From NCBI GenBank assembly GCA_964529025.1, contig CAZGUZ010000001.1, positions 70,163-134,162 on the forward strand: a stretch of 64,000 nucleotides of DNA, read 5' to 3'. A program made the translations under genes and the position numbers. This document shows, piece after piece, positions 1 to 64,000 of this stretch. How positions within the stretch are numbered: the first letter of the stretch is position 1; every line of letters begins with the position of its first letter. This DNA comes from an uncultured Candidatus Saccharibacteria bacterium. GTDB taxonomy: Bacteria; Patescibacteriota; Minisyncoccia; Phycocordibacterales; PALSA-1337. The notes beneath the pieces were generated by a model. It made no database searches and had not been told where the DNA came from. It worked only from the letters and a program-made list of their open reading frames with translations.

Positions 1-1018
1 AGGCTTTAGTAATTTCAATGAATGGTTCAACATCTCTTCCAGGCTTCATCACATTAGGAAACTTTGTTCCACTCTTAATACTTGCTCCGGCCCCAGTATC
101 AGGATCTGTTAAGTAACACGAGCCAACATTCTTACCAAAAGCAGACTCTTGCATTAGGATTGCCAAAAGGAATGCTGGCCGAATACCAGTTTTCTGTGCT
201 GCTTCGTTTGCAAAAGCCAAAGCTTGTTCGAATGGAATTGCGGCTGTATCGCGCAAAGAAAAGAGTGCCGCGCGAATCTCGGCAGCTTTTGCTCGCTTTT
301 CAGCGGCAATTTGTGAATAGAGCATTTCACTATTCTTACTTGCGGCAAGGAGACGCTTTTTTTCGGCCTCGGCAGATTCAATTTTCTTTTTTTGTTCAGC
401 AATAACGGCTCTGGCATCGATCTCTTGATTCTTCTTTTTGTCGAGTGCTTGTTTTTCTGTTTCTGTCTGTGATCGAGCATCGCGAATATCTGCAAAGGTT
501 GCAGCGAGTGAATCTTCTATCATTTCAAAGTCGTCAATATCAGCAAAAAACTGAGTTAGTGACACTCTACTAAGTACGACTTCTGGCAAGCTGTACGTAT
601 CAAATTCATTTCTTTTGCGTAAGAGTTCTGCAAGAGATTCTTGCCCCCTTTCTATACGCTCATTAAGTTCACCTATATGCTCATTCTTAGTATTTATATC
701 TTTACCTAGAGTAGCAATAACCAAGTTTTTAGCTTGAATCTTAAGTTGGGCAGACTTAATTTCGGCATTGAGAATACGAATATCTCGATCCAAAGAAGCC
801 GATTCATTTTTAGCAGAAGCTAGAGCAGCTTCAGTTTCTTTAACTTCGCGCTCAACATTTGCCAATTCTTGTTTGAGGCGAGCCTCGCGCTCAACGGTAG
901 TTTCAGCATGTACAACGTGCGGAGCAAACAAAAAATCTGCCCCTACCACACAACCCAGAATAAATATGGTGGCAGCGCAATGCATTATAATTTTTTGGTA
1001 CAAACTGCCCTGTGACAT
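1..1018 (-). CDS. Partial CDS (5' part in window, runs off the window start): secreted or membrane-anchored coiled-coil protein with a C-terminal MltB-like lytic transglycosylase domain
   Basis: Manual minus-strand translation from the ATG at 1018 gives MSQGSLYQKIIMHCAATIFILGCVVG... (signal/TM). A long Glu/Lys/Ala-rich coiled coil follows, then ...AFLLAILMQESAFGKNVGSCYLTDPDTGAG..., which resembles the MltB-type E-S-x-FG catalytic motif. There is no stop before position 1, so the ORF track missed it. The listed ORFs 82..405, 154..495 and 768..1094 lie inside it in other frames. Confidence 0.6.
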   Translation of the reverse strand, partial: MSQGSLYQKIIMHCAATIFILGCVVGADFLFAPHVVHAETTVEREARLKQELANVEREVKETEAALASAKNESASLDRDIRILNAEIKSAQLKIQAKNLVIATLGKDINTKNEHIGELNERIERGQESLAELLRKRNEFDTYSLPEVVLSRVSLTQFFADIDDFEMIEDSLAATFADIRDARSQTETEKQALDKKKNQEIDARAVIAEQKKKIESAEAEKKRLLAASKNSEMLYSQIAAEKRAKAAEIRAALFSLRDTAAIPFEQALAFANEAAQKTGIRPAFLLAILMQESAFGKNVGSCYLTDPDTGAGASIKSGTKFPNVMKPGRDVEPFIEITKA

Positions 1019-1037
1019 GCGTATAGTATACCAAAAT

Positions 1038-1062
1038 AAAAACCGGCTTGCGCCAGTTTTTA
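1038..1062 (-). terminator. Intrinsic terminator downstream of rplY
   Basis: On the minus strand: AAAAACUGGC GCAA GCCGGUUUUU hairpin followed by a U-tract, immediately 3' of the rplY stop. Confidence 0.55.
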
Positions 1063-1083
1063 TCATTGAACAACACTTTTGTA

Positions 1084-1731
1084 TTATTCTTTAGCATCTC
1101 CTTCACCAGGAGCTGGTTCTTCTTTACCTTTCTTTTCAACTTCGATAGCCGACATGTCGATAGCTGTAGGAGCTTCTTCGACTTCTTCCTTAGCAACAGC
1201 GATAGAAGCAACAATTTCATCAGCATCAGTAGCAAGCTCTACTCCAGATGGGAGTTTGATATCACCTGCCTTAATAACACTTGTAAGATCTGTAAGAAGT
1301 GCAATGTCGACAGCAATTTCTCGAGGAAGATCTTTTGGCATAGCCTTGATCTTAAGATCATGAGCCACCTTAACAAGAATACCTCCAAGATCCTTAACTG
1401 CAGGAGAAACGTTAACGAATGTTACAGGAACATCCACAGTAAGCTTCTTACCCTTTTCAATAACGTAGAAGTCTACGTGTCGAACTGCATCTGTTAGAGG
1501 GTGAAAATCGATGTCATGAATAAGAACATCGTGCTCCTCGCCGCCAACCTTAAGACTAATAATTGATGACTCACCTGCTTTTTTCCAAACCTTAGTAAAT
1601 TCTACCTGAGAAACAGCAACTGAAGTTGATGGTTCTTTTGGACCATAGAATACAGCAGGAATAAAGCCCTTTTTATTAAGCGCCTCTACTGAATCTGCTG
1701 GAGTTCTTTTTTCGACATTAAGCGTATACAT
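1084..1731 (-). CDS. rplY: 50S ribosomal protein L25 / general stress protein Ctc
   Basis: 215 aa. The N-terminal L25 domain (MYTLNVEKR...AVFYG...) and the acidic C-terminal Ctc-type extension (EEAPTAIDMSAIEVEKKGKEEPAPGEGDAKE) are both present. Confidence 0.85.
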   Translation of the reverse strand: MYTLNVEKRTPADSVEALNKKGFIPAVFYGPKEPSTSVAVSQVEFTKVWKKAGESSIISLKVGGEEHDVLIHDIDFHPLTDAVRHVDFYVIEKGKKLTVDVPVTFVNVSPAVKDLGGILVKVAHDLKIKAMPKDLPREIAVDIALLTDLTSVIKAGDIKLPSGVELATDADEIVASIAVAKEEVEEAPTAIDMSAIEVEKKGKEEPAPGEGDAKE

Positions 1732-1805
1732 ACCAGAACAGTCTACTGATTTCTACAAAAAAAGCAAGGGTTTTGAGCTTTTTACACCCAAAACTCACAA
1801 TTACC

Positions 1806-2012
1806 TTACAAGATAAATGTAAATACAACGATAATTGTTAGAACGACTGCCGCAAGAGCGATACCCAAAAGAAACATATTAGCCTGAGCATCATCTTTAG
1901 CAATACCACGAGCAACAAGGAAACGACCAAAAGCAGAAGAATTAGCTTGCTGTACCTGCTGTTGATACGCCTGATTCATCATTGCATTCTCTTCATTAAA
2001 TTCAATTCCCAT
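1806..2012 (-). CDS. Small hypothetical membrane protein (one C-terminal TM helix)
   Basis: 68 aa with a Gln-rich N-terminus and a hydrophobic C-terminal helix (LLGIALAAVVLTIIVVFTFIL). No recognisable family. Confidence 0.35.
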   Translation of the reverse strand: MGIEFNEENAMMNQAYQQQVQQANSSAFGRFLVARGIAKDDAQANMFLLGIALAAVVLTIIVVFTFIL

Positions 2013-2062
2013 ATATAGTTAATTAAATAATACGTAATAAGTATATCACACAAGGGTACTGC

Positions 2063-3040
2063 CTAGTAAACAGGGTTTTTTGGAGCTCGTCCTGCTAATA
2101 CCTCTACAATATTTGTCGCTGATAATCGAGCCATATCGAGTCGAGCTTCTTCGGTTGCTGAAGCAATATGTGGAGTGAGGATTACATTCGACAAGTCGGC
2201 AAGGCCTGGAGTAAGCTTTGGTTCAAATTCAAATACATCAAGTCCTGCTCCTGCTATTACATTGTTCTTCAAAGCCTCTACAAGAGCTGTCTCGTCAATT
2301 ACAGGGCCACGTGATGTGTTAATAAGGTAAGCAGTCTTTTTCATCAGTGCCAAACGCCCTGCATTCATAAGGTGATGTGTTGCTTCCATCAAAGGTACAT
2401 GGATCGACACGACATCTGAAATCTTAAGAACTTCTTCTACCGTTGCGCAAAACTGTGCTCCATAGTTTTTCTCAAGGTCTTCATTACGCTTAATATCGTA
2501 GTAAGCAACCTTCATACCAAAGCCGTGCCATGCTTTATGAGCAACCTCGGCTCCAATACGGCCGGTTCCGACAATACCTAAAGTTCCTCCATTTAATTTA
2601 CTTCCATGCAAAAGCATGGGATCCCAACCGACATATTTACCTGTTCGAATATATGAATCACCTTCTACAACTCGACACGTAAGACCAAGAATAAGTGCCC
2701 ATGTATGTTCTGCCACTCTGTCTGCCCCGCCACCTGGAGTGTTAGTCAAAAATACTCCACGCTTTTTTGCTGCTTCTACTGAAAAATTATTAAAACCAAT
2801 TGCATAGTTAGCAAATATTTTTACACTTGGTGCAGCTGCCAAAACTTCTTCATCAATTGAATCAGTAAGTAACGACAAGACAGCATCGTACTGTGTGTCT
2901 GACAAAGCCTTAATGAGCTCGGCTTTTGTTAAAGGTCGAGGAAGTTTATTTATTTCAACTGTATGCCCTGCTTGAGTAAGAATATCGATACCAATTTGTG
3001 GAATCTCGCGAGTTATATAAACTTTTGACATATTAAGCAT
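2063..3040 (-). CDS. D-isomer-specific 2-hydroxyacid dehydrogenase (glyoxylate/hydroxypyruvate reductase or PGDH-like)
   Basis: 325 aa. NAD-binding GxGxxG (GIVGTGRIGAEVAHKA) and the catalytic region ...SIHVPL...LINTSRG...D are present. Architecture is typical of the family. Confidence 0.8.
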   Translation of the reverse strand: MLNMSKVYITREIPQIGIDILTQAGHTVEINKLPRPLTKAELIKALSDTQYDAVLSLLTDSIDEEVLAAAPSVKIFANYAIGFNNFSVEAAKKRGVFLTNTPGGGADRVAEHTWALILGLTCRVVEGDSYIRTGKYVGWDPMLLHGSKLNGGTLGIVGTGRIGAEVAHKAWHGFGMKVAYYDIKRNEDLEKNYGAQFCATVEEVLKISDVVSIHVPLMEATHHLMNAGRLALMKKTAYLINTSRGPVIDETALVEALKNNVIAGAGLDVFEFEPKLTPGLADLSNVILTPHIASATEEARLDMARLSATNIVEVLAGRAPKNPVY

Positions 3041-3917
3041 TCATAAAAACTAATAATTTTTTCTTTACAACCTCTTTCATTGCATCGCGTGCAGCTTTCA
3101 TGTATTTATAGGGAGCAACTTCATCAGGATTTTCTTGAAGGTATTTAATGAGCCCCTGCTTAAATGCAACACGGAGTTCGGTATTTACGTGCACAATTCG
3201 AACACCAGCTTTTATACACTCTTTAATTTCTGCATCAGAATTACCCGAAGCCCCATGAAGCACTAGTGGAACCTTTGTTGCTAAACTAATTTCTTGCACA
3301 CGCTGTGGGTTTAAAGCAGGATCAACTCCACCCTTAAGCATACCGTGGATATTACCAACAGCAGGAGCAAGCATGTCAGCACCTGTCTCTTGAATAAACT
3401 TTTGTGCTTCACTTGGGTCAGTTAAAAATTCATCAGTAAGCTTAACATTGTCTGGTATACCTTCGAGGACCTTTGAAGACTTACCGATAAAACCCAGCTC
3501 TGCTTCTAAGAGCATTGTTGGTCTAACTTTTGTAATGTATTCTTTGCATTTTTGAGTTTCTGCAACATTCGAAGCAAAAGGCAGTTCGGTTCCATCAAAA
3601 ATTACTGCATCGTAGCCTGCATCTACCACTTCTTTAACCCGTTCAAAAGAATAGGTATGATCAGCATTTAAAAATAGAGGTATATTATATTTTTCACGAG
3701 CACTGCGCACCATAAGCGCAACGGCTTCTACTCCAATACAATCTCTTTCGCCTTCTGATACGCCAATGATTACAGGAATTTTATGTCCGAGTTCTGCTTC
3801 AAGTTCTTGTGAAGCATGTACAACAGCCCAAAAGCCATCGGAGTTTGAAATATTAAAGTGACCGATAGCATTACCCTGTTTTTCTGCTAATTTCAGATAT
3901 TCTTGTATGGTGTTCAT
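3033..3917 (-). CDS. fba: Class II fructose-1,6-bisphosphate aldolase
   Basis: 294 aa. N-terminus GHFNISNSDG..., LFLNADHT and His-rich metal-ligand motifs (HVNTEL, LVLHGASG) match FbaA/tagatose-bisphosphate aldolase. Confidence 0.85.
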   Translation of the reverse strand: MNTIQEYLKLAEKQGNAIGHFNISNSDGFWAVVHASQELEAELGHKIPVIIGVSEGERDCIGVEAVALMVRSAREKYNIPLFLNADHTYSFERVKEVVDAGYDAVIFDGTELPFASNVAETQKCKEYITKVRPTMLLEAELGFIGKSSKVLEGIPDNVKLTDEFLTDPSEAQKFIQETGADMLAPAVGNIHGMLKGGVDPALNPQRVQEISLATKVPLVLHGASGNSDAEIKECIKAGVRIVHVNTELRVAFKQGLIKYLQENPDEVAPYKYMKAARDAMKEVVKKKLLVFMNA

Positions 3918-3969
3918 AACACTAGTGTACCATTTGCTGTATACTTATGTCATACGAACATCCACACTT

Positions 3970-5028
3970 ATGATTCTTTTATCTTCTCTATTCTCTAAAA
4001 AATTCGACGTTGTCACAATTGGCGATATAACTGTAGATACATTTATTCGCCTCAAAGAAGCCGAGGTTCATTGCAACGTTAATCCCGAAGATTGCACCCT
4101 ATCGGTAAAATTTGGTGACAAAATTCCTTACGAAGAAGCCTACAATATTCCCGGAGTAGGAAATAGCGCCAATGCAGCAGTGGCATTTTCGAAATTAGGA
4201 CTCCACACTGCTTTTATTGGTAACATCGGTGATGATACTAATGGCGATGATTGTATTGAAGCTTTGCGCAAGCAGCAGGTTCGTACGCCCTATGTGGTTC
4301 GCCATCATGGCCGTGCAACAAATCATCATTATGTACTTTGGTACGGAGCCGAAAGAACAATACTCGTAAAGCATCAAACATACCCTTATTCTTTACCCGA
4401 AGAACTTATTACACAGTCTTCACACAAAATTCCTTCATGGGTGTATTTAAGTTCGCTCGGAGCATCTTCTGAGTCTTTCCATCATGACATTGCAGAATGG
4501 CTTGAAATGTACCCGACAATTAAAGTTGCTTTTCAGCCTGGAACTTTTCAGATGCGACTCGGTACTGAAAAGCTCAAGAAAATATATGCACGTACCCATG
4601 TTTTTGTGGTAAACGTCGAAGAAGCGGGCAGAATTCTTAATCTTCACTCAGCCAAGATTTCTGTTTTACTTAAAGGTTTGGCACAGCTTGGTCCTAAAAT
4701 CGTCTGCATTACCGATGGCCCTAAAGGAGCCTATATGTACGACACTACAAGCCCTGAGGCAGTCCAGAAAATGTATTTTATGCCACCCTATCCAGACCAA
4801 GGAGAGCCTTATGAAAGAACTGGCTGTGGCGATGCTTTTGCTTCAACCTTCGTGGCAGCCCTAGCGCTCGGAAAAACCCCGCTAGAAGCTCTTATATGGG
4901 CGCCTATTAACCCAATGTCAGTCGTATTGTCAGTTGGTGCTCAAAAGGGTCTTTTGAATGCTCAAGAAATTGAAAGCTGGATTGCGCGCAAACCTGAGTC
5001 TTATAAACCTATAGAACTTTCAGAATAG
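3970..5028 (+). CDS. PfkB-family carbohydrate/nucleoside kinase (ribokinase-like)
   Basis: The C-terminal PfkB signature is DGPKGAY...GCGDAFASTFVAALALG. The start is placed at the internal ATG (MILLSSLFSKKFDVVTIGD), which leaves a divergent promoter gap with fba. The track ORF begins at 3907 and overlaps fba. Confidence 0.75.
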   Translation: MILLSSLFSKKFDVVTIGDITVDTFIRLKEAEVHCNVNPEDCTLSVKFGDKIPYEEAYNIPGVGNSANAAVAFSKLGLHTAFIGNIGDDTNGDDCIEALRKQQVRTPYVVRHHGRATNHHYVLWYGAERTILVKHQTYPYSLPEELITQSSHKIPSWVYLSSLGASSESFHHDIAEWLEMYPTIKVAFQPGTFQMRLGTEKLKKIYARTHVFVVNVEEAGRILNLHSAKISVLLKGLAQLGPKIVCITDGPKGAYMYDTTSPEAVQKMYFMPPYPDQGEPYERTGCGDAFASTFVAALALGKTPLEALIWAPINPMSVVLSVGAQKGLLNAQEIESWIARKPESYKPIELSE

Positions 5029-6257
5029 AAATCTGCTAAGAATTTCTTTTTGAATTCTGTATACGTACCATCAAGGAGCGATAATCGTATTTTTTCGACG
5101 AGTGAAATTATAAAGTGTAGGTTATGAATTGAAGCAAGTGTTGCTGCAAGCATTTCATGCGATCTAAATAAATGAGCTAAATAAGCAGCTGTATACTTTT
5201 GAGCAACTGGACTATTAGATGTCGCGTCGAAAGATTCGAGTAATTGGGCAAACTCAGCATTGCGGATATTAATCTTTCCTCGGTTGGTATACAGAGTGCC
5301 ATTTCGCGCAATGCGAGTTGGAGCAACACAATCAAAGGTGTCGACACCATTTTCAATAGCACCAAAAATATCAATTGGCTCGCCAATTCCTAAAAGGTGC
5401 CGTGGTTTATTCTCTGGTAATTCTGAGCAAACCCAGCCTACAGCAGTATCGATATCTTTTTTAGTGAATGAACCACCAATGCCGAAGCCATCGAAAGGCA
5501 TACTTCCAAGGTGACGCGCACACATGCGGCGCAAGTCTTCATGCTGACCGCCCTGCACTACTCCGAAAAGCATTTGATTTTTAGAGTTATTTGCCAAATG
5601 TCTATCAAGAGATCTTTGAGCCCAGCGATGCGTTCTTTCTACTGCTTGTAATTGATATTCATGTGGCGCCATTGGCGAAGTACACTCATCGAAAGCAAAG
5701 AAAATGTCTGCACCGAGCGCATGCTGAATATCCATTGAAAGCTCCGGAGTAAAGCGATGGCGTGATCCATCAATGTGTGACTTAAATGTCACACCATCTT
5801 CATCAATATCAACAAGTGATCCTTGGCCATTACTTTCGCGACCATCATTATCTATCGCCTCATTAAGATCAGCTGCTTTTGTGGTAGCAACCTTGGATAC
5901 ACCTTTACCATATGCTTGCCCTAAAGAAAAAACCTGAAAACCACCTGAGTCAGTAAAAGTTGGGCCATTCCAATTCATAAACTTTCCAAAACCACCAGCT
6001 TGATCAACAAGCTTATGTCCTGGCTCAAGATATAAGTGATATGTATTAGCAAGCACTGCCTGTGCACCTGTAAGATGAATGTCTTCTACCGTAAGAGCTT
6101 TAACTGTAGCTTTTGTTCCCACCGCAATAAAAGCAGGAGTCTGTATATCACCATGTGGAGTTTTAATTGTTCCTACACGTGCTAAGCCAGTACGATATTC
6201 ATCACCTTTACCGCCTCCCTGTGGAAATTTCTTAATAAGTTCAAAGCCAGGCTTCAT
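5001..6257 (-). CDS. tgt: Queuine tRNA-ribosyltransferase (tRNA-guanine transglycosylase)
   Basis: 418 aa with Tgt hallmarks: ...TPAFIAVGTKATVKALT..., ...DCVAPTRIARNGTLYT..., and the zinc-binding region. Confidence 0.85.
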   Translation of the reverse strand: MKPGFELIKKFPQGGGKGDEYRTGLARVGTIKTPHGDIQTPAFIAVGTKATVKALTVEDIHLTGAQAVLANTYHLYLEPGHKLVDQAGGFGKFMNWNGPTFTDSGGFQVFSLGQAYGKGVSKVATTKAADLNEAIDNDGRESNGQGSLVDIDEDGVTFKSHIDGSRHRFTPELSMDIQHALGADIFFAFDECTSPMAPHEYQLQAVERTHRWAQRSLDRHLANNSKNQMLFGVVQGGQHEDLRRMCARHLGSMPFDGFGIGGSFTKKDIDTAVGWVCSELPENKPRHLLGIGEPIDIFGAIENGVDTFDCVAPTRIARNGTLYTNRGKINIRNAEFAQLLESFDATSNSPVAQKYTAAYLAHLFRSHEMLAATLASIHNLHFIISLVEKIRLSLLDGTYTEFKKKFLADFYSESSIGL

Positions 6258-6280
6258 ATGCGCATGATATACTAGTCTTT

Positions 6281-6964
6281 ATGGATGCACAATACTTTAA
6301 CGAACACGATATTCGAAAAAATCAGGTAGAAAGTCTTGCTCGAATTTTTCAAGAATTTAAAAATGGTTTTGATTTTATCAAACGTTATCCAAAGAGTGTT
6401 AGCATTATGGGCTCAGCGCGCTTTGCCGAAGACCATAAGTACTCGCTTATGGCCCGTGAACTTGCTCGACGAATTGCAAAAGAATGTGGCTATGCAGTTG
6501 TAACTGGTGGTGGCCCCGGAATTATGGAGGCAGCTAATCGTGGAGCGCATGAAGCTGGCGGAGTTTCTCTTGGTATTTCAATTAAATTACCTAAAGAACA
6601 ACATACGAATCCTTGGGTTGTTGAAAATATGGATTTTTCATATTTCTTTACCCGAAAGACAATTCTTACTTTTGCTGCAGAAGCATATGTAGTATTCCCT
6701 GGCGGCTATGGAACTTTCGATGAATTCTTTGAAGTACTTACCCTTATCCAAACAAAAAAGATCCCCGCTGTTCCAATAATTCTTATTGGCTCAGACTTTT
6801 GGACACCTCTTGTTACCTTTATTAAAGAGCACATGCTTGAAGAAGATAGAGCAATTAATCCTGAAGATCTTAAGCTCTACACGATCACCGATAATCTTGA
6901 TGAAGCAATAGATATTATTAAACGCGCACCGATTCAGAGGTGGTGGAAAAATATCGAGCGGTAA
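6281..6964 (+). CDS. LOG-family protein (TIGR00730; cytokinin riboside 5'-monophosphate phosphoribohydrolase-like)
   Basis: GGGPGIMEAANRGAHEAGG and PGGYGTFDEFFEVLTLIQT(KK) motifs. Confidence 0.8.
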   Translation: MDAQYFNEHDIRKNQVESLARIFQEFKNGFDFIKRYPKSVSIMGSARFAEDHKYSLMARELARRIAKECGYAVVTGGGPGIMEAANRGAHEAGGVSLGISIKLPKEQHTNPWVVENMDFSYFFTRKTILTFAAEAYVVFPGGYGTFDEFFEVLTLIQTKKIPAVPIILIGSDFWTPLVTFIKEHMLEEDRAINPEDLKLYTITDNLDEAIDIIKRAPIQRWWKNIER

Positions 6965-8171
6965 CAAAAACCAAACCAGCAACAACCATGAGAACCCCGG
7001 CAACTAATACCGGGGTTTCTGGCGTAAATGTAATGACAACAAAGCCCGAAATTAAAGGTGGTATAGACTGGGCCAATGCTTGCACACTTGCATTGATACC
7101 TAAAATCTCACCCTGTATTGTCTTATCTGCTTTGCGAGAAATTAAACCATTTACATTCGCAAGCACAAGACCGTTAGCGACAGCAAACATTGCAGCTACT
7201 ATACGTAACTCAATAATTCCGTATACAAAGTAATGTGTAAACATAATTAGACCAGCCAGAACAAGTGATGTGCGAATAATCTTATAGTCCGAAACTCGTG
7301 TTGCTAAAAAGCGCGTAATTGTTACTTGGGTAATTACAATACAGATACCCAAAAAAGCTAAGTGCTTCCCTATTTGTGCTTCTGTCATCATAAACCTATC
7401 AACAAGAAAGACTCCAAAGAAAGACGTAAAGAAAGCAAAACTAGCTTGATAAATAAAGTTTGTTGCAAATATTCCTCTAAAACCTGGGAAAGTTGCGGCG
7501 CGTGCAAGATTTGCCAAAGACTTTCCCCATTCGAGTCTTGTCTTTTCTTGTGGAATATATGTTTCAGGTAATACAAACCACACGATAATTACATTAATGA
7601 GTGAAAGTATAGCAGCAAACCAAAATGGAACCGTTGGGCCAAACCAAGATACGATAGTGCTATCAACCAAGACTCCACCTAAAAATGGGCCGAGGATAAA
7701 GCCGAGCCCAAAAGCAGCTCCGATTAAACCAAAATTCTTTGCTCTGTCTTGTGGTAATGTACTGTCGGCAATTACCGCTTGTGCCACTGAAATGTTTCCT
7801 CCGGTTATTCCGTCAAAAAAACGTGACGCCATGAGTAACCACACACTCTTAATAACAACACCGATGCCAAAGACGACATATGATACGAGGGTTCCGAGCA
7901 AAGCAATTGCTAGGATTTTTTTGCGTCCATACATATCTGATAGCTGTCCCAAAATAGGTGTGGCCACAAACTGCCCAAGTGGATATGTTGCGGTAAGTAT
8001 GCCGAGCAAAACGTATCCCGTTTCGATTGATACTGAATTACCAAGTAAATAAAGTGACGAGTCTGGATTAGCAAATAGCTGCGGCAGAATTGGAATAAGA
8101 ATTCCAAAACCAAGCATATCTAGAAATATAGTAAAAAATATTATCGGCAGAATGAAGCGGCGATTTACCAT
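6918..8171 (-). CDS. MFS transporter
   Basis: 417 aa, about 12 predicted TM helices, and MFS signature-like loops (GQLSDMYGRKKIL). Convergent 47-nt overlap with the LOG gene. Confidence 0.75.
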   Translation of the reverse strand: MVNRRFILPIIFFTIFLDMLGFGILIPILPQLFANPDSSLYLLGNSVSIETGYVLLGILTATYPLGQFVATPILGQLSDMYGRKKILAIALLGTLVSYVVFGIGVVIKSVWLLMASRFFDGITGGNISVAQAVIADSTLPQDRAKNFGLIGAAFGLGFILGPFLGGVLVDSTIVSWFGPTVPFWFAAILSLINVIIVWFVLPETYIPQEKTRLEWGKSLANLARAATFPGFRGIFATNFIYQASFAFFTSFFGVFLVDRFMMTEAQIGKHLAFLGICIVITQVTITRFLATRVSDYKIIRTSLVLAGLIMFTHYFVYGIIELRIVAAMFAVANGLVLANVNGLISRKADKTIQGEILGINASVQALAQSIPPLISGFVVITFTPETPVLVAGVLMVVAGLVFVTARYFSTTSESVRV

Positions 8172-8182
8172 AGGAAACTTTC

Positions 8183-8674
8183 TTAGTTAAGAGCAAAGAT
8201 AACAAACGTTATGATGAATACCACTGCCATAACAATATTCCCCGCAACGCCAGTTAAAGTACCGAGCACACCACCAATTGCTGCTTTCCAAGCTTTCTTA
8301 CTTTTATGATGCTGACTTAATTCAGTGATATATATACCAAGAAAGAAACCAAGAACACTACCAAAAATTGGAAGTGGAATTATAAAAGTTCCAACGATAA
8401 GTCCAAAAAAACCACCGAGGAGAGAAAGCATATTTGCTCCGCCATAACGTGCTCCAATTATTCCTGCACCAATGTCAAAAAGAATTGCTGCAATAACAAT
8501 GATTCCGAGAATTAAAAGATTGTTTACTGTGAGGAGTGAGAACGTGGTTGCAAAACCAAAGACAGCTGCAACAAAAAGCATATAGAGCAAACCTGGTACT
8601 CCAGGAATAAAAGCCGCAATAATGCCGGGGAGTAATAGTAAGGTAAAAAGTATTACAATAAGTTCATAATTCAT
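8183..8674 (-). CDS. Small polytopic membrane protein (DUF456-like)
   Basis: 163 aa with four hydrophobic Gly-rich helices. There is no catalytic motif. The family assignment is tentative. Confidence 0.4.
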   Translation of the reverse strand: MNYELIVILFTLLLLPGIIAAFIPGVPGLLYMLFVAAVFGFATTFSLLTVNNLLILGIIVIAAILFDIGAGIIGARYGGANMLSLLGGFFGLIVGTFIIPLPIFGSVLGFFLGIYITELSQHHKSKKAWKAAIGGVLGTLTGVAGNIVMAVVFIITFVIFALN

Positions 8675-8691
8675 AGCTTATAGTTTAGCAC

Positions 8692-8717
8692 AAAAAAACC
8701 GCGTGAGCGGTTTTTTT
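8692..8717 (-). terminator. Intrinsic terminator after the RRM gene (possibly bidirectional)
   Basis: AAAAAAACCGC GUGA GCGGUUUUUUU is a perfect stem flanked by A-runs and U-runs on both strands. Confidence 0.6.
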
Positions 8718-8734
8718 GTGACTTATAGGTCAAT

Positions 8735-9007
8735 TTAGGCGTCTCGTCGTGCTCGAGGCTCCATTGGGCGAGCTTCGTTAACTGTGAGATTTCGTCCATC
8801 GAGTGGCTTACCATGGAACATTTCAATTGCCTTCTGTGCTCCATCTTCTGATTTCATTTCAACGAATCCAAAGCCCTTTGATCGGCCTGACATTCGATCC
8901 ATGATGATCTGAGCAGATTCAACTTCTCCTGCTGCTTCAAAATGAGCTCGGAGAGCGTTATCATCTGTTGAATAAGGAATACCACCAACGTATAGCTTCT
9001 TTGCCAT
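8735..9007 (-). CDS. RRM-type RNA-binding protein
   Basis: 90 aa. RNP2 (KLYVGGIPY) and RNP1 (KGFGFVEM) motifs, plus a short Arg-rich tail. Confidence 0.85.
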   Translation of the reverse strand: MAKKLYVGGIPYSTDDNALRAHFEAAGEVESAQIIMDRMSGRSKGFGFVEMKSEDGAQKAIEMFHGKPLDGRNLTVNEARPMEPRARRDA

Positions 9008-9060
9008 AATTAATTACCTCGTCTTTGACTATTATTACCCGTAAGCGATCGAGAAACTTA

Positions 9061-9714
9061 CTAGGCTTTTAGTGTAGCATACTCAGGTACCACTTGTCTA
9101 TTGACTTCATAAAAAGCCTTGATAGCAGCAAAAAACTCTCGGAATGAATTCTTAAAATCTGAATAAGTACTATCGGTAGGTATTCCGTATGCATCTATGC
9201 CAACATTACGTGCAATATAGATAGAACGAGCGACGTGGAACTTTTGTGTCACAATGAGAGCCGAGTTAACACTATACACATTACGTGCTCGGTACATTGA
9301 GTGATATGTGTCGATACCCCCTTCGTCGGTAATAATGTCCACTTCGGGAATTCCGTAGTTTTTAAGATAGCTCACTACAGCATTCACCTCTTTTCTGCCA
9401 GCTTGAACACTATCAGCACTTACAAGAATCTTTTTTACAAATTTCTTTTCGTACAAAGAGATTGCACCGAGAGTTCTATCTTCAAGTGCCCTGCTGAGGC
9501 TTCCATTATTATATACCGATGCACCGAGAATAATTGCAACGTCTGCTTGAGGAGCCTGCTCGCGCTCACGTAAGTATGATGAAGCACTGATTCTAATGTA
9601 CATATTGATACACATAATAATTACAATGGTACCAAGCAAAAAAGCTCCGCCATACACTTGAAACTTATGGCACCATAGGCCAAAGCCAGTTTTTTGTTCA
9701 GTACTACCTTCCAT
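9061..9714 (-). CDS. SanA/YdcF-like DUF218 domain protein with N-terminal TM anchor
   Basis: 217 aa. The N-terminal hydrophobic helix is followed by a DUF218 core (ILGASVYNNGSLSRALEDR...ILVSADS...). Confidence 0.7.
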   Translation of the reverse strand: MEGSTEQKTGFGLWCHKFQVYGGAFLLGTIVIIMCINMYIRISASSYLREREQAPQADVAIILGASVYNNGSLSRALEDRTLGAISLYEKKFVKKILVSADSVQAGRKEVNAVVSYLKNYGIPEVDIITDEGGIDTYHSMYRARNVYSVNSALIVTQKFHVARSIYIARNVGIDAYGIPTDSTYSDFKNSFREFFAAIKAFYEVNRQVVPEYATLKA

Positions 9715-9715
9715 A

Positions 9716-11194
9716 CTAGCTTAAAAGCTCCGTTAATATTTTTCGTAATAGTTCTGGGTTTGCACTACTTCCTGAAGCCTTAACAGTTTTCATTGCCTGA
9801 CCAACCAAAAATTGTAGAGCACTTACTTTACCACTCTTAAAATCAGCAACTACTGTTGGGTTTGCTGCAACGATTGCTGCACACACAGTCTTAAGTTCAC
9901 CTTCATTACTATTTTGAATAAGACCTTGGATCTGAGCAATTTCTTCGGTAGTTCTTAAAGGAGTTTCGGCATCAACCAATGTTTCGTAGAGGTGCTTCAA
10001 AAGATCCTTTGCTCCTCGAGAAGAAAGTTTACCTGACTGAATAAGCTTAATCACATCAGCCATACGCTCTGGCGATATTTTATTAATTCCTTGCGCAATA
10101 TTTTCTCCGAAATCTTTTTTAATAAAACCAACGTAGTCGGTAAGAATATAATTAACAGACAATTTTACAGCTTCGGCTTTGTTGTCGAGTAATTGGGCAA
10201 CTTTTTCAAAGTATGAACCAAGCTGAACTACTATCACAAAAACTTCAACCTCCTCTGGCTTAAGACCAAAATCTTGTGTGTATCGCTTGCGCTTTTCCCA
10301 AGGTAATTCTGGTAATGTTCCTCGCAAATCTTCTGGCTTAAATTCTTCTATCTCAGAAATCATCATATGAGGAATATCAGGATCAGGAAAATATCGATAA
10401 TCATGTGAGCTTTCCTTTTTTCTCTGAGAAAATGTTGTTTGAGTACTATCATCCCAGCCACGAGTTTCTTGAACTACCTTTTCACCTCGGGCAAGTAAAT
10501 CTGATTGTCGCTTAATTTCATAAGCAATTGCGCGTTCAACAGCTCTAAAAGAGTTAAGGTTTTTAACTTCTGTTTTTGTACCAAACTTTTTATTATCAGT
10601 ATCCTCGCGAGTTGCAACAGAGATATTTGCCTCTACGCGCATATGACCCTTTTCCATATGAGCATCGCCTGCTCCCAAATAGCGAAGTACAAGCTGTAGT
10701 TCTTCGGCAAAACGAACGGCTGTTTCAGAGTCATGAATAACCGGTTCGGTTACAAGTTCCATAAGTGGAACACCTGCTCGGTTAAAATTAACGAGACTTT
10801 TCTCGTGAATATCGTGTGTTGATTGTGCAGTGTCTTCTTCAAGATGAATGCGGGTAATTTTAACGCCAGCAAGTTCTCCACCTTCAACAAGGGGGTATGC
10901 ATACTGACTTATTTGATAGCCTTTTGGAATGTCAGGGTAAAAATAGTTTTTTCTATCCCATTCAGTATAATCAGCAATCTTTGCACCAAGAGCATGCCCC
11001 ACACGCAAAACATGTCGAATTGCTTCAAAGTTAAGCACAGGGAGTGTCCCTGGATGCCCCATACATACAGGACACACAAGTGCATTGGGTTTTTCTTCGT
11101 CAGGATTATTTGCGCAACCACAAAACATCTTTGATCGTGTCTTGAGTTCAGCGTGAATTTCGAGACCAATTGTAGGAATGAGTTCTTGAGCCAT
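9716..11194 (-). CDS. gatB: Asp-tRNA(Asn)/Glu-tRNA(Gln) amidotransferase subunit B
   Basis: 492 aa. N-terminus GLEIHAEL...MFCGC...CPVCMGHPGTLP is the GatB zinc site and catalytic region. A C-terminal YqeY-like domain is present. Confidence 0.9.
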   Translation of the reverse strand: MAQELIPTIGLEIHAELKTRSKMFCGCANNPDEEKPNALVCPVCMGHPGTLPVLNFEAIRHVLRVGHALGAKIADYTEWDRKNYFYPDIPKGYQISQYAYPLVEGGELAGVKITRIHLEEDTAQSTHDIHEKSLVNFNRAGVPLMELVTEPVIHDSETAVRFAEELQLVLRYLGAGDAHMEKGHMRVEANISVATREDTDNKKFGTKTEVKNLNSFRAVERAIAYEIKRQSDLLARGEKVVQETRGWDDSTQTTFSQRKKESSHDYRYFPDPDIPHMMISEIEEFKPEDLRGTLPELPWEKRKRYTQDFGLKPEEVEVFVIVVQLGSYFEKVAQLLDNKAEAVKLSVNYILTDYVGFIKKDFGENIAQGINKISPERMADVIKLIQSGKLSSRGAKDLLKHLYETLVDAETPLRTTEEIAQIQGLIQNSNEGELKTVCAAIVAANPTVVADFKSGKVSALQFLVGQAMKTVKASGSSANPELLRKILTELLS

Positions 11195-11205
11195 ACGTGC
11201 AACAA

Positions 11206-12204
11206 TTATAACGCAGAATCGGTTTTCGTTGGAACCATTTCTCGTAAATGAACACTGAGCATATCTTTAAACTTTTTCAAAGACTCATCATCGAGAACCG
11301 AGACTGCATAAACATACTTTGAATACTTTTTCATTAAGTCTACTGCAGCTTTAACCTGCTCTGGTGTACTCATATCGGTCTTTGTGAGCACAATGATTTC
11401 TGGTTTATGCTCAAGCTCATTACCATATTCTTTAAGTTCTTTTCGAATTGTAGTGTATACATCTTCGATATTTTCATTTTCAAGAGAAACACAGTGAACA
11501 ACAACTGATGTTCTTTTTACGTGACGCAAAAATGCATGACCTAAACCTTTACCTTCGGATGCCCCTTCAATGAGTCCTGGAATATCAGCAAGAACGTAGC
11601 CATAGAATGCACCGAGGTTTGGCTCAAGTGTGGTAAAGGCATAATTACCAACCTTTGCCTTTGCATTTGTTAGGGCATTAAGAAGACTTGATTTACCTGC
11701 ATTTGGCTGCCCTACAAAACCGGCATCAGCAGCAAGCTGTAGCTCAACAAAAAAATCTGCTTCTTCGCCTGGTTTGCCTGGAGTTGATTGCTCTGGACGA
11801 ACATTTGTCGACGCTTTAAAGTGTTCGTTTCCAAGACCGCCGTTTCCACCCTTAAGAATTCGGACTGTTTCACCTTCGGTCAAAAGGTGTATTGGTCTAT
11901 TCGTTCGCAAATCAGTAACCACGGAACCGATAGGTAAATCGATAATGAGATCAGCTCCACTACGGCCGAACATACTATCGCTCATACCATCAATACCGTT
12001 TTCGGCTACGAATTCCTTTTGATTTCGATATTGAGTAAGTAAAGCAAGGTCGCGGACAGCGCGTACGAATACGTCGCCACCCTTTCCACCGTTACCACCA
12101 GAGGCCCCAGCAAATTCGCGACCCTTTTCATGGCGCCAGCGTACAACACCTGATCCTCCATTGCCTGCCTTAACGTGAAATGTAAGTTCGTCTATAAAAG
12201 CCAT
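11206..12204 (-). CDS. obg: GTPase Obg
   Basis: 332 aa. The Gly-rich N-terminal Obg fold (GNGGSGVV...GGNGGKGGDV) and G1-G4 GTPase motifs (GQPNAGKSS) are present. Confidence 0.9.
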   Translation of the reverse strand: MAFIDELTFHVKAGNGGSGVVRWRHEKGREFAGASGGNGGKGGDVFVRAVRDLALLTQYRNQKEFVAENGIDGMSDSMFGRSGADLIIDLPIGSVVTDLRTNRPIHLLTEGETVRILKGGNGGLGNEHFKASTNVRPEQSTPGKPGEEADFFVELQLAADAGFVGQPNAGKSSLLNALTNAKAKVGNYAFTTLEPNLGAFYGYVLADIPGLIEGASEGKGLGHAFLRHVKRTSVVVHCVSLENENIEDVYTTIRKELKEYGNELEHKPEIIVLTKTDMSTPEQVKAAVDLMKKYSKYVYAVSVLDDESLKKFKDMLSVHLREMVPTKTDSAL

Positions 12205-12230
12205 ATTTGTTCGGTGAGTGTATCACAGAC

Positions 12231-13292
12231 CTACTCTGCCGTCACCTGTTTGTAAATATCAAGAAGAGCCAAAAGAAGACTGAGCGATAGTGGACCAAGG
12301 ATAAGTCCGATCGGACCAAAGAATGACAAACCACCGACAACTGACAAAAGAATAAGAAATTCGTGCACATCAACACCTTGCTGAACAATTCGTGGACCTA
12401 AAAAATTGTCGATGAGACCAACTGCAACAACTCCCCATACAAGAAAGCCTACTGCAAATGCTGTAGCGCCTGTAGCAAATAAATAGATAATACCCGGTAC
12501 AACCACAAGTGCCGTACCTACTCCTGGAATCAAAGATGCAATAGCAGCAACACTACCCCACAAAGCTGGGTTTGGTATACCGAACAAAAAGAAACCGAAA
12601 CCCGTAAGCACTCCTTGAATTCCTGCAACCACAAGTGAACCACGGATAACTGAGTTAATTGCTCGCTCGAGTTTAGTAAAAATCAAATTGTCGTATTCAT
12701 CATTAAGAGGTGAAAGCTTAGTCAGCATTGCTCGAACACGTGAACCATCTTTAAGCATATAGAACAAAGCAATGAGCAAGATGAAAGCGTTAAACATGAT
12801 TGTAGCGAAACTCGAGAATACGAAATCAATGTTCGTAAATGACCACTCAAGAGCACTCCTAATATAGGTAGCTATATCGAAAGAATCAAAAGAGATGAGC
12901 GCGCTTTCTCCGAAGATCTTATAGCTTATACGATTTGCAATACCATTAAGTGTATCGATCATTTGTACACGATTGCCTTCATGAGTTAAGTACACATAGA
13001 CATCCTGTGCTTCAAGAGAGATTTGGAGTACTAAAAATGAAAGCGGAATAAGGACCGCCGCAAAAACAATTGCAAGTGTTACACATGTTGAAAATGAACT
13101 GCCTTCATTACCTCGTGAGAATATTTTAGAGACAAAACGGTGCAGTGGCCTAAATAATACAGAAAAAACGAGAGCGAGAACGAGGGTCGAGATGTACGGC
13201 AAAAAAACTAATGTAGTAAGTACCGCTACGACACTTAATAGTGAAAAGAAAAAGTAATGTTGATTTCTATGCATACTCTTAGTATACACCAA
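12231..13292 (-). CDS. AI-2E family (PerM/YhhT-like) transporter
   Basis: 353 aa with about 8 TM helices. The architecture and Gly/Pro-rich C-terminal helices are typical of AI-2E. Confidence 0.65.
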   Translation of the reverse strand: MVYTKSMHRNQHYFFFSLLSVVAVLTTLVFLPYISTLVLALVFSVLFRPLHRFVSKIFSRGNEGSSFSTCVTLAIVFAAVLIPLSFLVLQISLEAQDVYVYLTHEGNRVQMIDTLNGIANRISYKIFGESALISFDSFDIATYIRSALEWSFTNIDFVFSSFATIMFNAFILLIALFYMLKDGSRVRAMLTKLSPLNDEYDNLIFTKLERAINSVIRGSLVVAGIQGVLTGFGFFLFGIPNPALWGSVAAIASLIPGVGTALVVVPGIIYLFATGATAFAVGFLVWGVVAVGLIDNFLGPRIVQQGVDVHEFLILLSVVGGLSFFGPIGLILGPLSLSLLLALLDIYKQVTAE

Positions 13293-13319
13293 AAAGCCAT
13301 CTTGTATGATGGCTTTTAT

Positions 13320-15797
13320 TTACTTATTTTTCTTCTGTGCTCGCCTATCTTTTCGATTGCCCTGCTTTTCTGTTTGTTCACCTGAATTTGTTGCGAGTGA
13401 ATCTGGATTTGTATGGACTTCTTTAAGCTTTTCTTGCTCTGGCTGAGCAACCTGAACTCCAACATGCGGTAAGAGTGAAAGTATTTGATTATCTACTGAC
13501 ATTTGCATTACCTTAAATAAACGCAGACCTTCTTTCTTGTACTCAACAAGTGGATCATGTTGTCCGTAGGCACGAAGATTTACACTGCCTCGCAAATAAT
13601 CCATAACCTCAAGGTGATCAACCCACAAAGTATCAATTGATTGCAAAATAACTTGTCGAATAACTTCACTGAAAGGTTCGCTTCCAAACTGAGTTACCTT
13701 TTCAGCAATGGTTTTTGTAAGCTTTTCTTGATCTTCTGTATTTGGAACACGGGCAATAATCTCATTGATACGCTCATATACAGTCTGAGTATTTGCTGTA
13801 AGTATATCTCGGCGGCGAGCATATACTGTTACACGCTGCTGATTGAGAACATCGTCATACTGCAAAACATGCTTTCTTCCATCAAAATGAAATCCTTCGA
13901 TCTTAGACTGAGCACCTTCAAGAGTCTTAGTTATAAATGAATTTTGAATTGCTTCGTCCTCGGGAACATTTAATTTTGCAAGTACGCCACGAATAGTTTC
14001 ACCACCAAAAATTCGCATAAGAGAATCTTCAAGAGAAACAAAGAACTGGGTCTCACCCGGATCACCTTGGCGACCAGCTCGTCCTCGGAGCTGATTATCA
14101 ATGCGTCGCGCATCATGACGCTCTGTTCCGAGAACAAAGAGTCCACCAAGAGCTTTTACTTCTTCGTATTGCTCTGGAGTTGCAGGATTACCACCGAGTT
14201 TAATGTCGACTCCTCGACCAGCCATGTTTGTTGCAATTGTCACTGCACTTTTTTTTCCTGCTTGAGCCACAATTTCTCCTTCTTTCTCATGATTCTTAGC
14301 ATTGAGCATATTGTGAGGCACGCCTTCTTTATGTAAGAAGTTGCTCAACATTTCATTGCGTTCAATAGAAACAGTACCAATGAGTACTGGTTGACCTTTT
14401 GAATGAATTTCTTTAACGCGTCGAGCAATTGCTTTAAACTTTCCTTGCTCTGTTCTGAATATCAAATCCTGATGATCTTTACGTGCAACTGTTTTATTTG
14501 TAGGAACAACAACAGTATCAAGGCCGTACACTTTATAAAACTCTTCTTTAGAGGTCTCGGCAGTACCTGTCATACCCGACAACTTTGTATAAAGTCTGAA
14601 AAAGTTTTGATAGGTAATAGAAGCAAAAGTTCGTGACTCTTGTTGAACCTTAAGACCTTCTTTAGCCTCAACAGCTTGATGAAGCCCTTCTGACCAGCGT
14701 CGGCCCGGCTGCATACGGCCAGTAAATGGATCTACAATAACCACCTGTCCATCTTTTACAACATAGTCTGTGTCTATGGTGTACAAAGATTTTGCTTTAA
14801 GCGCTGTTTCGAGGTGATGAACATATTTAATACCGGCATCTGCATATAGGTTTTGCACGCCCATAGCTTTTTCAACCTTGGCAATACCAGCCATAGTAAC
14901 AGCTACTGACTTTGATTTTTCATCAACGGTATAGTCTTCGGTCAAATTAAGTGATGCTGCGATTTGGGCAAATTGTGCATAGAGCATTCCTGAATCTGCT
15001 GCGGGTGCAGAAATGATAAGTGGAGTTCGAGCTTCGTCAATAAGAATTGAGTCAATTTCATCGACAATTGCATAGTTTGGCAAACGCTGTCGCAAGCGTT
15101 CTGAACGGTATTCAAGATTATCGCGTAAATAATCAAAACCAAATTCACTATTTGTTCCGTAAGTAATGTGCGCTTTATATGCTTCGCTACGTGATACGGG
15201 TCGCATGAACTCATTTACAACCTTAAATGAGCCTTGCTCATCGCGGACATCATCTTGTTGTTCTCCTGTATGAGATGGATCGTAAATAAATGAAGAGTCA
15301 TGATTGAGAATACCCACAGTAAGGCCAAGGTAATCGTAAATTTGACCCATCCACACACCGTCACGGCGTGACAAATAGTCATTAACTGTTACAACATGAA
15401 CACCCTTACCCGTAAGAGCATTCAAATATCCTGGGAGTGTGGCAACGAGAGTTTTTCCTTCTCCTGTACGCATTTCGGCAATATTACCGTCATTCATAAT
15501 CATGCCTCCAATAAGCTGAACATCGAAATGTCTTTGACCGAGAGTTCTTCGTGCAGCTTCGCGAACTAAAGCGAAAGCTTCAGAAAGAATTGGGTCGAGG
15601 GCTTTTTGTATATTTTCTTTTGTATCTAAATTTGCCTGACTCAAGGTTTGCATAAAAAATGCAGTGCGAGCACGCATATCCGCTTGAGTCATTTTTTCTA
15701 CCTGAGGTTCGAGGGCATTAATCTCGAGTACACGCTTTTTATACTGCTTAATGAGGCGACCATTATTGTCGCCGAGTAAATTTTTGAGCCATTGCAT
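13320..15797 (-). CDS. secA: Preprotein translocase ATPase SecA
   Basis: 825 aa. DEAD-like motor motifs (MRTGEGKT; DEIDSILIDEARTPLIIS) and a C-terminal basic tail. Confidence 0.95.
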   Translation of the reverse strand: MQWLKNLLGDNNGRLIKQYKKRVLEINALEPQVEKMTQADMRARTAFFMQTLSQANLDTKENIQKALDPILSEAFALVREAARRTLGQRHFDVQLIGGMIMNDGNIAEMRTGEGKTLVATLPGYLNALTGKGVHVVTVNDYLSRRDGVWMGQIYDYLGLTVGILNHDSSFIYDPSHTGEQQDDVRDEQGSFKVVNEFMRPVSRSEAYKAHITYGTNSEFGFDYLRDNLEYRSERLRQRLPNYAIVDEIDSILIDEARTPLIISAPAADSGMLYAQFAQIAASLNLTEDYTVDEKSKSVAVTMAGIAKVEKAMGVQNLYADAGIKYVHHLETALKAKSLYTIDTDYVVKDGQVVIVDPFTGRMQPGRRWSEGLHQAVEAKEGLKVQQESRTFASITYQNFFRLYTKLSGMTGTAETSKEEFYKVYGLDTVVVPTNKTVARKDHQDLIFRTEQGKFKAIARRVKEIHSKGQPVLIGTVSIERNEMLSNFLHKEGVPHNMLNAKNHEKEGEIVAQAGKKSAVTIATNMAGRGVDIKLGGNPATPEQYEEVKALGGLFVLGTERHDARRIDNQLRGRAGRQGDPGETQFFVSLEDSLMRIFGGETIRGVLAKLNVPEDEAIQNSFITKTLEGAQSKIEGFHFDGRKHVLQYDDVLNQQRVTVYARRRDILTANTQTVYERINEIIARVPNTEDQEKLTKTIAEKVTQFGSEPFSEVIRQVILQSIDTLWVDHLEVMDYLRGSVNLRAYGQHDPLVEYKKEGLRLFKVMQMSVDNQILSLLPHVGVQVAQPEQEKLKEVHTNPDSLATNSGEQTEKQGNRKDRRAQKKNK

Positions 15798-15833
15798 ACC
15801 GGCTATCCTATCATATTTATAAGCATATAAAAA

Positions 15834-15851
15834 GACCGACGAATGTCGGCC
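15834..15851 (-). terminator. Intrinsic terminator closing the murB-ncRNA transcript, just upstream of the secA promoter region
   Basis: Minus strand: GGCCGAC AUUC GUCGGUC followed by UUUUUAUAU. Confidence 0.6.
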
Positions 15852-15876
15852 TTTGCAAAAAATATGCTTGGGGTTG

Positions 15877-16245
15877 AATGAAGGGGGTGGTTGTACAGGA
15901 GTCTTGGCGGCGACTCAATGTATGCGAGCCACCCCCTTCACCCCTTGCTCACCCAAGGTACTCAGTACCTTGTTGAACTGCGCTAACACTCCGGTCTTGA
16001 AGTGTCACCACTCACTCCCCTTTATCCCCGGAGTGGTTGCGCAGCCGCACAGTAACACCATACTGTGTGGCAGATCCTCGCTCAAGGCCAAGCCTGAGCA
16101 CAAGATCGTATAGAGAACGGGGCCCTTCGACCCTATCCCCTCCCATTTCAAGTAGATTGTTCATTCCCTCTGGCCGCCCTTTTCTCCCCTGGGCCCTACC
16201 AGTGAACAATCCCTACCCAAACGGTCTACACTGCATATAGTATAC
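15877..16245 (-). ncRNA. GC-rich, highly structured non-coding island (candidate housekeeping ncRNA; divergent RNase P RNA is the best guess, identity unresolved)
   Basis: A roughly 370-nt stretch is markedly more GC-rich than the surroundings. It contains many long-range complementary segments, for example GGGGGUGG...CCACCCCC, CACUCCGG...CCGGAGUG and GAUUGUUCA...UGAACAAUC. On the minus strand there are RNase-P-like motifs: AAGGGGUGAAGGGGGUGG (cf. CR-II AGGGUGAAANGGUG), GGGUCGAAGGGCC near the 5' end, and ACAACCACCCCCUUCA near the 3' end, which could form a P4-like GAAGGG/CCCUUC pairing. It sits between the murB stop and an intrinsic terminator. No convincing protein-coding frame is present. 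Confidence 0.4.
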
Positions 16246-16361
16246 ACCATATCTGAATAATGTCAATAGCTTTAAACGCCGACTGATTAATACGGGTGTA
16301 ATATGGCTTTATTGAGCCATTTAGTATAAAGTCACACGACCAGTTACTTGCACTTTTCAAA

Positions 16362-17417
16362 TTATAAACAACAAACTTCCCTTTCGAGAGTTATATTAAA
16401 TTCTTTGAGGCATTTTTCTTCAATTTCTTGTGCTAAAGAATAAACATCGGCAGAGCTTGATGAAATTCCCCTTTCCATAGCCAAGACGAGTGGTTGATTT
16501 TTGTACACTTCAGCATTTCCTTTGCGGTAACCATTCAAATGAAGCACCTTATCAAGAAGCCATGCCAAAGAAATCTTATACTGACCATTTTTAGATGGAT
16601 ATGCGGGCAGTCCAGGATATTGCCTTTGTAGCCTTTTCAGTTGTTCTTCAGAAATTACTGGATTTTTAAAAAATGAACCTGCTGTTCCGTAGTGATTAAG
16701 GGGTGGTAGTTTTTTGGAACGAATCTCGCAAATTGCTTTGCGAATTTCTTGCGGATGATTTGGCATATTCCCTGCGAAATAGTTTTTAACATCCGGATAT
16801 GAAATATTTGGCTGGGAATTTTTTGAAAGCTTATATATTACCGCTGTCACAATGTATGTATTTGGCCTTGCTTTAAAAATACTGTGACGATAGTCAAAGT
16901 GACAGTCTTCATTCATTAAAGTAACTATCGGTAAATCCTGCTGTATGATATCGATACACTCTACTGCAACAATAGTTGATTGCACCTCTACTCCATATGC
17001 ACCGATATTTTGAATTGCACTTGCACCGACAAGACCGGGAATTGCCGAGAGGTTTTCAAAACCCCATAGACCTTTTTCGACAGTAACCCGCACGAGATTA
17101 TCCCAGTCTTCTCCTGCCTTTGCTTTTACATATACACTACTTTCATCTTGATTTTGCTGTGCCACCTCTAAAGGAAAGTAGTCGGAGAAATTTATTCCCT
17201 TGGCACGAATCATGAGTACAACTCCATTAAAACCATCGTCATGAACTAAAGTATTTGAACCGCCTCCAATAACTGTAATTGGTAGCTTGTGGTTGCGAGC
17301 ATAATTAACACCCTCACGAATATCTGCAATAGTACTGCATTCAATAAGTGTACGAGCCTTACCCCCTACTCCAAAGGTTGTAAGCGGGCCGAGTTCTGTA
17401 TTGTGAGATATTTTCAT
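16362..17417 (-). CDS. murB: UDP-N-acetylenolpyruvoylglucosamine reductase
   Basis: 351 aa. The FAD-binding domain (TFGVGGKARTL...VIGGGSNTL) and a long-form C-terminal domain are present. Confidence 0.85.
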   Translation of the reverse strand: MKISHNTELGPLTTFGVGGKARTLIECSTIADIREGVNYARNHKLPITVIGGGSNTLVHDDGFNGVVLMIRAKGINFSDYFPLEVAQQNQDESSVYVKAKAGEDWDNLVRVTVEKGLWGFENLSAIPGLVGASAIQNIGAYGVEVQSTIVAVECIDIIQQDLPIVTLMNEDCHFDYRHSIFKARPNTYIVTAVIYKLSKNSQPNISYPDVKNYFAGNMPNHPQEIRKAICEIRSKKLPPLNHYGTAGSFFKNPVISEEQLKRLQRQYPGLPAYPSKNGQYKISLAWLLDKVLHLNGYRKGNAEVYKNQPLVLAMERGISSSSADVYSLAQEIEEKCLKEFNITLEREVCCL

Positions 17418-17944
17418 GTGATGCGTAATAATGGCGAACGGGTGTTAGCTCCAAATATAATGTCTAAATTAAGATGTGAGTACAGCCGTCCGCCGTTACT
17501 AAGCACCACACATCTACAATCATATACTAATATTAGCGGTAATGCAGGATTTTATCCACATAAAAACGCAAAATCCTGCCGAGACAGGATCTTACGTAGA
17601 CATTCATTTGGTTTGGACTAACAGAGTTAGTACCCACACGTAAATAGTATAGACCCGTATTCTTGAGTGGTCAATGATTTTATACACATACACACAATTC
17701 ACCGAGTATTCCCCTGTTTTCTTAAGAAAGTCTCAAAAAATCATTTTATTTTTATCTCTTTTTTATAAATATTTTAAGAGAACAGGTCATACTATTCGCA
17801 CCACATACGTGGCATTATTATTTAAAATAAATTTATGTCTATTGATACACACGAACCACTCGAGGACCTTATCGAAAATAATACTTTCGAAGAAGACTCG
17901 GATGACTTAACAAATGAGCTTGAGCCATGGCATACTGAAGAAGA

Positions 17945-19342
17945 ATGACCGAGCAAACACTAACCGACACAGAGAGGATTAAGAAAGTGGGAACCACTCT
18001 ACTTAACGGCACTCTTATAGTGCTCGGTTTGTGTACCTGCACCATAATCTACGGCACCTTAACTCGTGGCGAATATTATAACGGTATCAATCTAGGTTTA
18101 TTTATGTGCATAGTTGGGATCATGGTATTCATACGTTTTCTTTACCATAAGAACTGGATTACCCTTGCATCAGTCAGTTTTGTTACCATCTTTGCCCTTG
18201 GCTGCTCTTACGGTGCATTTACATGGGGAGCAAGCATGCCAATCACTCTTTTAGGATTTGGCCTTACTATAGTTTTCACAACCTCGCTTCTTGGCAATAA
18301 AAGCGGTATCGCCGCACTCGTCATCACTGCTGTGGTACTCATAACTGCTGGAGTGCTCGAAATGGATCGTGGCATACCATCATGGAAATCAGAAAACATT
18401 GTCATTGCTGACCTCATCATATATACAGTCATGCTTGGCCTCACGACTCTCGTAGGTTGGTTGGCACAAAAGCAAATTGCTCAGGCACTTGAAAAAGCAA
18501 ATACTGCCGCAAGGGTTCTTAAACAAGAACAACAGAACTTGGGCAATATGGTCTCTGCTCAGGTACAGAAAATCGAAGCGGGCTTTAGAAAAGATATGAC
18601 TTCATCACAACATCAAGCAGATTTTGGAAAAATTGCTCAAGGATTATTCCACGATCTCATTAATCCAATCACCACTTTGACACTCACTATTGAAAGTATT
18701 AGATCGGGGCGAATTGGTATTAACGATGCATACATGCACTCAGAAAGCCTTAAGCGAGCGATATCAAGAACACAAAGATACCTTACTGCAGTTAAAAATA
18801 ACTTGGGTAAACCCAGTCTAGCTTGCGAATTCGATATCAAAGAAGAAATCTTAGCTGCTCTGGCACTCCATGAGTTTAGGGCTCGCCAAAATGACATTGG
18901 GCTTATTGTGCACGGTGAGCCATTCCCTATGTATGGTGATCCGATACAGCTCGGGCAAATTGTCTCTACTTTTGTATCAAATTCACTTGATGCTTTCGAG
19001 GACATTGAACGCAAACACAAGAAAATAATTATTCACTGGAAAATACGTCCGCGCACAATATCACTAACAGTAAAGGATAATGCTTGTGGCATGAGTGCCG
19101 AAACTCTCTCAAAAATCAGCACCTCATTCTTTACAACCAAAGAAAATGGTAATGGTTTTGGTTTAAATGCCGCAAAAAGTTCTCTCGAGAAATTCTTCAA
19201 TGGAACACTTTCCCTAGGTAGCGAGCTCGGAAAAGGAACCACAGTAACCTGTAGTATTCCCTTGCAAACGACTAACTCTCTAAGCGATGAATTGCAAACT
19301 CAAGCAGAAAATAATTACGAAGAGAATCTTGGCTCTCCTTAA
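17945..19342 (+). CDS. Sensor histidine kinase with N-terminal polytopic membrane sensor domain
   Basis: 465 aa with about 5 N-terminal TM helices. H-box (FHDLINPITTL) and HATPase_c N/G boxes (...DNACGMS...GNGFGL...GKGTTV) are present. No response regulator gene is adjacent. Confidence 0.85.
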   Translation: MTEQTLTDTERIKKVGTTLLNGTLIVLGLCTCTIIYGTLTRGEYYNGINLGLFMCIVGIMVFIRFLYHKNWITLASVSFVTIFALGCSYGAFTWGASMPITLLGFGLTIVFTTSLLGNKSGIAALVITAVVLITAGVLEMDRGIPSWKSENIVIADLIIYTVMLGLTTLVGWLAQKQIAQALEKANTAARVLKQEQQNLGNMVSAQVQKIEAGFRKDMTSSQHQADFGKIAQGLFHDLINPITTLTLTIESIRSGRIGINDAYMHSESLKRAISRTQRYLTAVKNNLGKPSLACEFDIKEEILAALALHEFRARQNDIGLIVHGEPFPMYGDPIQLGQIVSTFVSNSLDAFEDIERKHKKIIIHWKIRPRTISLTVKDNACGMSAETLSKISTSFFTTKENGNGFGLNAAKSSLEKFFNGTLSLGSELGKGTTVTCSIPLQTTNSLSDELQTQAENNYEENLGSP

Positions 19343-20267
19343 GCAAATAGAAAAAGCCTGCATACGACATGAACATGAATACTCATTCATATACACGGGC
19401 GCAGGCGGTCATTCTCATAAAAAATTATCTAACCTTGTTCAAAATACATGTATAGCTGGCCTACTTGGAAGTATTCTAAGAAATATACTTCGTAACCAAA
19501 CTATTCATCGCTCAGAAAATATATTGGTTAAAGAGGTAATACTGCGAATACAAAAACATTGCAATAACTACCTAGTTGCTCATGTACGTTCTGGACTAGA
19601 GTGGAACTATTATCCAATCAACACTCAAGCCCGAGTACCGAACGATCTTGATGATACCTCATTAGCACTCTATTCACTATCATCACCCTCAAACGCCACC
19701 ATCATTAGCAACCATTGCCACAAGCTCATAGCTAATACTTCTAGTTACGACCACAAAATTAACAGCTGGCTCAGAAGTGCGTGTAATCCAGCGTGGTTTC
19801 ATGAAGACATTACTGTATTAGCAAACTTCGGGCGCCTTTGTGATTTATACGGAATTACACACGAACCTCTTACGAATCGCATTTATCACCACATTACAGA
19901 CGACCGTAAATCTATATTCTACGTAAATAATTGGTGGGCTCTGTATGCACTTTCTACCTGGCTGCATGACACCACACTCTTAAACCAACTCTATGATTCA
20001 TGCGCCTCAAAAGAAAGTAGGAGTTGTGTGTCCACTCTCGAACTCTTATGCTTTCTCAAGCTCAGGCAGCGTGGCATAATAGCACAAATAAACACTCAAG
20101 AAGCACGTGTCACATATCATAATCTCATCACTGCACAAGATAATAATGATGAGACCGGCATATATTACGAAAAAATTAATCGCTCGCAGATCTTGATAGC
20201 TCACTCACCCATAATAAAACTAGCTATTGAGGTCGAAATACTCCTGTATGGTATACACAAAGAATAA
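19287..20267 (+). CDS. Hypothetical protein with prenyltransferase/squalene-cyclase-like alpha/alpha-toroid repeat motif
   Basis: 326 aa. The motif ...GLEWNYYPINTQARVPNDLDDTSLALYSL resembles the DxDDT(A/S)xxxxAL repeat of class II terpene cyclase and prenyltransferase beta-subunit toroid folds. It is Trp/Tyr-rich. The ATG overlaps the 3' end of the kinase gene by 56 nt and there is no internal Met, so the true start is uncertain. Confidence 0.45.
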   Translation: MNCKLKQKIITKRILALLKQIEKACIRHEHEYSFIYTGAGGHSHKKLSNLVQNTCIAGLLGSILRNILRNQTIHRSENILVKEVILRIQKHCNNYLVAHVRSGLEWNYYPINTQARVPNDLDDTSLALYSLSSPSNATIISNHCHKLIANTSSYDHKINSWLRSACNPAWFHEDITVLANFGRLCDLYGITHEPLTNRIYHHITDDRKSIFYVNNWWALYALSTWLHDTTLLNQLYDSCASKESRSCVSTLELLCFLKLRQRGIIAQINTQEARVTYHNLITAQDNNDETGIYYEKINRSQILIAHSPIIKLAIEVEILLYGIHKE

Positions 20268-21180
20268 TAAGCCACTTAGTAGCTATCACATTAAATGTGT
20301 ACTCGAAACCCCGGCTCGCATTGCACAATATGCACCAAATAAACTACAGAGCCTCGTCAAACAGACCGGGGATCATCTTGTAACCATATCAAAACACCTC
20401 TGGGCATATTACTGTGACCTTGATATGTATCTGGATACCGGCACTCACAACAGCTTTAATGAACCTAATTCACTCCTTCAGGCAGAAAAGATAATACTCG
20501 AAAAAATCAAAGAACTTCCCGAAGCCTACGCAAATGAGCTACTGGGTCAACATATGCAATTTAAAAAAATCTTCATCAAAAGGAGTTTACGAGAACGCGA
20601 TACTCCTGGGCAGCTCAATGAATTTACCTTGCTCAATCTACCCCTCCTTGGTGTGTTTTTTGGCTCAAAAGGAGATTTATTAGCAATACCAACAATCATT
20701 GCATTTAAACACTCGAGCTTACATCAAAAGACAATAAGCTTTTGCTCGCGCTATATGCGATATTTTGTTCGGGTACGGGCAGTTATTGATGATATTAAAG
20801 ATTGGGAAAATGACCTTCAGTATGGGCATTTAACTTGCATCCACCTTCAATGTATTAAAGCACTCGCCTTAATACAGTACGACCAAACGGAGCATTTATG
20901 CCTTAACCTTAAGGATAGCAGAGAACTCATAAAAACAACTTTATACCAGAAAGTCGTACCCCGATTAATTTATGAAATGATTCGCACTCACCGTGAATAC
21001 ATTAAAGAGATTGACTCTGATGAAATCCTTAGTGATGATTTTAAACGTATTAAGGCAATCCTTGAGCCAGCTCTATCCTACTTCGAAAATCTGGCTAATA
21101 AATACAGGCTTTATTGCGAAAGACAATTACCCACAGCAATTAACATTGATGCTAGTACAAAAATCTGCTATAGTATCTGA
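20227..21180 (+). CDS. Hypothetical protein, divergent trans-polyprenyl diphosphate synthase / class I isoprenoid synthase-fold candidate
   Basis: 317 aa with two Asp-rich motifs about 125 aa apart: YYCDLDMYLDTG (FARM-like) and RAVIDDIKDWENDLQYGHLTCIHL. The second aligns with the SARM block FQIQDDILDxxGDxxxxGKxTLPxI of polyprenyl synthetases. It overlaps the preceding gene by 41 nt; the alternative start MVYTK is at 20248. Confidence 0.45.
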   Translation: MRSKYSCMVYTKNNKPLSSYHIKCVLETPARIAQYAPNKLQSLVKQTGDHLVTISKHLWAYYCDLDMYLDTGTHNSFNEPNSLLQAEKIILEKIKELPEAYANELLGQHMQFKKIFIKRSLRERDTPGQLNEFTLLNLPLLGVFFGSKGDLLAIPTIIAFKHSSLHQKTISFCSRYMRYFVRVRAVIDDIKDWENDLQYGHLTCIHLQCIKALALIQYDQTEHLCLNLKDSRELIKTTLYQKVVPRLIYEMIRTHREYIKEIDSDEILSDDFKRIKAILEPALSYFENLANKYRLYCERQLPTAINIDASTKICYSI

Positions 21181-21310
21181 AGAGTTTGGTCTTTTGTTTT
21201 TCTAAAGCTCGCTTCGGCGAGCTTTCCTGTCCTCGCAAAAGCTTTTGCAGGACTTAAGTATAGATGGTTAAGATCTACACTGTGCTTTATAGATAAAAAT
21301 ATAGAGAATA

Positions 21311-21340
21311 AGAAAGCGGTGGCTATGCCACCGCTTTCTT
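21311..21340 (-). terminator. Intrinsic terminator after the DoxX gene; two further hairpins at 21204-21225 and 21228-21256 probably terminate the plus-strand kinase/toroid/synthase transcript
   Basis: AGAAAGCGGUGGC UAUG GCCACCGCUUUCU is a 13-bp stem, followed on the minus strand by a U-rich tract. The two upstream hairpins, AAAGCUCGC UUCG GCGAGCUUU and GUCCUCGCAAAAG C UUUUGCAGGAC, lack clean U-tracts. Confidence 0.55.
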
Positions 21341-21363
21341 ATTACACACAACAAACAAAACGA

Positions 21364-21834
21364 TTAAACCTTTGGTGCGTTTGTGTTAGCAGCAGAAGCT
21401 GTATCACAACTCTTAATACATGTATTCGAAGCACAGCAGCAAACATCTTTTCTTAATAAAGAGAAACGACCACTTCCGGTTACAAAGAGTGCAATGGCAT
21501 TAAGGAGAAGAACGAAATCGAATTCCCAACCACCAGAGAATCCTTTTGCCCACTTTAGTGAGACAATTGCTCCAATCATTACAGCAGCAATAAGAATAGC
21601 AGCGATTCGAGCATAAACACCAAGGACAATCATAATACCCCCAATAAGCTCAATGAAAGCAACAACATAAGCTAGGTACGCAGGCAAACCGATACTTGTA
21701 AAAAAACCGGCAGTCCCTGCAAGGTCTGCAACCTTTGCCCAGCCGTGAACGATAAATACTGAACCCAGAGCAATTCGAATAATTACTAAAGCAATATCAT
21801 TATTGCAACAAACTTTATTAAATAAATTTTTCAT
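21364..21834 (-). CDS. DoxX-family membrane protein with Cys-rich C-terminal tail
   Basis: 156 aa. The DoxX core is MKNLFNK...IALVIIRIALGSVFIVHGWAKV.... It has an unusual C-terminus, ...RKDVCCCASNTCIKSCDTASAANTNAPKV, and an N-terminal CC. Confidence 0.75.
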   Translation of the reverse strand: MKNLFNKVCCNNDIALVIIRIALGSVFIVHGWAKVADLAGTAGFFTSIGLPAYLAYVVAFIELIGGIMIVLGVYARIAAILIAAVMIGAIVSLKWAKGFSGGWEFDFVLLLNAIALFVTGSGRFSLLRKDVCCCASNTCIKSCDTASAANTNAPKV

Positions 21835-21850
21835 ATGTGTAAATTGTGTA

Positions 21851-22705
21851 TTAATTATACTCTATCTTGGGTACTAAATACAGATCCTGATTATAGCCGC
21901 CGACTCCAATGTACTCTGCCTTGCTTTGCATGATAAGTTCATATGGTAAACAGTGGCGGCAACCCTTTTCTCCTTGTGGACACACAAATTCTTTTGAATC
22001 GCGTGCATTCTTAACTTGGACAGCGACCTTCATTACCCTCTCGCGAGCACTTACGAGATCGGGCAAATCGACAGTAACCGGTGTATCATCGCGGTCAATA
22101 TACCAATAACTTGCACCTTCTACCTTGCGCTTCTGAATTGCATCGACAATAAGGTGGTATATAGGCAATTGCAATGAATCCTCTTTCTCATCATACTTAC
22201 CTGTTTTAAAATCAAGGATATGTACTTGATCAGTCTCTTCAACATACTGTAGCCAGTCGACTTTGCCACACAAAATAAGATTATCATCTTGCGACAAATA
22301 AAAGTGTGGTAAGTCGCCTTTATTCTTAAAAGCTTTTTTAAGGAGCGGCTGAGGATGATTCTTAACCCTTTCAATCATCGCTCGACCACGCTCAAAAAAA
22401 CTTTTTTCTTCTTCGGGAGAAGTAAAACCGCCAATCTTTCCTGAAACCTTCGCCCATTCTTCTAAAAATCTTTTGTTGAAATCCACACTTGTTCTTTCTT
22501 CTGCTTTTATGTTTGCTAATGGTTCAAGGACACCGTGCACTGCTTGCCCGAGTGACATTGCTGGGGCAACGATACCAACTTTTCGTCTCGTTTTTGGGTT
22601 TTTATACACATTATGCAAATAATACAATCGCGGGCATTTCAAAAAATCACCCATTGAGGAGTGTGATACCCACACTGCGCTAAATTTATCATTTGAAAAA
22701 GCCAT
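21851..22705 (-). CDS. Stand-alone Fe-S PD-(D/E)XK nuclease (Cas4/AddB-nuclease-domain-like; not CRISPR-associated here)
   Basis: 284 aa. One N-terminal Cys (CPRLYY), a D...ILDFKTGK PD-(D/E)XK-like core and a C-terminal CPQGEKGCRHC (Cx6Cx2C) give the 1+3 cysteine arrangement of Cas4/AddB Fe-S nuclease domains. Confidence 0.6.
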   Translation of the reverse strand: MAFSNDKFSAVWVSHSSMGDFLKCPRLYYLHNVYKNPKTRRKVGIVAPAMSLGQAVHGVLEPLANIKAEERTSVDFNKRFLEEWAKVSGKIGGFTSPEEEKSFFERGRAMIERVKNHPQPLLKKAFKNKGDLPHFYLSQDDNLILCGKVDWLQYVEETDQVHILDFKTGKYDEKEDSLQLPIYHLIVDAIQKRKVEGASYWYIDRDDTPVTVDLPDLVSARERVMKVAVQVKNARDSKEFVCPQGEKGCRHCLPYELIMQSKAEYIGVGGYNQDLYLVPKIEYN

Positions 22706-22727
22706 ATGTCGTGTAGTAAGTTACTCT

Positions 22728-23354
22728 TTAACGATCTAAGATATCCTTAAGAACAGGAATTACTCTTTGAGCAATTTTTGCATAGCCAGCGTCATTTGGA
22801 TGTACCGCATCGTACATAAGCTCTTTATTGAGGAGGATTCCATCGAGAACATCTGAAACGTATGCGGTCTTATATTTCTTTGAAAGTTCCTCAAACTTCT
22901 CTTCGTAATTATCTCGAAGGAGTCCGCCTCTAACACCAAGCAAAACAACTACGACTCCTCTGTCGGTAAGGCTTTTAACAATATAATCAAGATTCCTCCA
23001 GGTTTCTTCTGGTGGCACTTTACGCAAATAATCATTACCACCGAGTAGAACAAGAACAATACCTGGATCTTCAGCATAAACTTCGCCCAAACGTGCCACG
23101 CCATCGGCTGTGGTGTTTCCGGGAATACCTAGATTTTTAATAGGAATTTTAAGAGCTCTTGAAGTCTGAGAGACGAAGTTATTACCCGTTGTTGCCCCAA
23201 CTCCGTTAATGAGACTGTCTCCGAAAGCAACGATTCGAGCATTTTTAGGAGGGGTATTTGCAATTGTATTACCAGACAATATGAACCAACCAGCAACACA
23301 AATTACGATAAGCACCAACCCTGCCCATAATTTATTCTGCGAAATCGATAGCAT
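22728..23354 (-). CDS. SGNH/GDSL hydrolase (arylesterase/lysophospholipase-like), secreted or membrane-anchored
   Basis: 208 aa. N-terminal TM/signal, block I VAFGDSL, block III GGNDY, and a C-terminal DAVHPNDAGY catalytic Asp/His. Confidence 0.8.
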   Translation of the reverse strand: MLSISQNKLWAGLVLIVICVAGWFILSGNTIANTPPKNARIVAFGDSLINGVGATTGNNFVSQTSRALKIPIKNLGIPGNTTADGVARLGEVYAEDPGIVLVLLGGNDYLRKVPPEETWRNLDYIVKSLTDRGVVVVLLGVRGGLLRDNYEEKFEELSKKYKTAYVSDVLDGILLNKELMYDAVHPNDAGYAKIAQRVIPVLKDILDR

Positions 23355-25571
23355 TTATTTGAGTTGGATTGGGTTTCGACCTAGCTTAATTTCTTTAATT
23401 ACATTATCAGCTTTTGTTTTGTCTTCAGTTGAACCATTCTCGAGAACATACGTTGCCTGCGCTAATGCTTTAGATGGATTCTTAAGTATCATTGCCACGC
23501 CAGCGAGCATAAAGCGATATTCACTATTTTGTGGCTGTGCAAGAATAGCTTCATCAAGACCTTGCTCGGCAAGCTTGTACTGTGACTGTGAAATCAATGC
23601 ACCAATAACCCTTCTATCGGTACGTACATCGCCATATTGCTTAACAAGAGTAGTTGCTTGATCGACTTTGTCTGATAGTAATAAAGTGAGCGTATACATC
23701 ACTCGTGCTTCTGGGTACTCTGGTGACATGTCGTATGCTTTCTTTGCTTCAACAACACCAAGATTTTCTTGTCCAAGAGTCATGAATGAAATTGCTTTTT
23801 CAAGATATACAGTGTGTTTTTGTGGGGTGAGCTTTTCCGCAGTTGCAAGTAACTCTAATGCCCTCTCTGCCTGCCCCATACGATTGAGACTAGAAGCAAG
23901 TATTAAATATGGGCGAGCATCCCCTGGTGTATCTTTAATTTGCTCATACATACCATCTACTGCAGCCTGTACAATTTCGCGCTGCTTATCGGCAGGTATT
24001 GCTGGCGATCCTACAATACCTGTAGCACATACAAGAAACTGCTCTCGTGCTTCTTGTCGAGCAACCGGACTAAGCTGTGCAGCCTGGGTAAAATAAAGCG
24101 CATTTGGCTGTCCAGACTGACAAGAGAACAAACCTTTAATGAGCGAGTAATTTGCTCGTAGCGGGTTAACAATTGTTACGTAGGCAAGAATACAAAGGGC
24201 AACAACAACAGCCGGCATAACAATAAGCTCACGAACGTCTTTTTGCTGAGATACAATCGCAAGCTCTGTTAGCTCTTCACCACCAGATAAATAACTTGCG
24301 AGTGATATCATCAAGAAGAACATCAAATAACTTGTATTATTATCAAAAACAAAAACGTTGTGAACCGCATATGCAATAAGGAAACCAATGAGGGCTGCTT
24401 TCTCTGCTGATTTAAGCGATTTAGTTTTGACGACACTTCGCACTACAAAAAAATACAATGATACGTATGCAAGAAAGCCTAGGAAGCCGCCCGCAACAAG
24501 CCAATCAAGAAAGACGCTGTGGGCACGATCAAACCACTGCTCATGGCGCCACATATCTTTAACATAATGAGAGTTGAATACATAGTTGAATCCTTCTTGA
24601 CCCCAACCAAACAGAGGGCGTTCAAGGGCACCCGTAACTGCAATTGGCCAAATATAACCTCGTGCCTGAGTCTTGTTCTCATTCCATGAAATAGAAGTGT
24701 ATCGCTCAAGAATTGGTGGCAATGTAACTATACCTGTTGCACGAACAGTAAATAGCGCCGCAACACCCAAGAACATAGCCGCAATAATACCCAGAATTAT
24801 ATATCGATACCGAGCTGTTTCCTCTTGATTACGATCAAACCAAACATAAGCAATACCGCCAATACATGCAGCAGCTACTAGACCTATCATTGAACCTCGC
24901 GTTGCAGTAAAGAACAGAACGATACCAAAGTTAACAACAAGGAAAGCATAACCGAGATATACTCCAATATTCTTGACCGAACTACCAACAAACATATAAA
25001 ACGTTAAGAATATATGCACAAGCATGTACACAGCCAAATAAGCAGCATTACCGAGTGTCGCATCCAAACGGGTATCGCTTTGGTGAATTTCTGAAAGACC
25101 CCCCAACTGCATGAGTCCCTTATAACAAACCATAACAGCTGCTCCGAGCGAGAAAGCTATGTATCGGCGCCACTCTGCAGCAGTCTTTAAGAGTGAGCTC
25201 AAAGCAATATAGTATAAATACAAATATAGAATAGTAAAGAATCCTTCCATTCGTTCAAAGTTCGAGAAAAATGCCTTAGATGAATTCTCTGCTCCGAATG
25301 AAGAAATGAGTGTAACAACGACGAGTGCAGTTGTTGCATAAAGTATTGAATTCTTTTTGGGCAAAAAAGAATTATCACGAATAGCAAGCAAAGCCCAAGC
25401 ACCAAAGCCAATTGATATACAAAGTCTGAGCCACAACGCTTTTCCAACAATAAATGGAAAGAACAAACTATTCGCGACAAATAGTGGAGTAAATAAAACA
25501 CCAATCAAAGCGGCCGTCGCAATCCATTTTAAAATTGTATTTGTAGAATTCATATGTATGAATAGTAACAA
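23355..25571 (-). CDS. O-antigen ligase (Wzy_C)-family membrane protein with C-terminal TPR repeats
   Basis: 738 aa. About 11 TM helices with a large periplasmic loop are typical of the WaaL/O-antigen ligase family. The C-terminal roughly 280 aa has TPR-like repeats. Confidence 0.65.
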   Translation of the reverse strand: MLLFIHMNSTNTILKWIATAALIGVLFTPLFVANSLFFPFIVGKALWLRLCISIGFGAWALLAIRDNSFLPKKNSILYATTALVVVTLISSFGAENSSKAFFSNFERMEGFFTILYLYLYYIALSSLLKTAAEWRRYIAFSLGAAVMVCYKGLMQLGGLSEIHQSDTRLDATLGNAAYLAVYMLVHIFLTFYMFVGSSVKNIGVYLGYAFLVVNFGIVLFFTATRGSMIGLVAAACIGGIAYVWFDRNQEETARYRYIILGIIAAMFLGVAALFTVRATGIVTLPPILERYTSISWNENKTQARGYIWPIAVTGALERPLFGWGQEGFNYVFNSHYVKDMWRHEQWFDRAHSVFLDWLVAGGFLGFLAYVSLYFFVVRSVVKTKSLKSAEKAALIGFLIAYAVHNVFVFDNNTSYLMFFLMISLASYLSGGEELTELAIVSQQKDVRELIVMPAVVVALCILAYVTIVNPLRANYSLIKGLFSCQSGQPNALYFTQAAQLSPVARQEAREQFLVCATGIVGSPAIPADKQREIVQAAVDGMYEQIKDTPGDARPYLILASSLNRMGQAERALELLATAEKLTPQKHTVYLEKAISFMTLGQENLGVVEAKKAYDMSPEYPEARVMYTLTLLLSDKVDQATTLVKQYGDVRTDRRVIGALISQSQYKLAEQGLDEAILAQPQNSEYRFMLAGVAMILKNPSKALAQATYVLENGSTEDKTKADNVIKEIKLGRNPIQLK

Positions 25572-25602
25572 AAGGAGCGAGTCTATGCTAGAGTAGAATC
25601 AT

Positions 25603-26874
25603 ATGAAAGTACAGGTAATTGGGGTCAAATTCTTACGCTATCTCGAAAAATACACCAAAACTGATATGGTCTACCTTGCAAAAGGTGGTTTTTGGCTGAG
25701 TATAGGCCAAGGAATGGCCATGGTCTCTTCTTTTGCCCTGTCTGTGCTCCTTGCCCGAGCCCTTCCCCAGGAAACATTTGGAACATATAAATTCATTTTG
25801 TCTATTACAAGTATCATTAGCGGCCTATCACTATCTGGTCTTGGAACAGCACTACTTCAGTCGGTTGCTCGAGGTAAGGACGGCACTCTTTTTCTTGCCA
25901 TCCGCACACAACTTATTTGGACAAGCGTTCTTGGTGTGGCTTTTCTTTTGGTGGCAGGTTATTACACACTCAATGATAATTTCATTATTGCCACATCCTT
26001 ACTTATAGCCGGAGCAACCACGCCTTTTGTAAACTGCTTCGGACTCTATGGCTCATTTTTGAGTGGAAAAAAAGATTTTAAACGATCCACCCTTTATTGG
26101 ATAATTAGCCATGTGGTCAACGTCTCAGTTATAGCAATCATTGCGCTTACAACTCACAATGTAATTTACCTTGTTGCCGGATACTTTGTATCACAACTTA
26201 TTACAAGTATTATTTTTTATCGCAGAACAATTTCTTTATATAATCCCAATAAGAATAACAATGATCCGGAAATGATAACGTATGGATCCCACTTAAGTGC
26301 AATTAATATCTTTGGGACAATAGCAAATCAACTTGATAAAATACTTGTCTTTCACTTTGTGGGTGCTGCCCCTCTTGCAGCATATTCGTTTGCGTTTGCA
26401 ATTCCCGAACAAGTTAAAGGGTCACTTAAAAACCTTGTAACTGTTGGTGTCCCGAAGCTTGCAGAACTCGGAGAGGATCATTTACGAAAAAGTTTAGTAG
26501 ATAAGATACTCCGTCTTACCGTAATTTGTGCTGCCATCGTAGTGCTGTACTGGATTACTGCACCGTATATTTTTGCTGTGCTTTTCCCAGCATATATGAA
26601 TGCTGTCTTTTACTCGCAGCTTTATATGGTAGGGCTTATATTTTTCCCTGGAATTTCACTTTTTGCTTTATATTTTCAGCTCATGCAACAAACAGCAGCA
26701 CAATATAAACTCAGCATTATTGGAAACGTGGTTACCATAGTACTCGGCATCATACTCATTGCTCGATATGGTGCACTTGGGGCTGTACTCGAAAACACCC
26801 TTTCATGGAGCATACTCCTACTTATTAATCTTGTATTTTTTATAATACGCGGCTATAAGATTAGAAAAGTATAA
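25603..26874 (+). CDS. Polysaccharide biosynthesis protein / oligosaccharide flippase (MOP superfamily, Wzx-like)
   Basis: 423 aa, about 12 TM helices, typical Wzx architecture. It is the only plus-strand gene in the island. Confidence 0.7.
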   Translation: MKVQVIGVKFLRYLEKYTKTDMVYLAKGGFWLSIGQGMAMVSSFALSVLLARALPQETFGTYKFILSITSIISGLSLSGLGTALLQSVARGKDGTLFLAIRTQLIWTSVLGVAFLLVAGYYTLNDNFIIATSLLIAGATTPFVNCFGLYGSFLSGKKDFKRSTLYWIISHVVNVSVIAIIALTTHNVIYLVAGYFVSQLITSIIFYRRTISLYNPNKNNNDPEMITYGSHLSAINIFGTIANQLDKILVFHFVGAAPLAAYSFAFAIPEQVKGSLKNLVTVGVPKLAELGEDHLRKSLVDKILRLTVICAAIVVLYWITAPYIFAVLFPAYMNAVFYSQLYMVGLIFFPGISLFALYFQLMQQTAAQYKLSIIGNVVTIVLGIILIARYGALGAVLENTLSWSILLLINLVFFIIRGYKIRKV

Positions 26875-27615
26875 TTACTTTTTCTTAAAGACAAAAACGG
26901 TTTCGTGAAATAAACCTCGTGTGCCTGGAATCAAGTTACAACATGTATCAATTATTTTTTGCACAAAAGGAGCAATGGTAGGAATACTCCAAAGCTTCGG
27001 CACAAAAATTCCATATGAGTGTGCTGATTCGATTGAAAAGCCAGCATTAGCGGCCACCTTTTTTATGTGTCTAATTGTTGGGTAAGTATCAAGAAAATCT
27101 ACTCCTTCTTGTCGCAGTTTTCTAACTCGGGCCTCAATAGAATACTTTGCCGCGACGCCGTAAATAAAATAGCCTCCAGATTTTAATTTATTTGAAACAT
27201 GTTCGAACTCATTCTCTAGATCTCCAACATATACTCCAAGCTCAGTCACAATATCGTACTTTTTATCTTGCGCTTCATCCCCTCGTAAAAAATAGTTGAA
27301 TCGAGTGTCTGTAGTCTGCTTTCGTGCTTGTTCAACCATACCTGAGGCAATATCAACAGCATCAATCTGTGCCAAAGCTTTTTGCGTAATCTGATCAAGT
27401 CGGCGCACAACTGAACCGTCAGCGCAACCAATGTCAAAAAGGCTCACCGTGCCCTGCTCTTTAAGACCAAGTACGAGCGGAGCAAATATCTTTTCTACAA
27501 TACCTAATCGTGTACGAAAAATATACTGGGGGTACGACACGAGTTTACCTTCATAGCGCTTTTGAGAATACTGAGAACTTTCTTGAGTGTAATAGCCGGG
27601 AATATCTTTGTGCAT
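26875..27615 (-). CDS. Class I SAM-dependent methyltransferase
   Basis: 246 aa with motif I LFDIGCADGSV and a Rossmann-fold pattern. Confidence 0.75.
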   Translation of the reverse strand: MHKDIPGYYTQESSQYSQKRYEGKLVSYPQYIFRTRLGIVEKIFAPLVLGLKEQGTVSLFDIGCADGSVVRRLDQITQKALAQIDAVDIASGMVEQARKQTTDTRFNYFLRGDEAQDKKYDIVTELGVYVGDLENEFEHVSNKLKSGGYFIYGVAAKYSIEARVRKLRQEGVDFLDTYPTIRHIKKVAANAGFSIESAHSYGIFVPKLWSIPTIAPFVQKIIDTCCNLIPGTRGLFHETVFVFKKK

Positions 27616-27620
27616 ATAAT

Positions 27621-28832
27621 TTATTTATATGTATCATACCAAGAAACTAGTCTTTGTATAAATGCCTCTTGAGAAAATAGTTTTAATGCTGTTTCTTGTG
27701 CTCGTGCAGCTTTACGCTCTGCATCACTTGGATTCCTAAGTACTTCGACAATTGATTGAGATATGAAAGTCACATCAGGATTACCTACGTAGCCCAAATT
27801 ACTATCAATCAACTCTGGGGCACCTCCTCGGTTAGTAACAATAACAGGAACATTCATCATCATTGCTTCAATAATAACAGTTGGTAGTGGGTCAACATAC
27901 TGAGACGGAACAACCACACATAGTGAACGAGCATACACTGATGGCATTTTGTCTCGAGGGAGCCAACCGACGCATTCAAAGCTATCTTGTATAGAATTTT
28001 TTTGAGCATAGCTATTAATCTTTTTCTGCTCAACTTCCGACACACCCACAAGGAGTAACTTTATCTGAGGAAATATTTTGCGAACATCAGACAAAGCCTG
28101 TATAGCAATATAGATTCCTTTTGCTGCCGATGCCCTTCCTCCGAATAATACATACTGAACATCATTGTTTAGTGAGAACTCTTTATTAAGTTCTTCAACT
28201 GTTTTTCTGTCGCGACTCACCTGGCCAAATTTATTTGTATTAATTCCATTATGAATTACACGCTCAACTACCAGACCATTTTCTTCGAGCACTTGCTTAA
28301 GTGCATTACTAACCGCAGCAACTTTTACTTTACAAAGACAATAGCGAATTAATAACTCACGAAATGGATTCCACGTATGTCGAGAAGAAACAAATCTTTC
28401 ACGTAAGGTAATTGTGTGATTATGAGTAACTTTTGATGGGAAAACGGACATTGCATCATGTGCAGTAAAGAATGTTGGCGCCACTTTTTGTGCCAAACAG
28501 CAAACTGCAAAAGAGAAATGTGTGTGAACATTATGAATATGAATTACTCGAGGAGACTCTTGTTTCAAGATCTTACGCACTTTCATGAGCATACTTATAT
28601 TTAAAACTCCGATCCACTGACGAAATACGTCTGGATATGAACTATATATTTTAATTATTTTAACTCCTCCTTGTTCAAAAGTTCCCTCATCTTTTTTATG
28701 ATTACAACGCGTAAGAACAGTGACAGAATATCCATGTGTCACTAAACCTTCTGCATGCTCTGCTGCAATAGCACCCGCTCCCCCTGTAACAATTGGAGGG
28801 TAGTCATCAGTAATAATACAAATTTTATTCAT
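27621..28832 (-). CDS. GT4-family (GT-B) glycosyltransferase
   Basis: 403 aa. The N-terminal sugar-acceptor domain (ICIITDDYPPIVTGGAGAIAAEHAEGL) and a C-terminal Glycos_transf_1 domain with the E..E motif region (VVPSQYVDPLPTVIIEAMMMNVPVIVT) are present. Confidence 0.8.
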   Translation of the reverse strand: MNKICIITDDYPPIVTGGAGAIAAEHAEGLVTHGYSVTVLTRCNHKKDEGTFEQGGVKIIKIYSSYPDVFRQWIGVLNISMLMKVRKILKQESPRVIHIHNVHTHFSFAVCCLAQKVAPTFFTAHDAMSVFPSKVTHNHTITLRERFVSSRHTWNPFRELLIRYCLCKVKVAAVSNALKQVLEENGLVVERVIHNGINTNKFGQVSRDRKTVEELNKEFSLNNDVQYVLFGGRASAAKGIYIAIQALSDVRKIFPQIKLLLVGVSEVEQKKINSYAQKNSIQDSFECVGWLPRDKMPSVYARSLCVVVPSQYVDPLPTVIIEAMMMNVPVIVTNRGGAPELIDSNLGYVGNPDVTFISQSIVEVLRNPSDAERKAARAQETALKLFSQEAFIQRLVSWYDTYK

Positions 28833-28833
28833 A

Positions 28834-29484
28834 CTATTTCTTTTGTATCACACAAGCCCAACCAATTGCATGCTTACGATTTGCAGTTGAAGTATTTATA
28901 GAATCGAGCTTAAGAGCTAGTTTACCGGCAATAAGAGCAAACTTACCAAATACCCTTCCTAAAATCTTTCGCTGGTGCAAGTGCAGCGAATCCATACAGT
29001 ATCGTATAAAAATCTGTGAGATTACACAAAAGAAGCCTCCACGTTGATTCATTTCTACAATAGAAAAACCGGCATCTTCGAAAATGCGTTTGAGGCCAAA
29101 CGATGTATATCTAAAGTAATCATGGGGCTCTTCATGAAGCTCATTCATTTGTGGGACTGTAACAAGAGCATAGCCACCTTTTTTAAGGACTCTTGCCATT
29201 TCTTGTGCCCCCAAATCGGGATAACGAATATGTTCAAACACTTGCGTACACACAATTGAATCAACAGAATTTGCTTCGAGTGGAATCTTATCAACGCTAC
29301 CAACCAAATCAACTGTATCTGCATGTGCCACATCCATGCGAATCATCTTTTGAACATTAAATAGCTTTCCGTATCTATTATAATGACCAGCACCAACATC
29401 AAGACAAGTACCTTTTACATAATGAGAAAACTTTTGTACTTGTTCAAGTAAAATATGTCGATCTGGTTGAAAAATGTATGTCAT
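28834..29484 (-). CDS. Class I SAM-dependent methyltransferase (Methyltransf_11-like)
   Basis: 216 aa with motif I CLDVGAGHYNRYG and an acidic motif II. Confidence 0.75.
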   Translation of the reverse strand: MTYIFQPDRHILLEQVQKFSHYVKGTCLDVGAGHYNRYGKLFNVQKMIRMDVAHADTVDLVGSVDKIPLEANSVDSIVCTQVFEHIRYPDLGAQEMARVLKKGGYALVTVPQMNELHEEPHDYFRYTSFGLKRIFEDAGFSIVEMNQRGGFFCVISQIFIRYCMDSLHLHQRKILGRVFGKFALIAGKLALKLDSINTSTANRKHAIGWACVIQKK

Positions 29485-29487
29485 AAA

Positions 29488-30141
29488 TTATTTCTTTCGA
29501 GCAACTATATACACATTTGCATAGATATCTGAATCCCCGACGCAAAGATCAAGTTTGCGGGCAAGCTTCTGGACAAGACTAATAAAACGCTCAAACTTTT
29601 TATGGAGTTTTGGGTTTTTATAATGGTTAAAAAAATAAAAGTGTGCAAATTCTGATAGTGTAGAGAATACCCGGCCATATTGCTTACATTCAATAACTTC
29701 AAATCCCTCATTCAAAAACAAAGATGATAGACCTGTTACCGTATATCGAAAGTAATCATGGGGATCTGCATGGTACGGTATCAAAAAAGGAGCCGAGAGA
29801 ATACAGGTTCCACCTTGGACTAAAACTCGTCTAATTTGTTGAACCATCACCCATGGTTTTTCAACATGCTCTAGAACCTGTGTCGAAACTACAGTATCAA
29901 AAGAGTCTTCCGGGATCGGTAAGTTTAATATATCACCCACAATATCAATATGGGGTCCTGGCACCATATCAAATGTAGTATAGGTACTAGCTTTAGGCAT
30001 AATTAAAGAGCGATACTTGGCTGAACCTGCTCCCAAATCAAGAGTTCTACCGTGCACATACTTCAATGTGTAATTAACGACATCGCGGGTTGTCTGTAGA
30101 TAGTTGTTCATATTATTTAATGAGTTCGTCAATAGCAGCAA
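29488..30141 (-). CDS. Class I SAM-dependent methyltransferase (Methyltransf_11-like), paralog of the preceding gene
   Basis: 217 aa with TLDLGAGSAKY motif I. Clearly paralogous to 28834..29484: shared ...DxV.STQV.EH... and ...DYFRYT..GL... blocks. Confidence 0.75.
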   Translation of the reverse strand: MLLLTNSLNNMNNYLQTTRDVVNYTLKYVHGRTLDLGAGSAKYRSLIMPKASTYTTFDMVPGPHIDIVGDILNLPIPEDSFDTVVSTQVLEHVEKPWVMVQQIRRVLVQGGTCILSAPFLIPYHADPHDYFRYTVTGLSSLFLNEGFEVIECKQYGRVFSTLSEFAHFYFFNHYKNPKLHKKFERFISLVQKLARKLDLCVGDSDIYANVYIVARKK

Positions 30142-31231
30142 GTACCATTTCTACGGTAATTTCTTCAATTTGGCGACGAGCTTCAGCAACATTATACACC
30201 CTTGAATTCATAATATGAATCTCGGGCTTTTTTCTATCACGTAAATACACCAATCGAGCATTTGGTCCTTGTGGGGGCTGTTCTTTTTCTGATACGGGAC
30301 CAATAATATCAACGAGAGGAATGTTTAAAGCTTCGGCAATGTATATTGGGCCTGTATCGACACCAACAAATAAATCGAGTCTTGATATACATGCTTTAAG
30401 CTCATCAATAGAAACATCCGATACACTTATAATTCTTTCAAGTTCTTGGGCAGAAAAATAATTTCTAAAGTCTTGAATAATATCTTTTTCTTTTGCTCCG
30501 CCAAATATGTATACAATATCTGTAGTATTTCGCTTGAGCAATTCCCTTGTAAGCTCAACAAACTTTTTAATTGGCCATTGCTTAATATCGTTTCCTGCAC
30601 CAAGAGCTAGGCCAATTGCTTTGCCACCCAGTTTTTTTTGAATCAAATTGTGTGCAGTACCCTCGGCTTGCTTTGAGTAATATATATGTTTCTGTATATC
30701 AATACTCTCTACTCCTAATGGCTTCAATAAGTTGAGGTATTGCTGTGGAGCATATTCATTCATTGCAAAAGGAATTTTTATTACTCTTTGCAAAAGAAAA
30801 CGGTAACCTAAAGTCATATACGGAGAGTAGCCCCCAACAACTTGAGGAGCAACAATAAGACTCGCTCGTGAAAATAGAGCAACTATGAGAGATTTGAAAT
30901 TAGGAGTTGTAATACAGATAATCTGCGGGCGCTCTTTTTTAAGAAATTTAATTTGTTCAATAATCTCTGATCGTACGACAATGTATTCGTGTACGTATGG
31001 ATGATATTCGAGTACTTCTTTGTTAATTGAACTACCGGCAACAATACACTTAAACTTATGACTTGATTGGGCCAACGCTTGAATCATAGGGGTTATACAG
31101 ATAGTATCGCCAAGCTTACCTGTATGAAAAATTAGAACTTTCGCCTCATCGAGTGCTTTATTAGAACGGGTATATGTAAGCGAGTACACATAGGCCGCGC
31201 AACACAAAATAAGATTGTATAGTCGATGCAT
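30113..31231 (-). CDS. GT9-family glycosyltransferase (heptosyltransferase-like)
   Basis: 372 aa. C-terminal GT9 signature ...LFVGVDTGPIYIAEALNIPLVDIIGP.... The N-terminal domain has a GKLGDTICITPMI donor-binding loop. Confidence 0.7.
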   Translation of the reverse strand: MHRLYNLILCCAAYVYSLTYTRSNKALDEAKVLIFHTGKLGDTICITPMIQALAQSSHKFKCIVAGSSINKEVLEYHPYVHEYIVVRSEIIEQIKFLKKERPQIICITTPNFKSLIVALFSRASLIVAPQVVGGYSPYMTLGYRFLLQRVIKIPFAMNEYAPQQYLNLLKPLGVESIDIQKHIYYSKQAEGTAHNLIQKKLGGKAIGLALGAGNDIKQWPIKKFVELTRELLKRNTTDIVYIFGGAKEKDIIQDFRNYFSAQELERIISVSDVSIDELKACISRLDLFVGVDTGPIYIAEALNIPLVDIIGPVSEKEQPPQGPNARLVYLRDRKKPEIHIMNSRVYNVAEARRQIEEITVEMVLAAIDELIK

Positions 31232-31272
31232 AAGTAAATTAAGTATACGCTACCCCTAAGGCAAAACAAGTC

Positions 31273-33609
31273 TTACCAAGCAGGAAAACTTATTTCAATT
31301 GTATGCACACCCTGCTTCAAAGGTAACCCCATAAAGATATCCATGACTAATTCCGGTTTAACATTTTGGCCATCGAGTGTAACTACATAATCAGCAAGAA
31401 ATGCATTGCCTATAACTAAATAACCATCTTTTGTATTTTGAACATTTAAGACAGTCTTTCTTTCCTCATACTGCGGTTTAATTTGAGCGATAACCGGCAA
31501 CAAATCGTAACTTTGTGGCTTTGCTGTGGTCACATAGTATCGGGGCATATAATCACTCAACTCATACAAATACACCTTAGTCCCACACGAACCAACCTGC
31601 CGCTCTGATACAAGTTTAAAATCCTCATGAATAATTGGGTAGCCTGAAACTACATAACGAATGTTGAGGAATTTATAAATTAATCTATTTTTAATAACAC
31701 CCTCAATTTTTTCTTGCACAGAACCTGAAGCTCGCACCACAGAATCACTGTGAAGTGTTTGTTCGGTTGCGAGCTGTGACAGTATCTTTGAGACCCTCTC
31801 GGGCATAAAGTTATCATAGCCATCGACGGCATCGATTCCATAAAGTAATGAAAGATTGGGCTGAAGGAACTCTTTTTGGTATAGCCACACCTCTTCGACT
31901 GAACTTACGCCACAACGAGACAAGACCTCATTATAAATAGTTGTCGCCGGCAATATTGATATGTATCGATATGGCATAGCTCCTTCGCCCTTCTTCATCA
32001 ATGAAACCGTTTCGGGCTCACTTTCTACCTGCTCGCGCTCAATAAATTCATAATGTCCAATATACACACCAGCAAAATTGATCATGACAACTCCGACAAT
32101 CAAATAGCCTACGTAATTTTTTGCATACTTGAGCACCCAGATAGAACCCCATACTGCGACAATGCTCATCAAGACAAAAAATACTACATGATAATCAGTG
32201 AAAGTTAGTTTCCAAAGATCTTCCATGTACATATCAAGTACATAAACATAGTGTTCGTACGGCAAAACGTAGTTACCTAAAAGCAAGGACCGCTCAATCT
32301 TTTGGAGAGCAAAAGAGCGTATATTATCAGAGAAACCAGCGAGCACAATAGTTGCAAGAGAAATTAGAGGCAAAATACAAAATATAAAAATACGGCGGTA
32401 CCACTGAATTACCTTGTCAAAAACACTAATTGATTCTTCATTGTCATCAATAATTTGATTAATAATATATGCGATCAAACAAGCACCTGCAAACCAGCCA
32501 ATAAACATTAATCGTGGTGCCTCTCTAAAACTATCCCACAGCGGTATTTGATGTGTTAACCAAGCAAGTGGTGAATATTTAATTCCGTGAAGTATACAAA
32601 AAATAAAAACTACGTACCAAAACCTGAAATAAAAATTTTGTATCTTTTTCCACGATACCAGAGCTGTGCATAGTAAAAGAAGGCTGAGAATACCGATGTA
32701 TAGATTAGGATTACTTAGCTCAAAGTGAGGGATCTTAATAAAAGGTAGGAAGAAACGTACCGCATCTTGAAACTGATAAGCTCCGGCATAAACTGAATCT
32801 AGACCAACCCCTTCTGCCCTCATGGTCTCAGGCCTGAACGACATGATTGCTGCTATCTGTGGCAACCCATAAAGAAACGACACTAAATAGGCACCAAAAA
32901 GTCCCACACCTTCTTTTGTAAGCAAAATAAGCTTTTGCTTTGTAGTAGTGGTACTGTGGCTGGGGACAAACCAACTTCGAGCACATACATATATGCCGAT
33001 AAAGGTGTGAATATATACAATGTACTGTACATGTCCTACTCTCCAGCCCAAGCCAAGAGCTAAGCCGATAGCAATCCATAAAATAAATTTATTAAACTTA
33101 TTTGTGATACTCGCAATGAGTTCATAAAGGAATAATACTAAAGGTAGAATTGGATAGTACATCACATTTGCGTGTGACTCGACCCACAGCATATTTTGAC
33201 CCGAGAAGACAGCAATTGTCGCACCGGCCACATACGCAAACGGTGAAGCAATAAACTTACGTATATATCCATAAGAAAAGACGTAGGTGAATACAAGTGA
33301 AACAACGATACTTAAAGAATAGAGCGTCATCGGCTCAGCGTACATACCGAGTAAGCGAATAGCAGGAAAAAACCATGTCCCCGTATTTGATGCCAATAGT
33401 GGAAAACCTAAAAGTATTCCCTGAGAAATAACCGGACCACCTCGCATTGCATGAAAAAAGTATTCATAGAATGAAAAGATCACATCGCCATTAGAAATAA
33501 ACTTATTACCAAAAATGATTGGGAAAAATATGGCAACAATGAGTACCATCGGCACGATCGACATTATGTAGAAATTAATTTTTTTCATGTTTTTTAGTGT
33601 AGTTATCAA
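31273..33609 (-). CDS. YfhO-like large polytopic membrane protein (putative lipid-linked glycan transferase)
   Basis: 778 aa. More than 12 TM helices in the N-terminal two thirds, followed by an about 250-aa extracytoplasmic C-terminal domain. Size and topology fit the YfhO family. Confidence 0.5.
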   Translation of the reverse strand: MITTLKNMKKINFYIMSIVPMVLIVAIFFPIIFGNKFISNGDVIFSFYEYFFHAMRGGPVISQGILLGFPLLASNTGTWFFPAIRLLGMYAEPMTLYSLSIVVSLVFTYVFSYGYIRKFIASPFAYVAGATIAVFSGQNMLWVESHANVMYYPILPLVLFLYELIASITNKFNKFILWIAIGLALGLGWRVGHVQYIVYIHTFIGIYVCARSWFVPSHSTTTTKQKLILLTKEGVGLFGAYLVSFLYGLPQIAAIMSFRPETMRAEGVGLDSVYAGAYQFQDAVRFFLPFIKIPHFELSNPNLYIGILSLLLLCTALVSWKKIQNFYFRFWYVVFIFCILHGIKYSPLAWLTHQIPLWDSFREAPRLMFIGWFAGACLIAYIINQIIDDNEESISVFDKVIQWYRRIFIFCILPLISLATIVLAGFSDNIRSFALQKIERSLLLGNYVLPYEHYVYVLDMYMEDLWKLTFTDYHVVFFVLMSIVAVWGSIWVLKYAKNYVGYLIVGVVMINFAGVYIGHYEFIEREQVESEPETVSLMKKGEGAMPYRYISILPATTIYNEVLSRCGVSSVEEVWLYQKEFLQPNLSLLYGIDAVDGYDNFMPERVSKILSQLATEQTLHSDSVVRASGSVQEKIEGVIKNRLIYKFLNIRYVVSGYPIIHEDFKLVSERQVGSCGTKVYLYELSDYMPRYYVTTAKPQSYDLLPVIAQIKPQYEERKTVLNVQNTKDGYLVIGNAFLADYVVTLDGQNVKPELVMDIFMGLPLKQGVHTIEISFPAW

Positions 33610-35506
33610 ACCAAAGTTGAAAAGCTAATAGATTCCAAAGTTTTTTTCTATGGTCATAGACATGATCCTGGTGCTCAGAAACAATCTTTTCAACATAGCC
33701 AGGGTTAAAAAGACCCTGCTTTTCAAGATACTTACGCGAAAGATATTTATCTACAAGGAATTTCATATCTCCATTAAGCCATTCGGCAACAGGCATACCA
33801 AATCCTTTTTTCTTTCGGTAGATTATGTCATGGGGAAGCTTCCCTTCCATTGTCTTTTTAAAAGACCATTTAAGTGTTAAAAACCTTCTTTTATTTTTAA
33901 AAGGTAAAGAGAATGCGTACTCAATAATTGAAGTATCGAGGATTGGAGATCGAGCCTCCAAAGAAGTCATCATCGTTGCACGATCAACTTTTACCAAAAC
34001 CCCATCAAGCAAATATGTACTCATATATGAGTACAGCAAAGCATTGAGCTTGAGCGCATAAGAAAAGGTTCGTGAACCAGAATTTTTTATAAATTCAGTA
34101 AAATACTTTTCATTACTATGATATACGTCTTTTGCTAAATCTTGGACATTAAAAGTGACCAAAGAAGAAATCTCTCGCTGAGAGAAACTGGCTAAATAAC
34201 GAGCGTGTCGTTCTGACATACTATTTACACAACCATCTAAGAACTTCTGGACTTTAAAAACAAAACTAAAGTTAGTATGAGATACTGGCAATAGTAGAGT
34301 GGATTTTCGCAGAGCACTGCCTAAAATTTTTATTACAACTTGAGGCAACCAAGATAGGCCGTACATATAAAAAGATTCAGCAAAAAAGGTTGGATAGCCT
34401 GCGAATAGCTCATCGCCACCGTCTCCACCGAGAGCTACCGTAACGTGTTTTCGTGCAAATTCAGAAACAAGATATGTTGGCACAATTGAAGCATCGCCGA
34501 GAGGCTCATCGAGCTTACTAAATATTGGCTTTAGAGCAGAAAGACAATCTTGAGTCGTCACCACCTGATGATAATGTTCGGTTCCAAGAAACTTTGCAAC
34601 TTTATATGCATAAGGTGATTCATCAAAACTTTTCTCATTAAAGCCAATTGAGAATGTCTTGATTTTTTTTGGAGCATATTGCTCTGCGGCGTAATATGCA
34701 ACTGCTGAACTGTCGAGCCCACCACTCAAAAATATTCCAATAGGAACATCGGCAATTAATCGCCTCTTTACTGCACCTTGAAGTAATTTATCGAGTTCTT
34801 GCTTATTAAATCTCTTTTCTTCTTGAATACTTAAGTTCCAATATTGCCGCTTTATTTGTGAGAAGTCTTTGAGAGATACTGTAACGTATGTAGCTGGTTC
34901 AAGCTTGTATACATTCTCAAAAATAGTTGCAGGTGTTGGAACATAATCGTGTACAAGATACTCAACAAGAGACTTTTGTGAAATCTTCGGCTTATTTTGC
35001 TTCCATAAAGGATGCGCCTGCAAAGCCGAAAGCTCTGAAGCAAATGCAAAGTTTTGATTATCAAATTGCGTCCAGTACAAAGGCTTTTTACCAGCTCTGT
35101 CGCGAGCCAAAATTAAAACATTTCGCTTTATATCGACAATACCGATTGCAAACATTCCATGAATAAATGAAAATACTTTTTCTCCATATTTATCATACAG
35201 AGCCAAAATAACTTCGGTGTCCGAATGACCTCGGAAAGCGTAACCATCTTGCATTAATTCATTACGGAGCTCTTTAAAATTGTATATTTCACCATTAAAT
35301 ACAAGAATTACCGAAGAATCAGTATTGGTCATAGGTTGGCTACCAGCCTCACTCAAATCCACAATGCTTAATCGTGCATGAGCAAGGCCAAAGTTCTGAC
35401 CCTCAAATACACCCTGCGCATCAGGGCCTCTATGCCGCAAAGCATGTGCCATTTTTTGCAAGTCGTTTGAACTACCTTTGCCTATGTATCCAGCAATGCC
35501 GCACAT
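33575..35506 (-). CDS. asnB: Asparagine synthetase B-type glutamine amidotransferase
   Basis: 643 aa. The N-terminal MCGIAGYIG class-II GATase nucleophile, PP-loop SGGLDSS and a C-terminal AsnB domain are present. Confidence 0.85.
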   Translation of the reverse strand: MCGIAGYIGKGSSNDLQKMAHALRHRGPDAQGVFEGQNFGLAHARLSIVDLSEAGSQPMTNTDSSVILVFNGEIYNFKELRNELMQDGYAFRGHSDTEVILALYDKYGEKVFSFIHGMFAIGIVDIKRNVLILARDRAGKKPLYWTQFDNQNFAFASELSALQAHPLWKQNKPKISQKSLVEYLVHDYVPTPATIFENVYKLEPATYVTVSLKDFSQIKRQYWNLSIQEEKRFNKQELDKLLQGAVKRRLIADVPIGIFLSGGLDSSAVAYYAAEQYAPKKIKTFSIGFNEKSFDESPYAYKVAKFLGTEHYHQVVTTQDCLSALKPIFSKLDEPLGDASIVPTYLVSEFARKHVTVALGGDGGDELFAGYPTFFAESFYMYGLSWLPQVVIKILGSALRKSTLLLPVSHTNFSFVFKVQKFLDGCVNSMSERHARYLASFSQREISSLVTFNVQDLAKDVYHSNEKYFTEFIKNSGSRTFSYALKLNALLYSYMSTYLLDGVLVKVDRATMMTSLEARSPILDTSIIEYAFSLPFKNKRRFLTLKWSFKKTMEGKLPHDIIYRKKKGFGMPVAEWLNGDMKFLVDKYLSRKYLEKQGLFNPGYVEKIVSEHQDHVYDHRKKLWNLLAFQLWFDNYTKKHEKN

Positions 35507-35507
35507 A

Positions 35508-36452
35508 CTAGAAATTATGCATACTCTTTATCGAGTATGGCTTTTTATCTTGCGACTCATAGTAGGTTCGCATAAGCATTTCTGCAATTACACCCATTGT
35601 TATAAGCTGCACGCCAACAATGATACCGAGGGCTCCGAATATGGGTAGTGGAGTGTCTACAAAACTTCGCACATCGAGAATTTTTAAAATGAAAGCTAAT
35701 ACAAGTGCAATAGCACCAAGAATTCCTGAAAAGAAACCTATTCCTCCAAAGAAGTGCATAGGGCGATTCATGTATCGAGCCATGAATTTAATCACGACAA
35801 GATCAAGAAGAACTCGGAAAGTGCGCGTAATTCCATACTTACTCTGACCAAAACGCCTTTGCCTAAAATTAACAGGAACCTCCGTTACTCGAGCACCGTT
35901 CCACGAAGCATAAGCAGGAATAAAGCGATGCATTTCGCCGTACAAACGAACATCTTGTATAACAGATCTTCGATAAGCTTTGAGAATACAGCCGTAGTCA
36001 TGTAAATGGACACGAGTAATATATGAAATTATTTTATTTGCAGTAAGAGAAGGTAATTTTCTTGTTATGAATGAACCCGCCCATCTACCTTGCCTCCAAC
36101 CAGAGACCACATCGTAACCGGAGTCAAGCACCTTAATAATGCGAGCAATATCCGCAGGATCATTTTCAAGGTCACTATCAATAGTAACAAATACATCGCC
36201 TGTTGCATTTTCAATACCTGCAGTTATTGCTGCGCTTTGACCTCTGTTTGCTCTAAAGTTAATAACCTTAAGCTGGGGGTACTTTTTTGCTTGTTCTTCA
36301 AGAACACTCTCTGTCGAATCTTTAGAACCATCATTAACAGCAATAATTTCAAAATCTCCAATTAGTGATAGCTCCTTTGTTAATTCTTCAAACAAAAAAG
36401 GCAGGCTTTCAGCTTCATTATAAATTGGAGTGACAACGGAAAGCTTTTTCAT
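35508..36452 (-). CDS. GT2-family polyprenyl-phosphate glycosyltransferase (GtrB/ArnC/DPM1-like) with two C-terminal TM helices
   Basis: 314 aa. The GT-A core is ...SVVTPIYNEAESL...VNDGSKDST...DSDL.... C-terminal hydrophobic helices are typical of the GtrB/ArnC lipid-carrier-loading enzymes. Confidence 0.75.
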   Translation of the reverse strand: MKKLSVVTPIYNEAESLPFLFEELTKELSLIGDFEIIAVNDGSKDSTESVLEEQAKKYPQLKVINFRANRGQSAAITAGIENATGDVFVTIDSDLENDPADIARIIKVLDSGYDVVSGWRQGRWAGSFITRKLPSLTANKIISYITRVHLHDYGCILKAYRRSVIQDVRLYGEMHRFIPAYASWNGARVTEVPVNFRQRRFGQSKYGITRTFRVLLDLVVIKFMARYMNRPMHFFGGIGFFSGILGAIALVLAFILKILDVRSFVDTPLPIFGALGIIVGVQLITMGVIAEMLMRTYYESQDKKPYSIKSMHNF

Positions 36453-38098
36453 TATTTACGAATACTATATATGTTTTTACCCAAACGCTCAAGGCCCCAA
36501 AAGCTCGATGAAAAGTAGCTACCAATATCCTCAAGCTCCATGCCGCCACCAATAGAAAATGGTATTCCCTCCCTTTGTGTATTGAGTACGAATACTTGAC
36601 CACCAGCCGTGGCACCCTTTTGTAGTACATTTTCACTGCCCACTAAATATCCCTCAATAAAAAGGCCTTTAAAATCATGGTGTTTATTTAACCTTAGCCT
36701 ATCAGAATTTTGATCGAGTACAATCTTGCACCTTGTACCACAAATGTAGTTTACATTGAGCTTATTAAGCGCATATGAACTAGTGCTTTGTCGCACCGAA
36801 AGCAAAGGGCTTACATTATTAACAACAACTGTATTATTATCTTGATACAAACTCACGACCTTATGTGAAGCAACATTATAAGTTGTTGGTACACTCAATA
36901 GCCAAGCACTTCTGAACATGAAAATTATTGAAATCAGACAAAGAACAGTGTTCATTATGGTAAAGACTCGCACATACTTCTCTGCTATTACGTATATACC
37001 CAAAGTGATCCCCAACAATAAACACACTGGTATCATATAACGCAAATAAGCCTCAGGGCTTGTTGACCAACGCGCAATCACCACGATTGCACCGAAATAC
37101 GCCACGCAACTTATAAGTACCAGTTGCCAGAACGATTTTATACCCTCATTGATACCAAGAATCGCTTGCTTCTTTGTGCGAAAGAATAAAGCTAAGCCAT
37201 GAGCAAGAATAATAATAGGGGCAACAAGAAATAGCTTTATAGAATTCGCACTAAAAGACTCACTTATTGTTAAGTTTGTTGCTTTTGCAGTATCCGAAAG
37301 TGTATAGTCAAAAACAATACTCTTGAGCTGAGCAGCTACACCATTCCAGTTGAGTAAAATGATACCGATAGTAACTAATCCGGAAACCGTAACAAGCTTA
37401 AAAAAACCCTGCCAACTCATATTGATCTTTTTTGCATGTATCAAATATACTGACCAGCAAATCATAGTCACCAAAAACACTCCAGCGAGCGGAAAGTTCG
37501 CAGTAGCCATAGCAGAGAAAATAAATGCTGCGTACAAAAAATTTTTCCTACTCTTATCTTGAGTGAGAGCAATTAGGTAATAACGCAAAGAACCAACAAT
37601 GAGCGCGCAAGTTACCACCCAGACTTTACTTGTGTGGAAAATTGTAAAAACGACAAGATTACTCATTGTAAGCACCATAATAACTATACGCCGCCACGTG
37701 GTAGAGCCTGTAACAATTAGAATATCTCTCGTCCACAACATTATCAACACAACTGATGCCACACTAATCAATCGAGCAATGAGATAGACCAACCAAGTGG
37801 AATCTATAAAAAAGAATTTAGTTGCATTAATATCTAAGTTATTCAACAGACCAACAAAGATAACGACTGGTACTATAAAGACATAGTTGAGAAAATAGGT
37901 AACCGTTCCATAGAGAACATCTGTCCCTTGAGGTAATAGGCTCCATGCAGATAATGCTCTTAAAACCGAACCGGGGAACATTTCATCAAAGATAATAGAT
38001 GTCGAGGGAAATCCGTACCACACGCCAACAAGATAAAATATTGTCAGTAAACAAATTACAGCAAAGTCAGAGTTAATTCTCTTAAGGGTAGAGATCAT
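36452..38098 (-). CDS. GT-C-fold membrane glycosyltransferase (GT39/GT83 ArnT/PMT-like)
   Basis: 548 aa. About 11 TM helices with an FDEM motif in the first extracytoplasmic loop, and a C-terminal soluble domain. Translationally coupled to the GtrB-like GT2 (shared nucleotide at 36452). Confidence 0.5.
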   Translation of the reverse strand: MISTLKRINSDFAVICLLTIFYLVGVWYGFPSTSIIFDEMFPGSVLRALSAWSLLPQGTDVLYGTVTYFLNYVFIVPVVIFVGLLNNLDINATKFFFIDSTWLVYLIARLISVASVVLIMLWTRDILIVTGSTTWRRIVIMVLTMSNLVVFTIFHTSKVWVVTCALIVGSLRYYLIALTQDKSRKNFLYAAFIFSAMATANFPLAGVFLVTMICWSVYLIHAKKINMSWQGFFKLVTVSGLVTIGIILLNWNGVAAQLKSIVFDYTLSDTAKATNLTISESFSANSIKLFLVAPIIILAHGLALFFRTKKQAILGINEGIKSFWQLVLISCVAYFGAIVVIARWSTSPEAYLRYMIPVCLLLGITLGIYVIAEKYVRVFTIMNTVLCLISIIFMFRSAWLLSVPTTYNVASHKVVSLYQDNNTVVVNNVSPLLSVRQSTSSYALNKLNVNYICGTRCKIVLDQNSDRLRLNKHHDFKGLFIEGYLVGSENVLQKGATAGGQVFVLNTQREGIPFSIGGGMELEDIGSYFSSSFWGLERLGKNIYSIRK

Positions 38099-39708
38099 AA
38101 TTCAATGCGACGCGCTACGACAAACATATTATCCCGCAGATTAATAGGTAAACTGATTCGAGCAAAAAACTTACTCTTTGCAAAAGACTTTGATAGTGTC
38201 AGAAAAATATTAAACTTGAGCCATTTGTACAACATCAGGAATATATATTCGAGCGTAAATTTCTTTCCAATTGTTGTGGAAATCTCAATTTCAAAACCAG
38301 CATCAGCAAGCATTGAGTGAACTGCCCCTCTTGATAAACAATAGATATGTTCTGGTGGAATAATTAAATGCCAAGATGCTCCCAAAATTCGAGCATACAA
38401 ACTCGAAGCGTCTGGAGTGTTAACAATAATGAGTCCATCTTTTTCAATAAATTTCCTTGCTAACACCAATAATTCGCGTGGATTTGCTACATGCTCGAGC
38501 ACATCAAGCATTGTAATAACGCCAAATTTTTTACTTGATTTTTGCGCATATTCTTCGAGTGTGATCGCTTCAACATTAAGACCTTTTCTCTGAGCACTCT
38601 GTGCTGCTGCTTGAGAAATTTCTATTCCTTGTACAGCAAAACCGTGTTCACGAGCAATGTCCAGAAAATAACCCGTAGCAGCGCCAATATCAAATAATGA
38701 TAGTGGGAATTGAGTCTTTGTATGTAAAGACTTAATTATATCGATATATTTATTGAATGTTGAGCGCATAGGCTCTTTATCAGCATCGTAATTTACATAG
38801 CCAAAACCATGCTGTGCTCCATTAAAATACTCTTCACTGTAAATTTCTTGTGTACTCACTGGAGTTGGATGGACCTTGAGAGTGTCACATCGTGTACACT
38901 TTACAATTTCATGCTCGTTTTTGTGGGCGAAAACAGTGACGGGGACTTCCGTATTACAACCTGGGCAATATGTAGCCAAAACGGTACGCCCTTTCTTTAA
39001 ACGGTTTCGAATTGCAATTCTCATTGGTGCATAAATACCCTCACGAATGATATGATTCGAGATTTTTGACTCACCGCCCATACGTTCTTTGAAAATAATC
39101 GGTATCTCAACCATGCGTGAACCTAGATAATACAGAGCGCACTTGAGTTCAAGTATAAAAGCATATCCCGAACTACCAATACGGTCTAAATCGATTCTTT
39201 TAAGAGTGTTTGTCCGAATAAGATTGTACCCTGCTGTTACATCATAAATTGGAACTCCGGTAAGAACTCTTGTATAAAGATTTCCATTCTTACTTAAATA
39301 CTTTCTCCACCTTTCCCAACCTTCAACACTTCCACCCTGAATGTATCGAGAACCGGTTACGACATCTGCATTAACCTCTTCCATACGGCGAATTAATGTA
39401 GGTATGTATTTAGGATCATGAGAACAATCAGCATCCATCATTAAGACGGCATCGTATTTATTTTGGGAAAGTACATATTTCATTGCATGAGAATATGCTT
39501 TGCCCAAACCCTCTTTTCCCTTTCTCTTGAGTAAAAATAACTGCGAAAATTGTGCTTGGAGCTTTTCTACAATTTGCGCAGTCCCATCAGGGGAATTATC
39601 ATCGACAACAAGAACATCAATTTGTGGAGCATGATGAAAGATATTCTCTAACACCGCGGCAATTGAAGCACTTTCATTGTATGTCGGTAATATAGCGGTA
39701 ATTTTCAT
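38095..39708 (-). CDS. Bifunctional GT2 glycosyltransferase - Zn-ribbon - class I SAM methyltransferase fusion
   Basis: 537 aa. The N-terminal GT-A domain is (ILPTYNESASI...VVDDNSPDGT...DADCSHDP). The central Cys4 ribbon is (CPGC...CTRCD). The C-terminal methyltransferase has motif I (LFDIGAATGYFLDIAREHGFAVQGIEIS). Confidence 0.75.
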   Translation of the reverse strand: MKITAILPTYNESASIAAVLENIFHHAPQIDVLVVDDNSPDGTAQIVEKLQAQFSQLFLLKRKGKEGLGKAYSHAMKYVLSQNKYDAVLMMDADCSHDPKYIPTLIRRMEEVNADVVTGSRYIQGGSVEGWERWRKYLSKNGNLYTRVLTGVPIYDVTAGYNLIRTNTLKRIDLDRIGSSGYAFILELKCALYYLGSRMVEIPIIFKERMGGESKISNHIIREGIYAPMRIAIRNRLKKGRTVLATYCPGCNTEVPVTVFAHKNEHEIVKCTRCDTLKVHPTPVSTQEIYSEEYFNGAQHGFGYVNYDADKEPMRSTFNKYIDIIKSLHTKTQFPLSLFDIGAATGYFLDIAREHGFAVQGIEISQAAAQSAQRKGLNVEAITLEEYAQKSSKKFGVITMLDVLEHVANPRELLVLARKFIEKDGLIIVNTPDASSLYARILGASWHLIIPPEHIYCLSRGAVHSMLADAGFEIEISTTIGKKFTLEYIFLMLYKWLKFNIFLTLSKSFAKSKFFARISLPINLRDNMFVVARRIEL

Positions 39709-40838
39709 GACTTTAAATTGAGTAACTGCATAATACCATAAGCACGCTCACCCCAACTATATTTTTTTGCCAATTCTTGTGCTCTATTTGATTTTTGTCG
39801 ATCTGAACTTAGGGCGGCTATGAGTGCCTTTTCGCAACTCTCAACATTATCAGGTTCCATAAAATAAACAGCATTCTCGTCAACAACTTCTTGTATTGCG
39901 GGCACTCGCGAAGCGACAATTGGTATACCGCTCGCCATGTATTCGAAAAGCTTCAGTGGTGATGTATATTCTCGAGCAATAATATCACGAGCTGAATTGG
40001 GTATAACCGCAACTTGAGCAGACTGAATGAACTCTGGAATCTGGGAGTAATTTACATGCCCAAGAAATTTAACTGACGGATGATTATATTCTTTTTTAAA
40101 CTGCTCGATGAGCGACTTAGTTCCACCAACCATATAAAGCATGCTCTTCCTCATAACAGAATTTTGCGAGTTTATAAAAGCACTGAGGAGTGTTCGCACC
40201 CCCTTCCAATCGTATAAATGGCCTGTATATATAATTATTGAACCTGTATCTGTGATTCCCACCCTTTTCCTTGCCTCTCTATAATCAATTCCCAAAGCAA
40301 ACATTTCGTAATCTACCCCATCATGAAATACTGCCGTGCAAGAATGTGGAACTTCTTTGAGAAATAGTTGTCGCAAACCATCCGATATAGTAATTACTTG
40401 CACATTCTTTGATAGGAATCTCCACCAAAACTTACCTCTCTGAGTATGCACCTCGAGAACAACTTTTCTCTTTAAAAGCATCCACAGCATCGCAATAATC
40501 TCGTCACGTGTATATACAACTTCTGAGAGGAAAACACTAGGTAAAAACATCGTTCGCAAAGTAAAAAGTACTATTTGCAAATAGTATCCGATTTTTCCAA
40601 AATATATAATGAAGGGTGTATAGAGTGAGATAATTGACACTTTCTCATCAATTCTATGTATGTCTCTTATCTTTTGTTCAATATCTTTTTCATGAAAAGA
40701 GTATCTCATTGTGACAAGACTCACATCAATACCCTGTTGAGCAAAAGCTGAACACATAGCTGAAATCTGAACGCCGTGAGCTTTTTCAGTAGGAAATCTA
40801 TTATGCGCAATATAAGCAATTTTTATTTTCTTTTCCAT
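39705..40838 (-). CDS. GT4-family (GT-B) glycosyltransferase
   Basis: 377 aa with a C-terminal Glycos_transf_1-like region ...LFEYMASGIPIVASRVPAIQEVV.... Confidence 0.7.
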   Translation of the reverse strand: MEKKIKIAYIAHNRFPTEKAHGVQISAMCSAFAQQGIDVSLVTMRYSFHEKDIEQKIRDIHRIDEKVSIISLYTPFIIYFGKIGYYLQIVLFTLRTMFLPSVFLSEVVYTRDEIIAMLWMLLKRKVVLEVHTQRGKFWWRFLSKNVQVITISDGLRQLFLKEVPHSCTAVFHDGVDYEMFALGIDYREARKRVGITDTGSIIIYTGHLYDWKGVRTLLSAFINSQNSVMRKSMLYMVGGTKSLIEQFKKEYNHPSVKFLGHVNYSQIPEFIQSAQVAVIPNSARDIIAREYTSPLKLFEYMASGIPIVASRVPAIQEVVDENAVYFMEPDNVESCEKALIAALSSDRQKSNRAQELAKKYSWGERAYGIMQLLNLKS

Positions 40839-42385
40839 ATTTCGTAGCGACTCACATTTGAGTCAAAATAATACTGCTCATCATCTTCTGGAAAGACTTC
40901 TTTTGAGTATCCTTGCGGTAAAACAAAATAATCAGCACCCGCATTCTTTGCATTTAAAATTGCACCTTCACCAACCACAAGCGATTGTGTGATCTTCATA
41001 TATTGATAATACTCATGTGACCCTAGGAAGGTTGCAACTTCGGGAGTCTGGTATAAAAACACCCTTGAGTCTTTCTGTATGTCTTGAACCCACTTCTCTA
41101 GATCAAAAGAACGTGTTGAATCCTTATACACAAATATCCACGAACTCGTAAACATGTAGTAGAGCTGAATTGTGAAAAGTAAAACTATAATAATATATTT
41201 TCCGTACTTTAAACTAAATACCAAAATGCTATTTGAATAGTTAGAAAATAAATCCTGAATATTAGAACTTAATCTTGTAATTGAAATCGCAAAAAATATT
41301 AATGAGATAAATTGTGCAATAAAGAAATAACGGTAATACCCTGCAGTTCTTAGAAAAGCAACGAGCACTCCCAAACTTAAAAACCACGCAACACACTCTA
41401 TAATTGATACCTTTTTCTTATTCCACACAAGCAAAGCCAAGCCTATGCTCCATGCTAAGAATAATAACAACGTGTGTAATGGTTGAACCTCGGTAAAAAA
41501 TAATCTGGCATTATGCCAAAATGCCAAAATTAATTCATTATGGTGTGGATTTGAGTATACCGACCAAACAGCAGCTAGTGACTGCTTATTAAACTGATGA
41601 TTAAACCATGTGCAGAGTGGCACCATAATTCCACTAATCACAAGCAAAAAATTAAAAAGATATTCTTTAAAGAAAAGTTTCTTAACTCTTATATATTCAT
41701 AGACTAGATAGTAAACAAAACCGGTTACCGTAGCGATTAGTGCCAAAATATAAATAGGTTTTGTTGCCACAGCCAAACCAAGTGCAGTACCTGCAGCAAA
41801 CACAACTAAATATCTAACACGAGAGCTTTGTATTTTTGAGTAGACCAACCCAAATATTGCAGATAGAACAAGCCAAAACATACCCGGAATTTCACCGAGG
41901 ACGTTTTTTCCTTGTCCATAGAGAGGAGCAAAGCTCACAACGAGCATAAGGGTTGAACTAGTCACAAAACGAGTCGATACATCGTAATAACGAGCAAGTA
42001 ATTGCCCAACAATGACTATAGAAGCCATGAGCAGCATAAGGTATATAACCATTACCGACCGTGCAACAAAGAGAGACTGGCCAAACACATCAAAAGCAAT
42101 AGCGATCGGAAAAGTTACTGGATAGCTTGTGGTAACATACCAACCTGTTTCAAATACACCTGGAGCACTCTGGAGTACAACTTTTCCATTAAGCCAAATA
42201 TTTCGTGCAACTTGAATAATAATCCCTTCATCCATCCAAGTCGGAGGTGTTTCGGTTAGCCTATAGGTACTTAAGAAAACACCGAAGATACAGCACGTAA
42301 CAATTAGAAAATACCATGCCGCAGTGGTGTATTTAGACTTAAACAGTTCGAGGTATTTGTTCAAGGAATTCACGAGTAAATACAT
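40823..42385 (-). CDS. GT-C-fold membrane glycosyltransferase (ArnT/PMT-like, GT39/GT83)
   Basis: Polytopic, with the first-loop motif ...RLTETPPTWMDEGIIIQVARNIW... (DE motif of GT-C enzymes) and about 12 TM helices. The track ORF starts at 42502 and overlaps the next gene by 164 nt. The start was trimmed to the internal ATG (MYLLVNS...), but it remains uncertain. Confidence 0.5.
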   Translation of the reverse strand: MYLLVNSLNKYLELFKSKYTTAAWYFLIVTCCIFGVFLSTYRLTETPPTWMDEGIIIQVARNIWLNGKVVLQSAPGVFETGWYVTTSYPVTFPIAIAFDVFGQSLFVARSVMVIYLMLLMASIVIVGQLLARYYDVSTRFVTSSTLMLVVSFAPLYGQGKNVLGEIPGMFWLVLSAIFGLVYSKIQSSRVRYLVVFAAGTALGLAVATKPIYILALIATVTGFVYYLVYEYIRVKKLFFKEYLFNFLLVISGIMVPLCTWFNHQFNKQSLAAVWSVYSNPHHNELILAFWHNARLFFTEVQPLHTLLLFLAWSIGLALLVWNKKKVSIIECVAWFLSLGVLVAFLRTAGYYRYFFIAQFISLIFFAISITRLSSNIQDLFSNYSNSILVFSLKYGKYIIIVLLFTIQLYYMFTSSWIFVYKDSTRSFDLEKWVQDIQKDSRVFLYQTPEVATFLGSHEYYQYMKITQSLVVGEGAILNAKNAGADYFVLPQGYSKEVFPEDDEQYYFDSNVSRYEIWKRK

Positions 42386-43421
42386 AGGTACAGAATACTC
42401 GAATATTAAGGTATTGGTCAAATGCAGCTCGTGCTTTAATTTGCGCATCACTAACGCCAGATGAACCTTTAATACGATGCCATTCTGCAATTTCTGTATC
42501 AAGCCTGTCGATATTTTCTAAAGGAACCTTGACTACGAAGTCATCGTACCGAATCATATTCTCAAGCGGAAACACAATTTGTGTATCAAGGACTACAGGA
42601 ATCTTACCGAGCGACAGCGCCTCAAAAAATCTTACCGAAAAGTTTCCGTCCCCTTTTGGAGCAAATGCATACGCGCAGGAATCCATATTTGCAATATACT
42701 CAGCCCGAAGCTCTTGTGGTTTACCCTTCAGCGTTTTAATGCTCCCCGTATACGTAGGTCGCATAATAATCTTTGCAATAACCTCATTCGACTTTTTGAG
42801 TACATCGATACCAATTCTTCTGAGCACAATACCTGGCCTACGAGCTGCTAAATGCTTAATAAATTGACCGAGTGCTGACCAGAGTACATCTTTAATGAGA
42901 CTTGATACTTTAGTCTTAATACCCGATGCTTGTGCCCACCCACAAAATGATACTGTGGCCTTTGTGGCTTCATGTGTATCATGTTGCTCTGTATTGCTGG
43001 TATACAAAGCAGAGATTTTTCTAAGGTCATGTGCATATGCTGGCATCACAACTTCATATGGTAAGAGTCGATCACGATACTGCGAAGATCGAATAACAAT
43101 TACCGACACTCCCGCCGGAAAAAATACATGTTCGTTAGTGTCACCAATAACAAAAACAATTACTCGTTTTGAATGCTCACGGGCCACTTGAGCAATGTGC
43201 GCAATATAATCATGCTCGTGTAAAATTGCTGCCCATGTATGAGGAACACAAATGTAATCGCTCCATGCAGGATTTGTAACTACTTCGGCAGGCAAAACAT
43301 AATCCTGCCAAATATCAGGCTCACCGAAAATATTTTTTTGTGTTTCGGTATGACCCAAAACTGATCTGAGTGGATCAATTATAGTCTTCCCTTCGCACTG
43401 TGGAATATAGAGCTTAATCAT
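42339..43421 (-). CDS. Exostosin-like (GT47-like) glycosyltransferase-domain protein
   Basis: 360 aa. The C-terminal block ...CAYAFAPKGDGNFSVRFFEALSLGKIPVVL... resembles the exostosin/GT47 motif. Assignment is tentative. Confidence 0.4.
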   Translation of the reverse strand: MIKLYIPQCEGKTIIDPLRSVLGHTETQKNIFGEPDIWQDYVLPAEVVTNPAWSDYICVPHTWAAILHEHDYIAHIAQVAREHSKRVIVFVIGDTNEHVFFPAGVSVIVIRSSQYRDRLLPYEVVMPAYAHDLRKISALYTSNTEQHDTHEATKATVSFCGWAQASGIKTKVSSLIKDVLWSALGQFIKHLAARRPGIVLRRIGIDVLKKSNEVIAKIIMRPTYTGSIKTLKGKPQELRAEYIANMDSCAYAFAPKGDGNFSVRFFEALSLGKIPVVLDTQIVFPLENMIRYDDFVVKVPLENIDRLDTEIAEWHRIKGSSGVSDAQIKARAAFDQYLNIRVFCTYVFTREFLEQIPRTV

Positions 43422-43424
43422 AAA

Positions 43425-44420
43425 CTACTTTAATGGCTGTAATGGTTGCACTACGGTTACCATCGCAAAGTCTTTAGAATTTGGTAGTAGCAAAGAAACT
43501 AAACTAGCTATTGCATACAAACACGTATATAGAGTATACACGGCACCGACATACATACATACTTTAACCTTCTTTATACCATGGGCAGATCTAATATTCC
43601 TAAAAATATGAAGCGCGCCAAGTTCATACATTAATGATGGTCGCTTATTATACCAACGTGTAACCACACCGAATCCTAGCTCCTTGAAAAGAATATCGAG
43701 GTTTGAATCTGAAAATTGAAATAAATGGTGTGGAGGTGTAAACGATGATACGGGAATATTAAACAATTTATAGAGTAGCTGCGTAGAGCGCGCCCAATAA
43801 CAATTTAAGTTTGGTGTTGAAATAATGACATATCCCTGCGGATGCACTATTGTTCGCACCTGCAACAAAAGATCACGTGGCGAAGGTACATGCTCAATAA
43901 CATCCCCCATGTGTACCATGTCACACGATCCTTCTTTAATTTGTGCATCTACTAAAGTGCCTACAAATACATTCAGATTATGACTATTCGCAACCGCTGC
44001 AGTGCTTGCATTGAGCTCGACACCGCAAGTTTTGTAGCCACGTTTTCGCGCCGCAAAAAGAAATTCCCCGTTTGAAGCACCGATATCACAAACTAAAGCT
44101 GATGTCGCATTTAAGCCTGACCGAGCAGAGCTTGCCTGAACAGAATCTATAAAATCGAGAACCTTAGAAAAAGCTTTGGTGACCTTAACTTTTGAAATAT
44201 CTTTAATCTTATTTGCTTGATAGCCGACATTCGACGAATAAACATTCTGTGCCAAATCTTGCTGGGTGGGTTGAGGGTGTACAAAAACCAGCGAACAACC
44301 TGTGCACTTATATAAAGTAAAGCCATCCTTAAGAGCATGTGCACACGAGCTACAACCACACACATGACAAGTCACCTGAGCTTTTATGTACTGACTATCT
44401 TTTGATTGAGGCTGCTGCAT
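43425..44420 (-). CDS. Class I SAM-dependent methyltransferase with N-terminal Cys4 zinc ribbon
   Basis: 331 aa. N-terminal CHVCGCSSC...CTGC, motif I VCDIGASNGEFL and an HMGDVIEHV motif. Confidence 0.7.
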   Translation of the reverse strand: MQQPQSKDSQYIKAQVTCHVCGCSSCAHALKDGFTLYKCTGCSLVFVHPQPTQQDLAQNVYSSNVGYQANKIKDISKVKVTKAFSKVLDFIDSVQASSARSGLNATSALVCDIGASNGEFLFAARKRGYKTCGVELNASTAAVANSHNLNVFVGTLVDAQIKEGSCDMVHMGDVIEHVPSPRDLLLQVRTIVHPQGYVIISTPNLNCYWARSTQLLYKLFNIPVSSFTPPHHLFQFSDSNLDILFKELGFGVVTRWYNKRPSLMYELGALHIFRNIRSAHGIKKVKVCMYVGAVYTLYTCLYAIASLVSLLLPNSKDFAMVTVVQPLQPLK

Positions 44421-44424
44421 ATTG

Positions 44425-45489
44425 TTACTCTATAGTATAGCCCAAACCGCATCGTTCGCACACATTACGCAGTACATACCGCATACGGGCCGCAGATGAA
44501 TGGTGTTTAATTAAATCTGAGTATGCCCTACGATAGTCCTCTTGTGATACCTTGTTTGCCCTTACAAGCAGCATCTTGAGTTTTTCATCAATATCGAGCC
44601 CTGAAGAAAACTCTGCGTATAACTCTTGTGGCAAACCTATTTCATCAGGAAAATTAATATCAATTTTTTGCGTAAGCAAGAGTGCCCCTGATCCTAGAAT
44701 TTCCCAGAAGCGCGCAGTATCAAATCCTCCTCCACTGATCGAAATTCCAACGCGCGCATTTGCCAACTTTTTATAAAATCTCCATCGTGACAAAAAACTA
44801 TTTGGCGAAAGAAAAGGTAGTTTAGTTGATGTGTTCCACACACGAAGACTCCCTTGTGCCTTAATCATTTCGACATATGAAGCAATAAGTTCTCGTAGCG
44901 GTGGGTACTTTCTTTGTCCAAAGACAGAGATAATATCATACGATCTTTCTTTTAAATTTTTATCTAAAGAGTATTTCGTATAAGCTCTTTCAATTCCATA
45001 CGGCAATGGCAATACACCTTTGACATAAGGTTTTTCTCTCCTAAAGTACGCAACACAGCGTTTGAGCATATCAGTATTAATTGCACCCTGCTCTTGGTAA
45101 GAGCCCTGCTCAACTTTTTGAACAATCTGCGGCTCAAGTCGTTTATTGTGACCGAGCTCAGAACCATCAATGTAAGCAGTAATGTTATAGCGCCCAATTA
45201 TATCTACGAGTTCTTTATGATCATGAACTTTGCCCCAGCAATACAAAATAACATCGGCAGATCGAGCAAATTTAATAAAATTATCATCATTGAGCTCATG
45301 GCATGAAATGCCAAAGTGCCGCGGATTACCACTCGTATACTTAACGTCTTTCACTATTCCATCTATTCGAAGCTGTTCTAAACCATCGACAACCGTGCGG
45401 ACAAGGTAGTCTTCTTTTCCACCCGGCGTAATAACAGCAATAGTAATTTGAGTATTATTCATACCTCTATTATAGCAATTTAAGCCCAA
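44425..45489 (-). CDS. Hypothetical protein, possible GT-B-like glycosyltransferase (CgeB/DUF3880-like)
   Basis: 354 aa. The C-terminal ...RVGISISGGGFDTARFWEILGSGALLLTQ... resembles the nucleotide-sugar-binding end of GT-B enzymes. Support is weak. Confidence 0.3.
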   Translation of the reverse strand: MGLNCYNRGMNNTQITIAVITPGGKEDYLVRTVVDGLEQLRIDGIVKDVKYTSGNPRHFGISCHELNDDNFIKFARSADVILYCWGKVHDHKELVDIIGRYNITAYIDGSELGHNKRLEPQIVQKVEQGSYQEQGAINTDMLKRCVAYFRREKPYVKGVLPLPYGIERAYTKYSLDKNLKERSYDIISVFGQRKYPPLRELIASYVEMIKAQGSLRVWNTSTKLPFLSPNSFLSRWRFYKKLANARVGISISGGGFDTARFWEILGSGALLLTQKIDINFPDEIGLPQELYAEFSSGLDIDEKLKMLLVRANKVSQEDYRRAYSDLIKHHSSAARMRYVLRNVCERCGLGYTIE

Positions 45490-46564
45490 GGCTATTTTGG
45501 TGATTTAAACGATCGATACTATTCTTTACCTGCTCGGGCGAACACAATGGAACTACAGCGCCGCGAGCTGCAGCACCGAGCTCTCGCCTTTTTCGATAAT
45601 CTTGTGCCAGCAATCGAATACTCTGAGCTAAAGCTTGATGATTACCCGATGGAACTCCAGTAATACTTTTTTCGGGAGTAAATATTTCTCGCAGAGCACT
45701 CGTGTCTGCACTAATAATAGCCTTCCCCATTGCTGCATATTCATAAACTTTATTAGGAATTACACGCTGTGTTTTTTCTGTATCTCCAAAAATTCCCAAG
45801 CAAATATCACTTTGAGCAATGTAGGCAGGTAGCTCAGTATAAGGAACTCGTTCAATAAAATGTGCCGATTCTACGCCGAGCTCGTGCGCAAGCTGTACCA
45901 TTGAGTTCTTAGTATTGCCCCTTCCAATAATTGTGCATACGATTTTTATATCCTTAAGCAGTGCCAATGCTCGAATAATAGTATCGATGCCTTGCAACGG
46001 AATATAGCTTCCATGAAAATGAATTCTTATTACGTGCTCATCATTATGATTTGATACTATTTGGCCGTACTTATTAGAATCAAAAATCTCAAGATCGGTT
46101 CCAACATAGAGCGGTGCAATTTTATTCACACTCACGCTAAAAGTGTTCGCAAAAAACAGTGCATGCTCTACTGTATCGGTAATAATTGCATGGGCACAAT
46201 GTACAGAAACGTAATCGTACACATAATCCCTTATAGCACGGAGACTCCAGCGTGAATATAATTTTCTATCAAATACATTAGAATCGTAGAGCGAAGTAAA
46301 AGCGTCAAAAATAACAGGGCAAGAAAAAAGTAGTCGAGCAAGTGGCACCACGGTCTGACCAGGAAAAGCAACCCATACAAAATCAAAGGCGTTTTCTACT
46401 TGCAGTTTACGAACTTTTTTAACTAATTCAACATACTTTGATACACCAGATTTTCGAGGATCCACACAACATTCAACTACCTCACCCAACTGTGACAAAC
46501 CTTTTATAACAAATTGATTTCTTGGGTAATGAGCATCGTATATTCCAATGAGGCAGATTTTCAT
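45470..46564 (-). CDS. GT4-like (GT-B) glycosyltransferase
   Basis: 364 aa. The C-terminal region is ...KVYEYAAMGKAIISADTSALREIF... (E-x7-E-like). Confidence 0.65.
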   Translation of the reverse strand: MKICLIGIYDAHYPRNQFVIKGLSQLGEVVECCVDPRKSGVSKYVELVKKVRKLQVENAFDFVWVAFPGQTVVPLARLLFSCPVIFDAFTSLYDSNVFDRKLYSRWSLRAIRDYVYDYVSVHCAHAIITDTVEHALFFANTFSVSVNKIAPLYVGTDLEIFDSNKYGQIVSNHNDEHVIRIHFHGSYIPLQGIDTIIRALALLKDIKIVCTIIGRGNTKNSMVQLAHELGVESAHFIERVPYTELPAYIAQSDICLGIFGDTEKTQRVIPNKVYEYAAMGKAIISADTSALREIFTPEKSITGVPSGNHQALAQSIRLLAQDYRKRRELGAAARGAVVPLCSPEQVKNSIDRLNHQNSLGLKLL

Positions 46565-46569
46565 ATGCT

Positions 46570-47616
46570 TTATGAAAGTTGGGCTATTATTTTGTGTATC
46601 ATGTGATCCAAATTTGATAGCTTTGAGACTGAATTGTATAAAGAGTCTGTGTATTTTTCAACCGGTTCTCCTCCATTCCATACCCACACTAGTTCCTGTG
46701 CAATCTTCTGTATATCACTTAAAGAAACGATGTGTTCTGTATGACCACTAAAGTACTCTTTAAATGCCGTATTTGCAACTACCACAGGCACTCGTGCAGC
46801 CATACTTTCAAGCACAGCTTTATCCAAACCGCCTGGCGGACAAAGGTTTACAGAAACATGCGACTGATAAAGCTCGGATGTGAGCTCAGAATTCTTTATT
46901 GCTCCTCTCCACTTAACTCGATCTTGAATACCTTTTGCAAGAATCAGCTCTTTCAATTTGTTCAGGTATTCAAAATCACTTTCAAGAACAGGCGCTCCCA
47001 CAATATGTAATTCATAATTTATCTGAGCGGGTAATAAACTTGCAGCTTCAATAAGAATATCGATATTTTTAATTGGAGTAATTCTTCCGACGGTAATTAT
47101 TTTAAATAGCTGTGGTTGCGAAACAACTTTAAGTTGAGGCCGAGAGAATTTATCGAGTGGCACAGACTGCCCCATATAATTAACCTTATGTGACGGCAGA
47201 TTAAAACTTTCTGGTGTAGCGGTAAAAACCTTATCGACAAGCATGTGTGCAAGTCGCAATTTAAAATCAACTGAACGGTGCACATACCACAAGGCCAACT
47301 TTTTATTAAAAATCTTTGCCCAAGGAAAACTAAAGACTGCATACCAAGGACTCATGTGTGCGAAAATAGCATCGTACTCGGTTCGGTATTTTGATAAGAA
47401 ATACACCAAACGAGCCATATACTTAAAGCGACTCTTACCCTTTTCTTTTCCAAGACTTACAACCTTAACATTATGAGGAAGGTCGTAGGCTCCGACTTCG
47501 AGTGAAATGACAATTACTTGTTCGCACTCACGAGAAAACCGAATTAGCCAATCGTGAAAAAAGGCAAAGTAACTATCATTCTTATCGACTTTCTGTGTCA
47601 GGATGAGTAACTTCAT
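46570..47616 (-). CDS. GT4-family (GT-B) glycosyltransferase
   Basis: 348 aa with a Glycos_transf_1 C-terminus ...GGLDKAVLESMAARVPVVVAN.... Confidence 0.75.
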   Translation of the reverse strand: MKLLILTQKVDKNDSYFAFFHDWLIRFSRECEQVIVISLEVGAYDLPHNVKVVSLGKEKGKSRFKYMARLVYFLSKYRTEYDAIFAHMSPWYAVFSFPWAKIFNKKLALWYVHRSVDFKLRLAHMLVDKVFTATPESFNLPSHKVNYMGQSVPLDKFSRPQLKVVSQPQLFKIITVGRITPIKNIDILIEAASLLPAQINYELHIVGAPVLESDFEYLNKLKELILAKGIQDRVKWRGAIKNSELTSELYQSHVSVNLCPPGGLDKAVLESMAARVPVVVANTAFKEYFSGHTEHIVSLSDIQKIAQELVWVWNGGEPVEKYTDSLYNSVSKLSNLDHMIHKIIAQLS

Positions 47617-48136
47617 GCTGAGTATTTGTAAAGATTAAAAACTTATAAACAAAGAAAGAAACGAAAGCCACAGTAAATGCAGCCATAAACTGAGCAGCAA
47701 CCACTGGCCGAATATTAAGTACTGCAAACGTAAGAATATCTCCCCCTTGAGCAAACCACTCAGCGAATGACTTACCCGAAACACCCAGCTCCATGAGAGC
47801 TATCACGATAGCAGTATTAAGCAAAAGATTCATTACCGAAACAATAAAATACTTTGCCACTTGTTTATGAGCTTCTGTACCTTGAGTACGATCCTGGAAT
47901 GTCCAATACTTTTGGAGTGAATAGCTAACGCCAAAAGCGGTTAAAAAAGCAATGTTAACGCTCACTACATAGAAAAGCTTTGTATATGAATCAAGAATAT
48001 GCACGAGGCCCAAATTAACAACAGCTGCTGTTCCTCCGGATACAACATACTTGAATATCATCACTCGGGCTTTATAGAGAGTGGCACAAGCTGAACGCAT
48101 TTTAACTTTCAACGAGACCGTATTCTGAGTATCCAT
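47582..48136 (-). CDS. GtrA-family small membrane protein
   Basis: 184 aa with four TM helices. The N-terminal ...YVVSGGTAAVVNLGLVHIL... is typical of GtrA-like proteins associated with polyprenyl-phosphate sugar pathways. Confidence 0.65.
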   Translation of the reverse strand: MDTQNTVSLKVKMRSACATLYKARVMIFKYVVSGGTAAVVNLGLVHILDSYTKLFYVVSVNIAFLTAFGVSYSLQKYWTFQDRTQGTEAHKQVAKYFIVSVMNLLLNTAIVIALMELGVSGKSFAEWFAQGGDILTFAVLNIRPVVAAQFMAAFTVAFVSFFVYKFLIFTNTQHEVTHPDTESR

Positions 48137-50296
48137 TTAATTAGTTTTATTCTTCGACAGATTAAGTATACTATTCGCCATCTTTTTCACAATATCCTGT
48201 TCATTTTCTTCATCAAAAACAAAAACCTTATCGGGCTTTTCAAGGGCAAGTTCTTCGGCAATGCCAACCTTGGTAGTTATGAGCGGAATACCTATATAGG
48301 CAGCTTCGGCAAGTACCAAGCCATATCCTTCGTACAAAGAGGTACTGATTACGTAATCAGCTTTCTTGTAGTAATCAAATACGTATGCAGTAAAGCCAAC
48401 AAAAGCAACATCATTTTGAATACCTAATTCTTGTGCTTTTTGTTTAAGACTCTGTTCTAAAGAACCTGAACCAACAATAGTGAGTTTATTTTTGACTCCA
48501 TTTTGTATGAGCTCATGCGCAATAGCTAATGCCATGTGTACTCTTTTTTCTGACTCTAAGCGTGCAATTACTAAAAGTTGTAGTGGCTCGTCTTGTTTTT
48601 TTCTGAGCTCTTTTTGTTGTTCAAGCCAAATCTCTCTTTCGTGTCGTACTGCATCAAGAGCAACGACATCTACTTCTATAGGACGTACCACTATTCGATC
48701 TGCCGAAACACCCATATTCTTAATTAAGAATCTTTTAAGTGTATGCGAAACAACTCTAATATGAGTAGCGCAACGAATTATGATTTGTGAACATACATAA
48801 CGCAACCAATTGAGTTGAGAGTGTTCCCTAAAATGCACACTCGATAAGTCAGTATGTAATTGCACTTCAAAAACAAGTTGTGACTGATTGCCAAAAATAA
48901 GATTCCGCATGCTCATAATTACGTATACAATGAGACCTACCACTCCTGTTTCAAAAGGATCTTGGCAAGTTATCTTTGTTGGAATAGGCCTTTGAGCAGC
49001 AACAATGATTGCATCAAGAACGTATAAAAACTTCGAGCTCGACTGTGTTGAGTACACCGTACAGCGCTCGCTTAAAATTAAAGGCTTACGTTGCTTACCT
49101 TGTGAAAAGACAATAATATCAAGGTCTGACATATTCTCTGCATACTGAATGTGACGAAGTGCAACTTTAGAAGATTCCTCAAGTAAATTTCTATCAGTCG
49201 AAATCATAAGACATCGCTCACCCCGAGTATGGTGCAAAGAAAACTGAGTATGAACGACAGCAGTACGAATAATGTCTTGTGCAACATTTTTCCAATCCCT
49301 CTTTTCTTTTATTTTATACTGCTCCGCTCGAGCACAAGCCTCTGCATAGCCTTGCGGAGAAGCAAGAGCCGTGAGCGCATTCGCAATACTCTGAACATTC
49401 ATAGGGTCCACAACTGTTACATAAGGTCGAATCTTATCGAGGATTCCGCACTCTTCGGTAACGATACAAGGTTTGCCATACGACAATGCCTCAAGAATCA
49501 TATTAGGACTAATATCGCCTAAAGAAACTTGTGCAACCACATATGCAGTTTGCATTTTTCTATGTGCTTCGTCTTTTTTAAGCGGACCGAACAGAACATC
49601 CATTTCAGGGTATTGCTGCCGCACCGCATTAACTGCCTTTTGTAAAACATCGTTATTCTTCCAAACAAGAGGACGCGTTACTGCATATACAACTTTAGAT
49701 GTTGTTCTATCACTCACCATCTGCTCCACCCCACTCACACCTTGCACTAAAGCGTTATCAATAACAGTTACATGTTTAAGGCGAGCCAAACCATAAGGGC
49801 CCGTAAATATATTTTTTTGCCACTCTGTGCTAAAAGCAACAACATCGGCACATCTATATGAAAACTTTATCAGTTCAAAGATTATTTTTTCTTTGATATT
49901 TAAGTACGGGAGCTCGGTTGCATAAAAGTTTCTCAGTAATACCTTTTTGCGAGTTCTTTCAACATACCCTTCCCATAAAAAATCTCCACCTGTGCGAATG
50001 ATAGATGGCACACCAAGAATTTTAGCCGCTACGACAGCAGGAACAGCGGCGCTAAACGTATCAACAACAATAGCGATATCTGCCCCTCGAAGGAGCATTA
50101 ATGTTTTCCAAAAATATACAAGGTGTCGTATTCCAATAGGAAGAGATCTTTCATAGGTAAAAGTAGCAATTGCCACATTGTGACCTTGTTCACGATATAC
50201 TTTTTCAATTTCTGAAGAATAGAGAGCCGGACCACCTGTATGAGGTGGATATATTCCTGTTGCAATAACAATTGAATATTTAGGCTCGTTGTTCAT
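48137..50296 (-). CDS. Tandem double GT4 glycosyltransferase fusion
   Basis: 719 aa. Two complete GT-B units are present. The first starts IVIATGIYPPHTGGPALY and ends ...ILEALSYGKPCIVTE. The second ends ...STSLYEGYGLVLAEAAYIGIPLITTKVG. Confidence 0.75.
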   Translation of the reverse strand: MNNEPKYSIVIATGIYPPHTGGPALYSSEIEKVYREQGHNVAIATFTYERSLPIGIRHLVYFWKTLMLLRGADIAIVVDTFSAAVPAVVAAKILGVPSIIRTGGDFLWEGYVERTRKKVLLRNFYATELPYLNIKEKIIFELIKFSYRCADVVAFSTEWQKNIFTGPYGLARLKHVTVIDNALVQGVSGVEQMVSDRTTSKVVYAVTRPLVWKNNDVLQKAVNAVRQQYPEMDVLFGPLKKDEAHRKMQTAYVVAQVSLGDISPNMILEALSYGKPCIVTEECGILDKIRPYVTVVDPMNVQSIANALTALASPQGYAEACARAEQYKIKEKRDWKNVAQDIIRTAVVHTQFSLHHTRGERCLMISTDRNLLEESSKVALRHIQYAENMSDLDIIVFSQGKQRKPLILSERCTVYSTQSSSKFLYVLDAIIVAAQRPIPTKITCQDPFETGVVGLIVYVIMSMRNLIFGNQSQLVFEVQLHTDLSSVHFREHSQLNWLRYVCSQIIIRCATHIRVVSHTLKRFLIKNMGVSADRIVVRPIEVDVVALDAVRHEREIWLEQQKELRKKQDEPLQLLVIARLESEKRVHMALAIAHELIQNGVKNKLTIVGSGSLEQSLKQKAQELGIQNDVAFVGFTAYVFDYYKKADYVISTSLYEGYGLVLAEAAYIGIPLITTKVGIAEELALEKPDKVFVFDEENEQDIVKKMANSILNLSKNKTN

Positions 50297-51512
50297 TGTT
50301 TCGTAATTTTGGTTCAGGCTGAATCATTACCGCATCCAAAACTTTCGTCTTAAATGATTGAGCAACTGTAGACCAATTATACTGCTTATGCACCATTTCA
50401 TATCCTGAAACAACAACCTTGCGGCGGAGCTTCTGGTCGTGAATATAAAGCTCGATACATTCAGCAACACTCTCGGGCGAATCAATTTCAGCAAAGATGC
50501 CAGTTACTCCATCGGTAAGAAAATCAGGGATACCGCCAATATTTGTTGCAATAACAGGCAAACCTGCAGCCATTGCTTCTAAGAAAGAATTGCCAAGCCC
50601 TTCTGATCTTGATGGTCGCGCAAAAATATCTGCAGCTTGCAAATATGCAGCCATTTCTTCGTGAGGAATTTGACCCAAGAATTTTACTCTATGCTGAACT
50701 TTTTTAAGAGCCGCTCTTTGTTTAAGCTCGGTTTCGAGTTCACCTGAACCAAGAATTGCAAGGTGTACATGCTCTGGCAAATACACGAGCGAATCAATAA
50801 GCGTATCAATGCCATTCTTATGTGTAAGTCGTGATGTAGTAATAACACATACACTTGTTGGCTTTTTATTCATCGCCTCTGCTGCTCGAGCAATATTTGA
50901 AGCAGAAACCGGAGCGGAAATAACCGAGACATCAACACCATTAGGAACCACTTCAACCGGACACAGAGCGCCCATAGTACCAGCAAAACGCTTAAGAAAA
51001 TTTGATATGGCATGCACACGACTTGCTCGTGCAAAAATCTTTCTAAAGAGTGGGTACACGGGTTTCATTTGGCGAACAATTTCTTCTATTGGAATTCCCT
51101 CTTGCAAAGTCACAACATACTTAGGTAGTGGATATATATACGTAAAAAGTACCGAAGCCAAACCAGCATATGCTGCCATTATGCTCCACACGATATCGTA
51201 TGAGTTTTTCTTATGGAGCTTAAGTGCTTCGATAAAAGCAAGTGGTACGTACAAGATTTTACTTACCAAAGAAAGGGTTGAACCATTTTCAAGGGGCTCA
51301 AGTTTAGTGTAGAGCCATGGAATACCAATACGGTACACATTAACTGCACCGATCTTTTCATAAGCAGGATCACCTGCCCCACGAAGAGTTATCATGTCAA
51401 AAGAATATTCCTCTTCAGGAATTCTTTGAGTAATTTCACGAACAGCAACTTCTGCCCCGCCAATATAACGAGGATAGTATGCAAGAGAAAAAATCAGTAC
51501 TTTTCGGGCCAT
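50280..51512 (-). CDS. GT4-family (GT-B) glycosyltransferase
   Basis: 410 aa. N-terminus VLIFSLAYYPRYIGGAEVAVREI and C-terminus ...PSRSEGLGNSFLEAMAAGLPVIATNIGGIPD.... Confidence 0.8.
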   Translation of the reverse strand: MARKVLIFSLAYYPRYIGGAEVAVREITQRIPEEEYSFDMITLRGAGDPAYEKIGAVNVYRIGIPWLYTKLEPLENGSTLSLVSKILYVPLAFIEALKLHKKNSYDIVWSIMAAYAGLASVLFTYIYPLPKYVVTLQEGIPIEEIVRQMKPVYPLFRKIFARASRVHAISNFLKRFAGTMGALCPVEVVPNGVDVSVISAPVSASNIARAAEAMNKKPTSVCVITTSRLTHKNGIDTLIDSLVYLPEHVHLAILGSGELETELKQRAALKKVQHRVKFLGQIPHEEMAAYLQAADIFARPSRSEGLGNSFLEAMAAGLPVIATNIGGIPDFLTDGVTGIFAEIDSPESVAECIELYIHDQKLRRKVVVSGYEMVHKQYNWSTVAQSFKTKVLDAVMIQPEPKLRNNEQRA

Positions 51513-51521
51513 GGAAGCATA

Positions 51522-53474
51522 CTACTCTACCTTGAGCACAGACGCCAGTACCTCATGGGGAACCTCTTTTTTAGGAGCTTGCTTTTCTGGCTCGTTCTTA
51601 TGAACAGGCGCATTTTCTGGTGGTCTAAAACCTTCTTTTGGTTTCAATACTATTTTAGGCTTTGGAGATGCAGCTCGATCGGCCATTGGATCATGTTTTG
51701 AATTTTGAGTATGCTGAGAAATTTTTGCCTCATGATGATGAGCCTGCAAATTATGATTCACAGCCTTCTGTGAAATTGGCTCTTTATTTTGAGTTAAAGA
51801 ACTGAGCATATCTTTAAGCGAAGCAAAACCATCCTGAGGATTTGATTCAAGTGGCGGTCGTTGAATTTTTTCTTGTGAATGCGATTGTGGATGTGACTGC
51901 GGCTGCTGCTGTTGTCGTTGTTGCTGTTGCTGAGGCTGGTGTTGAGGTTGCTCTTGAGGTCGTGGTTGTACTTGTGGCTTTTGTTGCACCTGAACTGGAG
52001 CCGCTTGTTGTGTCGGCACTGGCGCAGTACTTACTACCGACTGAGGCTGGACTTTAGGTGACTGGTTTTGAGGTTGAGCTTGTGCCTGAGGTCGTGGCTG
52101 AGACTGTGGTTGCGCCATAGGTGGTCGTACAGCTTTTTCTGTAGGCTTTATACCTTTATTCTTTGGCTTTTTATCTTCAGAACCTGGGAGTGGCTTATGC
52201 CATTCTTCAATGAGCTGCTCTACAGAGGCGCGTGATCGAGCAAATTGCGCTCGAGAAGCAGCAATAACCTTGTCGATAGCAGAATCTTGCGGCAATTTAA
52301 TTGGCTCCATCGTCACAGCCGAAAATGGCTGCGAACTAATTCCATCGATCATGAGCTTTAAATAAATCTGTGCAAAACCAAGGTTCACCATATCTTCTGC
52401 AGTAAACTGTGGAGCAAATTCTTTTTCAAGAACTTCGGCATCGAAAGCGCCGACACGAAAAGCAACCATGGTACCAACGTTACCAAAGACAGCTGCTCGA
52501 ACCTCTTCTTCCATTTGTTCTATGTATTGGTGGGCAACGGTAAGGTTGAGTTTATACTTTCGGGCTTCTGACAAAATGTCTGCAAATGATTCATTGGCAA
52601 AGTTCTGGAATTCGTCCACAAAAAGATAGAAGTTTGGCAAAGTCTTAAGAACTCTGTCGCCCACATCGGCTCGAGACATTGCAGCAAGGTAGATTTTAGT
52701 AATGAGCATTCCACCAAGCAAATTGGCATTTGATTCGCCAATGCGACCCTTAGAAAGGTTAATGATAATAATCTTACGATTATCCATAAGAGCGCGTATA
52801 TCAAATGACGAACGCTCTTGCCCTATCATGTTTCGAATAAGAGCGTTTGCAGTAAACTGTCCGATTTTATTTTGAATTGCAGGAACAGCTTCGGCAGCCA
52901 TACGCTCGGTATAGTTTGCAAATTCATCAAGCCAGAATGATCGCACCGACGGGTCTTTTACATGCGTCAAAACTTGATCACGATACGCCTTGTCAGACAA
53001 CATACGGTTTACACCAAGGAGTGTTGCTCCGGGGAACTCGAGTAAAGCAAGGAGAGTATTCGTAAGAATGTATTCCATTCGAGCAGACCAAGCATCTTGC
53101 CAAATCTTTTTGAATGTACTCATAAGACCAGCCACTACAAGATGTCGTTTGTCCTGGTCTACCTGTTCGAGCACATTGAATGAAATAGGATACTCCATAT
53201 CGAATGGAGCAAAGTACACAACATCTTTTGCTCGTGACTCTGGAATATATTCAAGAAGAAGTTCTGCCGTTTTGCCGTGAGGGTCGATGAAAGCAAAACC
53301 TTCGCCATTCTTAATATCTTGAACAGCCATGTTTTCAAGTAAGGTCGACTTACCCATACCTGTTTTTCCAATTACGTACACATGTCGAGTACGGTCTTTG
53401 GCTTTGATACCAAAAGGCGTTCGCTTATTGCGAGAATCTGTGTACGCGAAATATGTAACACGATTTTCGTCCAT
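51522..53474 (-). CDS. VirD4/TraG/TraD-like type IV coupling-protein-family ATPase (soluble, no N-terminal TM) with long P/Q-rich disordered tail
   Basis: 650 aa. Walker A (YVIGKTGMGKST), a DPHGK motif (cf. DPKGE of VirD4), Walker B (FYLFVDEFQNF) and a TraD/TraG-type C-terminal AAA core are present. The last roughly 200 aa are low-complexity, about 60 percent P and Q (PQSQPRPQAQAQPQNQ..., QQQQQRQQQQPQSHPQSH). Confidence 0.7.
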   Translation of the reverse strand: MDENRVTYFAYTDSRNKRTPFGIKAKDRTRHVYVIGKTGMGKSTLLENMAVQDIKNGEGFAFIDPHGKTAELLLEYIPESRAKDVVYFAPFDMEYPISFNVLEQVDQDKRHLVVAGLMSTFKKIWQDAWSARMEYILTNTLLALLEFPGATLLGVNRMLSDKAYRDQVLTHVKDPSVRSFWLDEFANYTERMAAEAVPAIQNKIGQFTANALIRNMIGQERSSFDIRALMDNRKIIIINLSKGRIGESNANLLGGMLITKIYLAAMSRADVGDRVLKTLPNFYLFVDEFQNFANESFADILSEARKYKLNLTVAHQYIEQMEEEVRAAVFGNVGTMVAFRVGAFDAEVLEKEFAPQFTAEDMVNLGFAQIYLKLMIDGISSQPFSAVTMEPIKLPQDSAIDKVIAASRAQFARSRASVEQLIEEWHKPLPGSEDKKPKNKGIKPTEKAVRPPMAQPQSQPRPQAQAQPQNQSPKVQPQSVVSTAPVPTQQAAPVQVQQKPQVQPRPQEQPQHQPQQQQQRQQQQPQSHPQSHSQEKIQRPPLESNPQDGFASLKDMLSSLTQNKEPISQKAVNHNLQAHHHEAKISQHTQNSKHDPMADRAASPKPKIVLKPKEGFRPPENAPVHKNEPEKQAPKKEVPHEVLASVLKVE

Positions 53475-53543
53475 ATAGAAAGAAATTAATACCTGTATAG
53501 TATACCACGCTTTTTATATTGAAATGTGACAAATAAACAACCC

Positions 53544-53568
53544 CACACGCATTGCGCGTGTGGGGTGT
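53544..53568 (-). terminator. Intrinsic terminator about 70 nt upstream of the coupling-protein gene start (ends the upstream transcript, or acts as an attenuator)
   Basis: Minus strand: CCCCACACGCG CAA UGCGUGUGGGG followed by UUGUUUAUUU. Confidence 0.65.
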
Positions 53569-53569
53569 C

Positions 53570-53870
53570 GGGTCGAAGTACGTGAGATCACTTCAACCCA
53601 CAACTTTGCCTGATCTCACCCGAGTGAGTAAAGGCTCCGCTCGGACGTGAGAGCTGTCTAGGTTCACGACCAAGAACACTCCTAATGATCGTTGCGGCGG
53701 GGATGTTTGTAGGGACAACTCCCTCTCCGGGAGTCTGACCGATAGTGGCTACTTTTACAGCGCCACCTCTTACAGGTTCTGAAGGTTTCATTGCTACAAA
53801 CACACTACACCCGCCACTATAACTTGTAAAGTGTTTATAACTGTATTTTCCACAACGAACGACGGCCGAG
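53570..53870 (-). ncRNA. GC-rich structured RNA candidate (sRNA, 3'-UTR element or regulatory leader; class unknown)
   Basis: A roughly 300-nt GC-rich stretch lies between the glycoside-hydrolase-like gene stop and the terminator. It has multiple nested complementary segments: AUAGUGGC/GCCACUAU, GGCGGG/CCCGCC, CUCCC-GGAGA-GGGAG and a 10-bp GGGUUGAAGU/ACUUCGACCC helix. The only ORF is a 71-aa GC-biased frame (53588..53803). Confidence 0.35.
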
Positions 53871-53890
53871 TGCCACCTTACAATAATTTT

Positions 53891-55051
53891 TTATTCCGGT
53901 AGATACGCTCCTGCTGTATAACGATTCGAAGCATTCCACACAAGCCAGCCATTCAAACCAACATCGTATGTTGCTTGAATCTGGGCTCGAATCATTTCGG
54001 GAGTATATGTCGTGCCACCAATACTAAAATCTTGTATCCATGGTCGTAATTTTTGTGGCGAGGTGCTTGCTGCAACTGCTCTCTCAACCGCTTTTGACAT
54101 TGCATACTGAATAATTTCATACGGCTTCTCTGCTGGCTTTTTATATCCATTAAAATTTGGTGGGTAGTGTGATGGGTACACCATTGGATACACATAATCA
54201 AAATAGGTTAAAGCTGGTTCAAGGAGTTGACCAATACCTAAGTCATCAGTATTCGAAGTAGTCATACCAAAAAGATCAGCAGAAAGGGGCACACCAAGAT
54301 CACCGAGGTCGTCGCGTACAAATTTAAAGTACGAAGTAAGAACTTCTGAGCGTACTCTCTTGCCCGCATAAGGATATACAATATTTGCCATATCGCCATC
54401 CGAAGGAAAACGTATATAGTCAAAATTAATTTCGCCAAAGCCTCTATCATATGATTCGCGAGCAATCATAGAAATATAGTGCCAATATGGTTCAGCTGCT
54501 GCATCAATCCAACTTACACCCTTAAAATCTTTCCAAATTTGATTATCACTCTTGCGTCGAACGGCCCACTCAGGGTGATGCGTTACCATGTATGAATCTT
54601 GGAAAATAGAGATGCGTCCAATTATATAAATATTCTTAGAATGAAGCTCATCAATGAGTGCGTCGATATCGGTTATACGATTTTCCCACGACTTAAACTC
54701 TTTAAGTTTTTCATTGCGGGGCTCGAAACTAATTTTTCCTGTATAGTCTTTAACATCAATAACAACAGCATTGATTTCGGTTTCATCAATGAGTTTAATT
54801 AATTTATTGCGTAGCTCTGGATTCCCCGCCACCCAGCTCGTCATATAAATTGCTTTTACAGATTCTGGTGTTTTTACTCGCTCTGGGCGAACTGGCTTTA
54901 TTGGTTCCGAATGTATTGCAGACTGAACTGCGCTCACAATGCCCGATGAATCAGGAACGACACGCAAAGGAAAGAAATATGAAACCGCATGAAAGACACC
55001 AATTATAACGACGAGGGCAATAATTGCTATCGATATGCGGATCGGTATCAT
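53891..55051 (-). CDS. Putative extracytoplasmic TIM-barrel glycoside hydrolase (DUF4015/GHL10-like), N-terminal TM anchor
   Basis: 386 aa. One N-terminal TM helix, then an about 340-aa domain with alternating hydrophobic beta-strands and acidic loop residues (...INFDYIRFPSDGD..., ...WIQDFSIGG...). These are reminiscent of putative glycosyl-hydrolase DUF4015 proteins. Confidence 0.45.
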   Translation of the reverse strand: MIPIRISIAIIALVVIIGVFHAVSYFFPLRVVPDSSGIVSAVQSAIHSEPIKPVRPERVKTPESVKAIYMTSWVAGNPELRNKLIKLIDETEINAVVIDVKDYTGKISFEPRNEKLKEFKSWENRITDIDALIDELHSKNIYIIGRISIFQDSYMVTHHPEWAVRRKSDNQIWKDFKGVSWIDAAAEPYWHYISMIARESYDRGFGEINFDYIRFPSDGDMANIVYPYAGKRVRSEVLTSYFKFVRDDLGDLGVPLSADLFGMTTSNTDDLGIGQLLEPALTYFDYVYPMVYPSHYPPNFNGYKKPAEKPYEIIQYAMSKAVERAVAASTSPQKLRPWIQDFSIGGTTYTPEMIRAQIQATYDVGLNGWLVWNASNRYTAGAYLPE

Positions 55052-55377
55052 ACGTTTTGTTGTTCACTTTTTGACTCACCTTGCTCCTCGGTTGATACTG
55101 CAGCTGATACTTCGGTCTCAGCTTCTGTTTCAGTTTCTGTTTCAGCTGCCACTTTGACTACTGGTTCATCTATTGCTTCGGCTTTTTTCTCGGCTGGTAT
55201 TTCCACTTTTTTATTTGAGAAAACTTGATACGTCAAAAAAATAATTACTAGAGCAAGAAGTACCGTTACCGAGGTTCGGAGTAATGAAGGAAACCCTGGT
55301 ATATGCATAATAAGAATTCCTGCTGCAAGAAAATAAAAGAAAGACTGTGGTCGGGATGATGTGGAAATATTTTTCAT
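55048..55377 (-). CDS. Small membrane protein with highly acidic Thr/Glu-rich C-terminal tail
   Basis: 109 aa. Two TM helices then ...ETETETEAETEVSAAVSTEEQGESKSEQQNV. The 4-nt overlap with the upstream gene suggests co-translation. Confidence 0.45.
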   Translation of the reverse strand: MKNISTSSRPQSFFYFLAAGILIMHIPGFPSLLRTSVTVLLALVIIFLTYQVFSNKKVEIPAEKKAEAIDEPVVKVAAETETETEAETEVSAAVSTEEQGESKSEQQNV

Positions 55378-55442
55378 ACAATAAAATCTGAAAGTGAAAT
55401 ATACCTTATATTACCACCGGTTTTGGATTTTAATGTAGAAAA

Positions 55443-55469
55443 AAGGCGCTGTTTTGTGGACAACGCCTT
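55443..55469 (-). terminator. Intrinsic terminator after 55468..55857
   Basis: AAGGCG-loop-CGCCUU hairpin followed on the minus strand by UUUUUUCUACAUU. Confidence 0.5.
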
Positions 55470-55857
55470 ATGCCGCAACCTGCTCATGTGGTTGCCATAA
55501 CCTATCAAACATACCCATGATTGCTCCAATAAAAATTTCTTGGGTATTGTCGTTAAGGCAAAGTATTAATTGCCCCGCTTCGTCAAACCTTCTCTGTCCC
55601 ATCAAAAACTGAATTGTTGGTGGTAGTGCATTGCTGCACAGAGTTGGATTCGAAAAGAGTTCAGGGTGCTTCCCGTATGCCGCCACAACAACAGAGTGGC
55701 AGTCAGAGGCAAGAGGAATCCTTGCTATATAGGCAAAAAAGTTTTGCTGAATTACAAACAGCGACACTCTTTCGCCTCGACCACATTCGGCCACCTGTTG
55801 TGCAAACTCTCGTATTGCACCCAGATGACGGCGAACTGCCGTAGATGCAATGTTCAT
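55468..55857 (-). CDS. Hypothetical protein
   Basis: 129 aa. Good coding potential and tight spacing with rsmI (10 nt). No recognisable motif. Confidence 0.4.
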   Translation of the reverse strand: MNIASTAVRRHLGAIREFAQQVAECGRGERVSLFVIQQNFFAYIARIPLASDCHSVVVAAYGKHPELFSNPTLCSNALPPTIQFLMGQRRFDEAGQLILCLNDNTQEIFIGAIMGMFDRLWQPHEQVAA

Positions 55858-55867
55858 TTATATAATT

Positions 55868-56596
55868 CTACGATTTTTGAGCTGGAGACACAATAACGAC
55901 AAATTCGCCACGAGTAAGGTCGGGGTTATGAGTTAAGGCTTGAGCAACGTCATGCGGAGTGCCTTGGATAACGTTTTCAAACACCTTTGTGATTTCTTTA
56001 ACAAGAGTTATGGTCACTGGAGTCTCACCGAAGGTGAGCGCGAGCGAAGCGAGCGCTTTTTCAATGCGATGAGTTGATTCATAAAAAATACATGTGCGCT
56101 CTTTTTCAACCACCTCACTCAATATTGTTTTCCAAAGAGTTTCCCTTCCCTTCTTATGCGGAGCAAAACCAAAAAATACACTTGGAGCAGTAGGAACGCC
56201 GGCAATAGATAGAGCGGCAGTTAAAGCCGAAGCTCCAGGAATAGCTTCAATATGAACAGGTTCTAAGCCACGCCCCACCCGCTCAAGCGAATAAGAACGA
56301 ATTCGCGCCACGAGCTCTGCACCAGGATCCGAAATACCAGGAGTTCCAGCATCAGAGACAACGGCCAAATTTTTGCCTTCTTCAAGAAGATTAATTATAT
56401 GACCTACTTTTGTAGAATCACTATGTGCGTGATAGCTCAATGTTTGTGTGCCAATATTGTGGAGCGATAAAATTTTTCTTGTTTCGCGAGTATCTTCACA
56501 TAAAATAACATCCGCATTACGAAGAGTTTCGAGAGCGCGGAGAGTAATATCATTCATATTACCTATAGGAGTTGCAACAATTGAGACTCGTACCAT
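55868..56596 (-). CDS. rsmI: 16S rRNA (cytidine1402-2'-O)-methyltransferase
   Basis: 242 aa. Tetrapyrrole-methylase fold; N-terminus VSIVATPIGNMNDITLRALETLRNADVILCEDTR. Confidence 0.85.
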   Translation of the reverse strand: MVRVSIVATPIGNMNDITLRALETLRNADVILCEDTRETRKILSLHNIGTQTLSYHAHSDSTKVGHIINLLEEGKNLAVVSDAGTPGISDPGAELVARIRSYSLERVGRGLEPVHIEAIPGASALTAALSIAGVPTAPSVFFGFAPHKKGRETLWKTILSEVVEKERTCIFYESTHRIEKALASLALTFGETPVTITLVKEITKVFENVIQGTPHDVAQALTHNPDLTRGEFVVIVSPAQKS

Positions 56597-56744
56597 ATAA
56601 ATATTATACTACACTTATACAACAAAATCAAGTAATTTGGTAATGTGTATTCGCATTTGACGGTCTCCTATGGTCGACACATTAAATCTGTTTGTACATC
56701 ACCCACTCATTCCCTCACTCGCTAGAAAATGCTAGTATCGTAGT

Positions 56745-58085
56745 ATGAACTTTCTTTCTTTCCTCCTCGGGAAAAAGCGTGGTTATAACCCCCGCCACAA
56801 ACGCACTCATACAGTAGCGCCTTTGCCTTTAGTGTATGTTGTTAAAGATATTGAGCGAGCAGTGGGATCTTTTCCTTTTAATTACTATATCGTGACAACA
56901 AATTCTCCTTTGGCACAGATGTATAAATCTACTTATCCAGAAAAGATTTTTATTGTTCGCCCAACATCGCAAGTATTAAATACCTATACCCTACTCCAGC
57001 ACCAAGACACGCACGATGCGATTAAAGAAATTCAAAAAAAACACGGCACACAACCCGATGTTATTGTTTTTCTTAATACAGAAAGAATTCGTGCATATGC
57101 AGAATCTTGTGGACTTAAAATTGCCAATCCTTCACCTTCACAGAGTGAGAAGATTGAGCACAAAATTAGATTAGTAGAATGGCTTGGTAAAGATGTTGAT
57201 CTTTTACCAGAACATCGAGTAGGAAAACTTTCAGCACTCCAGCCTTTCAAATACCCCTTTATTTTGCAGTGGGGTCTTGGTCATACCGGAAACAATACCG
57301 AAACAATTTCAGACAGTTCGACTTTTAATGCCTATGTACAAAAATTTCCTGAGCGAGAGGCGCGCATAACACAAATCATTCATGGTCCAACGATTACGGT
57401 AAATCTTGTTACCGACAATAGAATTACTCATTGTGGTTCACCGAGCTATCAGATTACAGGACTTCGACCATGGACCGATACTGATTGGAGTACTGTTGGT
57501 AATGACTGGGCACTCGGCGCTCACCTTGTTCATCTTTATGGAGAACTACCTTTCCGAAGACTCGTTAAAAGAATTGCTGAGCGAATGTCAGACTCAGGTT
57601 GGCACGGGCTCTACGGACTCGACATCGTAATTGATACCGAAGCTCCTCCAGAGCAGCGTTTTAAGCTCATCGAAATTAATGCTCGCCAGGCAGCATCGGT
57701 CACCTTCGAGTCGGAGCTCGCCCGAAATCATCTTCGTGATATCGAACAACCAACACTCTTTGATCTTCATATCGAAGCATTGCGATCTACCGAGCCGCGC
57801 AATAGCCATAAGCCACACACGCTTGAGTTTATGCCCTACATTAAAAATGGTGCTCAGCTCGTACAAAGAATTACACGCGACCGTGCTCTTGCTCCGCACA
57901 TTCCACACCTCACCGATCATATGTATACATGGAAAATAATTTCATATGATAATAAAGAGCACCTCGAAGACATGCTCAGAGTTCAAACATACGGAAACTT
58001 TATGACCGAGCATAATAAGCTCTCACCCGAAGGTCTTGCCCTCAAAGCACTCCTTAATAAACACATTAATTCAGAAAAACTGTAG
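56745..58085 (+). CDS. ATP-grasp-fold ligase-like protein
   Basis: 446 aa. The C-terminal half has ATP-grasp hallmarks ...GLYGLDIVIDTEAPPEQRFKLIEINARQAAS... (ExN motif). There is no signal peptide. Confidence 0.55.
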   Translation: MNFLSFLLGKKRGYNPRHKRTHTVAPLPLVYVVKDIERAVGSFPFNYYIVTTNSPLAQMYKSTYPEKIFIVRPTSQVLNTYTLLQHQDTHDAIKEIQKKHGTQPDVIVFLNTERIRAYAESCGLKIANPSPSQSEKIEHKIRLVEWLGKDVDLLPEHRVGKLSALQPFKYPFILQWGLGHTGNNTETISDSSTFNAYVQKFPEREARITQIIHGPTITVNLVTDNRITHCGSPSYQITGLRPWTDTDWSTVGNDWALGAHLVHLYGELPFRRLVKRIAERMSDSGWHGLYGLDIVIDTEAPPEQRFKLIEINARQAASVTFESELARNHLRDIEQPTLFDLHIEALRSTEPRNSHKPHTLEFMPYIKNGAQLVQRITRDRALAPHIPHLTDHMYTWKIISYDNKEHLEDMLRVQTYGNFMTEHNKLSPEGLALKALLNKHINSEKL

Positions 58086-58117
58086 TACTCGCAGCACTCT
58101 TATAGTAATATCAGTAT

Positions 58118-58909
58118 ATGAACACGCGAACCCTGAGCACAGAAGCACAGAAAGTTATTCAAGCCTACGAGCAATTTTGTCTTGGCGGCACTTGCGTTCG
58201 TGTACCCTATTTTAATAATAAAAAAGCAGGTTCACGCCGAGCACTACCGAGCCAAATCGGCAAAGGTAATCCAAAAGAAATTGAGGATGAAATTCTTCTG
58301 ACACTCAAAAAGACTCGCGAAAATGTGGGTAACCTTAACCCACAGAACCTTACCGATATTATGGTTTCTGAATCGATTGGCATTGACTGCTCAGGCTATG
58401 CACTCTATGTTCTCGATGCTGAATCTCGATCAAGGGGCAAAGGTGGCATTGATCGACATCTTTCTTTTCCTCTTGCGGGCAATATTTTTATGCGGATACT
58501 TGCGCACATTCACCCAGCAACAAATACTAATGTTGCAACATTTGCACATATAAAAAATAGTGCCGAAATTAAACTCAATGATGCTATGCCTGGCGACATC
58601 ATTACGATACTCAATACAGCGCAGAGCGAGCGTAATCACATTCTTATTGTTACTAATGTTGATTATCAAAACTTTGTACCTACAGCAATTTACTACACAC
58701 ATTCAATTGCTTGGCCAAGTGATGGAACTCATAACCACGGAATTCGCCATGGAAAAATCATCATAACTGACATTGCCCGCCCCATTACCGAACAACAGTG
58801 GCTCGAAACTCATTCAGAAAATAGCCAAACAGGTACTCCAGAAAAAAACTATACCCATGAGCGAGCAAATCAGGGTGTAACAACCCTACGCCGACTTAAC
58901 TGGTTTTAA
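58118..58909 (+). CDS. Cytoplasmic NlpC/P60-like (papain-fold) cysteine hydrolase/transferase candidate
   Basis: 263 aa. The ...SIGIDCSGYALYVLD... motif matches the NlpC/P60 catalytic-Cys block (D/N)CSG(F/L)(V/I). The downstream ...RNHILIVTNV...IYYTHSI... provides candidate His residues. No signal peptide. Confidence 0.45.
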   Translation: MNTRTLSTEAQKVIQAYEQFCLGGTCVRVPYFNNKKAGSRRALPSQIGKGNPKEIEDEILLTLKKTRENVGNLNPQNLTDIMVSESIGIDCSGYALYVLDAESRSRGKGGIDRHLSFPLAGNIFMRILAHIHPATNTNVATFAHIKNSAEIKLNDAMPGDIITILNTAQSERNHILIVTNVDYQNFVPTAIYYTHSIAWPSDGTHNHGIRHGKIIITDIARPITEQQWLETHSENSQTGTPEKNYTHERANQGVTTLRRLNWF

Positions 58910-58939
58910 CTCGTTTTTTTTGCTATTCTTGCTCTATCT

Positions 58940-60064
58940 ATGGCTGAATCAAATGCAGTGCAAGAACTTATTGTTATATTGTCTTTCCTCATTGGCTCCT
59001 CTCTTTTTGCTTTTGCTTGGTCTCCACTTTTGAGCCACCTCCTCTACAAGTACAAAGTAATTAAAAGCCCTAAGGTAGAACTTACACACACCCACACAGA
59101 CACAGTCAAAGCAAAGACCCCAATCATGGGTGGCATCCTTGTTATACTCACCGTTGCCATCATTACGTATGCATTTAACTGGGAGCGCAGCTTTACCTGG
59201 GTACCTATTGGCGTCATGTTGCTTGCCGCTGGTCTTGGAGCTATTGATGACCTCCTCAACATTTACGGAACACGCCGAAGAAATCGTAGCGTAGCCCAAG
59301 TCCTTACCCTTATACGAGTGCATCAAAATTATTTTGTACGTTTATGGCTCCTCATTACTCTGCCTTGGACAATTATTAAAAGAATCTCTCTTGTTTTTGG
59401 TTCACACCCAGGTAAGGGTGTTTACGTGCATGAAAAACTCCTCTTTCAATTTCTTGCTGGTGGAATAGCAGCATGGTGGATTTATTTCAAGCTTGGTCCC
59501 GCTTGGCACTTTTTGAATATTCCTTTTGTTGGGCAGTACCATGTTGGCTGGCTCATTATTCCTATCATTATTTTTATGATTATGTTTACCGCAAATGCAG
59601 TAAACATTGCGGATGGTATGGATGGCCTAGCTGGCGGCATGCTTATTCCAACCTATGGAGCACTTGCCCTTTTGAGTTGGACAAGTGGTTTTACTGAACT
59701 TACGGTTCTTAATGCTACCGTAGTTGGCGCCCTTGTTACCTACACTTATTTTAATATTAAACCTGCGCGCTTTATGATGGGCGATGTGGGCTCTTTAGGC
59801 TTAGGTGCACTTCTTGCAATTAACGCTTTAGCAATTGGCGAAAACGTAAGTCTACTATTTTTGGCTTTTGTATTTTATGTAGAAGCTACAACAGTGATCA
59901 TTCAAGTACTCGGAAGAATCTTGCTTAAGCGCAGAATATTCCGCATGGCACCACTTCATCACCACTTCGAACTCATAGGTTGGAGCGAAGAAAAAACCAT
60001 TATGCGATTCTGGATCGTTCACGCTCTCATGGTTCTCGTCGGTATTTGGATTTCAATTCAATAA
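58940..60064 (+). CDS. mraY: Phospho-N-acetylmuramoyl-pentapeptide transferase
   Basis: 374 aa with about 10 TM helices. MraY/WecA motifs are present: ...TPIMGGIL..., ...NAVNIADGMDGLAGG..., ...FMMGDVGSLGLGA..., ...APLHHHFE.... Confidence 0.85.
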   Translation: MAESNAVQELIVILSFLIGSSLFAFAWSPLLSHLLYKYKVIKSPKVELTHTHTDTVKAKTPIMGGILVILTVAIITYAFNWERSFTWVPIGVMLLAAGLGAIDDLLNIYGTRRRNRSVAQVLTLIRVHQNYFVRLWLLITLPWTIIKRISLVFGSHPGKGVYVHEKLLFQFLAGGIAAWWIYFKLGPAWHFLNIPFVGQYHVGWLIIPIIIFMIMFTANAVNIADGMDGLAGGMLIPTYGALALLSWTSGFTELTVLNATVVGALVTYTYFNIKPARFMMGDVGSLGLGALLAINALAIGENVSLLFLAFVFYVEATTVIIQVLGRILLKRRIFRMAPLHHHFELIGWSEEKTIMRFWIVHALMVLVGIWISIQ

Positions 60065-60090
60065 TTTCATTCTGTAACAGCACACATTGT

Positions 60091-60765
60091 ATGACTCAAA
60101 AATATCTTTCTTGGGGTGAAACTATAGTAGACCCACTTAATACTGCCGCAGCCGAAGAAGCCTACAATAAAGGTGCTCTTTTTACTCGAGTAGAGCCTCA
60201 AAAGATGACCTTAACTCGTAGTGTACGAGTTAACCTCAAAAAGTTTTCTTTATCGAGTGAAAATCGTCGTATCCTACGCAAGAATGAAAACATATCTTTA
60301 AGTACAACAGTACTGCCTTCAAGCTCGTATACATGGGAAATCGGAAAGCTTGCAAAAGACTTTTACGATACAAAATTTGGAAAAGATATTTTCTCAGCAA
60401 ATGCTATAAAAAAGTTGTGCACTGAGCCTCATAATTTTAATACTCTTTTTGTATATTCAGAAAATGAAAAGCCTTTGGGATATGCAATCTGCTATATGAC
60501 AAAGAACATCTTGCATTATTCATACCCCTTTTACGAGCTTAACCGAGCAGAAGCAAATATTGGCATTGGAATGATGACAAAAGCAATTGCATTCGCTCAA
60601 GAGAAAGGTCTTTCATACGTATACCTTGGTTCGCTTCAGCGTCCAACAGATACATACAAGCTTCAGTTTGAAGGAATAGAATGGTTTGACGAACACACTC
60701 AGTCGTGGAGTTCTAATCTTATTGCGGCAAAAACCCATCTTAATTCTGATATACTGCAAGCATAA
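60091..60765 (+). CDS. ATE_C/Bpt-like aminoacyl-tRNA--protein transferase family protein (GNAT-fold)
   Basis: About 225 aa from the internal ATG (MTQKYLSWGE...). The C-terminal block ...GLSYVYLGSLQRPTDTYKLQFEGIEWFD resembles the YLGYW...YK..F.P.E block of arginyl/leucyl-tRNA-protein transferases. Upstream ...RRILRKNENISL... also resembles Bpt/ATE. The track ORF starts at 59980 and overlaps mraY. Confidence 0.45.
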   Translation: MTQKYLSWGETIVDPLNTAAAEEAYNKGALFTRVEPQKMTLTRSVRVNLKKFSLSSENRRILRKNENISLSTTVLPSSSYTWEIGKLAKDFYDTKFGKDIFSANAIKKLCTEPHNFNTLFVYSENEKPLGYAICYMTKNILHYSYPFYELNRAEANIGIGMMTKAIAFAQEKGLSYVYLGSLQRPTDTYKLQFEGIEWFDEHTQSWSSNLIAAKTHLNSDILQA

Positions 60766-60771
60766 ATTTAT

Positions 60772-62253
60772 ATGTCTACTTTCTCTTTTCACGGAAAAAA
60801 TCCGAATGATATTCATATCCATGTTATTGGTATCTGTGGCGTAGCAACAGGTGCTTTGGCAGTCGCTTTTCATACACGGGGGTACATTGTAACTGGTAGC
60901 GATAAAGGATTTTGGCCACCGGTTTCAACCGAACTCGAAAAACACGGAATCAATTTTTATGCTGGCTGGCATCCCGAAAAAATGTCTCGCACCCTACCAG
61001 ATGGAAGCATAAAATACCCCGATGTTATTATTGCTGGCACAGCTTCTGGCACACAAAACCCCGAAACAGAATTAGCAAAAAAACTTGGTCTTCCTATTTA
61101 TTCTTTTGCCGAGGCTATTGGTGAATTTTTTGCAAAAGAAAATTCAATTGTCTGCGCAGGAACCTGGGGTAAAACATCTAACTCTACCCTACTATCACAT
61201 ATTCTTACCCAAGCCGATTTTGACCCAACATATATGTTTGGGGGAATTTCTTTGTCTCACAATCAGTCAGCATATTTAGGAGAAAGCAAATGGAGCGTTT
61301 TTGAAGGCGATGAATACAAAAGTTCACCGACCGACACGACACCTAAATTTGCCTATTATAAAGCAACGCATGTATTGCTTACTGCCGTAAACTGGGACCA
61401 TGCAGATCTCTATCCTACACCAGCAGATTTTAAAAAAGTGTTTCTTAAACTTGCTCATGGTATACCTCGTCATGGGGCTCTTGTAGCATGCGTCGACAAT
61501 GAAGGTGTTCGCGAAATAATTGCCGAGACTCCCGAGGTTCGCCACATTACCTATGGCAAAGCCAATACCTCATTCGAGCCAGACTATAGTTATTCCGAAG
61601 TCAAAGAAAGCGTTAATGGTATATCTTGCATCATTTCTCATGGTGATGAAGACTATTCGATAACCTCACCGATCCTTGGTTCATACCAAGTGGAAAATAT
61701 TACCGCTTGTTTTGCAATGGCACACCACCTTGGTGTAAGTGCTCAAACAATCATCAAAGCAATTGCAAGCTTTAAGGGCCTTAAGCGAAGACTTGAGCAG
61801 CGCCTACTAGCCCATGAATCACCGCATGGAGTTACTGTTATTGATGACATTGCACACTCTCCAGACAAAGCCCGAACAACTATTGCTGTACTTAAAAGAA
61901 TCTTTAATGGAAAAGTAACTGTAGTTTTTGAACCAAATATTGGCGGTCGCATTCCAGATGCACTACCAACATATGCTCATGCTTTTTCTGAAGCTGATCG
62001 TGTAATTGTTCCCCGCCTCACCAAACTTAAAACTTCAGAAGACCCTAATGCAATTGTGCCGGTTGATGGCACAGTACTTGCCGAGACGATTAAACAAACA
62101 CAACCAGACACAGACTATATTTCTGATGACGATCTTTTGGTACAAGAATTAACAAAAACAGCCCACACAGGGGATGTCATTGCTTTTCTTGGCTCACACG
62201 GCTTTAGAAAGATGATAGAAGCAACTGTTACTACTTTCCTTCATCAACAATAG
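60772..62253 (+). CDS. murC: UDP-N-acetylmuramate--L-alanine ligase (MurC/Mpl-type Mur ligase) with atypical P-loop
   Basis: 493 aa. The N-terminal MurC-type Rossmann domain (IHVIGICGVATGALAVAFHTRGYIVTGSD), the Mur ligase central domain and a C-terminal domain are present. The P-loop reads GTWGKTS instead of the canonical GTNGKTT. Confidence 0.8.
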   Translation: MSTFSFHGKNPNDIHIHVIGICGVATGALAVAFHTRGYIVTGSDKGFWPPVSTELEKHGINFYAGWHPEKMSRTLPDGSIKYPDVIIAGTASGTQNPETELAKKLGLPIYSFAEAIGEFFAKENSIVCAGTWGKTSNSTLLSHILTQADFDPTYMFGGISLSHNQSAYLGESKWSVFEGDEYKSSPTDTTPKFAYYKATHVLLTAVNWDHADLYPTPADFKKVFLKLAHGIPRHGALVACVDNEGVREIIAETPEVRHITYGKANTSFEPDYSYSEVKESVNGISCIISHGDEDYSITSPILGSYQVENITACFAMAHHLGVSAQTIIKAIASFKGLKRRLEQRLLAHESPHGVTVIDDIAHSPDKARTTIAVLKRIFNGKVTVVFEPNIGGRIPDALPTYAHAFSEADRVIVPRLTKLKTSEDPNAIVPVDGTVLAETIKQTQPDTDYISDDDLLVQELTKTAHTGDVIAFLGSHGFRKMIEATVTTFLHQQ

Positions 62254-62395
62254 AGGCATCAACACTTGTTGGTGTAATTTCATTAACTCCAAGTGTAATA
62301 CCGCACATATTACATTCAATAACATGGCCTACAGCAAGGTCTGGATATCGAGCAAGGTCAACAGGATTTTTACATTCAGGGCAAATAAGTTTCAT
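62231..62395 (-). CDS. Unannotated 54-aa zinc-ribbon micro-protein resembling amino-group carrier protein LysW/ArgW
   Basis: Manual minus-strand translation gives MKLICPECKNPVDLARYPDLAVGHVIECNMCGITLGVNEITPTSVDASIVDEGK. CPEC...CNMC is a Cys4 ribbon. The spacing and hydrophobic pattern parallel LysW (about 54 aa). The acidic C-terminus is VDEGK. It is below the ORF-track cutoff and overlaps the murC 3' end by 23 nt on the opposite strand. Confidence 0.4.
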   Translation of the reverse strand: MKLICPECKNPVDLARYPDLAVGHVIECNMCGITLGVNEITPTSVDASIVDEGK

Positions 62396-62419
62396 ATAGT
62401 TTAATTACATTAACCTTTA

Positions 62420-62444
62420 TATACTACTCAAAATAGAGTAGTAT
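62420..62444. promoter_or_regulatory. Perfect 10-bp inverted repeat (TATACTACTC-N5-GAGTAGTATA) immediately upstream of the PLP-enzyme start codon; candidate operator
   Basis: Exact palindrome ending 6 nt before the ATG at 62451. It lies in the 55-nt gap between the divergent LysW-like micro-ORF and the PLP enzyme gene. Confidence 0.4.
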
Positions 62445-62450
62445 AGCAAT

Positions 62451-63335
62451 ATGATTACCCCACAGACACAATACCCAGAACTCGGCCAACAAATCGGTAT
62501 TTCTAACCTTTGGCTTAAGCGCGAAGACTTACACCCCTATAAATCACATAAGGGTCGCTCTGTGCCACATATGATAGATACGGCCATTAAATCCGGCTCA
62601 ACAGAATTTGCTATATCATCTTCAGGAAACGCAGCACTTGCAGCTGCCCTCCATCTTGAAAAAATATCTCTTGAAGGATTACATGATTCTTTGCACCTCG
62701 AGGTTTTTGTTGGCTTAAAGATTCCCCAAGAAAAGCTCTCTCGTATTAATGCAGTCAAAGAAAGACACCCTGAACTCATTACCATTACCCATACCGAACG
62801 ACCTCTCCAGGCAATGTTTCAGAGAACAGAAAACGCTCCGCACATTCATAGCCTTCGACAATCTACCGATGACACTGCCCTTATTGGATACCAAAGCCTC
62901 TGTGAAGAGCTCGATAAAATTAACAATCTTGCACACATTTTTGTACCAACATCATCGGGTACAGCAGCCCAAGCTCTTGCAGAATTTTTTAGCTCAAAGG
63001 ATGTAACAATACACATTGTGCAAACATCATCATGCCACCCTATTGCTCAGCACTTCTTTGAATATCCTCAGACCGATGAAGTATCAATAGCCGATGCAAT
63101 TGTCGACAAAACAGCGTATCGCAAAGAAAAAATTCTTAATACCCTCACCAAAAATGGCGGCACAGGGATTATCGTTAACAATGAAAAAATTTCTGGAGCT
63201 CAAGAACTCATGCGTAAATATGCAAATATTGAAGTATCGCCCAATGGAGCACTCGGTGTTGCCGGACTCATGGAAGCAACCTATACAGATTTTAACCCTC
63301 GCGGGGCTGTAGTGTGTCTTGTGTGCGGTCTATAG
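62451..63335 (+). CDS. Small PLP-dependent fold-type-II enzyme (threonine synthase / Trp-synthase-beta superfamily-like)
   Basis: 294 aa. ...NLWLKREDLHPYKSHKGRSV... is the equivalent of the SFKDRG PLP-lysine motif. ...FAISSSGNAALAAALHL... is the equivalent of the Gly-rich phosphate loop. Confidence 0.55.
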   Translation: MITPQTQYPELGQQIGISNLWLKREDLHPYKSHKGRSVPHMIDTAIKSGSTEFAISSSGNAALAAALHLEKISLEGLHDSLHLEVFVGLKIPQEKLSRINAVKERHPELITITHTERPLQAMFQRTENAPHIHSLRQSTDDTALIGYQSLCEELDKINNLAHIFVPTSSGTAAQALAEFFSSKDVTIHIVQTSSCHPIAQHFFEYPQTDEVSIADAIVDKTAYRKEKILNTLTKNGGTGIIVNNEKISGAQELMRKYANIEVSPNGALGVAGLMEATYTDFNPRGAVVCLVCGL

Positions 63336-63363
63336 CCTAAAAATTCTACAATCATAGAACCAA

Positions 63364-64000
63364 TTATGCTTGGTATGTTTGACCATGCTTTTTAAGAAGT
63401 AATTGCACAATTTCATAGCGATCCCGGCGTGAATCGGCTTGGCCATAGTGTTCAGTCCCTGGGCTTACCACGATCTTTTGATCTTTATTACGGCAAGCAT
63501 ATGCCAGACGAATTGCATCATCAAGAGAGTCAGCAAACTCATACTGCGAGTCGGAATTCGCATAGTGCTTATGAAGACGTATATTTGAACTCCCCGGAAG
63601 AAAGATTACCTTTGAAACATAGCTTTGCAAAAAACTGAGAGCTTGGGTAGTAATATCTGACCCCTTTCCCCCTGTGACCAAAATCACCGGCGAATCTGTA
63701 GCACAGGTAACAGCAGCAGCCATAACCGAGACCATACACGTAGAATAACTATCGTTGTACGCCATTATACCCCCACCTGGCTTCTTAACCGGCTCTAAAC
63801 GCCCTTTAAGGCCCGTAAAAGGCTCTATAACCTCTCGACTTGTATCGAGCGGTATCTTGAACAGTTCAGCAACTCGGACCGCCAGAGCGATGTTTTCACG
63901 CATATGCAGGCCATCTGCGCTTAAAAGCCAATCTTGCGGAATTACCACCGTGCCCGTACGCAATATCTTTGAACGTTGCCCTTCAACATGCATTTTAAGA
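63364..64000 (-). CDS. murD: Mur ligase, C-terminal portion (MurD-like UDP-N-acetylmuramoylalanine--D-glutamate ligase); N-terminus lies beyond window end
   Basis: The C-terminal domain motifs ...FTGLKGRLEPV...YNDSYSTC...ILVTGGKGSD... match the Mur ligase C-terminal domain (cf. MurD GLPHRxE / NDSKATN / LLGGxGKG). The ORF continues past 64000. Confidence 0.6.
   Translation of the reverse strand, partial: LKMHVEGQRSKILRTGTVVIPQDWLLSADGLHMRENIALAVRVAELFKIPLDTSREVIEPFTGLKGRLEPVKKPGGGIMAYNDSYSTCMVSVMAAAVTCATDSPVILVTGGKGSDITTQALSFLQSYVSKVIFLPGSSNIRLHKHYANSDSQYEFADSLDDAIRLAYACRNKDQKIVVSPGTEHYGQADSRRDRYEIVQLLLKKHGQTYQA

What the first reader, a model, noticed from the sequence alone, without database searches (positions are those of the whole stretch)
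15834..16261. GC-rich structured island between murB and secA: unassigned housekeeping ncRNA (possible divergent RNase P RNA)
About 370 nt of 55-60 percent GC sit in a roughly 40 percent GC genome. The stretch is packed with long-range complementarity and ends in a clean intrinsic terminator on the minus strand. On the minus strand it carries RNase-P-like blocks: AAGGGGUGAAGGGGGUGG (cf. CR-II), GGGUCGAAGGGCC near the 5' end and ACAACCACCCCCUUCA near the 3' end, which could form a P4-like helix with compensatory changes. I could not recover a canonical CR-I or CR-V. A tmRNA reading fails: there is no G53-type T-arm and no Ala-Ala-stop tag frame. If it is RNase P RNA it is a strongly divergent CPR-type. 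If not, it is an unknown, abundant-looking structured RNA in a conserved murB-secA slot.
Basis: partly seen in the sequence, partly recalled or inferred. Interest (0 to 1): 0.7.

Follow-up and report, generated by a model that had tools for sequence, protein, structure and literature searches.

The report
Unclassified structured RNA gene beside secA
The GC-rich stretch between murB and secA is a real, roughly 400-nucleotide structured non-coding RNA gene with its own promoter and terminator; it is not RNase P RNA, matches no described RNA family, and was found only in one small group of Paceibacteria (CPR bacteria), so its job is still unknown.

Summary
Window 15829-16232 (minus strand) is the most GC-rich stretch of the 64 kb window. 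It folds far better than shuffled sequence (z about -8). It lies between a near-consensus sigma-70 promoter and a -14 kcal/mol hairpin followed by a U-tract.

The RNase P reading fails:
- No Rfam family matches, even at E<=10.
- The CR-I and CR-V motifs are absent.
- A relative, L078, carries a canonical RNase P RNA.
- ARAGORN finds no tmRNA.

Homologues exist only in the same murB-secA gap of close relatives, in two lineages: three species with SecA 98% identical, and L121/L122 with MurB about 60% identical. Between the lineages the RNA body is only 53% identical, yet hairpin order and pairing are kept through many compensatory changes.

The 57 nt from the terminator to the secA ATG are 95-100% identical. 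Part of this is explained: they hold an extended -10 element (TGATAGGAT) 7 nt before the ATG. This is a leaderless-mRNA promoter layout seen upstream of secA in outgroups and of about a third of the long ORFs in the window. The RNA is therefore most likely its own transcription unit, not the secA leader.

Outgroup murB-secA gaps hold nothing or a small Lys-rich ORF. My best reading is a lineage-restricted, trans-acting structured RNA of unknown biochemical role.

The parts
16261..16266 (-). -35 hexamer TTGACA of the RNA's own promoter
   Evidence: Promoter scan, 11 of 12 matches with a 16-nt spacer. The hexamer is identical in L081-L083, L121 and L122.
16239..16244 (-). -10 hexamer TATACT (TATAAT in L121/L122), preceded by TG
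   Evidence: It places the start near A16232.
15829..16232 (-). Predicted transcript, about 404 nt, from the inferred start to the end of the terminator U-tract
   Evidence: MFE z = -8.1. In 4 sequences 97.9% of cells are paired against 40-48% in slid controls, and 7 pairs carry compensatory changes against 0-1. The ends are inferred from promoter and terminator, not measured.
16225..16231 (-). 5' strand GUGUAGA of candidate helix P1 (partner UCUAUAC at 16108-16114)
   Evidence: Read from the sequences: window GUGUAGA/UCUAUAC, L121 GUAUAGG/UCUAUAU, L122 GUAUAGA/UCUAUAU. All differences keep pairing. It is a candidate only and competes with other predicted pairings.
16143..16224 (-). Long 5' hairpin H1 (core GGAUUGUUCA/UGAACAAUCU)
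   Evidence: RNAalifold and pair counts give 2 compensatory pairs and 3 one-sided consistent changes. Coordinates.
16104..16141 (-). Small hairpin H2 (GGGUC-GAAG-GGCCC) plus the conserved motif GUUCUCUAUACGAUC (16104-16118)
   Evidence: The motif is invariant in the 4 close sequences. It is recognisable as CUUCUAUAUGAUA in L121/L122.
16073..16107 (-). Hairpin H3 (GAUCUU.../...AGGAUC), variable tip
   Evidence: The tip sequence is replaced between strains with pairing kept. The equivalent hairpin in L121/L122 has 3 compensatory pairs.
16044..16071 (-). Hairpin H4 (CACAGUA/UACUGUG)
   Evidence: Two double compensatory changes in L083: UACGGUA/UACCGUA.
15979..16043 (-). Closing helix UGCGC/GCGCA enclosing hairpin b (CACUCCGG/CCGGAGUG), with the conserved GUGGUG at 16006-16011
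   Evidence: MFE. The L121 equivalents are GUGC/GCAC and AUACUCGG/CCGAGUAU with GUGGUG in the loop: 1 and 5 double changes, as I aligned them by hand.
15954..15972 (-). Hairpin C (CAAGGUAC-UGA-GUACCUUG)
15870..15944 (-). Hairpin D: invariant GC-rich helix GAAGGGGGUGG/CCACCCCCUUC, tip hairpin with loop CCGCCA (15905-15910), followed by the conserved UUCAACC (15872-15878)
   Evidence: Inverted repeat I1. It folds in both lineages. A model built from the close sequences alone finds L121 at 26.5 bits, E about 9e-5. The base of the helix has 2 double changes between the window copy and L121. The tip stem GUCG/CGAC becomes GUCA/UGAC.
15829..15853 (-). Intrinsic terminator: AAGGCCGAC-AUUC-GUCGGUCUU plus U-tract
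   Evidence: -14.2 kcal/mol. The 18-nt core is unique in the window. It is identical in every homologue, including L121.
15805..15813 (-). Extended -10 element TGATAGGAT of secA's own promoter, 7 nt before the ATG (leaderless layout)
   Evidence: Identical in all homologues. TGnTAnnnT lies at similar spacings (about 7-10 nt) before secA in outgroups. -10-like hexamers peak 6-8 nt before the ATG in 19 of 54 long ORFs of the window. Promoter activity is inferred, not measured.
13320..15797 (-). secA (825 aa), downstream neighbour
   Evidence: Pfam SecA_DEAD, SecA_PP_bind, P-loop_SecA, SecA_SW.
16362..17417 (-). murB (351 aa), upstream neighbour
   Evidence: Pfam FAD_binding_4 and MurB_C.

Best explanation
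This is a stand-alone gene for a structured non-coding RNA of about 400 nt. It is transcribed on the minus strand from a near-consensus sigma-70 promoter (start near 16232) and ends at a strong intrinsic terminator (near 15829).

The RNA folds into a chain of hairpins, in this order:
- a 5' domain, possibly closed by a short helix between the 5' end and the conserved UCUAUAY motif;
- two variable hairpins;
- a closed hairpin carrying a GUGGUG loop;
- a short hairpin;
- a long GC-rich hairpin followed by UUCAACC.

The shape is maintained by selection while the sequence drifts. secA, immediately downstream, appears to have its own extended -10 promoter that gives a leaderless mRNA. If so, the RNA is not needed as the secA leader, and its terminator insulates that promoter from the strong upstream one.

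Shown: the RNA structure, its conservation with compensatory changes, the promoter and terminator signals, and the absence of any known family.

Inferred: that it acts in trans as a folded particle (a protein-binding or scaffold RNA, less likely a ribozyme) rather than by simple base-pairing. The grounds are its size, its many covarying helices, and its few invariant loop or junction motifs. What it binds or does is unknown.
For: Promoter: TTGACA-16-TATACT, 11 of 12 matches, conserved in both lineages.

Terminator: -14.2 kcal/mol followed by U5.

Folding: z = -8.1 in the window copy and -8.2 in L121.

Selection:
- secA third-codon positions are only 66-81% identical to the close relatives and 46% identical to L121.
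- The RNA body is 82-84% and 53% identical respectively.
- Pairing is nevertheless kept: 97.9% of cells paired against 40-48% when slid, and 7 compensatory pairs against 0-1.
- There are 6 compensatory pairs within the L121/L122 pair.
- Whole helices are re-written between lineages.

Strand: many conserved G-U pairs would be A-C mismatches on the other strand.

Not coding: the indels are not multiples of three.

Separate unit from secA: TGATAGGAT lies 7 nt before the ATG. The same layout occurs before secA in outgroups. -10-like hexamers are enriched 6-8 nt before the ATG across the window, 19 of 54 ORFs against about 2 per other offset.

No known family.
Against: No transcript data exist, so both ends and the independence from secA are inferred from sequence signals.

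The terminator hairpin is 18 of 18 identical across lineages whose other helices are rewritten. A plain terminator does not need that. It hints at a sequence-specific role, on RNA or on DNA, that I cannot name, and it keeps a link to secA expression open.

Only five full and one partial independent sequences exist, from two lineages. Covariation statistics are therefore weak, and parts of the cross-lineage alignment were made by hand.

No protein partner, target or chemistry can be proposed from the sequence.

A narrow distribution is unusual for an essential RNP RNA.
Confidence: 0.55

Rival explanations
1. It is a cis-acting 5' leader or attenuator of secA. Transcription from the strong promoter runs through the structured RNA, and a regulated fraction reads through the terminator into secA. 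The RNA would sense a protein, ligand or condition, as a riboswitch, T-box or protein-binding leader does.
For: The layout is promoter, then structured RNA, then terminator, then 37 nt, then the start codon, all on one strand. The RNA is always found directly upstream of secA. The terminator-to-ATG segment is the best conserved part of the locus, 95-100% identical. In the close group only, hairpin-b sequence AAGACCGGAGUGU is complementary to the terminator loop and 3' strand.
Against: secA has a plausible promoter of its own in a leaderless layout that is common in this genome and upstream of secA in outgroups. I found no alternative antiterminator pairing conserved in both lineages; the 13-bp complementarity is missing in L121. 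In riboswitches the sensor is the conserved part and the terminator drifts, and here it is the reverse. Outgroups express secA without any such leader. No Rfam cis-regulatory family matches.
Confidence: 0.2
2. It is a strongly divergent RNase P RNA.
For: The length of about 400 nt, GC-rich structure, and a G-rich block AAGGGGUGAAGGGGGUGG that superficially recalls CR-II. In one relative, L078, an RNase P RNA also lies upstream of secA.
Against: No RNase P family hit at E<=10 in the window copy or in three homologues. CR-I and CR-V are absent. The CR-II-like block is one strand of a local hairpin. The 'S-domain-like' piece sits at the 3' end directly before the terminator, where the P4, P2 and P1 3' strands should be. 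L078 shows that Paceibacteria keep a canonical RNase P RNA with GAGGAAAGUCC and ACAGAAUUCGGCUUA. L078 lacks murB next to secA, so the position is not homologous.
Confidence: 0.02
3. It is another divergent housekeeping RNA: tmRNA, SRP RNA or 6S RNA.
For: A strong promoter and a stable fold. A second unassigned structured island in the same window (about 53530-53830) shows that Rfam leaves more than one structured island of this genome unassigned.
Against: ARAGORN finds no tmRNA. There are no Rfam hits to tmRNA, SRP or 6S at E<=10. By reading the sequence I find no acceptor/T-arm pair of ends, no tag frame, no GGAA-tetraloop/AGCAGC SRP motif, and no single long hairpin with a central bubble. 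The RNA is absent from the same gap in 80 relatives, although housekeeping RNAs could lie elsewhere in those genomes.
Confidence: 0.03
4. It is a decaying insertion (a relic of a mobile element or foreign DNA) with no present function.
For: It is lineage-specific in a gap that is about 30 nt or differently filled in outgroups. Its GC content is above the genome's. A 12 of 13 direct repeat flanks it.
Against: Purifying selection on structure across lineages with saturated synonymous sites. The promoter and terminator are conserved. There is no transposase, integrase or terminal inverted repeat. The flanking repeat is at chance level (about 0.8 expected by my estimate). It is a single copy in the window. 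Viral collection scans with two motifs were empty.
Confidence: 0.05

Closest known systems
Bacterial RNase P RNA, type A (Rfam RF00010)
   Same: About 350-400 nt, GC-rich relative to an AT-rich genome, many helices, and its own promoter. One relative has it upstream of secA.
   Different: No CR-I or CR-V and so no P4. No covariance-model hit even at E<=10. A different order of elements. A canonical RNase P RNA exists in the same bacterial class.
Orphan large structured bacterial ncRNAs (OLE, ROOL, GOLLD, raiA-motif RNAs)
   Same: A stand-alone, complex-folded RNA of several hundred nucleotides whose helices covary. It is lineage-restricted and its biochemical function cannot be read from the sequence. 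This comparison rests on my own knowledge of these families.
   Different: No match to any of their Rfam models. It is shorter than OLE, ROOL and GOLLD. Its known range is far narrower: two sister lineages in one genomic position.
Terminator-type riboswitch, T-box or protein-binding leaders
   Same: Promoter, structured RNA, intrinsic terminator, then a gene on the same strand.
   Different: The downstream gene seems to have its own leaderless promoter. No conserved antiterminator alternative was found. The terminator, not the upstream fold, is the invariant part. No Rfam cis-regulatory family matches.
tmRNA
   Same: Similar length, with G-rich and C-rich helices.
   Different: ARAGORN and Rfam are both negative. 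There is no tRNA-like end pairing, T-arm or tag reading frame.

Membership tests
RNase P RNA (bacterial type A/B) | Scores at or above the Rfam gathering threshold for an RNase P model, or at least gives a sub-threshold hit | tested here: not met
   No RNase P hit at gathering or at E<=10 in the window copy or in L081, L121 and L122. The positive control L078 scores 111.6 bits.
RNase P RNA (bacterial type A/B) | CR-I GAGGAAAGUCC (5' strand of P4) | tested here: not met
   0 matches with <=1 mismatch in the whole window. The nearest string in L121, GAGGAAUGAGC, has 3 mismatches and pairs locally.
RNase P RNA (bacterial type A/B) | CR-V ACAGAANNCGGCUUA (3' strand of P4) near the 3' end | tested here: not met
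   0 matches with <=2 mismatches. The 3' end of the RNA is hairpin D followed by the terminator.
RNase P RNA (bacterial type A/B) | Cleaves pre-tRNA 5' leaders | not testable with these tools
   Needs an in-vitro assay.
tmRNA | tRNA-like domain (paired 5' and 3' ends, T-arm) plus a tag reading frame | tested here: not met
   ARAGORN finds 0 genes. No Rfam tmRNA hit at E<=10.
SRP RNA / 6S RNA | Match to the Rfam SRP or 6S models | tested here: not met
   No hit at E<=10.
Riboswitch / T-box / attenuator leader | Match to a known cis-regulatory family | tested here: not met
   Only chance-level hits to unrelated families.
Riboswitch / T-box / attenuator leader | Mutually exclusive terminator and antiterminator pairings conserved among homologues | tested here: inconclusive
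   RNAduplex finds a 13-bp complementarity to the terminator in the four close sequences but not in L121. There are too few sequences to decide.
Riboswitch / T-box / attenuator leader | The downstream gene depends on read-through (has no promoter of its own) | tested here: not met
   An extended -10 element TGATAGGAT lies 7 nt before the secA ATG, matching the leaderless layout of outgroup secA and of many window genes. This is sequence evidence only.
Stand-alone structured ncRNA gene | Own promoter and terminator, non-coding, structure under selection | tested here: met
   and 33/55. The indels are not multiples of three.

The most novel reading that the evidence does not exclude
A previously undescribed class of large complex-folded RNA, confined to a Paceibacteria lineage, that works as a ribozyme or as the core of a ribonucleoprotein. 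Its invariant 3' hairpin would be a sequence-specific binding site that also couples it physically to the secA promoter. For example, the particle could act in protein export or in leaderless translation, in an organism whose relatives lack the anti-Shine-Dalgarno sequence.
Probability: 0.12. Interest if true: 0.75.

Novelty: new member of a known kind. Interest (0 to 1): 0.45.

Why it matters
CPR/Patescibacteria genomes are very small, so keeping a 400-nt RNA whose fold is preserved while its sequence is half rewritten implies a real cellular role. No described RNA family accounts for it.

It adds a candidate to the short list of large orphan structured RNAs. It comes with a concrete, testable anatomy: promoter, terminator, conserved loops, and two lineages for mutational design.

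The negative result also has practical value. It should not be annotated as rnpB.

The side observation that secA and many other genes here sit 6-8 nt behind a -10 box, in a clade whose relatives lack CCUCC at the 16S 3' end, bears on how these organisms start translation.

Tried and rejected
Sequence searches of the 80 SecA-anchored genome loci: blastn and nhmmer with the island, then nhmmer with L121 and with a profile, found no homologue.

Other GC-rich peaks in those loci turned out to be rRNA, tRNA, one RNase P RNA, or coding sequence.

Viral collection scans with two conserved motifs returned 0 hits.

My single metagenome scan used the hairpin-D stem pattern. The pattern is its own reverse complement, and it returned 36 unrelated GC-rich hairpins and no family member.

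A protein search with only the SecA N-terminus gave no further clade members. P0122 and the window's own SecA were not on record. P0121 is a C-terminal fragment.

A G-quadruplex reading of GGGAGGGGAUAGGGUCGAAGGG is rejected, because the G-tracts are absent from L121/L122.

Small-ORF or arrest-peptide readings are rejected because of frame-breaking indels. A 7-codon uORF, AUGCUUAUAAAUAUGAUAGGAUAG, lies inside the conserved 57 nt, but its two substitutions are non-synonymous and it has no signal to act on.

I considered SRP-like, T-box-like and boxA-like resemblances of short strings by eye and dropped them for lack of any model hit.

A 16-nt near-identity between the window's 5' region and a mid-RNA hairpin of L121 is not collinear and only marginally above chance.

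MAFFT misaligns the two lineages, so the cross-lineage helix comparisons were made by hand from separate folds.

Literature searches found no description of such an RNA.

Full report
**What is at the coordinates**

The 564-nt gap between murB (16362-17417, minus strand) and secA (13320-15797, minus strand; Pfam) holds the most GC-rich stretch of the window. Its 200-nt windows reach 0.57 against a window mean of 0.401 (sd 0.039). On the minus strand it is framed by two signals:
- TTGACA-16 nt-TATACT at 16266-16239, 11 of 12 matches to the sigma-70 consensus.
- The hairpin AAGGCCGAC-AUUC-GUCGGUCUU followed by Us, at -14.2 kcal/mol.

From the inferred start (A16232) to the end of the U-tract (15829) the 404-nt RNA folds at -184.7 kcal/mol. 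Shuffles give -140.2 +/- 5.5, so z = -8.1. The plus strand folds less well.

**Known families**

- Rfam 15 gives no hit in the whole window at gathering thresholds.
- At E<=10 on the island it gives only chance matches to unrelated families: snoRNA, miRNA and an Enterococcus sRNA that is matched by the terminator.
- The same holds for the homologues L081, L121 and L122.
- ARAGORN finds no tRNA or tmRNA in the window.
- The two universal RNase P motifs are absent from the window: GAGGAAAGUCC with <=1 mismatch and ACAGAANNCGGCUUA with <=2 mismatches.
- As a positive control, L078, a Paceibacteria relative, has an ordinary RNaseP_bact_a RNA at 111.6 bits carrying both motifs.

The RNase P reading is rejected.

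**Organism and relatives**

SecA places the window in the Patescibacteria, class Paceibacteria. The best species representative is 68% identical. The protein database holds one near-identical SecA cluster and then nothing above 68%. Through that cluster and through MurB I recovered every relative I could find:
- L081, L082 and L083: SecA 98% identical, but secA third-codon positions only 66-81% identical, so these are separate species.
- L125-L128: the same species as the window.
- A more distant lineage: L121 (complete) and L122/L123 (5' half only). MurB is about 60% identical, the SecA N-terminus 89%, and third-codon positions 46%, which is saturated.

All of them carry the RNA in the same murB-secA gap.

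**Conservation and structure**

Against the window copy, percent identity by segment is as follows:

| Segment | L083 | L081 | L082 | L121 |
|---|---|---|---|---|
| Spacer upstream of the promoter | 77 | 50 | 55 | 17 |
| RNA body | 84 | 82 | 82 | 53 |
| 57 nt from terminator to the secA ATG | 98 | 100 | 100 | 95 |

In the four close sequences the RNAalifold structure has 129 pairs. Of the cells, 97.9% are paired, against 40-48% when the partners are slid. Seven pairs carry changes on both sides, against 0-1 in the slid controls and 0 of 500 shuffles. One example is hairpin H4, CACAGUA/UACUGUG, which becomes UACGGUA/UACCGUA.

L121 and L122 add six compensatory pairs between themselves. L121 folds as well as the window copy (z = -8.2).

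The two lineages have the same order of elements, although most helices are rewritten. I compared separate folds by hand, because MAFFT misaligns the two lineages:
- The closing helix GCGC/GCGC becomes GUGC/GCAC.
- Hairpin b, CACUCCGG/CCGGAGUG, becomes AUACUCGG/CCGAGUAU: five double changes, with GUGGUG kept in the loop.
- The base of hairpin D, GGGUGAAG/CUUCAUUC, becomes GAACCGAG/CUCCGUUC: two double changes.
- A model built only from the close sequences finds hairpin D of L121 at E about 9e-5.

Motifs shared across lineages are the 5' end AGURUAG, YUUCUMUAUAYGAU, GUGGUG, AGGGGGUGG/CACCCCCU, and UUCAACC.

The 5' GURUAGR can pair with UCUAUAY in all sequences, and every difference keeps the pairing. 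This would close the 5' domain, but it is a candidate helix, not an established one.

Frame-breaking indels rule out a coding reading. Numerous conserved G-U pairs fix the strand.

**Is it the secA leader?**

At first the near-invariant terminator-to-ATG segment suggested an attenuator. That segment, however, contains TGATAGGAT ending 7 nt before the ATG.
- In outgroups, secA is preceded at similar spacings (about 7-10 nt) by TGATATAGT, TGATAGAAT, TGATAGTAT and similar elements.
- In this window, -10-like hexamers pile up 6-8 nt before the ATG: 19 of 54 long ORFs, against about 2 per other offset.
- Relatives' 16S rRNAs end in ...GUGGAAUAAUUCAAUUUG, without CCUCC.

Together these point to widespread leaderless mRNAs and to a promoter of secA's own. 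On that reading the RNA is a separate transcription unit whose terminator shields the secA promoter.

The promoter explains the conservation of the 3' part of the segment. It does not explain why the 18-nt hairpin, loop included, is identical in lineages that rewrote every other helix. That remains unexplained and keeps some functional tie to secA possible.

I found no antiterminator alternative shared by both lineages. A 13-bp complementarity between hairpin b and the terminator exists only in the close group.

**Distribution**

The murB-secA order is common in Paceibacteria, but the RNA is not.
- In the outgroups the two genes either lie about 30-80 nt apart or are separated by 330-930 nt of AT-rich DNA. 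That DNA often encodes a small Lys/Ala-rich protein.
- Neither nhmmer nor the hairpin-D model finds the RNA in the 80 loci.
- Two viral scans were empty.
- My one metagenome scan returned only unrelated hairpins.

As far as I could see, the family is confined to two sister lineages and one genomic position.

**Interpretation**

What is established is a non-coding RNA gene under selection for a complex fold, with no relation to any described family. Size, architecture and the conservation pattern (structure kept, few invariant loops and junctions) fit a trans-acting folded particle such as a protein-binding or scaffold RNA. They fit a base-pairing sRNA less well. This step is inference. My estimates are:
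- stand-alone structured RNA: about 0.55;
- secA leader or attenuator: about 0.2;
- relic insertion: about 0.05;
- divergent tmRNA, SRP or 6S RNA: about 0.03;
- divergent RNase P RNA: about 0.02;
- the remainder is unassigned.

**Novelty and interest**

It is a new family of a familiar kind, an orphan structured RNA, with a narrow range. That makes it moderately interesting. It would become more so if a partner or activity were found, or if it proves to be linked to secretion or leaderless translation in CPR bacteria.

A second unassigned structured island in the same window (about 53530-53830, z = -6.4, no Rfam hit) suggests that this lineage holds more such RNAs.

Noticed in passing
window 53530-53830 (minus strand): A second GC-rich intergenic island between ORFs 51522-53474 and 53891-55051. 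It is about 270 nt, with a -10-like TATAGT upstream and a strong terminator (CCCCACACGCGCAAUGCGUGUGGGG followed by Us). MFE z = -6.4. No Rfam hit at gathering or at E<=10. Another unassigned structured RNA candidate.
   Followed up: partly
L078 1-116 and L073 1-367: The 16S rRNA 3' ends of these Paceibacteria relatives read ...GGAAGCUGUUCGUGGAAUAAUUCAAUUUG. The canonical anti-Shine-Dalgarno CCUCC is missing.
   Followed up: no
window, upstream of many ORFs (e.g. 6281, 12231-13274, 25603, 44425-45462, 56745, 13320-15797): -10-like hexamers, often with TGn, end 6-8 nt before the ATG in 19 of 54 long ORFs. This suggests that leaderless mRNAs are common in this organism.
   Followed up: partly
L008, L032, L044, L053, L055, L056, L063 (murB-secA gaps): In outgroups the gap that holds the RNA here instead encodes a small, very Lys/Ala-rich protein (for example MPAKKKVAKKVAKKAPAKKKV...), a histone-H1-like low-complexity sequence.
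   Followed up: no
L078 1-2038: A canonical RNase P RNA (1064-1438) lies between the 3' end of a 16S rRNA gene (1-116) and secA (2038), with no 23S rRNA in between.
   Followed up: no
window 15834-15851: The 18-nt terminator hairpin GGCCGACAUUCGUCGGUC, loop included, is identical in all homologues, even L121, whose other helices are rewritten. It is unique in the window. A sequence-specific role, on RNA or on DNA, is implied but not identified.
   Followed up: partly
window 16309-16321 and 15781-15793: A 12 of 13 direct repeat, AATGGCTCAAWAA, flanks the RNA gene. One copy is in the hairpin after murB and the other in the first codons of secA. It is about chance level for this length and composition.
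   Followed up: no
window 15987-16000 versus 15832-15846: In the four close sequences only, AAGACCGGAGUGU (hairpin b) is complementary to the terminator loop and 3' strand (ACAUUC-GU-CGGUCUU), 13 bp with a 2-nt bulge. This is not conserved in L121.
   Followed up: partly
window 16120-16146: A G-quadruplex-type run, GGGAGGGGAUAGGGUCGAAGGG, is kept in the four close sequences but is absent from L121/L122.
   Followed up: yes
window 1-64000: There is no tRNA gene anywhere in the 64 kb (ARAGORN).
   Followed up: no

What the first reader, a model, noticed from the sequence alone, without database searches (positions are those of the whole stretch)
17945..21260. Orphan sensor kinase co-transcribed with an alpha/alpha-toroid repeat protein and a divergent polyprenyl-synthase-like protein: candidate undescribed isoprenoid-related module
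Three plus-strand genes overlap head-to-tail by 56 and 41 nt and end in hairpins. They are (i) a membrane histidine kinase with no adjacent response regulator, (ii) a 326-aa protein whose only recognisable feature is an NDLDDTSLALYSL motif of the DxDDTA type found in class II terpene cyclases and prenyltransferase toroid repeats, and (iii) a 317-aa protein with two Asp-rich motifs about 125 aa apart. The second motif, VIDDIKDWENDLQYGHLTCIHL, aligns with the SARM...GK.TLP.I block of trans-polyprenyl diphosphate synthases. Such a pairing is unexpected in a reduced CPR-like genome. It could be a lipid or cell-envelope isoprenoid-tailoring system under two-component control. Both proteins are too divergent to name.
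Basis: partly seen in the sequence, partly recalled or inferred. Interest (0 to 1): 0.65.

Follow-up and report, generated by a model that had tools for sequence, protein, structure and literature searches.

The report
Kinase-linked terpene cyclase–prenyl synthase module
A small operon in a Saccharibacteria genome joins a membrane sensor kinase to a distant relative of acid-driven terpene cyclases and to a protein with the fold of prenyl-chain synthases; in hundreds of uncultured bacteria the same two parts are fused into one protein beside the same kinase and its regulator, which points to an undescribed, signal-coupled isoprenoid system.

Summary
The three co-directional genes exist. A fourth was missed: a conserved 37-aa acidic ORF that overlaps the kinase start.

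P2 is a stand-alone homologue of the TC-beta class II terpene-cyclase domain of drimenol synthases (AsDMS, AstC). A profile search of the PDB gives E=1.8e-10, and these enzymes are the only hits. P2 keeps the catalytic Asp-x-Asp-x-Thr motif and the Tyr that activates the acid. P3 has no sequence-level match to any named family. Its AlphaFold model (pLDDT 77) matches only isoprenoid synthases, best the trans-polyprenyl diphosphate synthases, and its Asp-rich motifs are conserved.

The main new result is context. P2-like and P3-like domains occur fused in one 640-730 aa protein. That family (269 metagenomic relatives) has no hit above threshold in Pfam or NCBIfam. It sits directly downstream of an orthologous six-TM kinase in 45 of 47 loci, with an OmpR-type regulator upstream in 43 of 43. 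In four loci it is fused to the kinase itself. An IPP isomerase gene sometimes follows, translationally coupled.

The biochemical product and the signal sensed are unknown. I read this as a new variant of known enzyme kinds in a new, kinase-coupled architecture.

The parts
17835..17948 (+). 37-aa very acidic ORF (MSIDTHEPLEDLIENNTFEEDSDDLTNELEPWHTEEE, pI 4.05). Its stop overlaps the kinase start (ATGA). It occupies the position that the response-regulator gene holds in non-Saccharibacteria relatives.
   Evidence: Called as a gene in L001, L004, L006, L009, L010 and L013. Against L006 and L010 it shows 11-12 synonymous versus 2 non-synonymous codon differences. The motif DLT(N/D)ELEPWHTE is kept in all five lineages. 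It is absent from the 80 other loci. No NCBIfam hit.
17945..19342 (+). Membrane histidine kinase with six N-terminal hydrophobic segments joined by short loops, an H-box (His236, 18650-18652) and a HATPase_c domain.
   Evidence: Pfam HATPase_c 4.3e-19. Hydropathy segments at 17-35, 48-66, 72-92, 98-116, 120-138 and 152-170. 28% identity over 449 aa, including the membrane domain, to the kinase upstream of the fused protein in L095, E=9e-60.
19329..20267 (+). P2: stand-alone TC-beta-type class II terpene-cyclase homologue (312 aa from TTG 19329; the longest ORF starts at 19287).
   Evidence: PDB profile hits are only AsDMS (1.8e-10) and AstC. hhalign to the N-domains of the fused relatives gives 97.2%, E=2.8e-11, over 237 columns. 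The model has 12 helices and its top Foldseek hit is drimenol synthase 9mlo.
19638..19658 (+). P2 catalytic-type motif P104-N-D106-L-D108-D-T110 (the DxDxT motif of TC-beta cyclases).
   Evidence: D106, L107, D108, T110 and P104 are invariant in the 14-sequence alignment A7. The motif aligns with AsDMS FPDDLDTT and AstC PHDLDTT. In AstC, D273 is the acid and D271 the base (PMC13244436). In AsDMS, D331 and D333 are essential (PMC12365925).
19920..19922 (+). P2 Tyr198, which aligns with the Tyr that hydrogen-bonds the catalytic acid in AstC (Y361) and presumably in AsDMS (Y427).
   Evidence: Invariant in A7. The alignment position was derived with the 13-residue numbering offset of chain 22tz.
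20248..21180 (+). P3: protein with the class I isoprenoid-synthase (trans-prenyltransferase-like) fold (310 aa from ATG 20248; the longest ORF starts at 20227).
20422..20436 (+). P3 first acidic motif D59-M-Y-L-D63. It is equivalent to the invariant DDFxD of the relatives, with the second Asp lost. It lies at the C-terminal end of helix 31-64.
   Evidence: D59 and D63 are invariant in A4 (36 sequences).
20788..20826 (+). P3 second acidic motif D181-D-I-K-D185-W-E-N-D189-L-Q-Y-G193. It is equivalent to NDDAHDWEEDLxRGH in the relatives and lies at the end of helix 160-184.
   Evidence: D181, D182, D185, D189 and G193 are invariant in A4. The only PDB sequence hit of the family aligns this motif with the second Asp-rich motif of a trans-hexaprenyl transferase, but not significantly (E 0.74 and 1.2).
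21205..21343 (.). Hairpins after the operon: 21205-21226 (AAAGCTCGC-TTCG-GCGAGCTTT), about 21229-21254, and a 17-bp palindromic stem at 21307-21343 shared with the convergent DoxX gene.
   Evidence: Terminator scan; sequence.

Best explanation
The locus is a four-gene operon: 37-aa acidic ORF, six-TM histidine kinase, P2, P3. It is the split, Saccharibacteria-specific form of a widespread module that matches no curated family above threshold: OmpR-type regulator, orthologous kinase, then one protein made of a TC-beta terpene-cyclase domain fused to an isoprenoid-synthase-fold ('alpha') domain.

Shown here: the homologies, the fold assignments, the conserved catalytic-type residues, the domain fusion, the kinase linkage and the occasional coupling to idi.

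Inferred mechanism:
- P3 (the alpha domain) binds an allylic prenyl diphosphate through Mg2+ held by its two Asp-rich motifs. It then elongates, transfers or presents the chain.
- P2 protonates the terminal double bond with Asp108. Tyr198 positions that acid and Asp106 acts as base. This cyclises the chain into a drimane-like bicyclic head.
- The product is a cyclic isoprenoid lipid or lipid-linked molecule of the membrane or envelope.
- The kinase has only membrane-embedded sensing helices. I propose it monitors the membrane or the isoprenoid/lipid-carrier state, or the product itself. It would control the operon through a regulator that is adjacent in relatives but lies elsewhere or is lost here.
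- The role of the 37-aa acidic ORF is unknown. Its position and its coupling to the kinase start suggest a kinase modulator.
For: P2 is a TC-beta homologue.
- The PDB profile search of A7 returns only AsDMS (1.8e-10 and 3.7e-9, covering the whole domain 268-523) and AstC (1.6e-3).
- The P2-only profile already finds AstC at the motif.
- The Foldseek top hit is drimenol synthase 9mlo; the remaining hits are mostly alpha/alpha barrels.
- D106, D108, T110, Y198 and D160 are invariant. They map to residues shown by mutagenesis to be essential in AstC and AsDMS.

P3 has the isoprenoid-synthase fold.
- The Asp motifs are invariant and sit at the C-terminal ends of long helices.

The two domains are fused in relatives.
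- P0020, L080, L081, L085/86, L089, L090, L091 and L092 are hit by both the P2 and the P3 profiles in one ORF.

The kinase linkage is conserved.
- 45 of 47 loci with room have the kinase immediately upstream. 43 of 43 have the regulator upstream of the kinase.
- The window kinase is a full-length homologue of those kinases.
- Kinase and beta/alpha are one ORF in L037, L017, L042 and L031. L037 is called as one 1019-aa gene by JGI and ENA.

There is an isoprenoid context. A type-1 IPP isomerase (NF002995, 164.9 bits against a cut-off of 127) lies directly downstream in 6 of 57 loci. Its start overlaps the alpha stop by 4 nt in L025, L034 and L076.
Against: - There is no biochemical evidence. 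No product or substrate is known.
- P3 has no sequence-level homology to polyprenyl synthases: Pfam gives no hit at E<=10 and hhalign to E. coli IspA gives 1.5%.
- P3 has lost the second Asp of the first motif. It has also lost most other invariant polar residues of the alpha family (N101, R105, N136, E139, R144, Q211, N213, H217 in A9 numbering). P3 may therefore be catalytically altered or inactive.
- No RRG or KT-type IPP-binding motifs are visible.
- Most relatives have a truncated N-domain without the DxD motif, so cyclisation is not the conserved core activity.
- The P2 model is of low confidence (pLDDT 56.7).
- No isoprenoid-precursor or canonical prenyl-synthase gene was found in the window ORFs scanned or in the locus flanks.
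- Kinase-enzyme fusions could equally indicate a signalling role for beta/alpha.
Confidence: 0.45

Rival explanations
1. Signalling accessory. The beta/alpha proteins (P2 and P3 here) are not a biosynthetic pathway. They are a cytoplasmic ligand-binding or ligand-processing partner of the kinase. They would bind an isoprenoid diphosphate, for example the FPP or undecaprenyl-PP pool, through the Asp-rich motifs and report it to the kinase. The module would then be a three-component sensor of isoprenoid or lipid-carrier status.
For: Kinase and beta/alpha are one polypeptide in four loci. Linkage to the kinase and regulator is near-obligate. The kinase has no extracytoplasmic domain, as in kinases that rely on accessory proteins (own knowledge: LiaFS, BceS-BceAB). 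The cyclase motif is lost in most relatives. P3 has a degenerate first motif.
Against: Both DDxxD motifs and about 20 further polar or aromatic residues are near-invariant in the alpha family, which fits catalysis better than binding alone. Cyclase catalytic residues are retained in P2 and in one subfamily. Translational coupling with idi suggests flux through the enzyme. Sensor domains are normally N-terminal to the kinase core, not C-terminal (own knowledge).
Confidence: 0.25
2. ComQXP-like pheromone system specific to Saccharibacteria. The 37-aa ORF would be a precursor peptide whose invariant Trp is prenylated by the prenyl-synthase-fold P3, as ComQ does to ComX. P2 might then cyclise the prenyl group. 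The polytopic kinase would sense the lipidated peptide, as ComP does.
For: A small ORF under purifying selection carries the invariant C-terminal motif ELEPWHTE, which contains a Trp. It is translationally coupled to a polytopic kinase. P3 is a prenyl-synthase-fold protein without recognisable IPP-binding motifs. The architecture of ComQXPA is own knowledge, not tested here.
Against: The ancestral module has a response regulator in the peptide's position, and no such peptide motif occurs anywhere in the 80 other loci. The peptide is extremely acidic, has no export signal or leader-like features, and no processing or export gene is adjacent. No homology of P3 to ComQ could be tested. No response regulator is present.
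Confidence: 0.07
3. Decayed relic. In Saccharibacteria the split genes are remnants of the ancestral module that no longer perform isoprenoid chemistry. They would be structural or moonlighting proteins. The regulator has been lost and the kinase no longer signals.
For: No regulator is found in 64 kb. P3 has lost many alpha-family invariant residues. The family is rare: only 4-5 lineages in 5.8 billion proteins.
Against: All four ORFs are intact in five lineages that differ by up to about 65-70% in protein sequence. The catalytic-type residues of P2, all six Asp residues of P3 and the kinase H-box are invariant. The micro-ORF is under purifying selection.
Confidence: 0.08

Closest known systems
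HAD-like terpene cyclases (HAD-TC-beta): bacterial drimenol synthase AsDMS (PDB 9mhs/9mlo/9m7d) and fungal AstC (22ty/22tz)
   Same: P2 and the N-domains of its fused relatives are sequence-homologous to the whole TC-beta domain (E=1.8e-10). They share the P-x-D-L-D-x-T motif and the Tyr that activates the acid. These are the only PDB sequence hits and the top Foldseek hit. The likely chemistry is the same: protonation-initiated (class II) cyclisation of a prenyl chain.
   Different: There is no HAD phosphatase domain. The partner is an isoprenoid-synthase-fold protein instead: C-terminal in the fusions, a separate gene here. Identity to AsDMS is 16% in the Foldseek alignment. Substrate and product are unknown. 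The module is embedded in a two-component-system operon.
Stand-alone TC-beta cyclase: merosterolic acid synthase (MstE)
   Same: It is a single-domain class II cyclase of about 300 aa. It is cited as the closest structural relative of the AsDMS TC-beta domain and as the model for a free-standing ancestor (PMC12365925). P2 is likewise free-standing.
   Different: It was not recovered by my sequence or Foldseek searches, so no direct relation was shown here. It acts in a meroterpenoid gene cluster, not next to a kinase.
trans-Polyprenyl diphosphate synthases (Pfam PF00348; e.g. PATL_3739 4jyx, Arabidopsis 3aq0, M. luteus HexB 3aqb, E. coli IspB 3wjn)
   Same: Same all-helical fold (TM 0.50-0.56 over about 300 columns). 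Two Asp-rich motifs about 125 aa apart at the ends of long helices. In relatives both are exact DDxxD.
   Different: No significant sequence similarity. In P3 the first motif is DMYLD. No RRG or KT-type IPP-binding signatures. The family has its own invariant residues (ANxxxR, NxWE...R, QxNDDAHDWxxD...G, FW).
Bifunctional class II/class I terpene synthases (gamma-beta-alpha diterpene synthases of plants and fungi) and bacterial class II + class I gene pairs (own knowledge)
   Same: They combine a DxDD-type protonating cyclase domain with a diphosphate-ionising class I-fold domain, in one protein or one operon.
   Different: There is no gamma domain. The beta domain is of the TC-beta (DxDxT) type. 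The alpha domain resembles chain-elongating prenyltransferases more than cyclases (aristolochene and trichodiene synthases reach only TM 0.32).
ComQXPA quorum-sensing locus of Bacillus (own knowledge)
   Same: A prenyl-synthase-like protein, a small Trp-containing ORF and a polytopic histidine kinase in one locus.
   Different: The gene order differs, there is no adjacent regulator, the peptide is highly acidic, an extra cyclase-like gene is present, and relatives outside Saccharibacteria have no peptide. Homology to ComQ, ComX or ComP was not tested.
Intramembrane-sensing two-component systems such as DesK/DesR and LiaFSR (own knowledge)
   Same: The kinase's input is made only of membrane helices. 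The operon couples the system to a lipid- or envelope-related effector gene.
   Different: The sensor domain matches no Pfam family. The effector is a terpene-synthase-like protein, and in some lineages it is fused to the kinase.

Membership tests
HAD-like TC-beta class II terpene cyclases (AsDMS/AstC) | TC-beta alpha/alpha-barrel cyclase domain homologous over its whole length | tested here: met
   The A7 profile against the PDB hits AsDMS at 1.8e-10 over profile positions 38-304 and chain residues 268-523, and AstC at 1.6e-3; there are no other hits. Foldseek top hit is 9mlo. The P2 model has 12 helices.
HAD-like TC-beta class II terpene cyclases (AsDMS/AstC) | D-x-D-T(T) motif with the acid Asp (AstC D273, AsDMS D333) and the base Asp (D271, D331) | tested here: met
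   P2 D106-L-D108-D-T110 aligns with the motif. D106, D108 and T110 are invariant in 14 sequences; position 109 varies (D, S or V).
HAD-like TC-beta class II terpene cyclases (AsDMS/AstC) | Tyr that hydrogen-bonds the catalytic acid (AstC Y361, AsDMS Y427) | tested here: met
   AstC Y361 (chain residue 374 of 22tz) aligns with P2 Y198, which is invariant in A7.
HAD-like TC-beta class II terpene cyclases (AsDMS/AstC) | N-terminal HAD-like phosphatase domain fused to the cyclase | tested here: not met
   P2 is 312 aa and has no Pfam or NCBIfam hit. The fused relatives carry a C-terminal isoprenoid-synthase-fold domain instead.
HAD-like TC-beta class II terpene cyclases (AsDMS/AstC) | Protonation-initiated cyclisation of FPP to a drimane skeleton | not testable with these tools
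   Needs an enzyme assay.
Squalene-hopene cyclase / prenyltransferase toroid repeats (PF13243, PF13249, PF00432) | Match to the Pfam profiles at the gathering score | tested here: not met
   P2 has no hit at E<=10. The fused relatives give only sub-threshold hints: P0020 scores 27.3 against a cut-off of 26.1 over 82 residues; L091 E=0.0023; TIGR01787 E=0.003.
trans-Polyprenyl diphosphate synthases (PF00348) | Isoprenoid-synthase alpha-helical fold | tested here: met
   Foldseek PDB: all 50 top hits are isoprenoid synthases, and the best are trans-prenyltransferases with TM 0.50-0.56, probability 1.0, E from 7e-3. The model has pLDDT 77.
trans-Polyprenyl diphosphate synthases (PF00348) | Sequence match to the family profile | tested here: not met
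   P3 has no hit at E<=10. Relative L023 gives E=0.02, below the cut-off. PDB profile searches give E=0.74 and 1.2. hhalign to IspA gives probability 1.5%.
trans-Polyprenyl diphosphate synthases (PF00348) | First Asp-rich motif DDxx(xx)D | tested here: inconclusive
   P3 has D59-M-Y-L-D63: the first and last Asp are kept and the second is lost. Relatives have an invariant DDFxD.
trans-Polyprenyl diphosphate synthases (PF00348) | Second Asp-rich motif DDxxD | tested here: met
   P3 has D181-D-I-K-D185 and relatives have DDAHD; both are invariant.
trans-Polyprenyl diphosphate synthases (PF00348) | IPP-binding basic signatures (RRG after the first motif; KT) | tested here: not met
   Inspection of A4 and A9 shows DDFWDEDExAxPxLLPxAN after motif 1, with no RRG. 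The definition of the signature is own knowledge.
Class I terpene cyclases | DDxxD plus an NSE/DTE triad, and a cyclase-type alpha fold | tested here: inconclusive
   The second motif can be read as a (N/D)Dxx(D)xxx(D) variant. Cyclases appear among the Foldseek hits but at TM about 0.32, against 0.5 or more for prenyltransferases.
Two-component system | Histidine kinase with a phospho-accepting His and an ATPase domain | tested here: met
   H-box FHDLINP (His236) and HATPase_c at 4.3e-19.
Two-component system | Cognate response regulator encoded beside the kinase | tested here: not met
   tblastn with the relatives' regulator finds none in the 64-kb window or in the Saccharibacteria loci. It is present upstream in 43 of 43 other loci (Pfam Response_reg + Trans_reg_C).
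ComQXPA-type pheromone locus | Secreted precursor peptide with a prenylated Trp, a ComQ prenyltransferase, a ComP kinase and a ComA regulator | not tested
   Only circumstantial parallels were seen: a 37-aa ORF with an invariant Trp, a prenyl-synthase fold and a polytopic kinase. No regulator is present, and no such peptide motif occurs in the 80 other loci.

The most novel reading that the evidence does not exclude
A large group of uncultured, probably Patescibacteria-type bacteria, including some Saccharibacteria, are thought to depend on scavenged lipids. Under this reading they make their own cyclic isoprenoid lipid with a previously unrecognised terpene-synthase architecture: a TC-beta class II cyclase joined to a divergent prenyl-synthase-fold domain. 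That enzyme is physically and genetically wired to a membrane-embedded histidine kinase, and sometimes fused to it. The module would then be a self-contained sensor-effector circuit for membrane or lipid-carrier homeostasis. In Saccharibacteria the circuit would have been rewired, with the adjacent regulator replaced by a conserved acidic micro-protein.
Probability: 0.3. Interest if true: 0.85.

Novelty: new variant of a known kind. Interest (0 to 1): 0.68.

Why it matters
- **Terpene-synthase architecture.** TC-beta cyclases fused to HAD phosphatases were solved structurally only in 2025-2026. This finding would add a third architecture: TC-beta with a prenyl-synthase-fold partner, either free-standing or fused. 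It has at least 269 members in metagenomes and no family-level annotation.
- **Biology of reduced-genome bacteria.** It places terpenoid-type chemistry in reduced-genome episymbionts, whose membrane and envelope biology is poorly understood.
- **A kinase with its effector.** The enzyme is tied almost obligately to a two-component system and is sometimes fused to the kinase. That offers a rare case in which an uncharacterised sensor kinase comes with a strong hint about its effector.
- **Testability.** The prediction can be tested directly by expressing P2, P3 or a fused relative with prenyl diphosphates.

Tried and rejected
- **Pfam and NCBIfam.** Scans of P2 and P3 gave nothing. Scans of six fused relatives gave only sub-threshold hints.
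- **PADLOC.** No hits, so this is not a known defence system.
- **Single-family PDB profiles.** P3 gave nothing. The deeper alpha profiles gave only a non-significant polyprenyl synthase hit.
- **hhalign of the alpha family against E. coli IspA.** No homology.
- **L012 (Actinomycetota).** This locus, pulled in by the genome scan, is a false positive: an acyltransferase-like membrane protein that shares the word SIFYVNNWW.
- **P0020.** It ends prematurely inside the second motif, so I used it only as one of several fusion examples.
- **Deep alignments for AlphaFold.** The P2 model is of low confidence.
- **Response regulator.** A tblastn search for the relatives' regulator in the window found nothing, and no tRNA or Rfam family was found.
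- **Taxonomy of the 80 metagenomic loci.** It could not be established. Accession-prefix literature searches only showed that the SDBT/SDBS contigs are deep-sea sediment. Calling these loci CPR or Patescibacteria is therefore inference.
- **Literature.** Searches found no description of this family or of a kinase-terpene synthase linkage.

Full report
**Observation.** The three + strand ORFs are at the stated coordinates: 17945-19342 (465 aa), 19287-20267 (326 aa) and 20227-21180 (317 aa). The 56- and 41-nt overlaps apply to the longest ORFs. Public gene calls start P2 at TTG 19329 and P3 at ATG 20248, which gives overlaps of 14 and 20 nt. Three hairpins follow the last stop codon, including a 17-bp palindromic stem at 21307-21343 shared with the convergent DoxX gene. 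The kinase has six hydrophobic segments with short loops, an H-box His236 and a HATPase_c domain.

A 37-aa, very acidic ORF at 17835-17948 has a stop codon that overlaps the kinase ATG. It is called in all related contigs. It shows 11-12 synonymous against 2 non-synonymous codon differences to its closest relatives, and it keeps the motif DLT(N/D)ELEPWHTE in all five lineages. No response regulator is detectable in the 64 kb.

The lineage is Saccharibacteria by inference. A contig with 57%-identical P2 and the same synteny is titled 'uncultured Candidatus Saccharibacteria bacterium'.

**First-pass annotation.** Neither P2 nor P3 hits any Pfam or NCBIfam model even at E<=10. Each has only four homologues among 5.8 billion clustered proteins, all from the same narrow group. 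A full HMMER scan of 1.84 billion representatives with the P3 profile found only three proteins: a P3-family representative (P0006), a divergent Saccharibacteria homologue (P0021) and one 427-aa protein, P0022 (E=4.5e-5). P0022 shares the motif QLNDDLHDWEEDLERGHLS. The P2 profile found one outside protein, P0020 (541 aa, E=6e-4), which shares PNDLDDTALAL.

**The bridge.**
- P0020's C-terminal half is homologous to P0022 (BLASTP 3e-19). P0020 therefore carries a P2-like and a P3-like domain in one chain.
- A metagenome scan seeded with this family returned 269 relatives, of which 80 loci were kept.
- In these, a C-terminal domain of about 330 aa has two near-invariant motifs about 130 aa apart: (I/T)IYDDFxD(E/D)E and QxNDDAHDWxxDLxxG(H/Q).
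- One subfamility of 640-730 aa proteins (L080, L081, L085/86, L089-L092) has a complete N-terminal P2-like domain, in most members with the motif YPDDLDDT; L080 has DLDVT. These ORFs are hit by both the P2 and the P3 profiles.
- P2 and P3 are therefore the two halves of a protein that is fused elsewhere.

**What P2 is.**
- The P2-only profile already found AstC in the PDB, aligned at the motif (E=0.01).
- The 14-sequence profile A7 returns only four PDB sequences. Two are the drimenol synthase AsDMS (1.8e-10 and 3.7e-9, covering its whole TC-beta domain) and two are AstC.
- P2 D106-L-D108-D-T110 aligns with AsDMS DDLDTT and AstC HDLDTT. P104, D106, L107, D108, T110, Y198 and D160 are invariant.
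- In AstC, D273 is the Bronsted acid, D271 the base and Y361 and N324 position the acid (PMC13244436). In AsDMS, D331, D333 and Y427 are essential (PMC12365925).
- By the HMM alignments, AstC Y361 corresponds to P2 Y198, and N324 falls next to the invariant D160.
- The AlphaFold model of P2 is of low confidence (pLDDT 56.7, pTM 0.65, 12 helices). Its best Foldseek hit is nevertheless drimenol synthase 9mlo (E=0.04, probability 1.0). Most of the remaining hits are alpha/alpha barrels.
- P2 is therefore a free-standing TC-beta-type class II cyclase homologue with the catalytic residues intact. It lacks the HAD domain that defines the characterised family.

**What P3 is.**
- The model is usable (pLDDT 77.2, pTM 0.78).
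- All 50 best Foldseek PDB hits are isoprenoid synthases. trans-Polyprenyl diphosphate synthases lead: 4jyx, 3aq0, 3aqb, 3wjn and Rv0562, with TM 0.50-0.56 over about 300 columns, E from 7e-3 and probability 1.0. Class I cyclases trail at TM about 0.32.
- The acidic motifs sit at the C-terminal ends of helices 31-64 and 160-184. These are the positions of the two Asp-rich motifs in this fold (own knowledge).
- At the sequence level the relation is not demonstrable. Pfam PF00348 gives nothing for P3. The family's only PDB hit is a trans-hexaprenyl transferase aligned at its second Asp-rich motif, with E=0.74 and 1.2. hhalign to E. coli IspA fails.
- P3 keeps D59, D63, D181, D182, D185, D189 and G193. 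It has lost the second Asp of motif 1 and most other invariant polar residues of the family. Its catalytic competence is therefore uncertain.

**Context in relatives.**
- Of 47 loci with at least 1.5 kb upstream, 45 have a multi-TM histidine kinase immediately upstream on the same strand. The kinase and the alpha gene often overlap.
- All 43 loci with room have an OmpR-type regulator upstream of the kinase (Pfam Response_reg + Trans_reg_C).
- The window kinase is a full-length homologue of these kinases, membrane domain included (28% identity over 449 aa, E=9e-60). The linkage is therefore ancestral.
- In L037, L017, L042 and L031 the kinase and the beta/alpha protein form a single ORF. The 1019-aa L037 protein is called as one gene by two sources.
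- A type-1 IPP isomerase (NF002995, 164.9 bits against a cut-off of 127) lies just downstream in 6 of 57 loci. Its start overlaps the alpha stop by 4 nt in three of them.
- Most relatives have a shortened N-domain without the DxD loop. The alpha domain, not the cyclase, is therefore the conserved core.
I found no paper that describes the family.
- I could not determine the taxonomy of these contigs.

**Mechanism (inference).**
- The best-supported reading is an isoprenoid-processing pair under two-component control.
- P3 (alpha) holds a prenyl diphosphate through Mg2+ and its Asp motifs. P2 cyclises the chain by protonation at D108.
- The kinase's input is purely intramembrane. It would sense membrane or isoprenoid status, or the product itself.
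- The kinase fusions and the loss of the cyclase motif in most relatives keep a second reading open: beta/alpha could be a ligand-binding signalling partner of the kinase.
- A ComQXP-like reading of the Saccharibacteria-specific micro-ORF with its invariant Trp is possible but unparsimonious. Relatives carry a regulator in its position, and no such peptide motif occurs in their loci.
- The operon lies beside a surface-glycan gene cluster of about 30 kb. That fits an envelope role but does not show one.

**Verdict.** The enzyme kinds are known. The fusion or pairing, the family itself and the obligate kinase linkage are not described. I rate the finding as a new variant of a known kind, with interest 0.68.

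Noticed in passing
window 15800-16361, minus strand (core about 15840-16260): A conserved structured RNA of about 420 nt and unknown family lies between secA and murB. GC is 51-57% against about 40% background. MFE is -182.6 kcal/mol, z=-6.6. A TTGACA/TATACT promoter-like element lies upstream and an invariant terminator hairpin (AAAGGCCGACATTCGTCGGTCTTTTTAT) downstream. Across three lineages (window, L006, L009), 19 of 117 predicted pairs show compensatory changes. There is no Rfam match even at E<=1 and no tmRNA by ARAGORN.
   Followed up: partly
window 1-64000: No tRNA gene and no Rfam family at gathering score in the whole 64 kb.
   Followed up: no
L037:300-3359; also L017, L042, L031: The histidine kinase, a degenerate toroid domain and the isoprenoid-synthase-fold domain are encoded as one continuous ORF (1019 aa in L037). 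Two independent sources call it as a single gene.
   Followed up: partly
L025:9341-9874, L034:9314-9841, L076:828-1370: The start of a type-1 IPP isomerase gene overlaps the stop of the alpha-domain gene by 4 nt, which suggests translational coupling.
   Followed up: partly
L095:4193-4813 and 5273-6181: In one non-Saccharibacteria locus the beta-like and alpha-like parts are separate ORFs with a gap of about 460 nt. This is either an independent split or a disrupted gene.
   Followed up: no
L013:1804-2796: The most divergent Saccharibacteria lineage has an intact P2 homologue with the motif PHDLDSTSLAL that the source's gene caller did not call.
   Followed up: yes
window 23355-53000, mostly minus strand: A long surface-glycan gene cluster sits directly beside the operon's neighbours. 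It includes a Wzy_C/TPR protein, a flippase, GT2, GT4, GT9 and GT47 glycosyltransferases, several methyltransferases and an AsnB-like amidotransferase.
   Followed up: no
window 51522-53474 (-), 12231-13292 (-), 21364-21834 (-): A type IV secretion coupling-protein-like ATPase, an AI-2E family transporter, and a DoxX protein with a weak match to HvfX-type RiPP maturation proteins.
   Followed up: no
window 56745-58909 (+), 31273-33609 (-), 36452-38098 (-), 40823-42502 (-): Five sizeable ORFs (263-778 aa) have no Pfam match at E<=1e-5.
   Followed up: no

What the first reader, a model, noticed from the sequence alone, without database searches (positions are those of the whole stretch)
23355..51512. 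28-kb translationally coupled glycosylation island with unusually high methyltransferase content
An almost uninterrupted minus-strand block of about 25 genes, many with ATGA/4-nt overlaps, forms the island. It holds nine or more GT-B (GT4/GT9) enzymes, two GT2, two GT-C membrane transferases, YfhO-like, exostosin-like, GtrA, a Wzx-like flippase, an O-antigen-ligase/TPR protein and AsnB. It also holds five SAM-methyltransferase domains: 26875-27615, 28834-29484, 29488-30141, 43425-44420, and the C-terminus of 38095-39708. This density of O-methylation capacity, plus an amidotransferase, suggests a heavily methylated, possibly amidated, surface glycan or glycoprotein system. It is probably lineage-specific.
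Basis: partly seen in the sequence, partly recalled or inferred. Interest (0 to 1): 0.6.

Follow-up and report, generated by a model that had tools for sequence, protein, structure and literature searches.

The report
Methyltransferase-rich surface-glycan operon of a Patescibacterium
This is a real, tightly packed 28-kb gene cluster that very probably builds a methylated sugar coat in an uncultured ultra-small bacterium (Patescibacteria); it is conserved in a few relatives and resembles known bacterial glycan and protein-glycosylation clusters, so it is an interesting but not surprising new example.

Summary
Coordinates 23355-51512 carry 22 genes, and 18 pass Pfam's curated cut-offs. They include five class-I SAM methyltransferase domains at the stated coordinates, six GT4 proteins (seven domains), GT9, GT47, two GT2, GtrA, AsnB, Wzx (on the plus strand) and a Wzy_C+TPR protein.

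Two details are overstated. Only two junctions are true ATGA overlaps, and the gene count is 22, not about 25.

The window is from a Patescibacterium (Paceibacteria/Parcubacteria). The island is not unique. A colinear cluster with 30-56% protein identity and at least seven methyltransferases occurs in a distant relative, and partial versions occur in about 12 GTDB species. No characterised locus is syntenic with it.

My best reading is a hybrid pathway. An oligosaccharide is assembled and methylated on the cytoplasmic side, flipped by Wzx, and transferred by a WaaL-fold Wzy_C enzyme whose TPR domain lies outside the cell. Sugars are also added outside from polyprenyl-phosphate donors (GT2, GtrA, three GT-C/YfhO enzymes). 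The acceptor is unproven; I favour surface proteins.

I file it as a new variant of a known kind, of moderate interest.

The parts
50280..51512 (-). GT4 glycosyltransferase. It is the first gene of the GT block.
   Evidence: Pfam Glycos_transf_1 at 129.9 bits, plus Glyco_transf_4.
48137..50296 (-). Two-module GT4 glycosyltransferase (719 aa).
   Evidence: Glycos_transf_1 matches in two stretches. Glyco_transf_4 covers residues 31-182, and Glyco_trans_4_4 plus Glycos_transf_1 cover 480-709.
47582..48136 (-). GtrA-family small membrane protein. It is a putative flippase for polyprenyl-phosphate sugars.
   Evidence: PF04138 at 62.7 bits. Homologues of the island's GT2 domain occur fused to GtrA.
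46570..47616 (-). GT4 glycosyltransferase.
   Evidence: Glyco_trans_1_4 at 66.7 bits. 39% identical to its L003 orthologue.
45470..46564 (-). GT4 glycosyltransferase.
   Evidence: Glycos_transf_1 at 68.3 bits.
44425..45489 (-). Conserved protein of uncertain family. It may be a GT-B C-terminal half. The ATG at 45462 is the likelier start.
   Evidence: Glyco_trans_1_2 at 21.7 bits, below the cut-off of 25. No PDB hit and no hhalign signal. A 37%-identical orthologue sits at the same position in L003.
43425..44420 (-). Class-I SAM methyltransferase with an N-terminal Cys-rich segment and a C-terminal hydrophobic helix.
   Evidence: Methyltransf_23 at 71.5 bits. The motif DIGASNG and the sequence are shown. 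There is a weak match to the sugar C-methyltransferase TcaB9.
42339..43421 (-). Exostosin-like (GT47) glycosyltransferase.
   Evidence: PF03016 at 47.6 bits, above the cut-off of 33.4. Orthologues in L003 and L006 are also GT47.
40823..42502 (-). PMT_2-type GT-C membrane glycosyltransferase. The true start is probably downstream of 42502.
   Evidence: About 12 hydrophobic segments. 35% identical to the L006 protein that carries PF13231 PMT_2. It has no direct Pfam or PDB hit of its own.
39705..40838 (-). GT4 glycosyltransferase.
   Evidence: Glycos_transf_1 at 76.3 bits.
38095..39708 (-). Fusion of a Ppm/DPMS-like GT2 (residues 1-223) with a class-I SAM methyltransferase (residues 318-474).
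   Evidence: Pfam GT2 at 103 bits and Methyltransf_23 at 85 bits. The best PDB match is Pyrococcus dolichol-phosphate mannose synthase 5mlz, E 1.7e-26. About 70 full-length fusion homologues exist, and every named one is from Patescibacteria.
36452..38098 (-). Divergent GT-C membrane glycosyltransferase of a small family seen only in Patescibacteria among named hits.
   Evidence: Only 9 word-index homologues and 272 cluster representatives among 1.84 billion. D38 and E39 after TM1 are invariant. All of the top 12 Foldseek hits for the AF2 model (pTM 0.76) are GT-C enzymes. Remote relatives belong to PMT_2, and some homologues are fused to GT2.
35508..36452 (-). GtrB/ArnC-type GT2 with C-terminal TM helices. 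It is a polyprenyl-phosphate sugar synthase.
   Evidence: Pfam GT2 at 115.6 bits. TM segments at residues 232-295. Full-length alignments to ArnC (190 bits) and PgfS (146 bits), both below the equivalog cut-offs.
33575..35506 (-). AsnB-type glutamine-dependent amidotransferase.
   Evidence: Asn_synthase at 316.9 bits plus GATase_7. TIGR01536 at 478 bits, above its cut-off of 267. TIGR03108 (the EPS-associated type) at 518 bits, below its cut-off of 817. The N-terminus reads MCGI.
31273..33609 (-). YfhO-like membrane glycosyltransferase.
   Evidence: PF09586 at 24.4 bits, below the cut-off of 28.5. About 10 TM segments. The orthologues in L003 and L006 carry YfhO.
30113..31231 (-). GT9 (heptosyltransferase-family) glycosyltransferase.
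   Evidence: PF01075 at 68.5 bits. It scores below every LPS heptosyltransferase equivalog cut-off.
29488..30141 (-). Small class-I SAM methyltransferase. The ATG at 30111 is the likely start.
   Evidence: Methyltransf_11 at 51.4 bits. 60% identical to an L006 protein. It is a paralogue of 28834-29484 at 34% identity.
28834..29484 (-). Small class-I SAM methyltransferase.
   Evidence: Methyltransf_11 at 44.4 bits. 56% identical to its L003 orthologue.
27621..28832 (-). GT4 glycosyltransferase.
   Evidence: Glycos_transf_1 at 99.6 bits plus Glyco_transf_4.
26875..27615 (-). Class-I SAM methyltransferase.
   Evidence: Methyltransf_23 at 32.2 bits, above the cut-off of 27. 38% identical to its L003 orthologue.
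25603..26874 (+). MOP-family (Wzx-like) flippase, inverted relative to the rest of the cluster.
   Evidence: Polysacc_synt at 73.1 bits. The same inverted position next to Wzy_C-TPR is seen in L005 and L013.
23355..25571 (-). WaaL-fold Wzy_C enzyme with 13 TM helices and an extracytoplasmic C-terminal TPR superhelix. The likely start is 25553, giving 732 aa.
   Evidence: Wzy_C at 66.7 bits plus TPR matches. The AF2 model has pLDDT 86.6. The only membrane-protein fold match is WaaL 7tpg, E 3.9e-5, TM-score 0.64. The extra TM13 is at residues 443-462. More than 2,568 homologues, and every named one is from Patescibacteria.
22728..23354 (-). GDSL/SGNH hydrolase with an N-terminal hydrophobic segment. 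It may be a glycan O-acyl esterase or transferase. Whether it belongs to the system is uncertain.
   Evidence: Lipase_GDSL_2 at 77.3 bits. It has a 0-nt gap to the Wzy_C-TPR gene. It is not conserved in the related loci.

Best explanation
The island is the surface-glycan assembly operon of a Patescibacterium (Paceibacteria/Parcubacteria). This is a cell type expected to have a single membrane and no LPS. The operon encodes a hybrid pathway with four stages.

1. **Assembly inside.** Eight or nine GT-B enzymes (GT4, GT9, GT47) build a complex oligosaccharide on a polyprenyl carrier at the inner face of the membrane. Class-I SAM methyltransferases methylate it, and an AsnB-type amidotransferase probably amidates a carboxyl group.
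2. **Flipping.** The Wzx-like flippase moves the product across the membrane.
3. **Transfer.** A WaaL-fold Wzy_C enzyme transfers it to an extracellular acceptor. The enzyme's TPR domain lies outside the membrane. I think the acceptor is most likely Ser, Thr or Tyr residues of surface proteins, as with the Gram-positive S-layer O-oligosaccharyltransferase WsfB and with PglL.
4. **Decoration outside.** In parallel, two Ppm/ArnC-like GT2 enzymes make polyprenyl-phosphate monosaccharides; one of them is fused to a methyltransferase. GtrA flips these donors, and three membrane transferases (a new PMT_2-related GT-C, a PMT_2-type GT-C, and a YfhO-like protein) add the sugars outside the cell.

The enzyme families, folds, gene order and conservation are shown. 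The substrates, the order of steps, sugar O-methylation and the nature of the acceptor are inferred.
For: **Families and layout.**
- The genes are operon-like, with gaps of 41 nt or less. Two strong terminator-like hairpins on the minus strand, at 53566-53540 and 21343-21307, bound the block.
- The organism is inferred from two lines. The flanks carry SecA, GatB, Obg, MurB, MraY and Mur ligase. Every named homologue is from Patescibacteria, Paceibacterota or Parcubacteria.
- The same genes occur in the same order in L003 at 30-56% identity, and partly in L005-L018. So this is one selected unit.

**The outside branch.**
- GT2 35508-36452 aligns end to end with ArnC and PgfS and has C-terminal TM helices.
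- The GT2 domain of the fusion matches archaeal dolichol-phosphate mannose synthase at E 1.7e-26.
- Close homologues of that GT2 domain are fused to GtrA, to PMT/PMT_2, or to the 548-aa GT-C family. These are Rosetta-stone links.
- The 548-aa protein is GT-C by three tests: fold, the invariant DE pair after TM1, and profile links to PMT_2.

**The terminal enzyme.**
- It has the WaaL fold plus a 13th TM helix that places the TPR domain outside.
- It is conserved at 34-40% identity over its full length across thousands of Patescibacteria sequences, while the glycosyltransferase content varies. That pattern fits a general transferase better than a repeat-unit-specific polymerase.

**Precedents.**
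- WsaB and WsfB carry Wzy_C. WsfB and PglL carry C-terminal TPR. The P. alvei S-layer glycosylation cluster has an AsnB homologue, and WsaE fuses a methyltransferase to glycosyltransferases (PMC2943079).
- The T. forsythia O-glycan cluster has wzx, five Gtf, three Mtf and asnB in 27 kb (PMC6120980).
Against: - No priming phosphoglycosyltransferase is present in the window. The only PF00953 protein (58940-60064) is MraY, sitting beside a Mur ligase. No such family recurs in the related loci either.
- No glycoprotein substrate (S-layer protein or pilin) is recognisable in the window.
- No methyltransferase has a close characterised relative. Sugar O-methylation rests on context alone.
- The fold match of the 548-aa protein is moderate: E 5e-3 at best, TM-scores 0.37-0.49.
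- Single-membrane status and lack of LPS come from general knowledge of Patescibacteria. They were not tested on this genome.
- Nothing separates ligase from polymerase activity for a Wzy_C domain on sequence alone.
Confidence: 0.6

Rival explanations
1. This is a Wzx/Wzy-dependent heteropolysaccharide locus for a capsule, EPS or wall-linked polymer. The Wzy_C-TPR protein is the repeat-unit polymerase, and the product is a methylated polysaccharide rather than a protein-linked glycan.
For: Wzx and a Wzy_C-domain protein lie side by side. There are many cytoplasmic glycosyltransferases. A DUF4015 glycoside-hydrolase-like gene lies 2.4 kb upstream. Related loci carry dTDP-sugar and amino-sugar genes typical of polysaccharide loci.
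Against: The window has no chain-length regulator (Wzz/PCP), no LCP ligase and no priming transferase. The Wzy_C-TPR protein is conserved over its full length across more than 2,500 Patescibacteria sequences whatever the glycosyltransferase content; Wzy polymerases normally co-vary with the repeat unit (general knowledge). Its only membrane fold match is the ligase WaaL. Nine or more cytoplasmic glycosyltransferase modules is a lot for one repeat unit.
Confidence: 0.25
2. This is a lipoglycan pathway of the mycobacterial LM/LAM type. GT4 enzymes glycosylate a membrane glycolipid anchor in the cytoplasm. After flipping, GT-C enzymes extend it outside from polyprenyl-phosphate mannose. No Und-PP priming step is needed.
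For: No priming phosphoglycosyltransferase was found. The GT2 enzymes are Ppm/DPMS-like. There are three GT-C-type enzymes, two of them PMT_2-related. Foldseek hits include PimE, EmbC, AftA and AftD.
Against: A Wzx flippase and a WaaL-fold transferase are conserved parts of the locus, and an LM/LAM-type route does not need them. PMT_2 relatives point equally to protein O-mannosylation. Foldseek cannot tell GT-C subfamilies apart at TM-scores of 0.3-0.5.
Confidence: 0.1
3. The clustering has no functional meaning. Unrelated glycosyltransferase and methyltransferase genes, or several separate pathways, simply sit side by side, and the methyltransferases act on non-glycan substrates.
For: The methyltransferases hit only generic class-I models such as UbiG and BioC, well below their cut-offs. 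Glycosyltransferase content differs among the related loci.
Against: The genes are colinear with L003 for about 17 genes at 30-56% identity, and the methyltransferases keep their positions between the same glycosyltransferases. One methyltransferase is physically fused to a GT2, and that fusion is conserved in about 70 cluster representatives. Intergenic gaps are 41 nt or less. Two methyltransferases have C-terminal hydrophobic helices, which fits action on lipid-linked substrates.
Confidence: 0.05

Closest known systems
S-layer protein O-glycosylation (slg) clusters of Paenibacillus alvei and Geobacillus stearothermophilus (WsfB/WsaB O-oligosaccharyltransferases)
   Same: - The host has a single membrane.
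- The terminal enzyme carries a Wzy_C domain, and WsfB has a C-terminal TPR.
- The cluster holds an AsnB homologue (WsfA).
- A methyltransferase domain is fused to glycosyltransferase domains (WsaE).
- The oligosaccharide is assembled on a lipid carrier.

All of this is from PMC2943079.
   Different: - Those clusters encode their own priming transferase (WsaP/WsfP) and sugar-nucleotide genes. G. stearothermophilus exports through an ABC transporter.
- Here there is no priming enzyme and no nucleotide-sugar genes, and export is by a Wzx-type flippase.
- This island has five methyltransferase domains. It also has an added branch of GtrA, GT2 and three GT-C-type enzymes.
Tannerella forsythia general protein O-glycosylation cluster (27 kb; wzx, gtfSMILE, mtfJOY, asnB)
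   Same: The size is similar and the cluster is polycistronic. It combines a Wzx flippase, five glycosyltransferases, three SAM methyltransferases and an AsnB-type amidotransferase. Its product is a methylated complex O-glycan on S-layer and other proteins (PMC6120980).
   Different: - The host is a diderm of the Bacteroidota.
- That cluster includes pseudaminic-acid and ManNAcA biosynthesis genes.
- It has no GT-C or GtrA branch, and no Wzy_C-TPR gene inside the cluster.
- No orthology with this island was demonstrated.
Three-component extracytoplasmic glycosylation systems (GtrA/GtrB/GtrC; CsbB-GtcA-YfhO; ArnC/ArnT; PgfS-PgfM)
   Same: All three component types are present and adjacent here. 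There is a GT2 with C-terminal TM helices that aligns end to end with ArnC and PgfS, a GtrA-family protein, and GT-C/YfhO transferases.
   Different: - Here three GT-C-type enzymes and two GT2 enzymes are embedded in a much larger cytoplasmic assembly operon.
- One GT2 lacks TM helices and is fused to a methyltransferase.
- One GT-C belongs to a small, undescribed family with 272 cluster representatives among 1.84 billion.
WaaL O-antigen ligase (PDB 7tpg)
   Same: The Wzy_C domain is present. WaaL is the best membrane fold match (E 3.9e-5, TM-score 0.64 on the target). The Arg and His residues of the WFDRAHS loop are invariant in the family alignment.
   Different: This protein has an extra 13th TM helix and a TPR domain of about 250 aa outside the membrane. 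The host lineage is not expected to make lipid A-core, which is WaaL's acceptor (general knowledge, not tested here).

Membership tests
Wzx/Wzy-dependent O-antigen or capsule pathway | MOP-family Wzx flippase | tested here: met
   25603-26874: Polysacc_synt at 73.1 bits and Polysacc_synt_3 at 57.8 bits.
Wzx/Wzy-dependent O-antigen or capsule pathway | Priming polyprenyl-phosphate phosphoglycosyltransferase (WbaP/PglC or WecA type) | tested here: not met
   No Bac_transf hit in any window gene scanned. The only PF00953 protein matches mraY at 177 bits against wecA at 44 bits, and it sits next to a Mur ligase. No such family recurs in the related loci. A copy could still lie elsewhere in the genome.
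Wzx/Wzy-dependent O-antigen or capsule pathway | Chain-length regulator (Wzz/PCP), and export or ligation machinery (OPX, or LCP in monoderms) | tested here: not met
   None was found among the 52 window genes scanned against Pfam.
Wzx/Wzy-dependent O-antigen or capsule pathway | Wzy repeat-unit polymerase activity | not testable with these tools
   A Wzy_C domain is present, but sequence cannot separate polymerase, ligase and O-oligosaccharyltransferase. The fold match is to the ligase WaaL.
Protein O-glycosylation with a Wzy_C-type O-oligosaccharyltransferase (PglL/PilO/WsfB) | Membrane enzyme with a Wzy_C domain, often with a C-terminal TPR | tested here: met
   Wzy_C at 66.7 bits, with TPR at residues 540-713. 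The AF2 model and topology place the TPR outside the membrane. The TPR precedent is in PMC2943079.
Protein O-glycosylation with a Wzy_C-type O-oligosaccharyltransferase (PglL/PilO/WsfB) | Demonstrated glycoprotein acceptor | not testable with these tools
   No S-layer or pilin gene is recognisable in the window. This needs glycoproteomics.
Gtr-type three-component extracytoplasmic glycosylation | GT2 polyprenyl-phosphate sugar synthase, plus a GtrA-family protein, plus a GT-C or YfhO transferase | tested here: met
   35508-36452 matches ArnC and PgfS over its full length and has C-terminal TM helices. GtrA scores 62.7 bits. The GT-C and YfhO proteins are covered. Fusion proteins in homologues link the three.
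GT-C glycosyltransferase superfamily (for 36452-38098) | Polytopic membrane protein with a conserved acidic motif in the first extracytoplasmic loop | tested here: met
   12-14 hydrophobic segments. D38 and E39 are invariant in 9 homologues.
GT-C glycosyltransferase superfamily (for 36452-38098) | GT-C fold or profile similarity | tested here: met
   All of the top 12 Foldseek PDB hits are GT-C enzymes (DPY19, ArnT, Pmt4, EmbC, AftA and others). The best E is only 4.8e-3, with TM-scores of 0.37-0.49. Profile hits at E 1e-21 to 1e-13 are PF13231 PMT_2 proteins. There is no direct Pfam or NCBIfam hit.
Class-I SAM-dependent methyltransferases (five domains) | Rossmann-like methyltransferase domain with SAM-binding motif I | tested here: met
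   All five score above the Pfam cut-offs. Motif I variants are present in all five.
Sugar O-methyltransferases | Demonstrated or orthology-supported action on a sugar hydroxyl group | tested here: inconclusive
   No equivalog matched. The nearest solved structures are generic methyltransferases, UbiG, or the sugar C-3 methyltransferase TcaB9 at E 1e-4. Only gene context supports a glycan substrate.
LPS heptosyltransferases (GT9) and LPS core pathway | Scores above the equivalog cut-offs for WaaC, WaaF or WaaQ | tested here: not met
   30113-31231 scores 60, 54 and 52 bits against cut-offs of 185, 135 and 170. It is a member of the GT9 family only.

The most novel reading that the evidence does not exclude
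The conserved trio is a Ppm/DPMS-like GT2, a fused or adjacent SAM methyltransferase, and a GT-C of a family seen so far only in Patescibacteria. On this reading it forms a dedicated module. The module makes a methylated polyprenyl-phosphate sugar and transfers the already methylated sugar onto a surface glycoconjugate outside the cell. Delivering O-methyl sugars this way has not been described in bacteria. The widely conserved Wzy_C-TPR enzyme would then be the general protein O-oligosaccharyltransferase of Patescibacteria, decorating the pili or S-layer that mediate attachment to host cells.
Probability: 0.15. Interest if true: 0.65.

Novelty: new variant of a known kind. Interest (0 to 1): 0.38.

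Why it matters
Patescibacteria are abundant, mostly uncultured, ultra-small bacteria that live attached to other microbes. How their surface is built, and how they recognise hosts or evade phages, is almost unknown.

This locus gives a concrete parts list for a complex methylated surface glycan that is conserved in several relatives. It offers three handles for experiments:
- the widely conserved Wzy_C-TPR transferase;
- the Ppm-like GT2-methyltransferase fusion;
- a small, undescribed branch of the GT-C superfamily.

I found no paper in the searched library that links an 'O-antigen ligase' to Parcubacteria or the candidate phyla radiation.

The general logic is well known from other bacteria, though: cytoplasmic assembly, Wzx flipping, a Wzy_C transferase, and Gtr-type decoration outside the membrane. 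The value is therefore descriptive and enabling rather than conceptual.

Tried and rejected
- **Exact look-up of SecA.** It found nothing, probably because my longest-ORF start differs from the called gene. I found the source through the 548-aa protein instead.
- **Pairwise BLASTP among the three large membrane proteins.** No similarity, so they are not recent paralogues.
- **Profile of the 548-aa family against PDB sequences.** No meaningful hit. Only the fold search and the exhaustive profile search linked it to GT-C.
- **Gene 44425-45489.** The PDB sequence search and hhalign against the island's GT4 families gave nothing, so 'GT-B' remains unconfirmed for this gene.
- **Gene 40823-42502.** It has no direct Pfam or PDB hit even at E of 10 or 1. 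Its GT-C assignment rests on its orthologue.
- **MraY-family gene at 58940-60064 as the missing priming enzyme.** I rejected this. It matches mraY far better than wecA and lies in a mur cluster.
- **Mobile-element or phage origin for the island.** I rejected this for three reasons. The GC dip is only about 2 points. No tRNA or Rfam element flanks it. The chromosomal neighbourhood is conserved.
- **Literature searches for a description of this locus in CPR or Parcubacteria.** They returned nothing specific.
- **Cluster-member look-up.** It gave no organism names.

Full report
**1. The observation**

ORF listing and junction analysis show 21 consecutive minus-strand genes from 51512 down to 26875, with no intergenic gap above 41 nt. 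A plus-strand gene (25603-26874) follows, ending stop-to-stop against the last minus-strand gene. The minus-strand gene 23355-25571 comes next. That is 22 genes in the claimed interval.

Pfam places 18 of them above the curated cut-offs.
- Six are GT4 proteins; 48137-50296 carries two GT4 modules.
- The remaining assignments are GT9, GT47/exostosin, two GT2, GtrA, an AsnB-type amidotransferase, a MOP/Wzx flippase and a Wzy_C+TPR protein.

All five methyltransferases keep a SAM motif I, and AsnB keeps its N-terminal Cys.

Only two junctions are true ATGA overlaps, plus one TAATG. 'Many ATGA overlaps' is therefore overstated, although the packing is extremely tight.

None of the 30 flanking genes scanned carries a class-I methyltransferase. 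My hypergeometric arithmetic for 5 in 22 against 0 in 30 gives p of about 0.01. Island GC is 0.389, against 0.406 and 0.421 in the flanks.

**2. The three unassigned membrane proteins**

*36452-38098 (548 aa, 12-14 hydrophobic segments).* It has no Pfam, NCBIfam or PDB sequence hit.
- It has only nine word-index homologues among 5.8 billion proteins. An exhaustive profile search finds 272 cluster representatives among 1.84 billion.
- The family alignment has an invariant Asp-Glu pair right after TM1. This is the hallmark position of the GT-C catalytic acidic motif (general knowledge).
- An AF2 model (pTM 0.76) gives only GT-C enzymes as its top 12 Foldseek hits: DPY19, ArnT, Pmt4, EmbC, AftA, Pmt1/2, ALG3, AftD and PimE. 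The scores are modest, with best E of 4.8e-3 and TM-scores of 0.37-0.49.
- The weaker profile hits are PF13231 PMT_2 proteins.
- I conclude that it is a divergent, small branch of the ArnT/PMT-like GT-C enzymes.

*40823-42502.* It is 35-37% identical to positional orthologues, one of which carries PMT_2.

*31273-33609.* It is sub-threshold for YfhO here, but its orthologues pass.

Only 44425-45489 remains unassigned.

**3. Source and conservation**

The flanks are housekeeping genes: L25, TGT, GatB, Obg, SecA, MurB, MraY and a Mur ligase. Every named homologue of the island proteins comes from Patescibacteria, Paceibacterota, Parcubacteria or Kaiserbacteria. Identical proteins occur in metagenome assemblies.

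The island is not a one-off.
- In GCA_040384245.1 (L003) about 17 genes are colinear at 30-56% protein identity. There the GT2 and methyltransferase are split into two genes, and at least seven methyltransferases are present.
- A scan of one genome per GTDB species found the 548-aa family in only 12 of 185,579 species, all Patescibacteria.
- The surrounding loci repeat the same elements in varying combinations: GT2 with or without methyltransferase, then GT-C, then GT2 with TM helices; GT47 followed by PMT_2; an inverted Wzx next to Wzy_C-TPR. In the relatives, sugar-nucleotide genes are added.
- In four loci Wzy_C-TPR is followed by MurB and/or SecA, the same neighbourhood as here.

This is the behaviour of a chromosomal glycan locus at a fixed site with variable content. 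No characterised locus is syntenic with it, and no paper in the library describes it.

**4. Mechanism: the extracytoplasmic branch**

- GT2 35508-36452 aligns end to end with ArnC (190 bits) and PgfS (146 bits) and has C-terminal TM helices.
- The GT2 half of the GT2-methyltransferase fusion matches Pyrococcus dolichol-phosphate mannose synthase at E 1.7e-26. Its GT2-only relatives are named polyprenol monophosphomannose synthase.
- Homologues of this GT2 domain are found fused to GtrA, to PMT/PMT_2 and to the 548-aa GT-C family. These Rosetta-stone fusions tie together the synthase, the flippase and the GT-C enzymes.
- Together with GtrA, this is the well-known three-component scheme of Gtr, CsbB/GtcA/YfhO and ArnC/ArnT. 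Here it is present with two synthases and three transferases.
- The GT2-methyltransferase fusion itself is common in Patescibacteria, with about 70 full-length cluster representatives at 40-52% identity. In 8 of 13 distinct loci a methyltransferase sits between the GT2 and the GT-C. This raises the untested possibility that the lipid-linked sugar is methylated before transfer.

**5. Mechanism: the terminal enzyme**

- The Wzy_C-TPR protein is modelled with high confidence (pLDDT 86.6).
- Its only membrane fold match is the O-antigen ligase WaaL (7tpg, E 3.9e-5, TM-score 0.64). The C-terminal third matches TPR superhelices such as that of OGT.
- It has a 13th TM helix (residues 443-462) after the 12-helix WaaL-like core. 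Given WaaL's known topology, this puts the TPR domain outside the cell, on the side of the catalytic loop (inference).
- The family is very large, with more than 2,568 hits, and is conserved at 34-40% identity over its full length. Invariant Arg and His residues lie in a WFDRAHS loop.
- A Patescibacterium is not expected to have lipid A-core (general knowledge, not tested here). A classical ligase role is therefore unlikely.
- The conservation pattern argues against a repeat-unit-specific Wzy polymerase.
- The closest precedent is the Gram-positive S-layer O-oligosaccharyltransferases. WsaB and WsfB carry Wzy_C, and WsfB and PglL carry a C-terminal TPR. The P. alvei cluster even has an AsnB homologue, and WsaE fuses a methyltransferase to glycosyltransferases (PMC2943079).
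- The T. forsythia O-glycan cluster (27 kb; wzx, five Gtf, three Mtf, asnB) is a second close analogue in composition (PMC6120980).

**6. What is missing or uncertain**

- No priming phosphoglycosyltransferase is present in the window. The PF00953 gene is MraY, and none recurs in the related loci.
- No Wzz/PCP or LCP gene is present.
- No acceptor protein is recognisable.
- The methyltransferases have no characterised close relatives, so O-methylation of sugars is contextual inference.
- The choice among protein, polysaccharide and lipoglycan acceptors therefore stays open. I give about 0.6 to the hybrid pathway with a protein acceptor as stated, 0.25 to a Wzy-polymerised polysaccharide, 0.1 to a lipoglycan route and 0.05 to coincidental clustering. 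The underlying claim that this is one surface-glycan assembly unit deserves more, roughly 0.85-0.9.

**7. Boundaries**

Two strong terminator-like hairpins on the minus strand, at 53566-53540 and 21343-21307, bracket a 32-kb block with nothing comparable in between.

The block includes:
- on the upstream side, a HerA/VirD4-like ATPase (51522-53474), 9 nt from the first GT4 gene;
- on the downstream side, a GDSL/SGNH hydrolase (0-nt gap), a PD-(D/E)XK nuclease and DoxX.

Only the SGNH hydrolase has a plausible glycan role (O-acyl handling). None of these genes is conserved with the cluster, except that a HerA-like gene is also adjacent in L014.

**8. Verdict**

The locus is a new variant of a well-known kind of system.

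Its distinctive points are:
- the methyltransferase load (five here, at least seven in a relative);
- the Ppm-like GT2-methyltransferase fusion;
- a small GT-C family seen so far only in Patescibacteria;
- the use of a WaaL-fold, TPR-bearing transferase in a lineage that should lack LPS.

Interest is moderate (0.38).

Noticed in passing
window 51522-53474 (-): A P-loop ATPase related to VirD4, TraD and HerA (T4SS-DNA_transf, TrwB_AAD_bind, DUF87). It has no TM helices and a long Gln/Pro-rich low-complexity C-terminal tail. It ends 9 nt upstream of the first GT4 gene and lies inside the same terminator-bounded block. A homologue also sits next to the glycosyltransferase cluster in L014. Its role is unknown.
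   Followed up: partly
window 53566-53540 (-) and 21343-21307 (-): Two strong terminator-like hairpins (12 and 17 paired bases) bracket a 32-kb minus-strand block. It also takes in the ATPase, the GDSL hydrolase, a PD-(D/E)XK/Cas4-like nuclease (21851-22705) and DoxX (21364-21834).
   Followed up: partly
window 25603-26874 (+): The Wzx gene is inverted inside an otherwise one-directional cluster. It lies stop-to-stop with the methyltransferase gene at 26875 and about 30-50 nt from the divergent Wzy_C-TPR start. Transcription reading through on the minus strand would be antisense to wzx. The same inverted Wzx/Wzy_C-TPR pair occurs in L005 and L013.
   Followed up: partly
window 53891-55051 (-): A DUF4015 'putative glycosyl hydrolase' (324.7 bits) lies just upstream of the block. 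One related locus also has a DUF4015 gene. It could process a polysaccharide.
   Followed up: no
window 22728-51512, upstream regions of the genes: The 25 nt upstream of the island's start codons show no Shine-Dalgarno-like GGAGG motif and are A/T-rich. I did not analyse this further.
   Followed up: no
window 28834-29484 and 29488-30141 (-): The two small tandem methyltransferases are 34% identical to each other. They are the best-conserved island proteins across genomes, at 56-60% identity to orthologues in L003 and L006. Most of the glycosyltransferases are only 30-40% identical.
   Followed up: partly
P0023, P0027, P0033, P0057, P0086, P0031; P0324, P0367, P0391, P0392, P0395-P0397: Natural fusion proteins occur in other metagenomic sequences: GT2 with the 548-aa GT-C family, GT4 with that GT-C, GT2 with GtrA, GT2-methyltransferase with GtrA, and GT2 with PMT/PMT_2.
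   Followed up: partly
window 58940-62253 (+): This is a cell-wall gene group. MraY (177 bits, just under the equivalog cut-off of 192) is followed by an overlapping ORF with a weak ATE_C (aminoacyl-tRNA transferase-like) match and then a Mur ligase. Two upstream ORFs (56745-58085 and 58118-58909) have no family assignment.
   Followed up: no
window 43425-44420 (-): This methyltransferase has an N-terminal Cys-rich, zinc-ribbon-like segment (CHVCGC...CTGC) and a C-terminal hydrophobic helix. It weakly resembles the zinc-containing sugar C-3 methyltransferase TcaB9. It could therefore act on a nucleotide sugar rather than on the assembled glycan.
   Followed up: no
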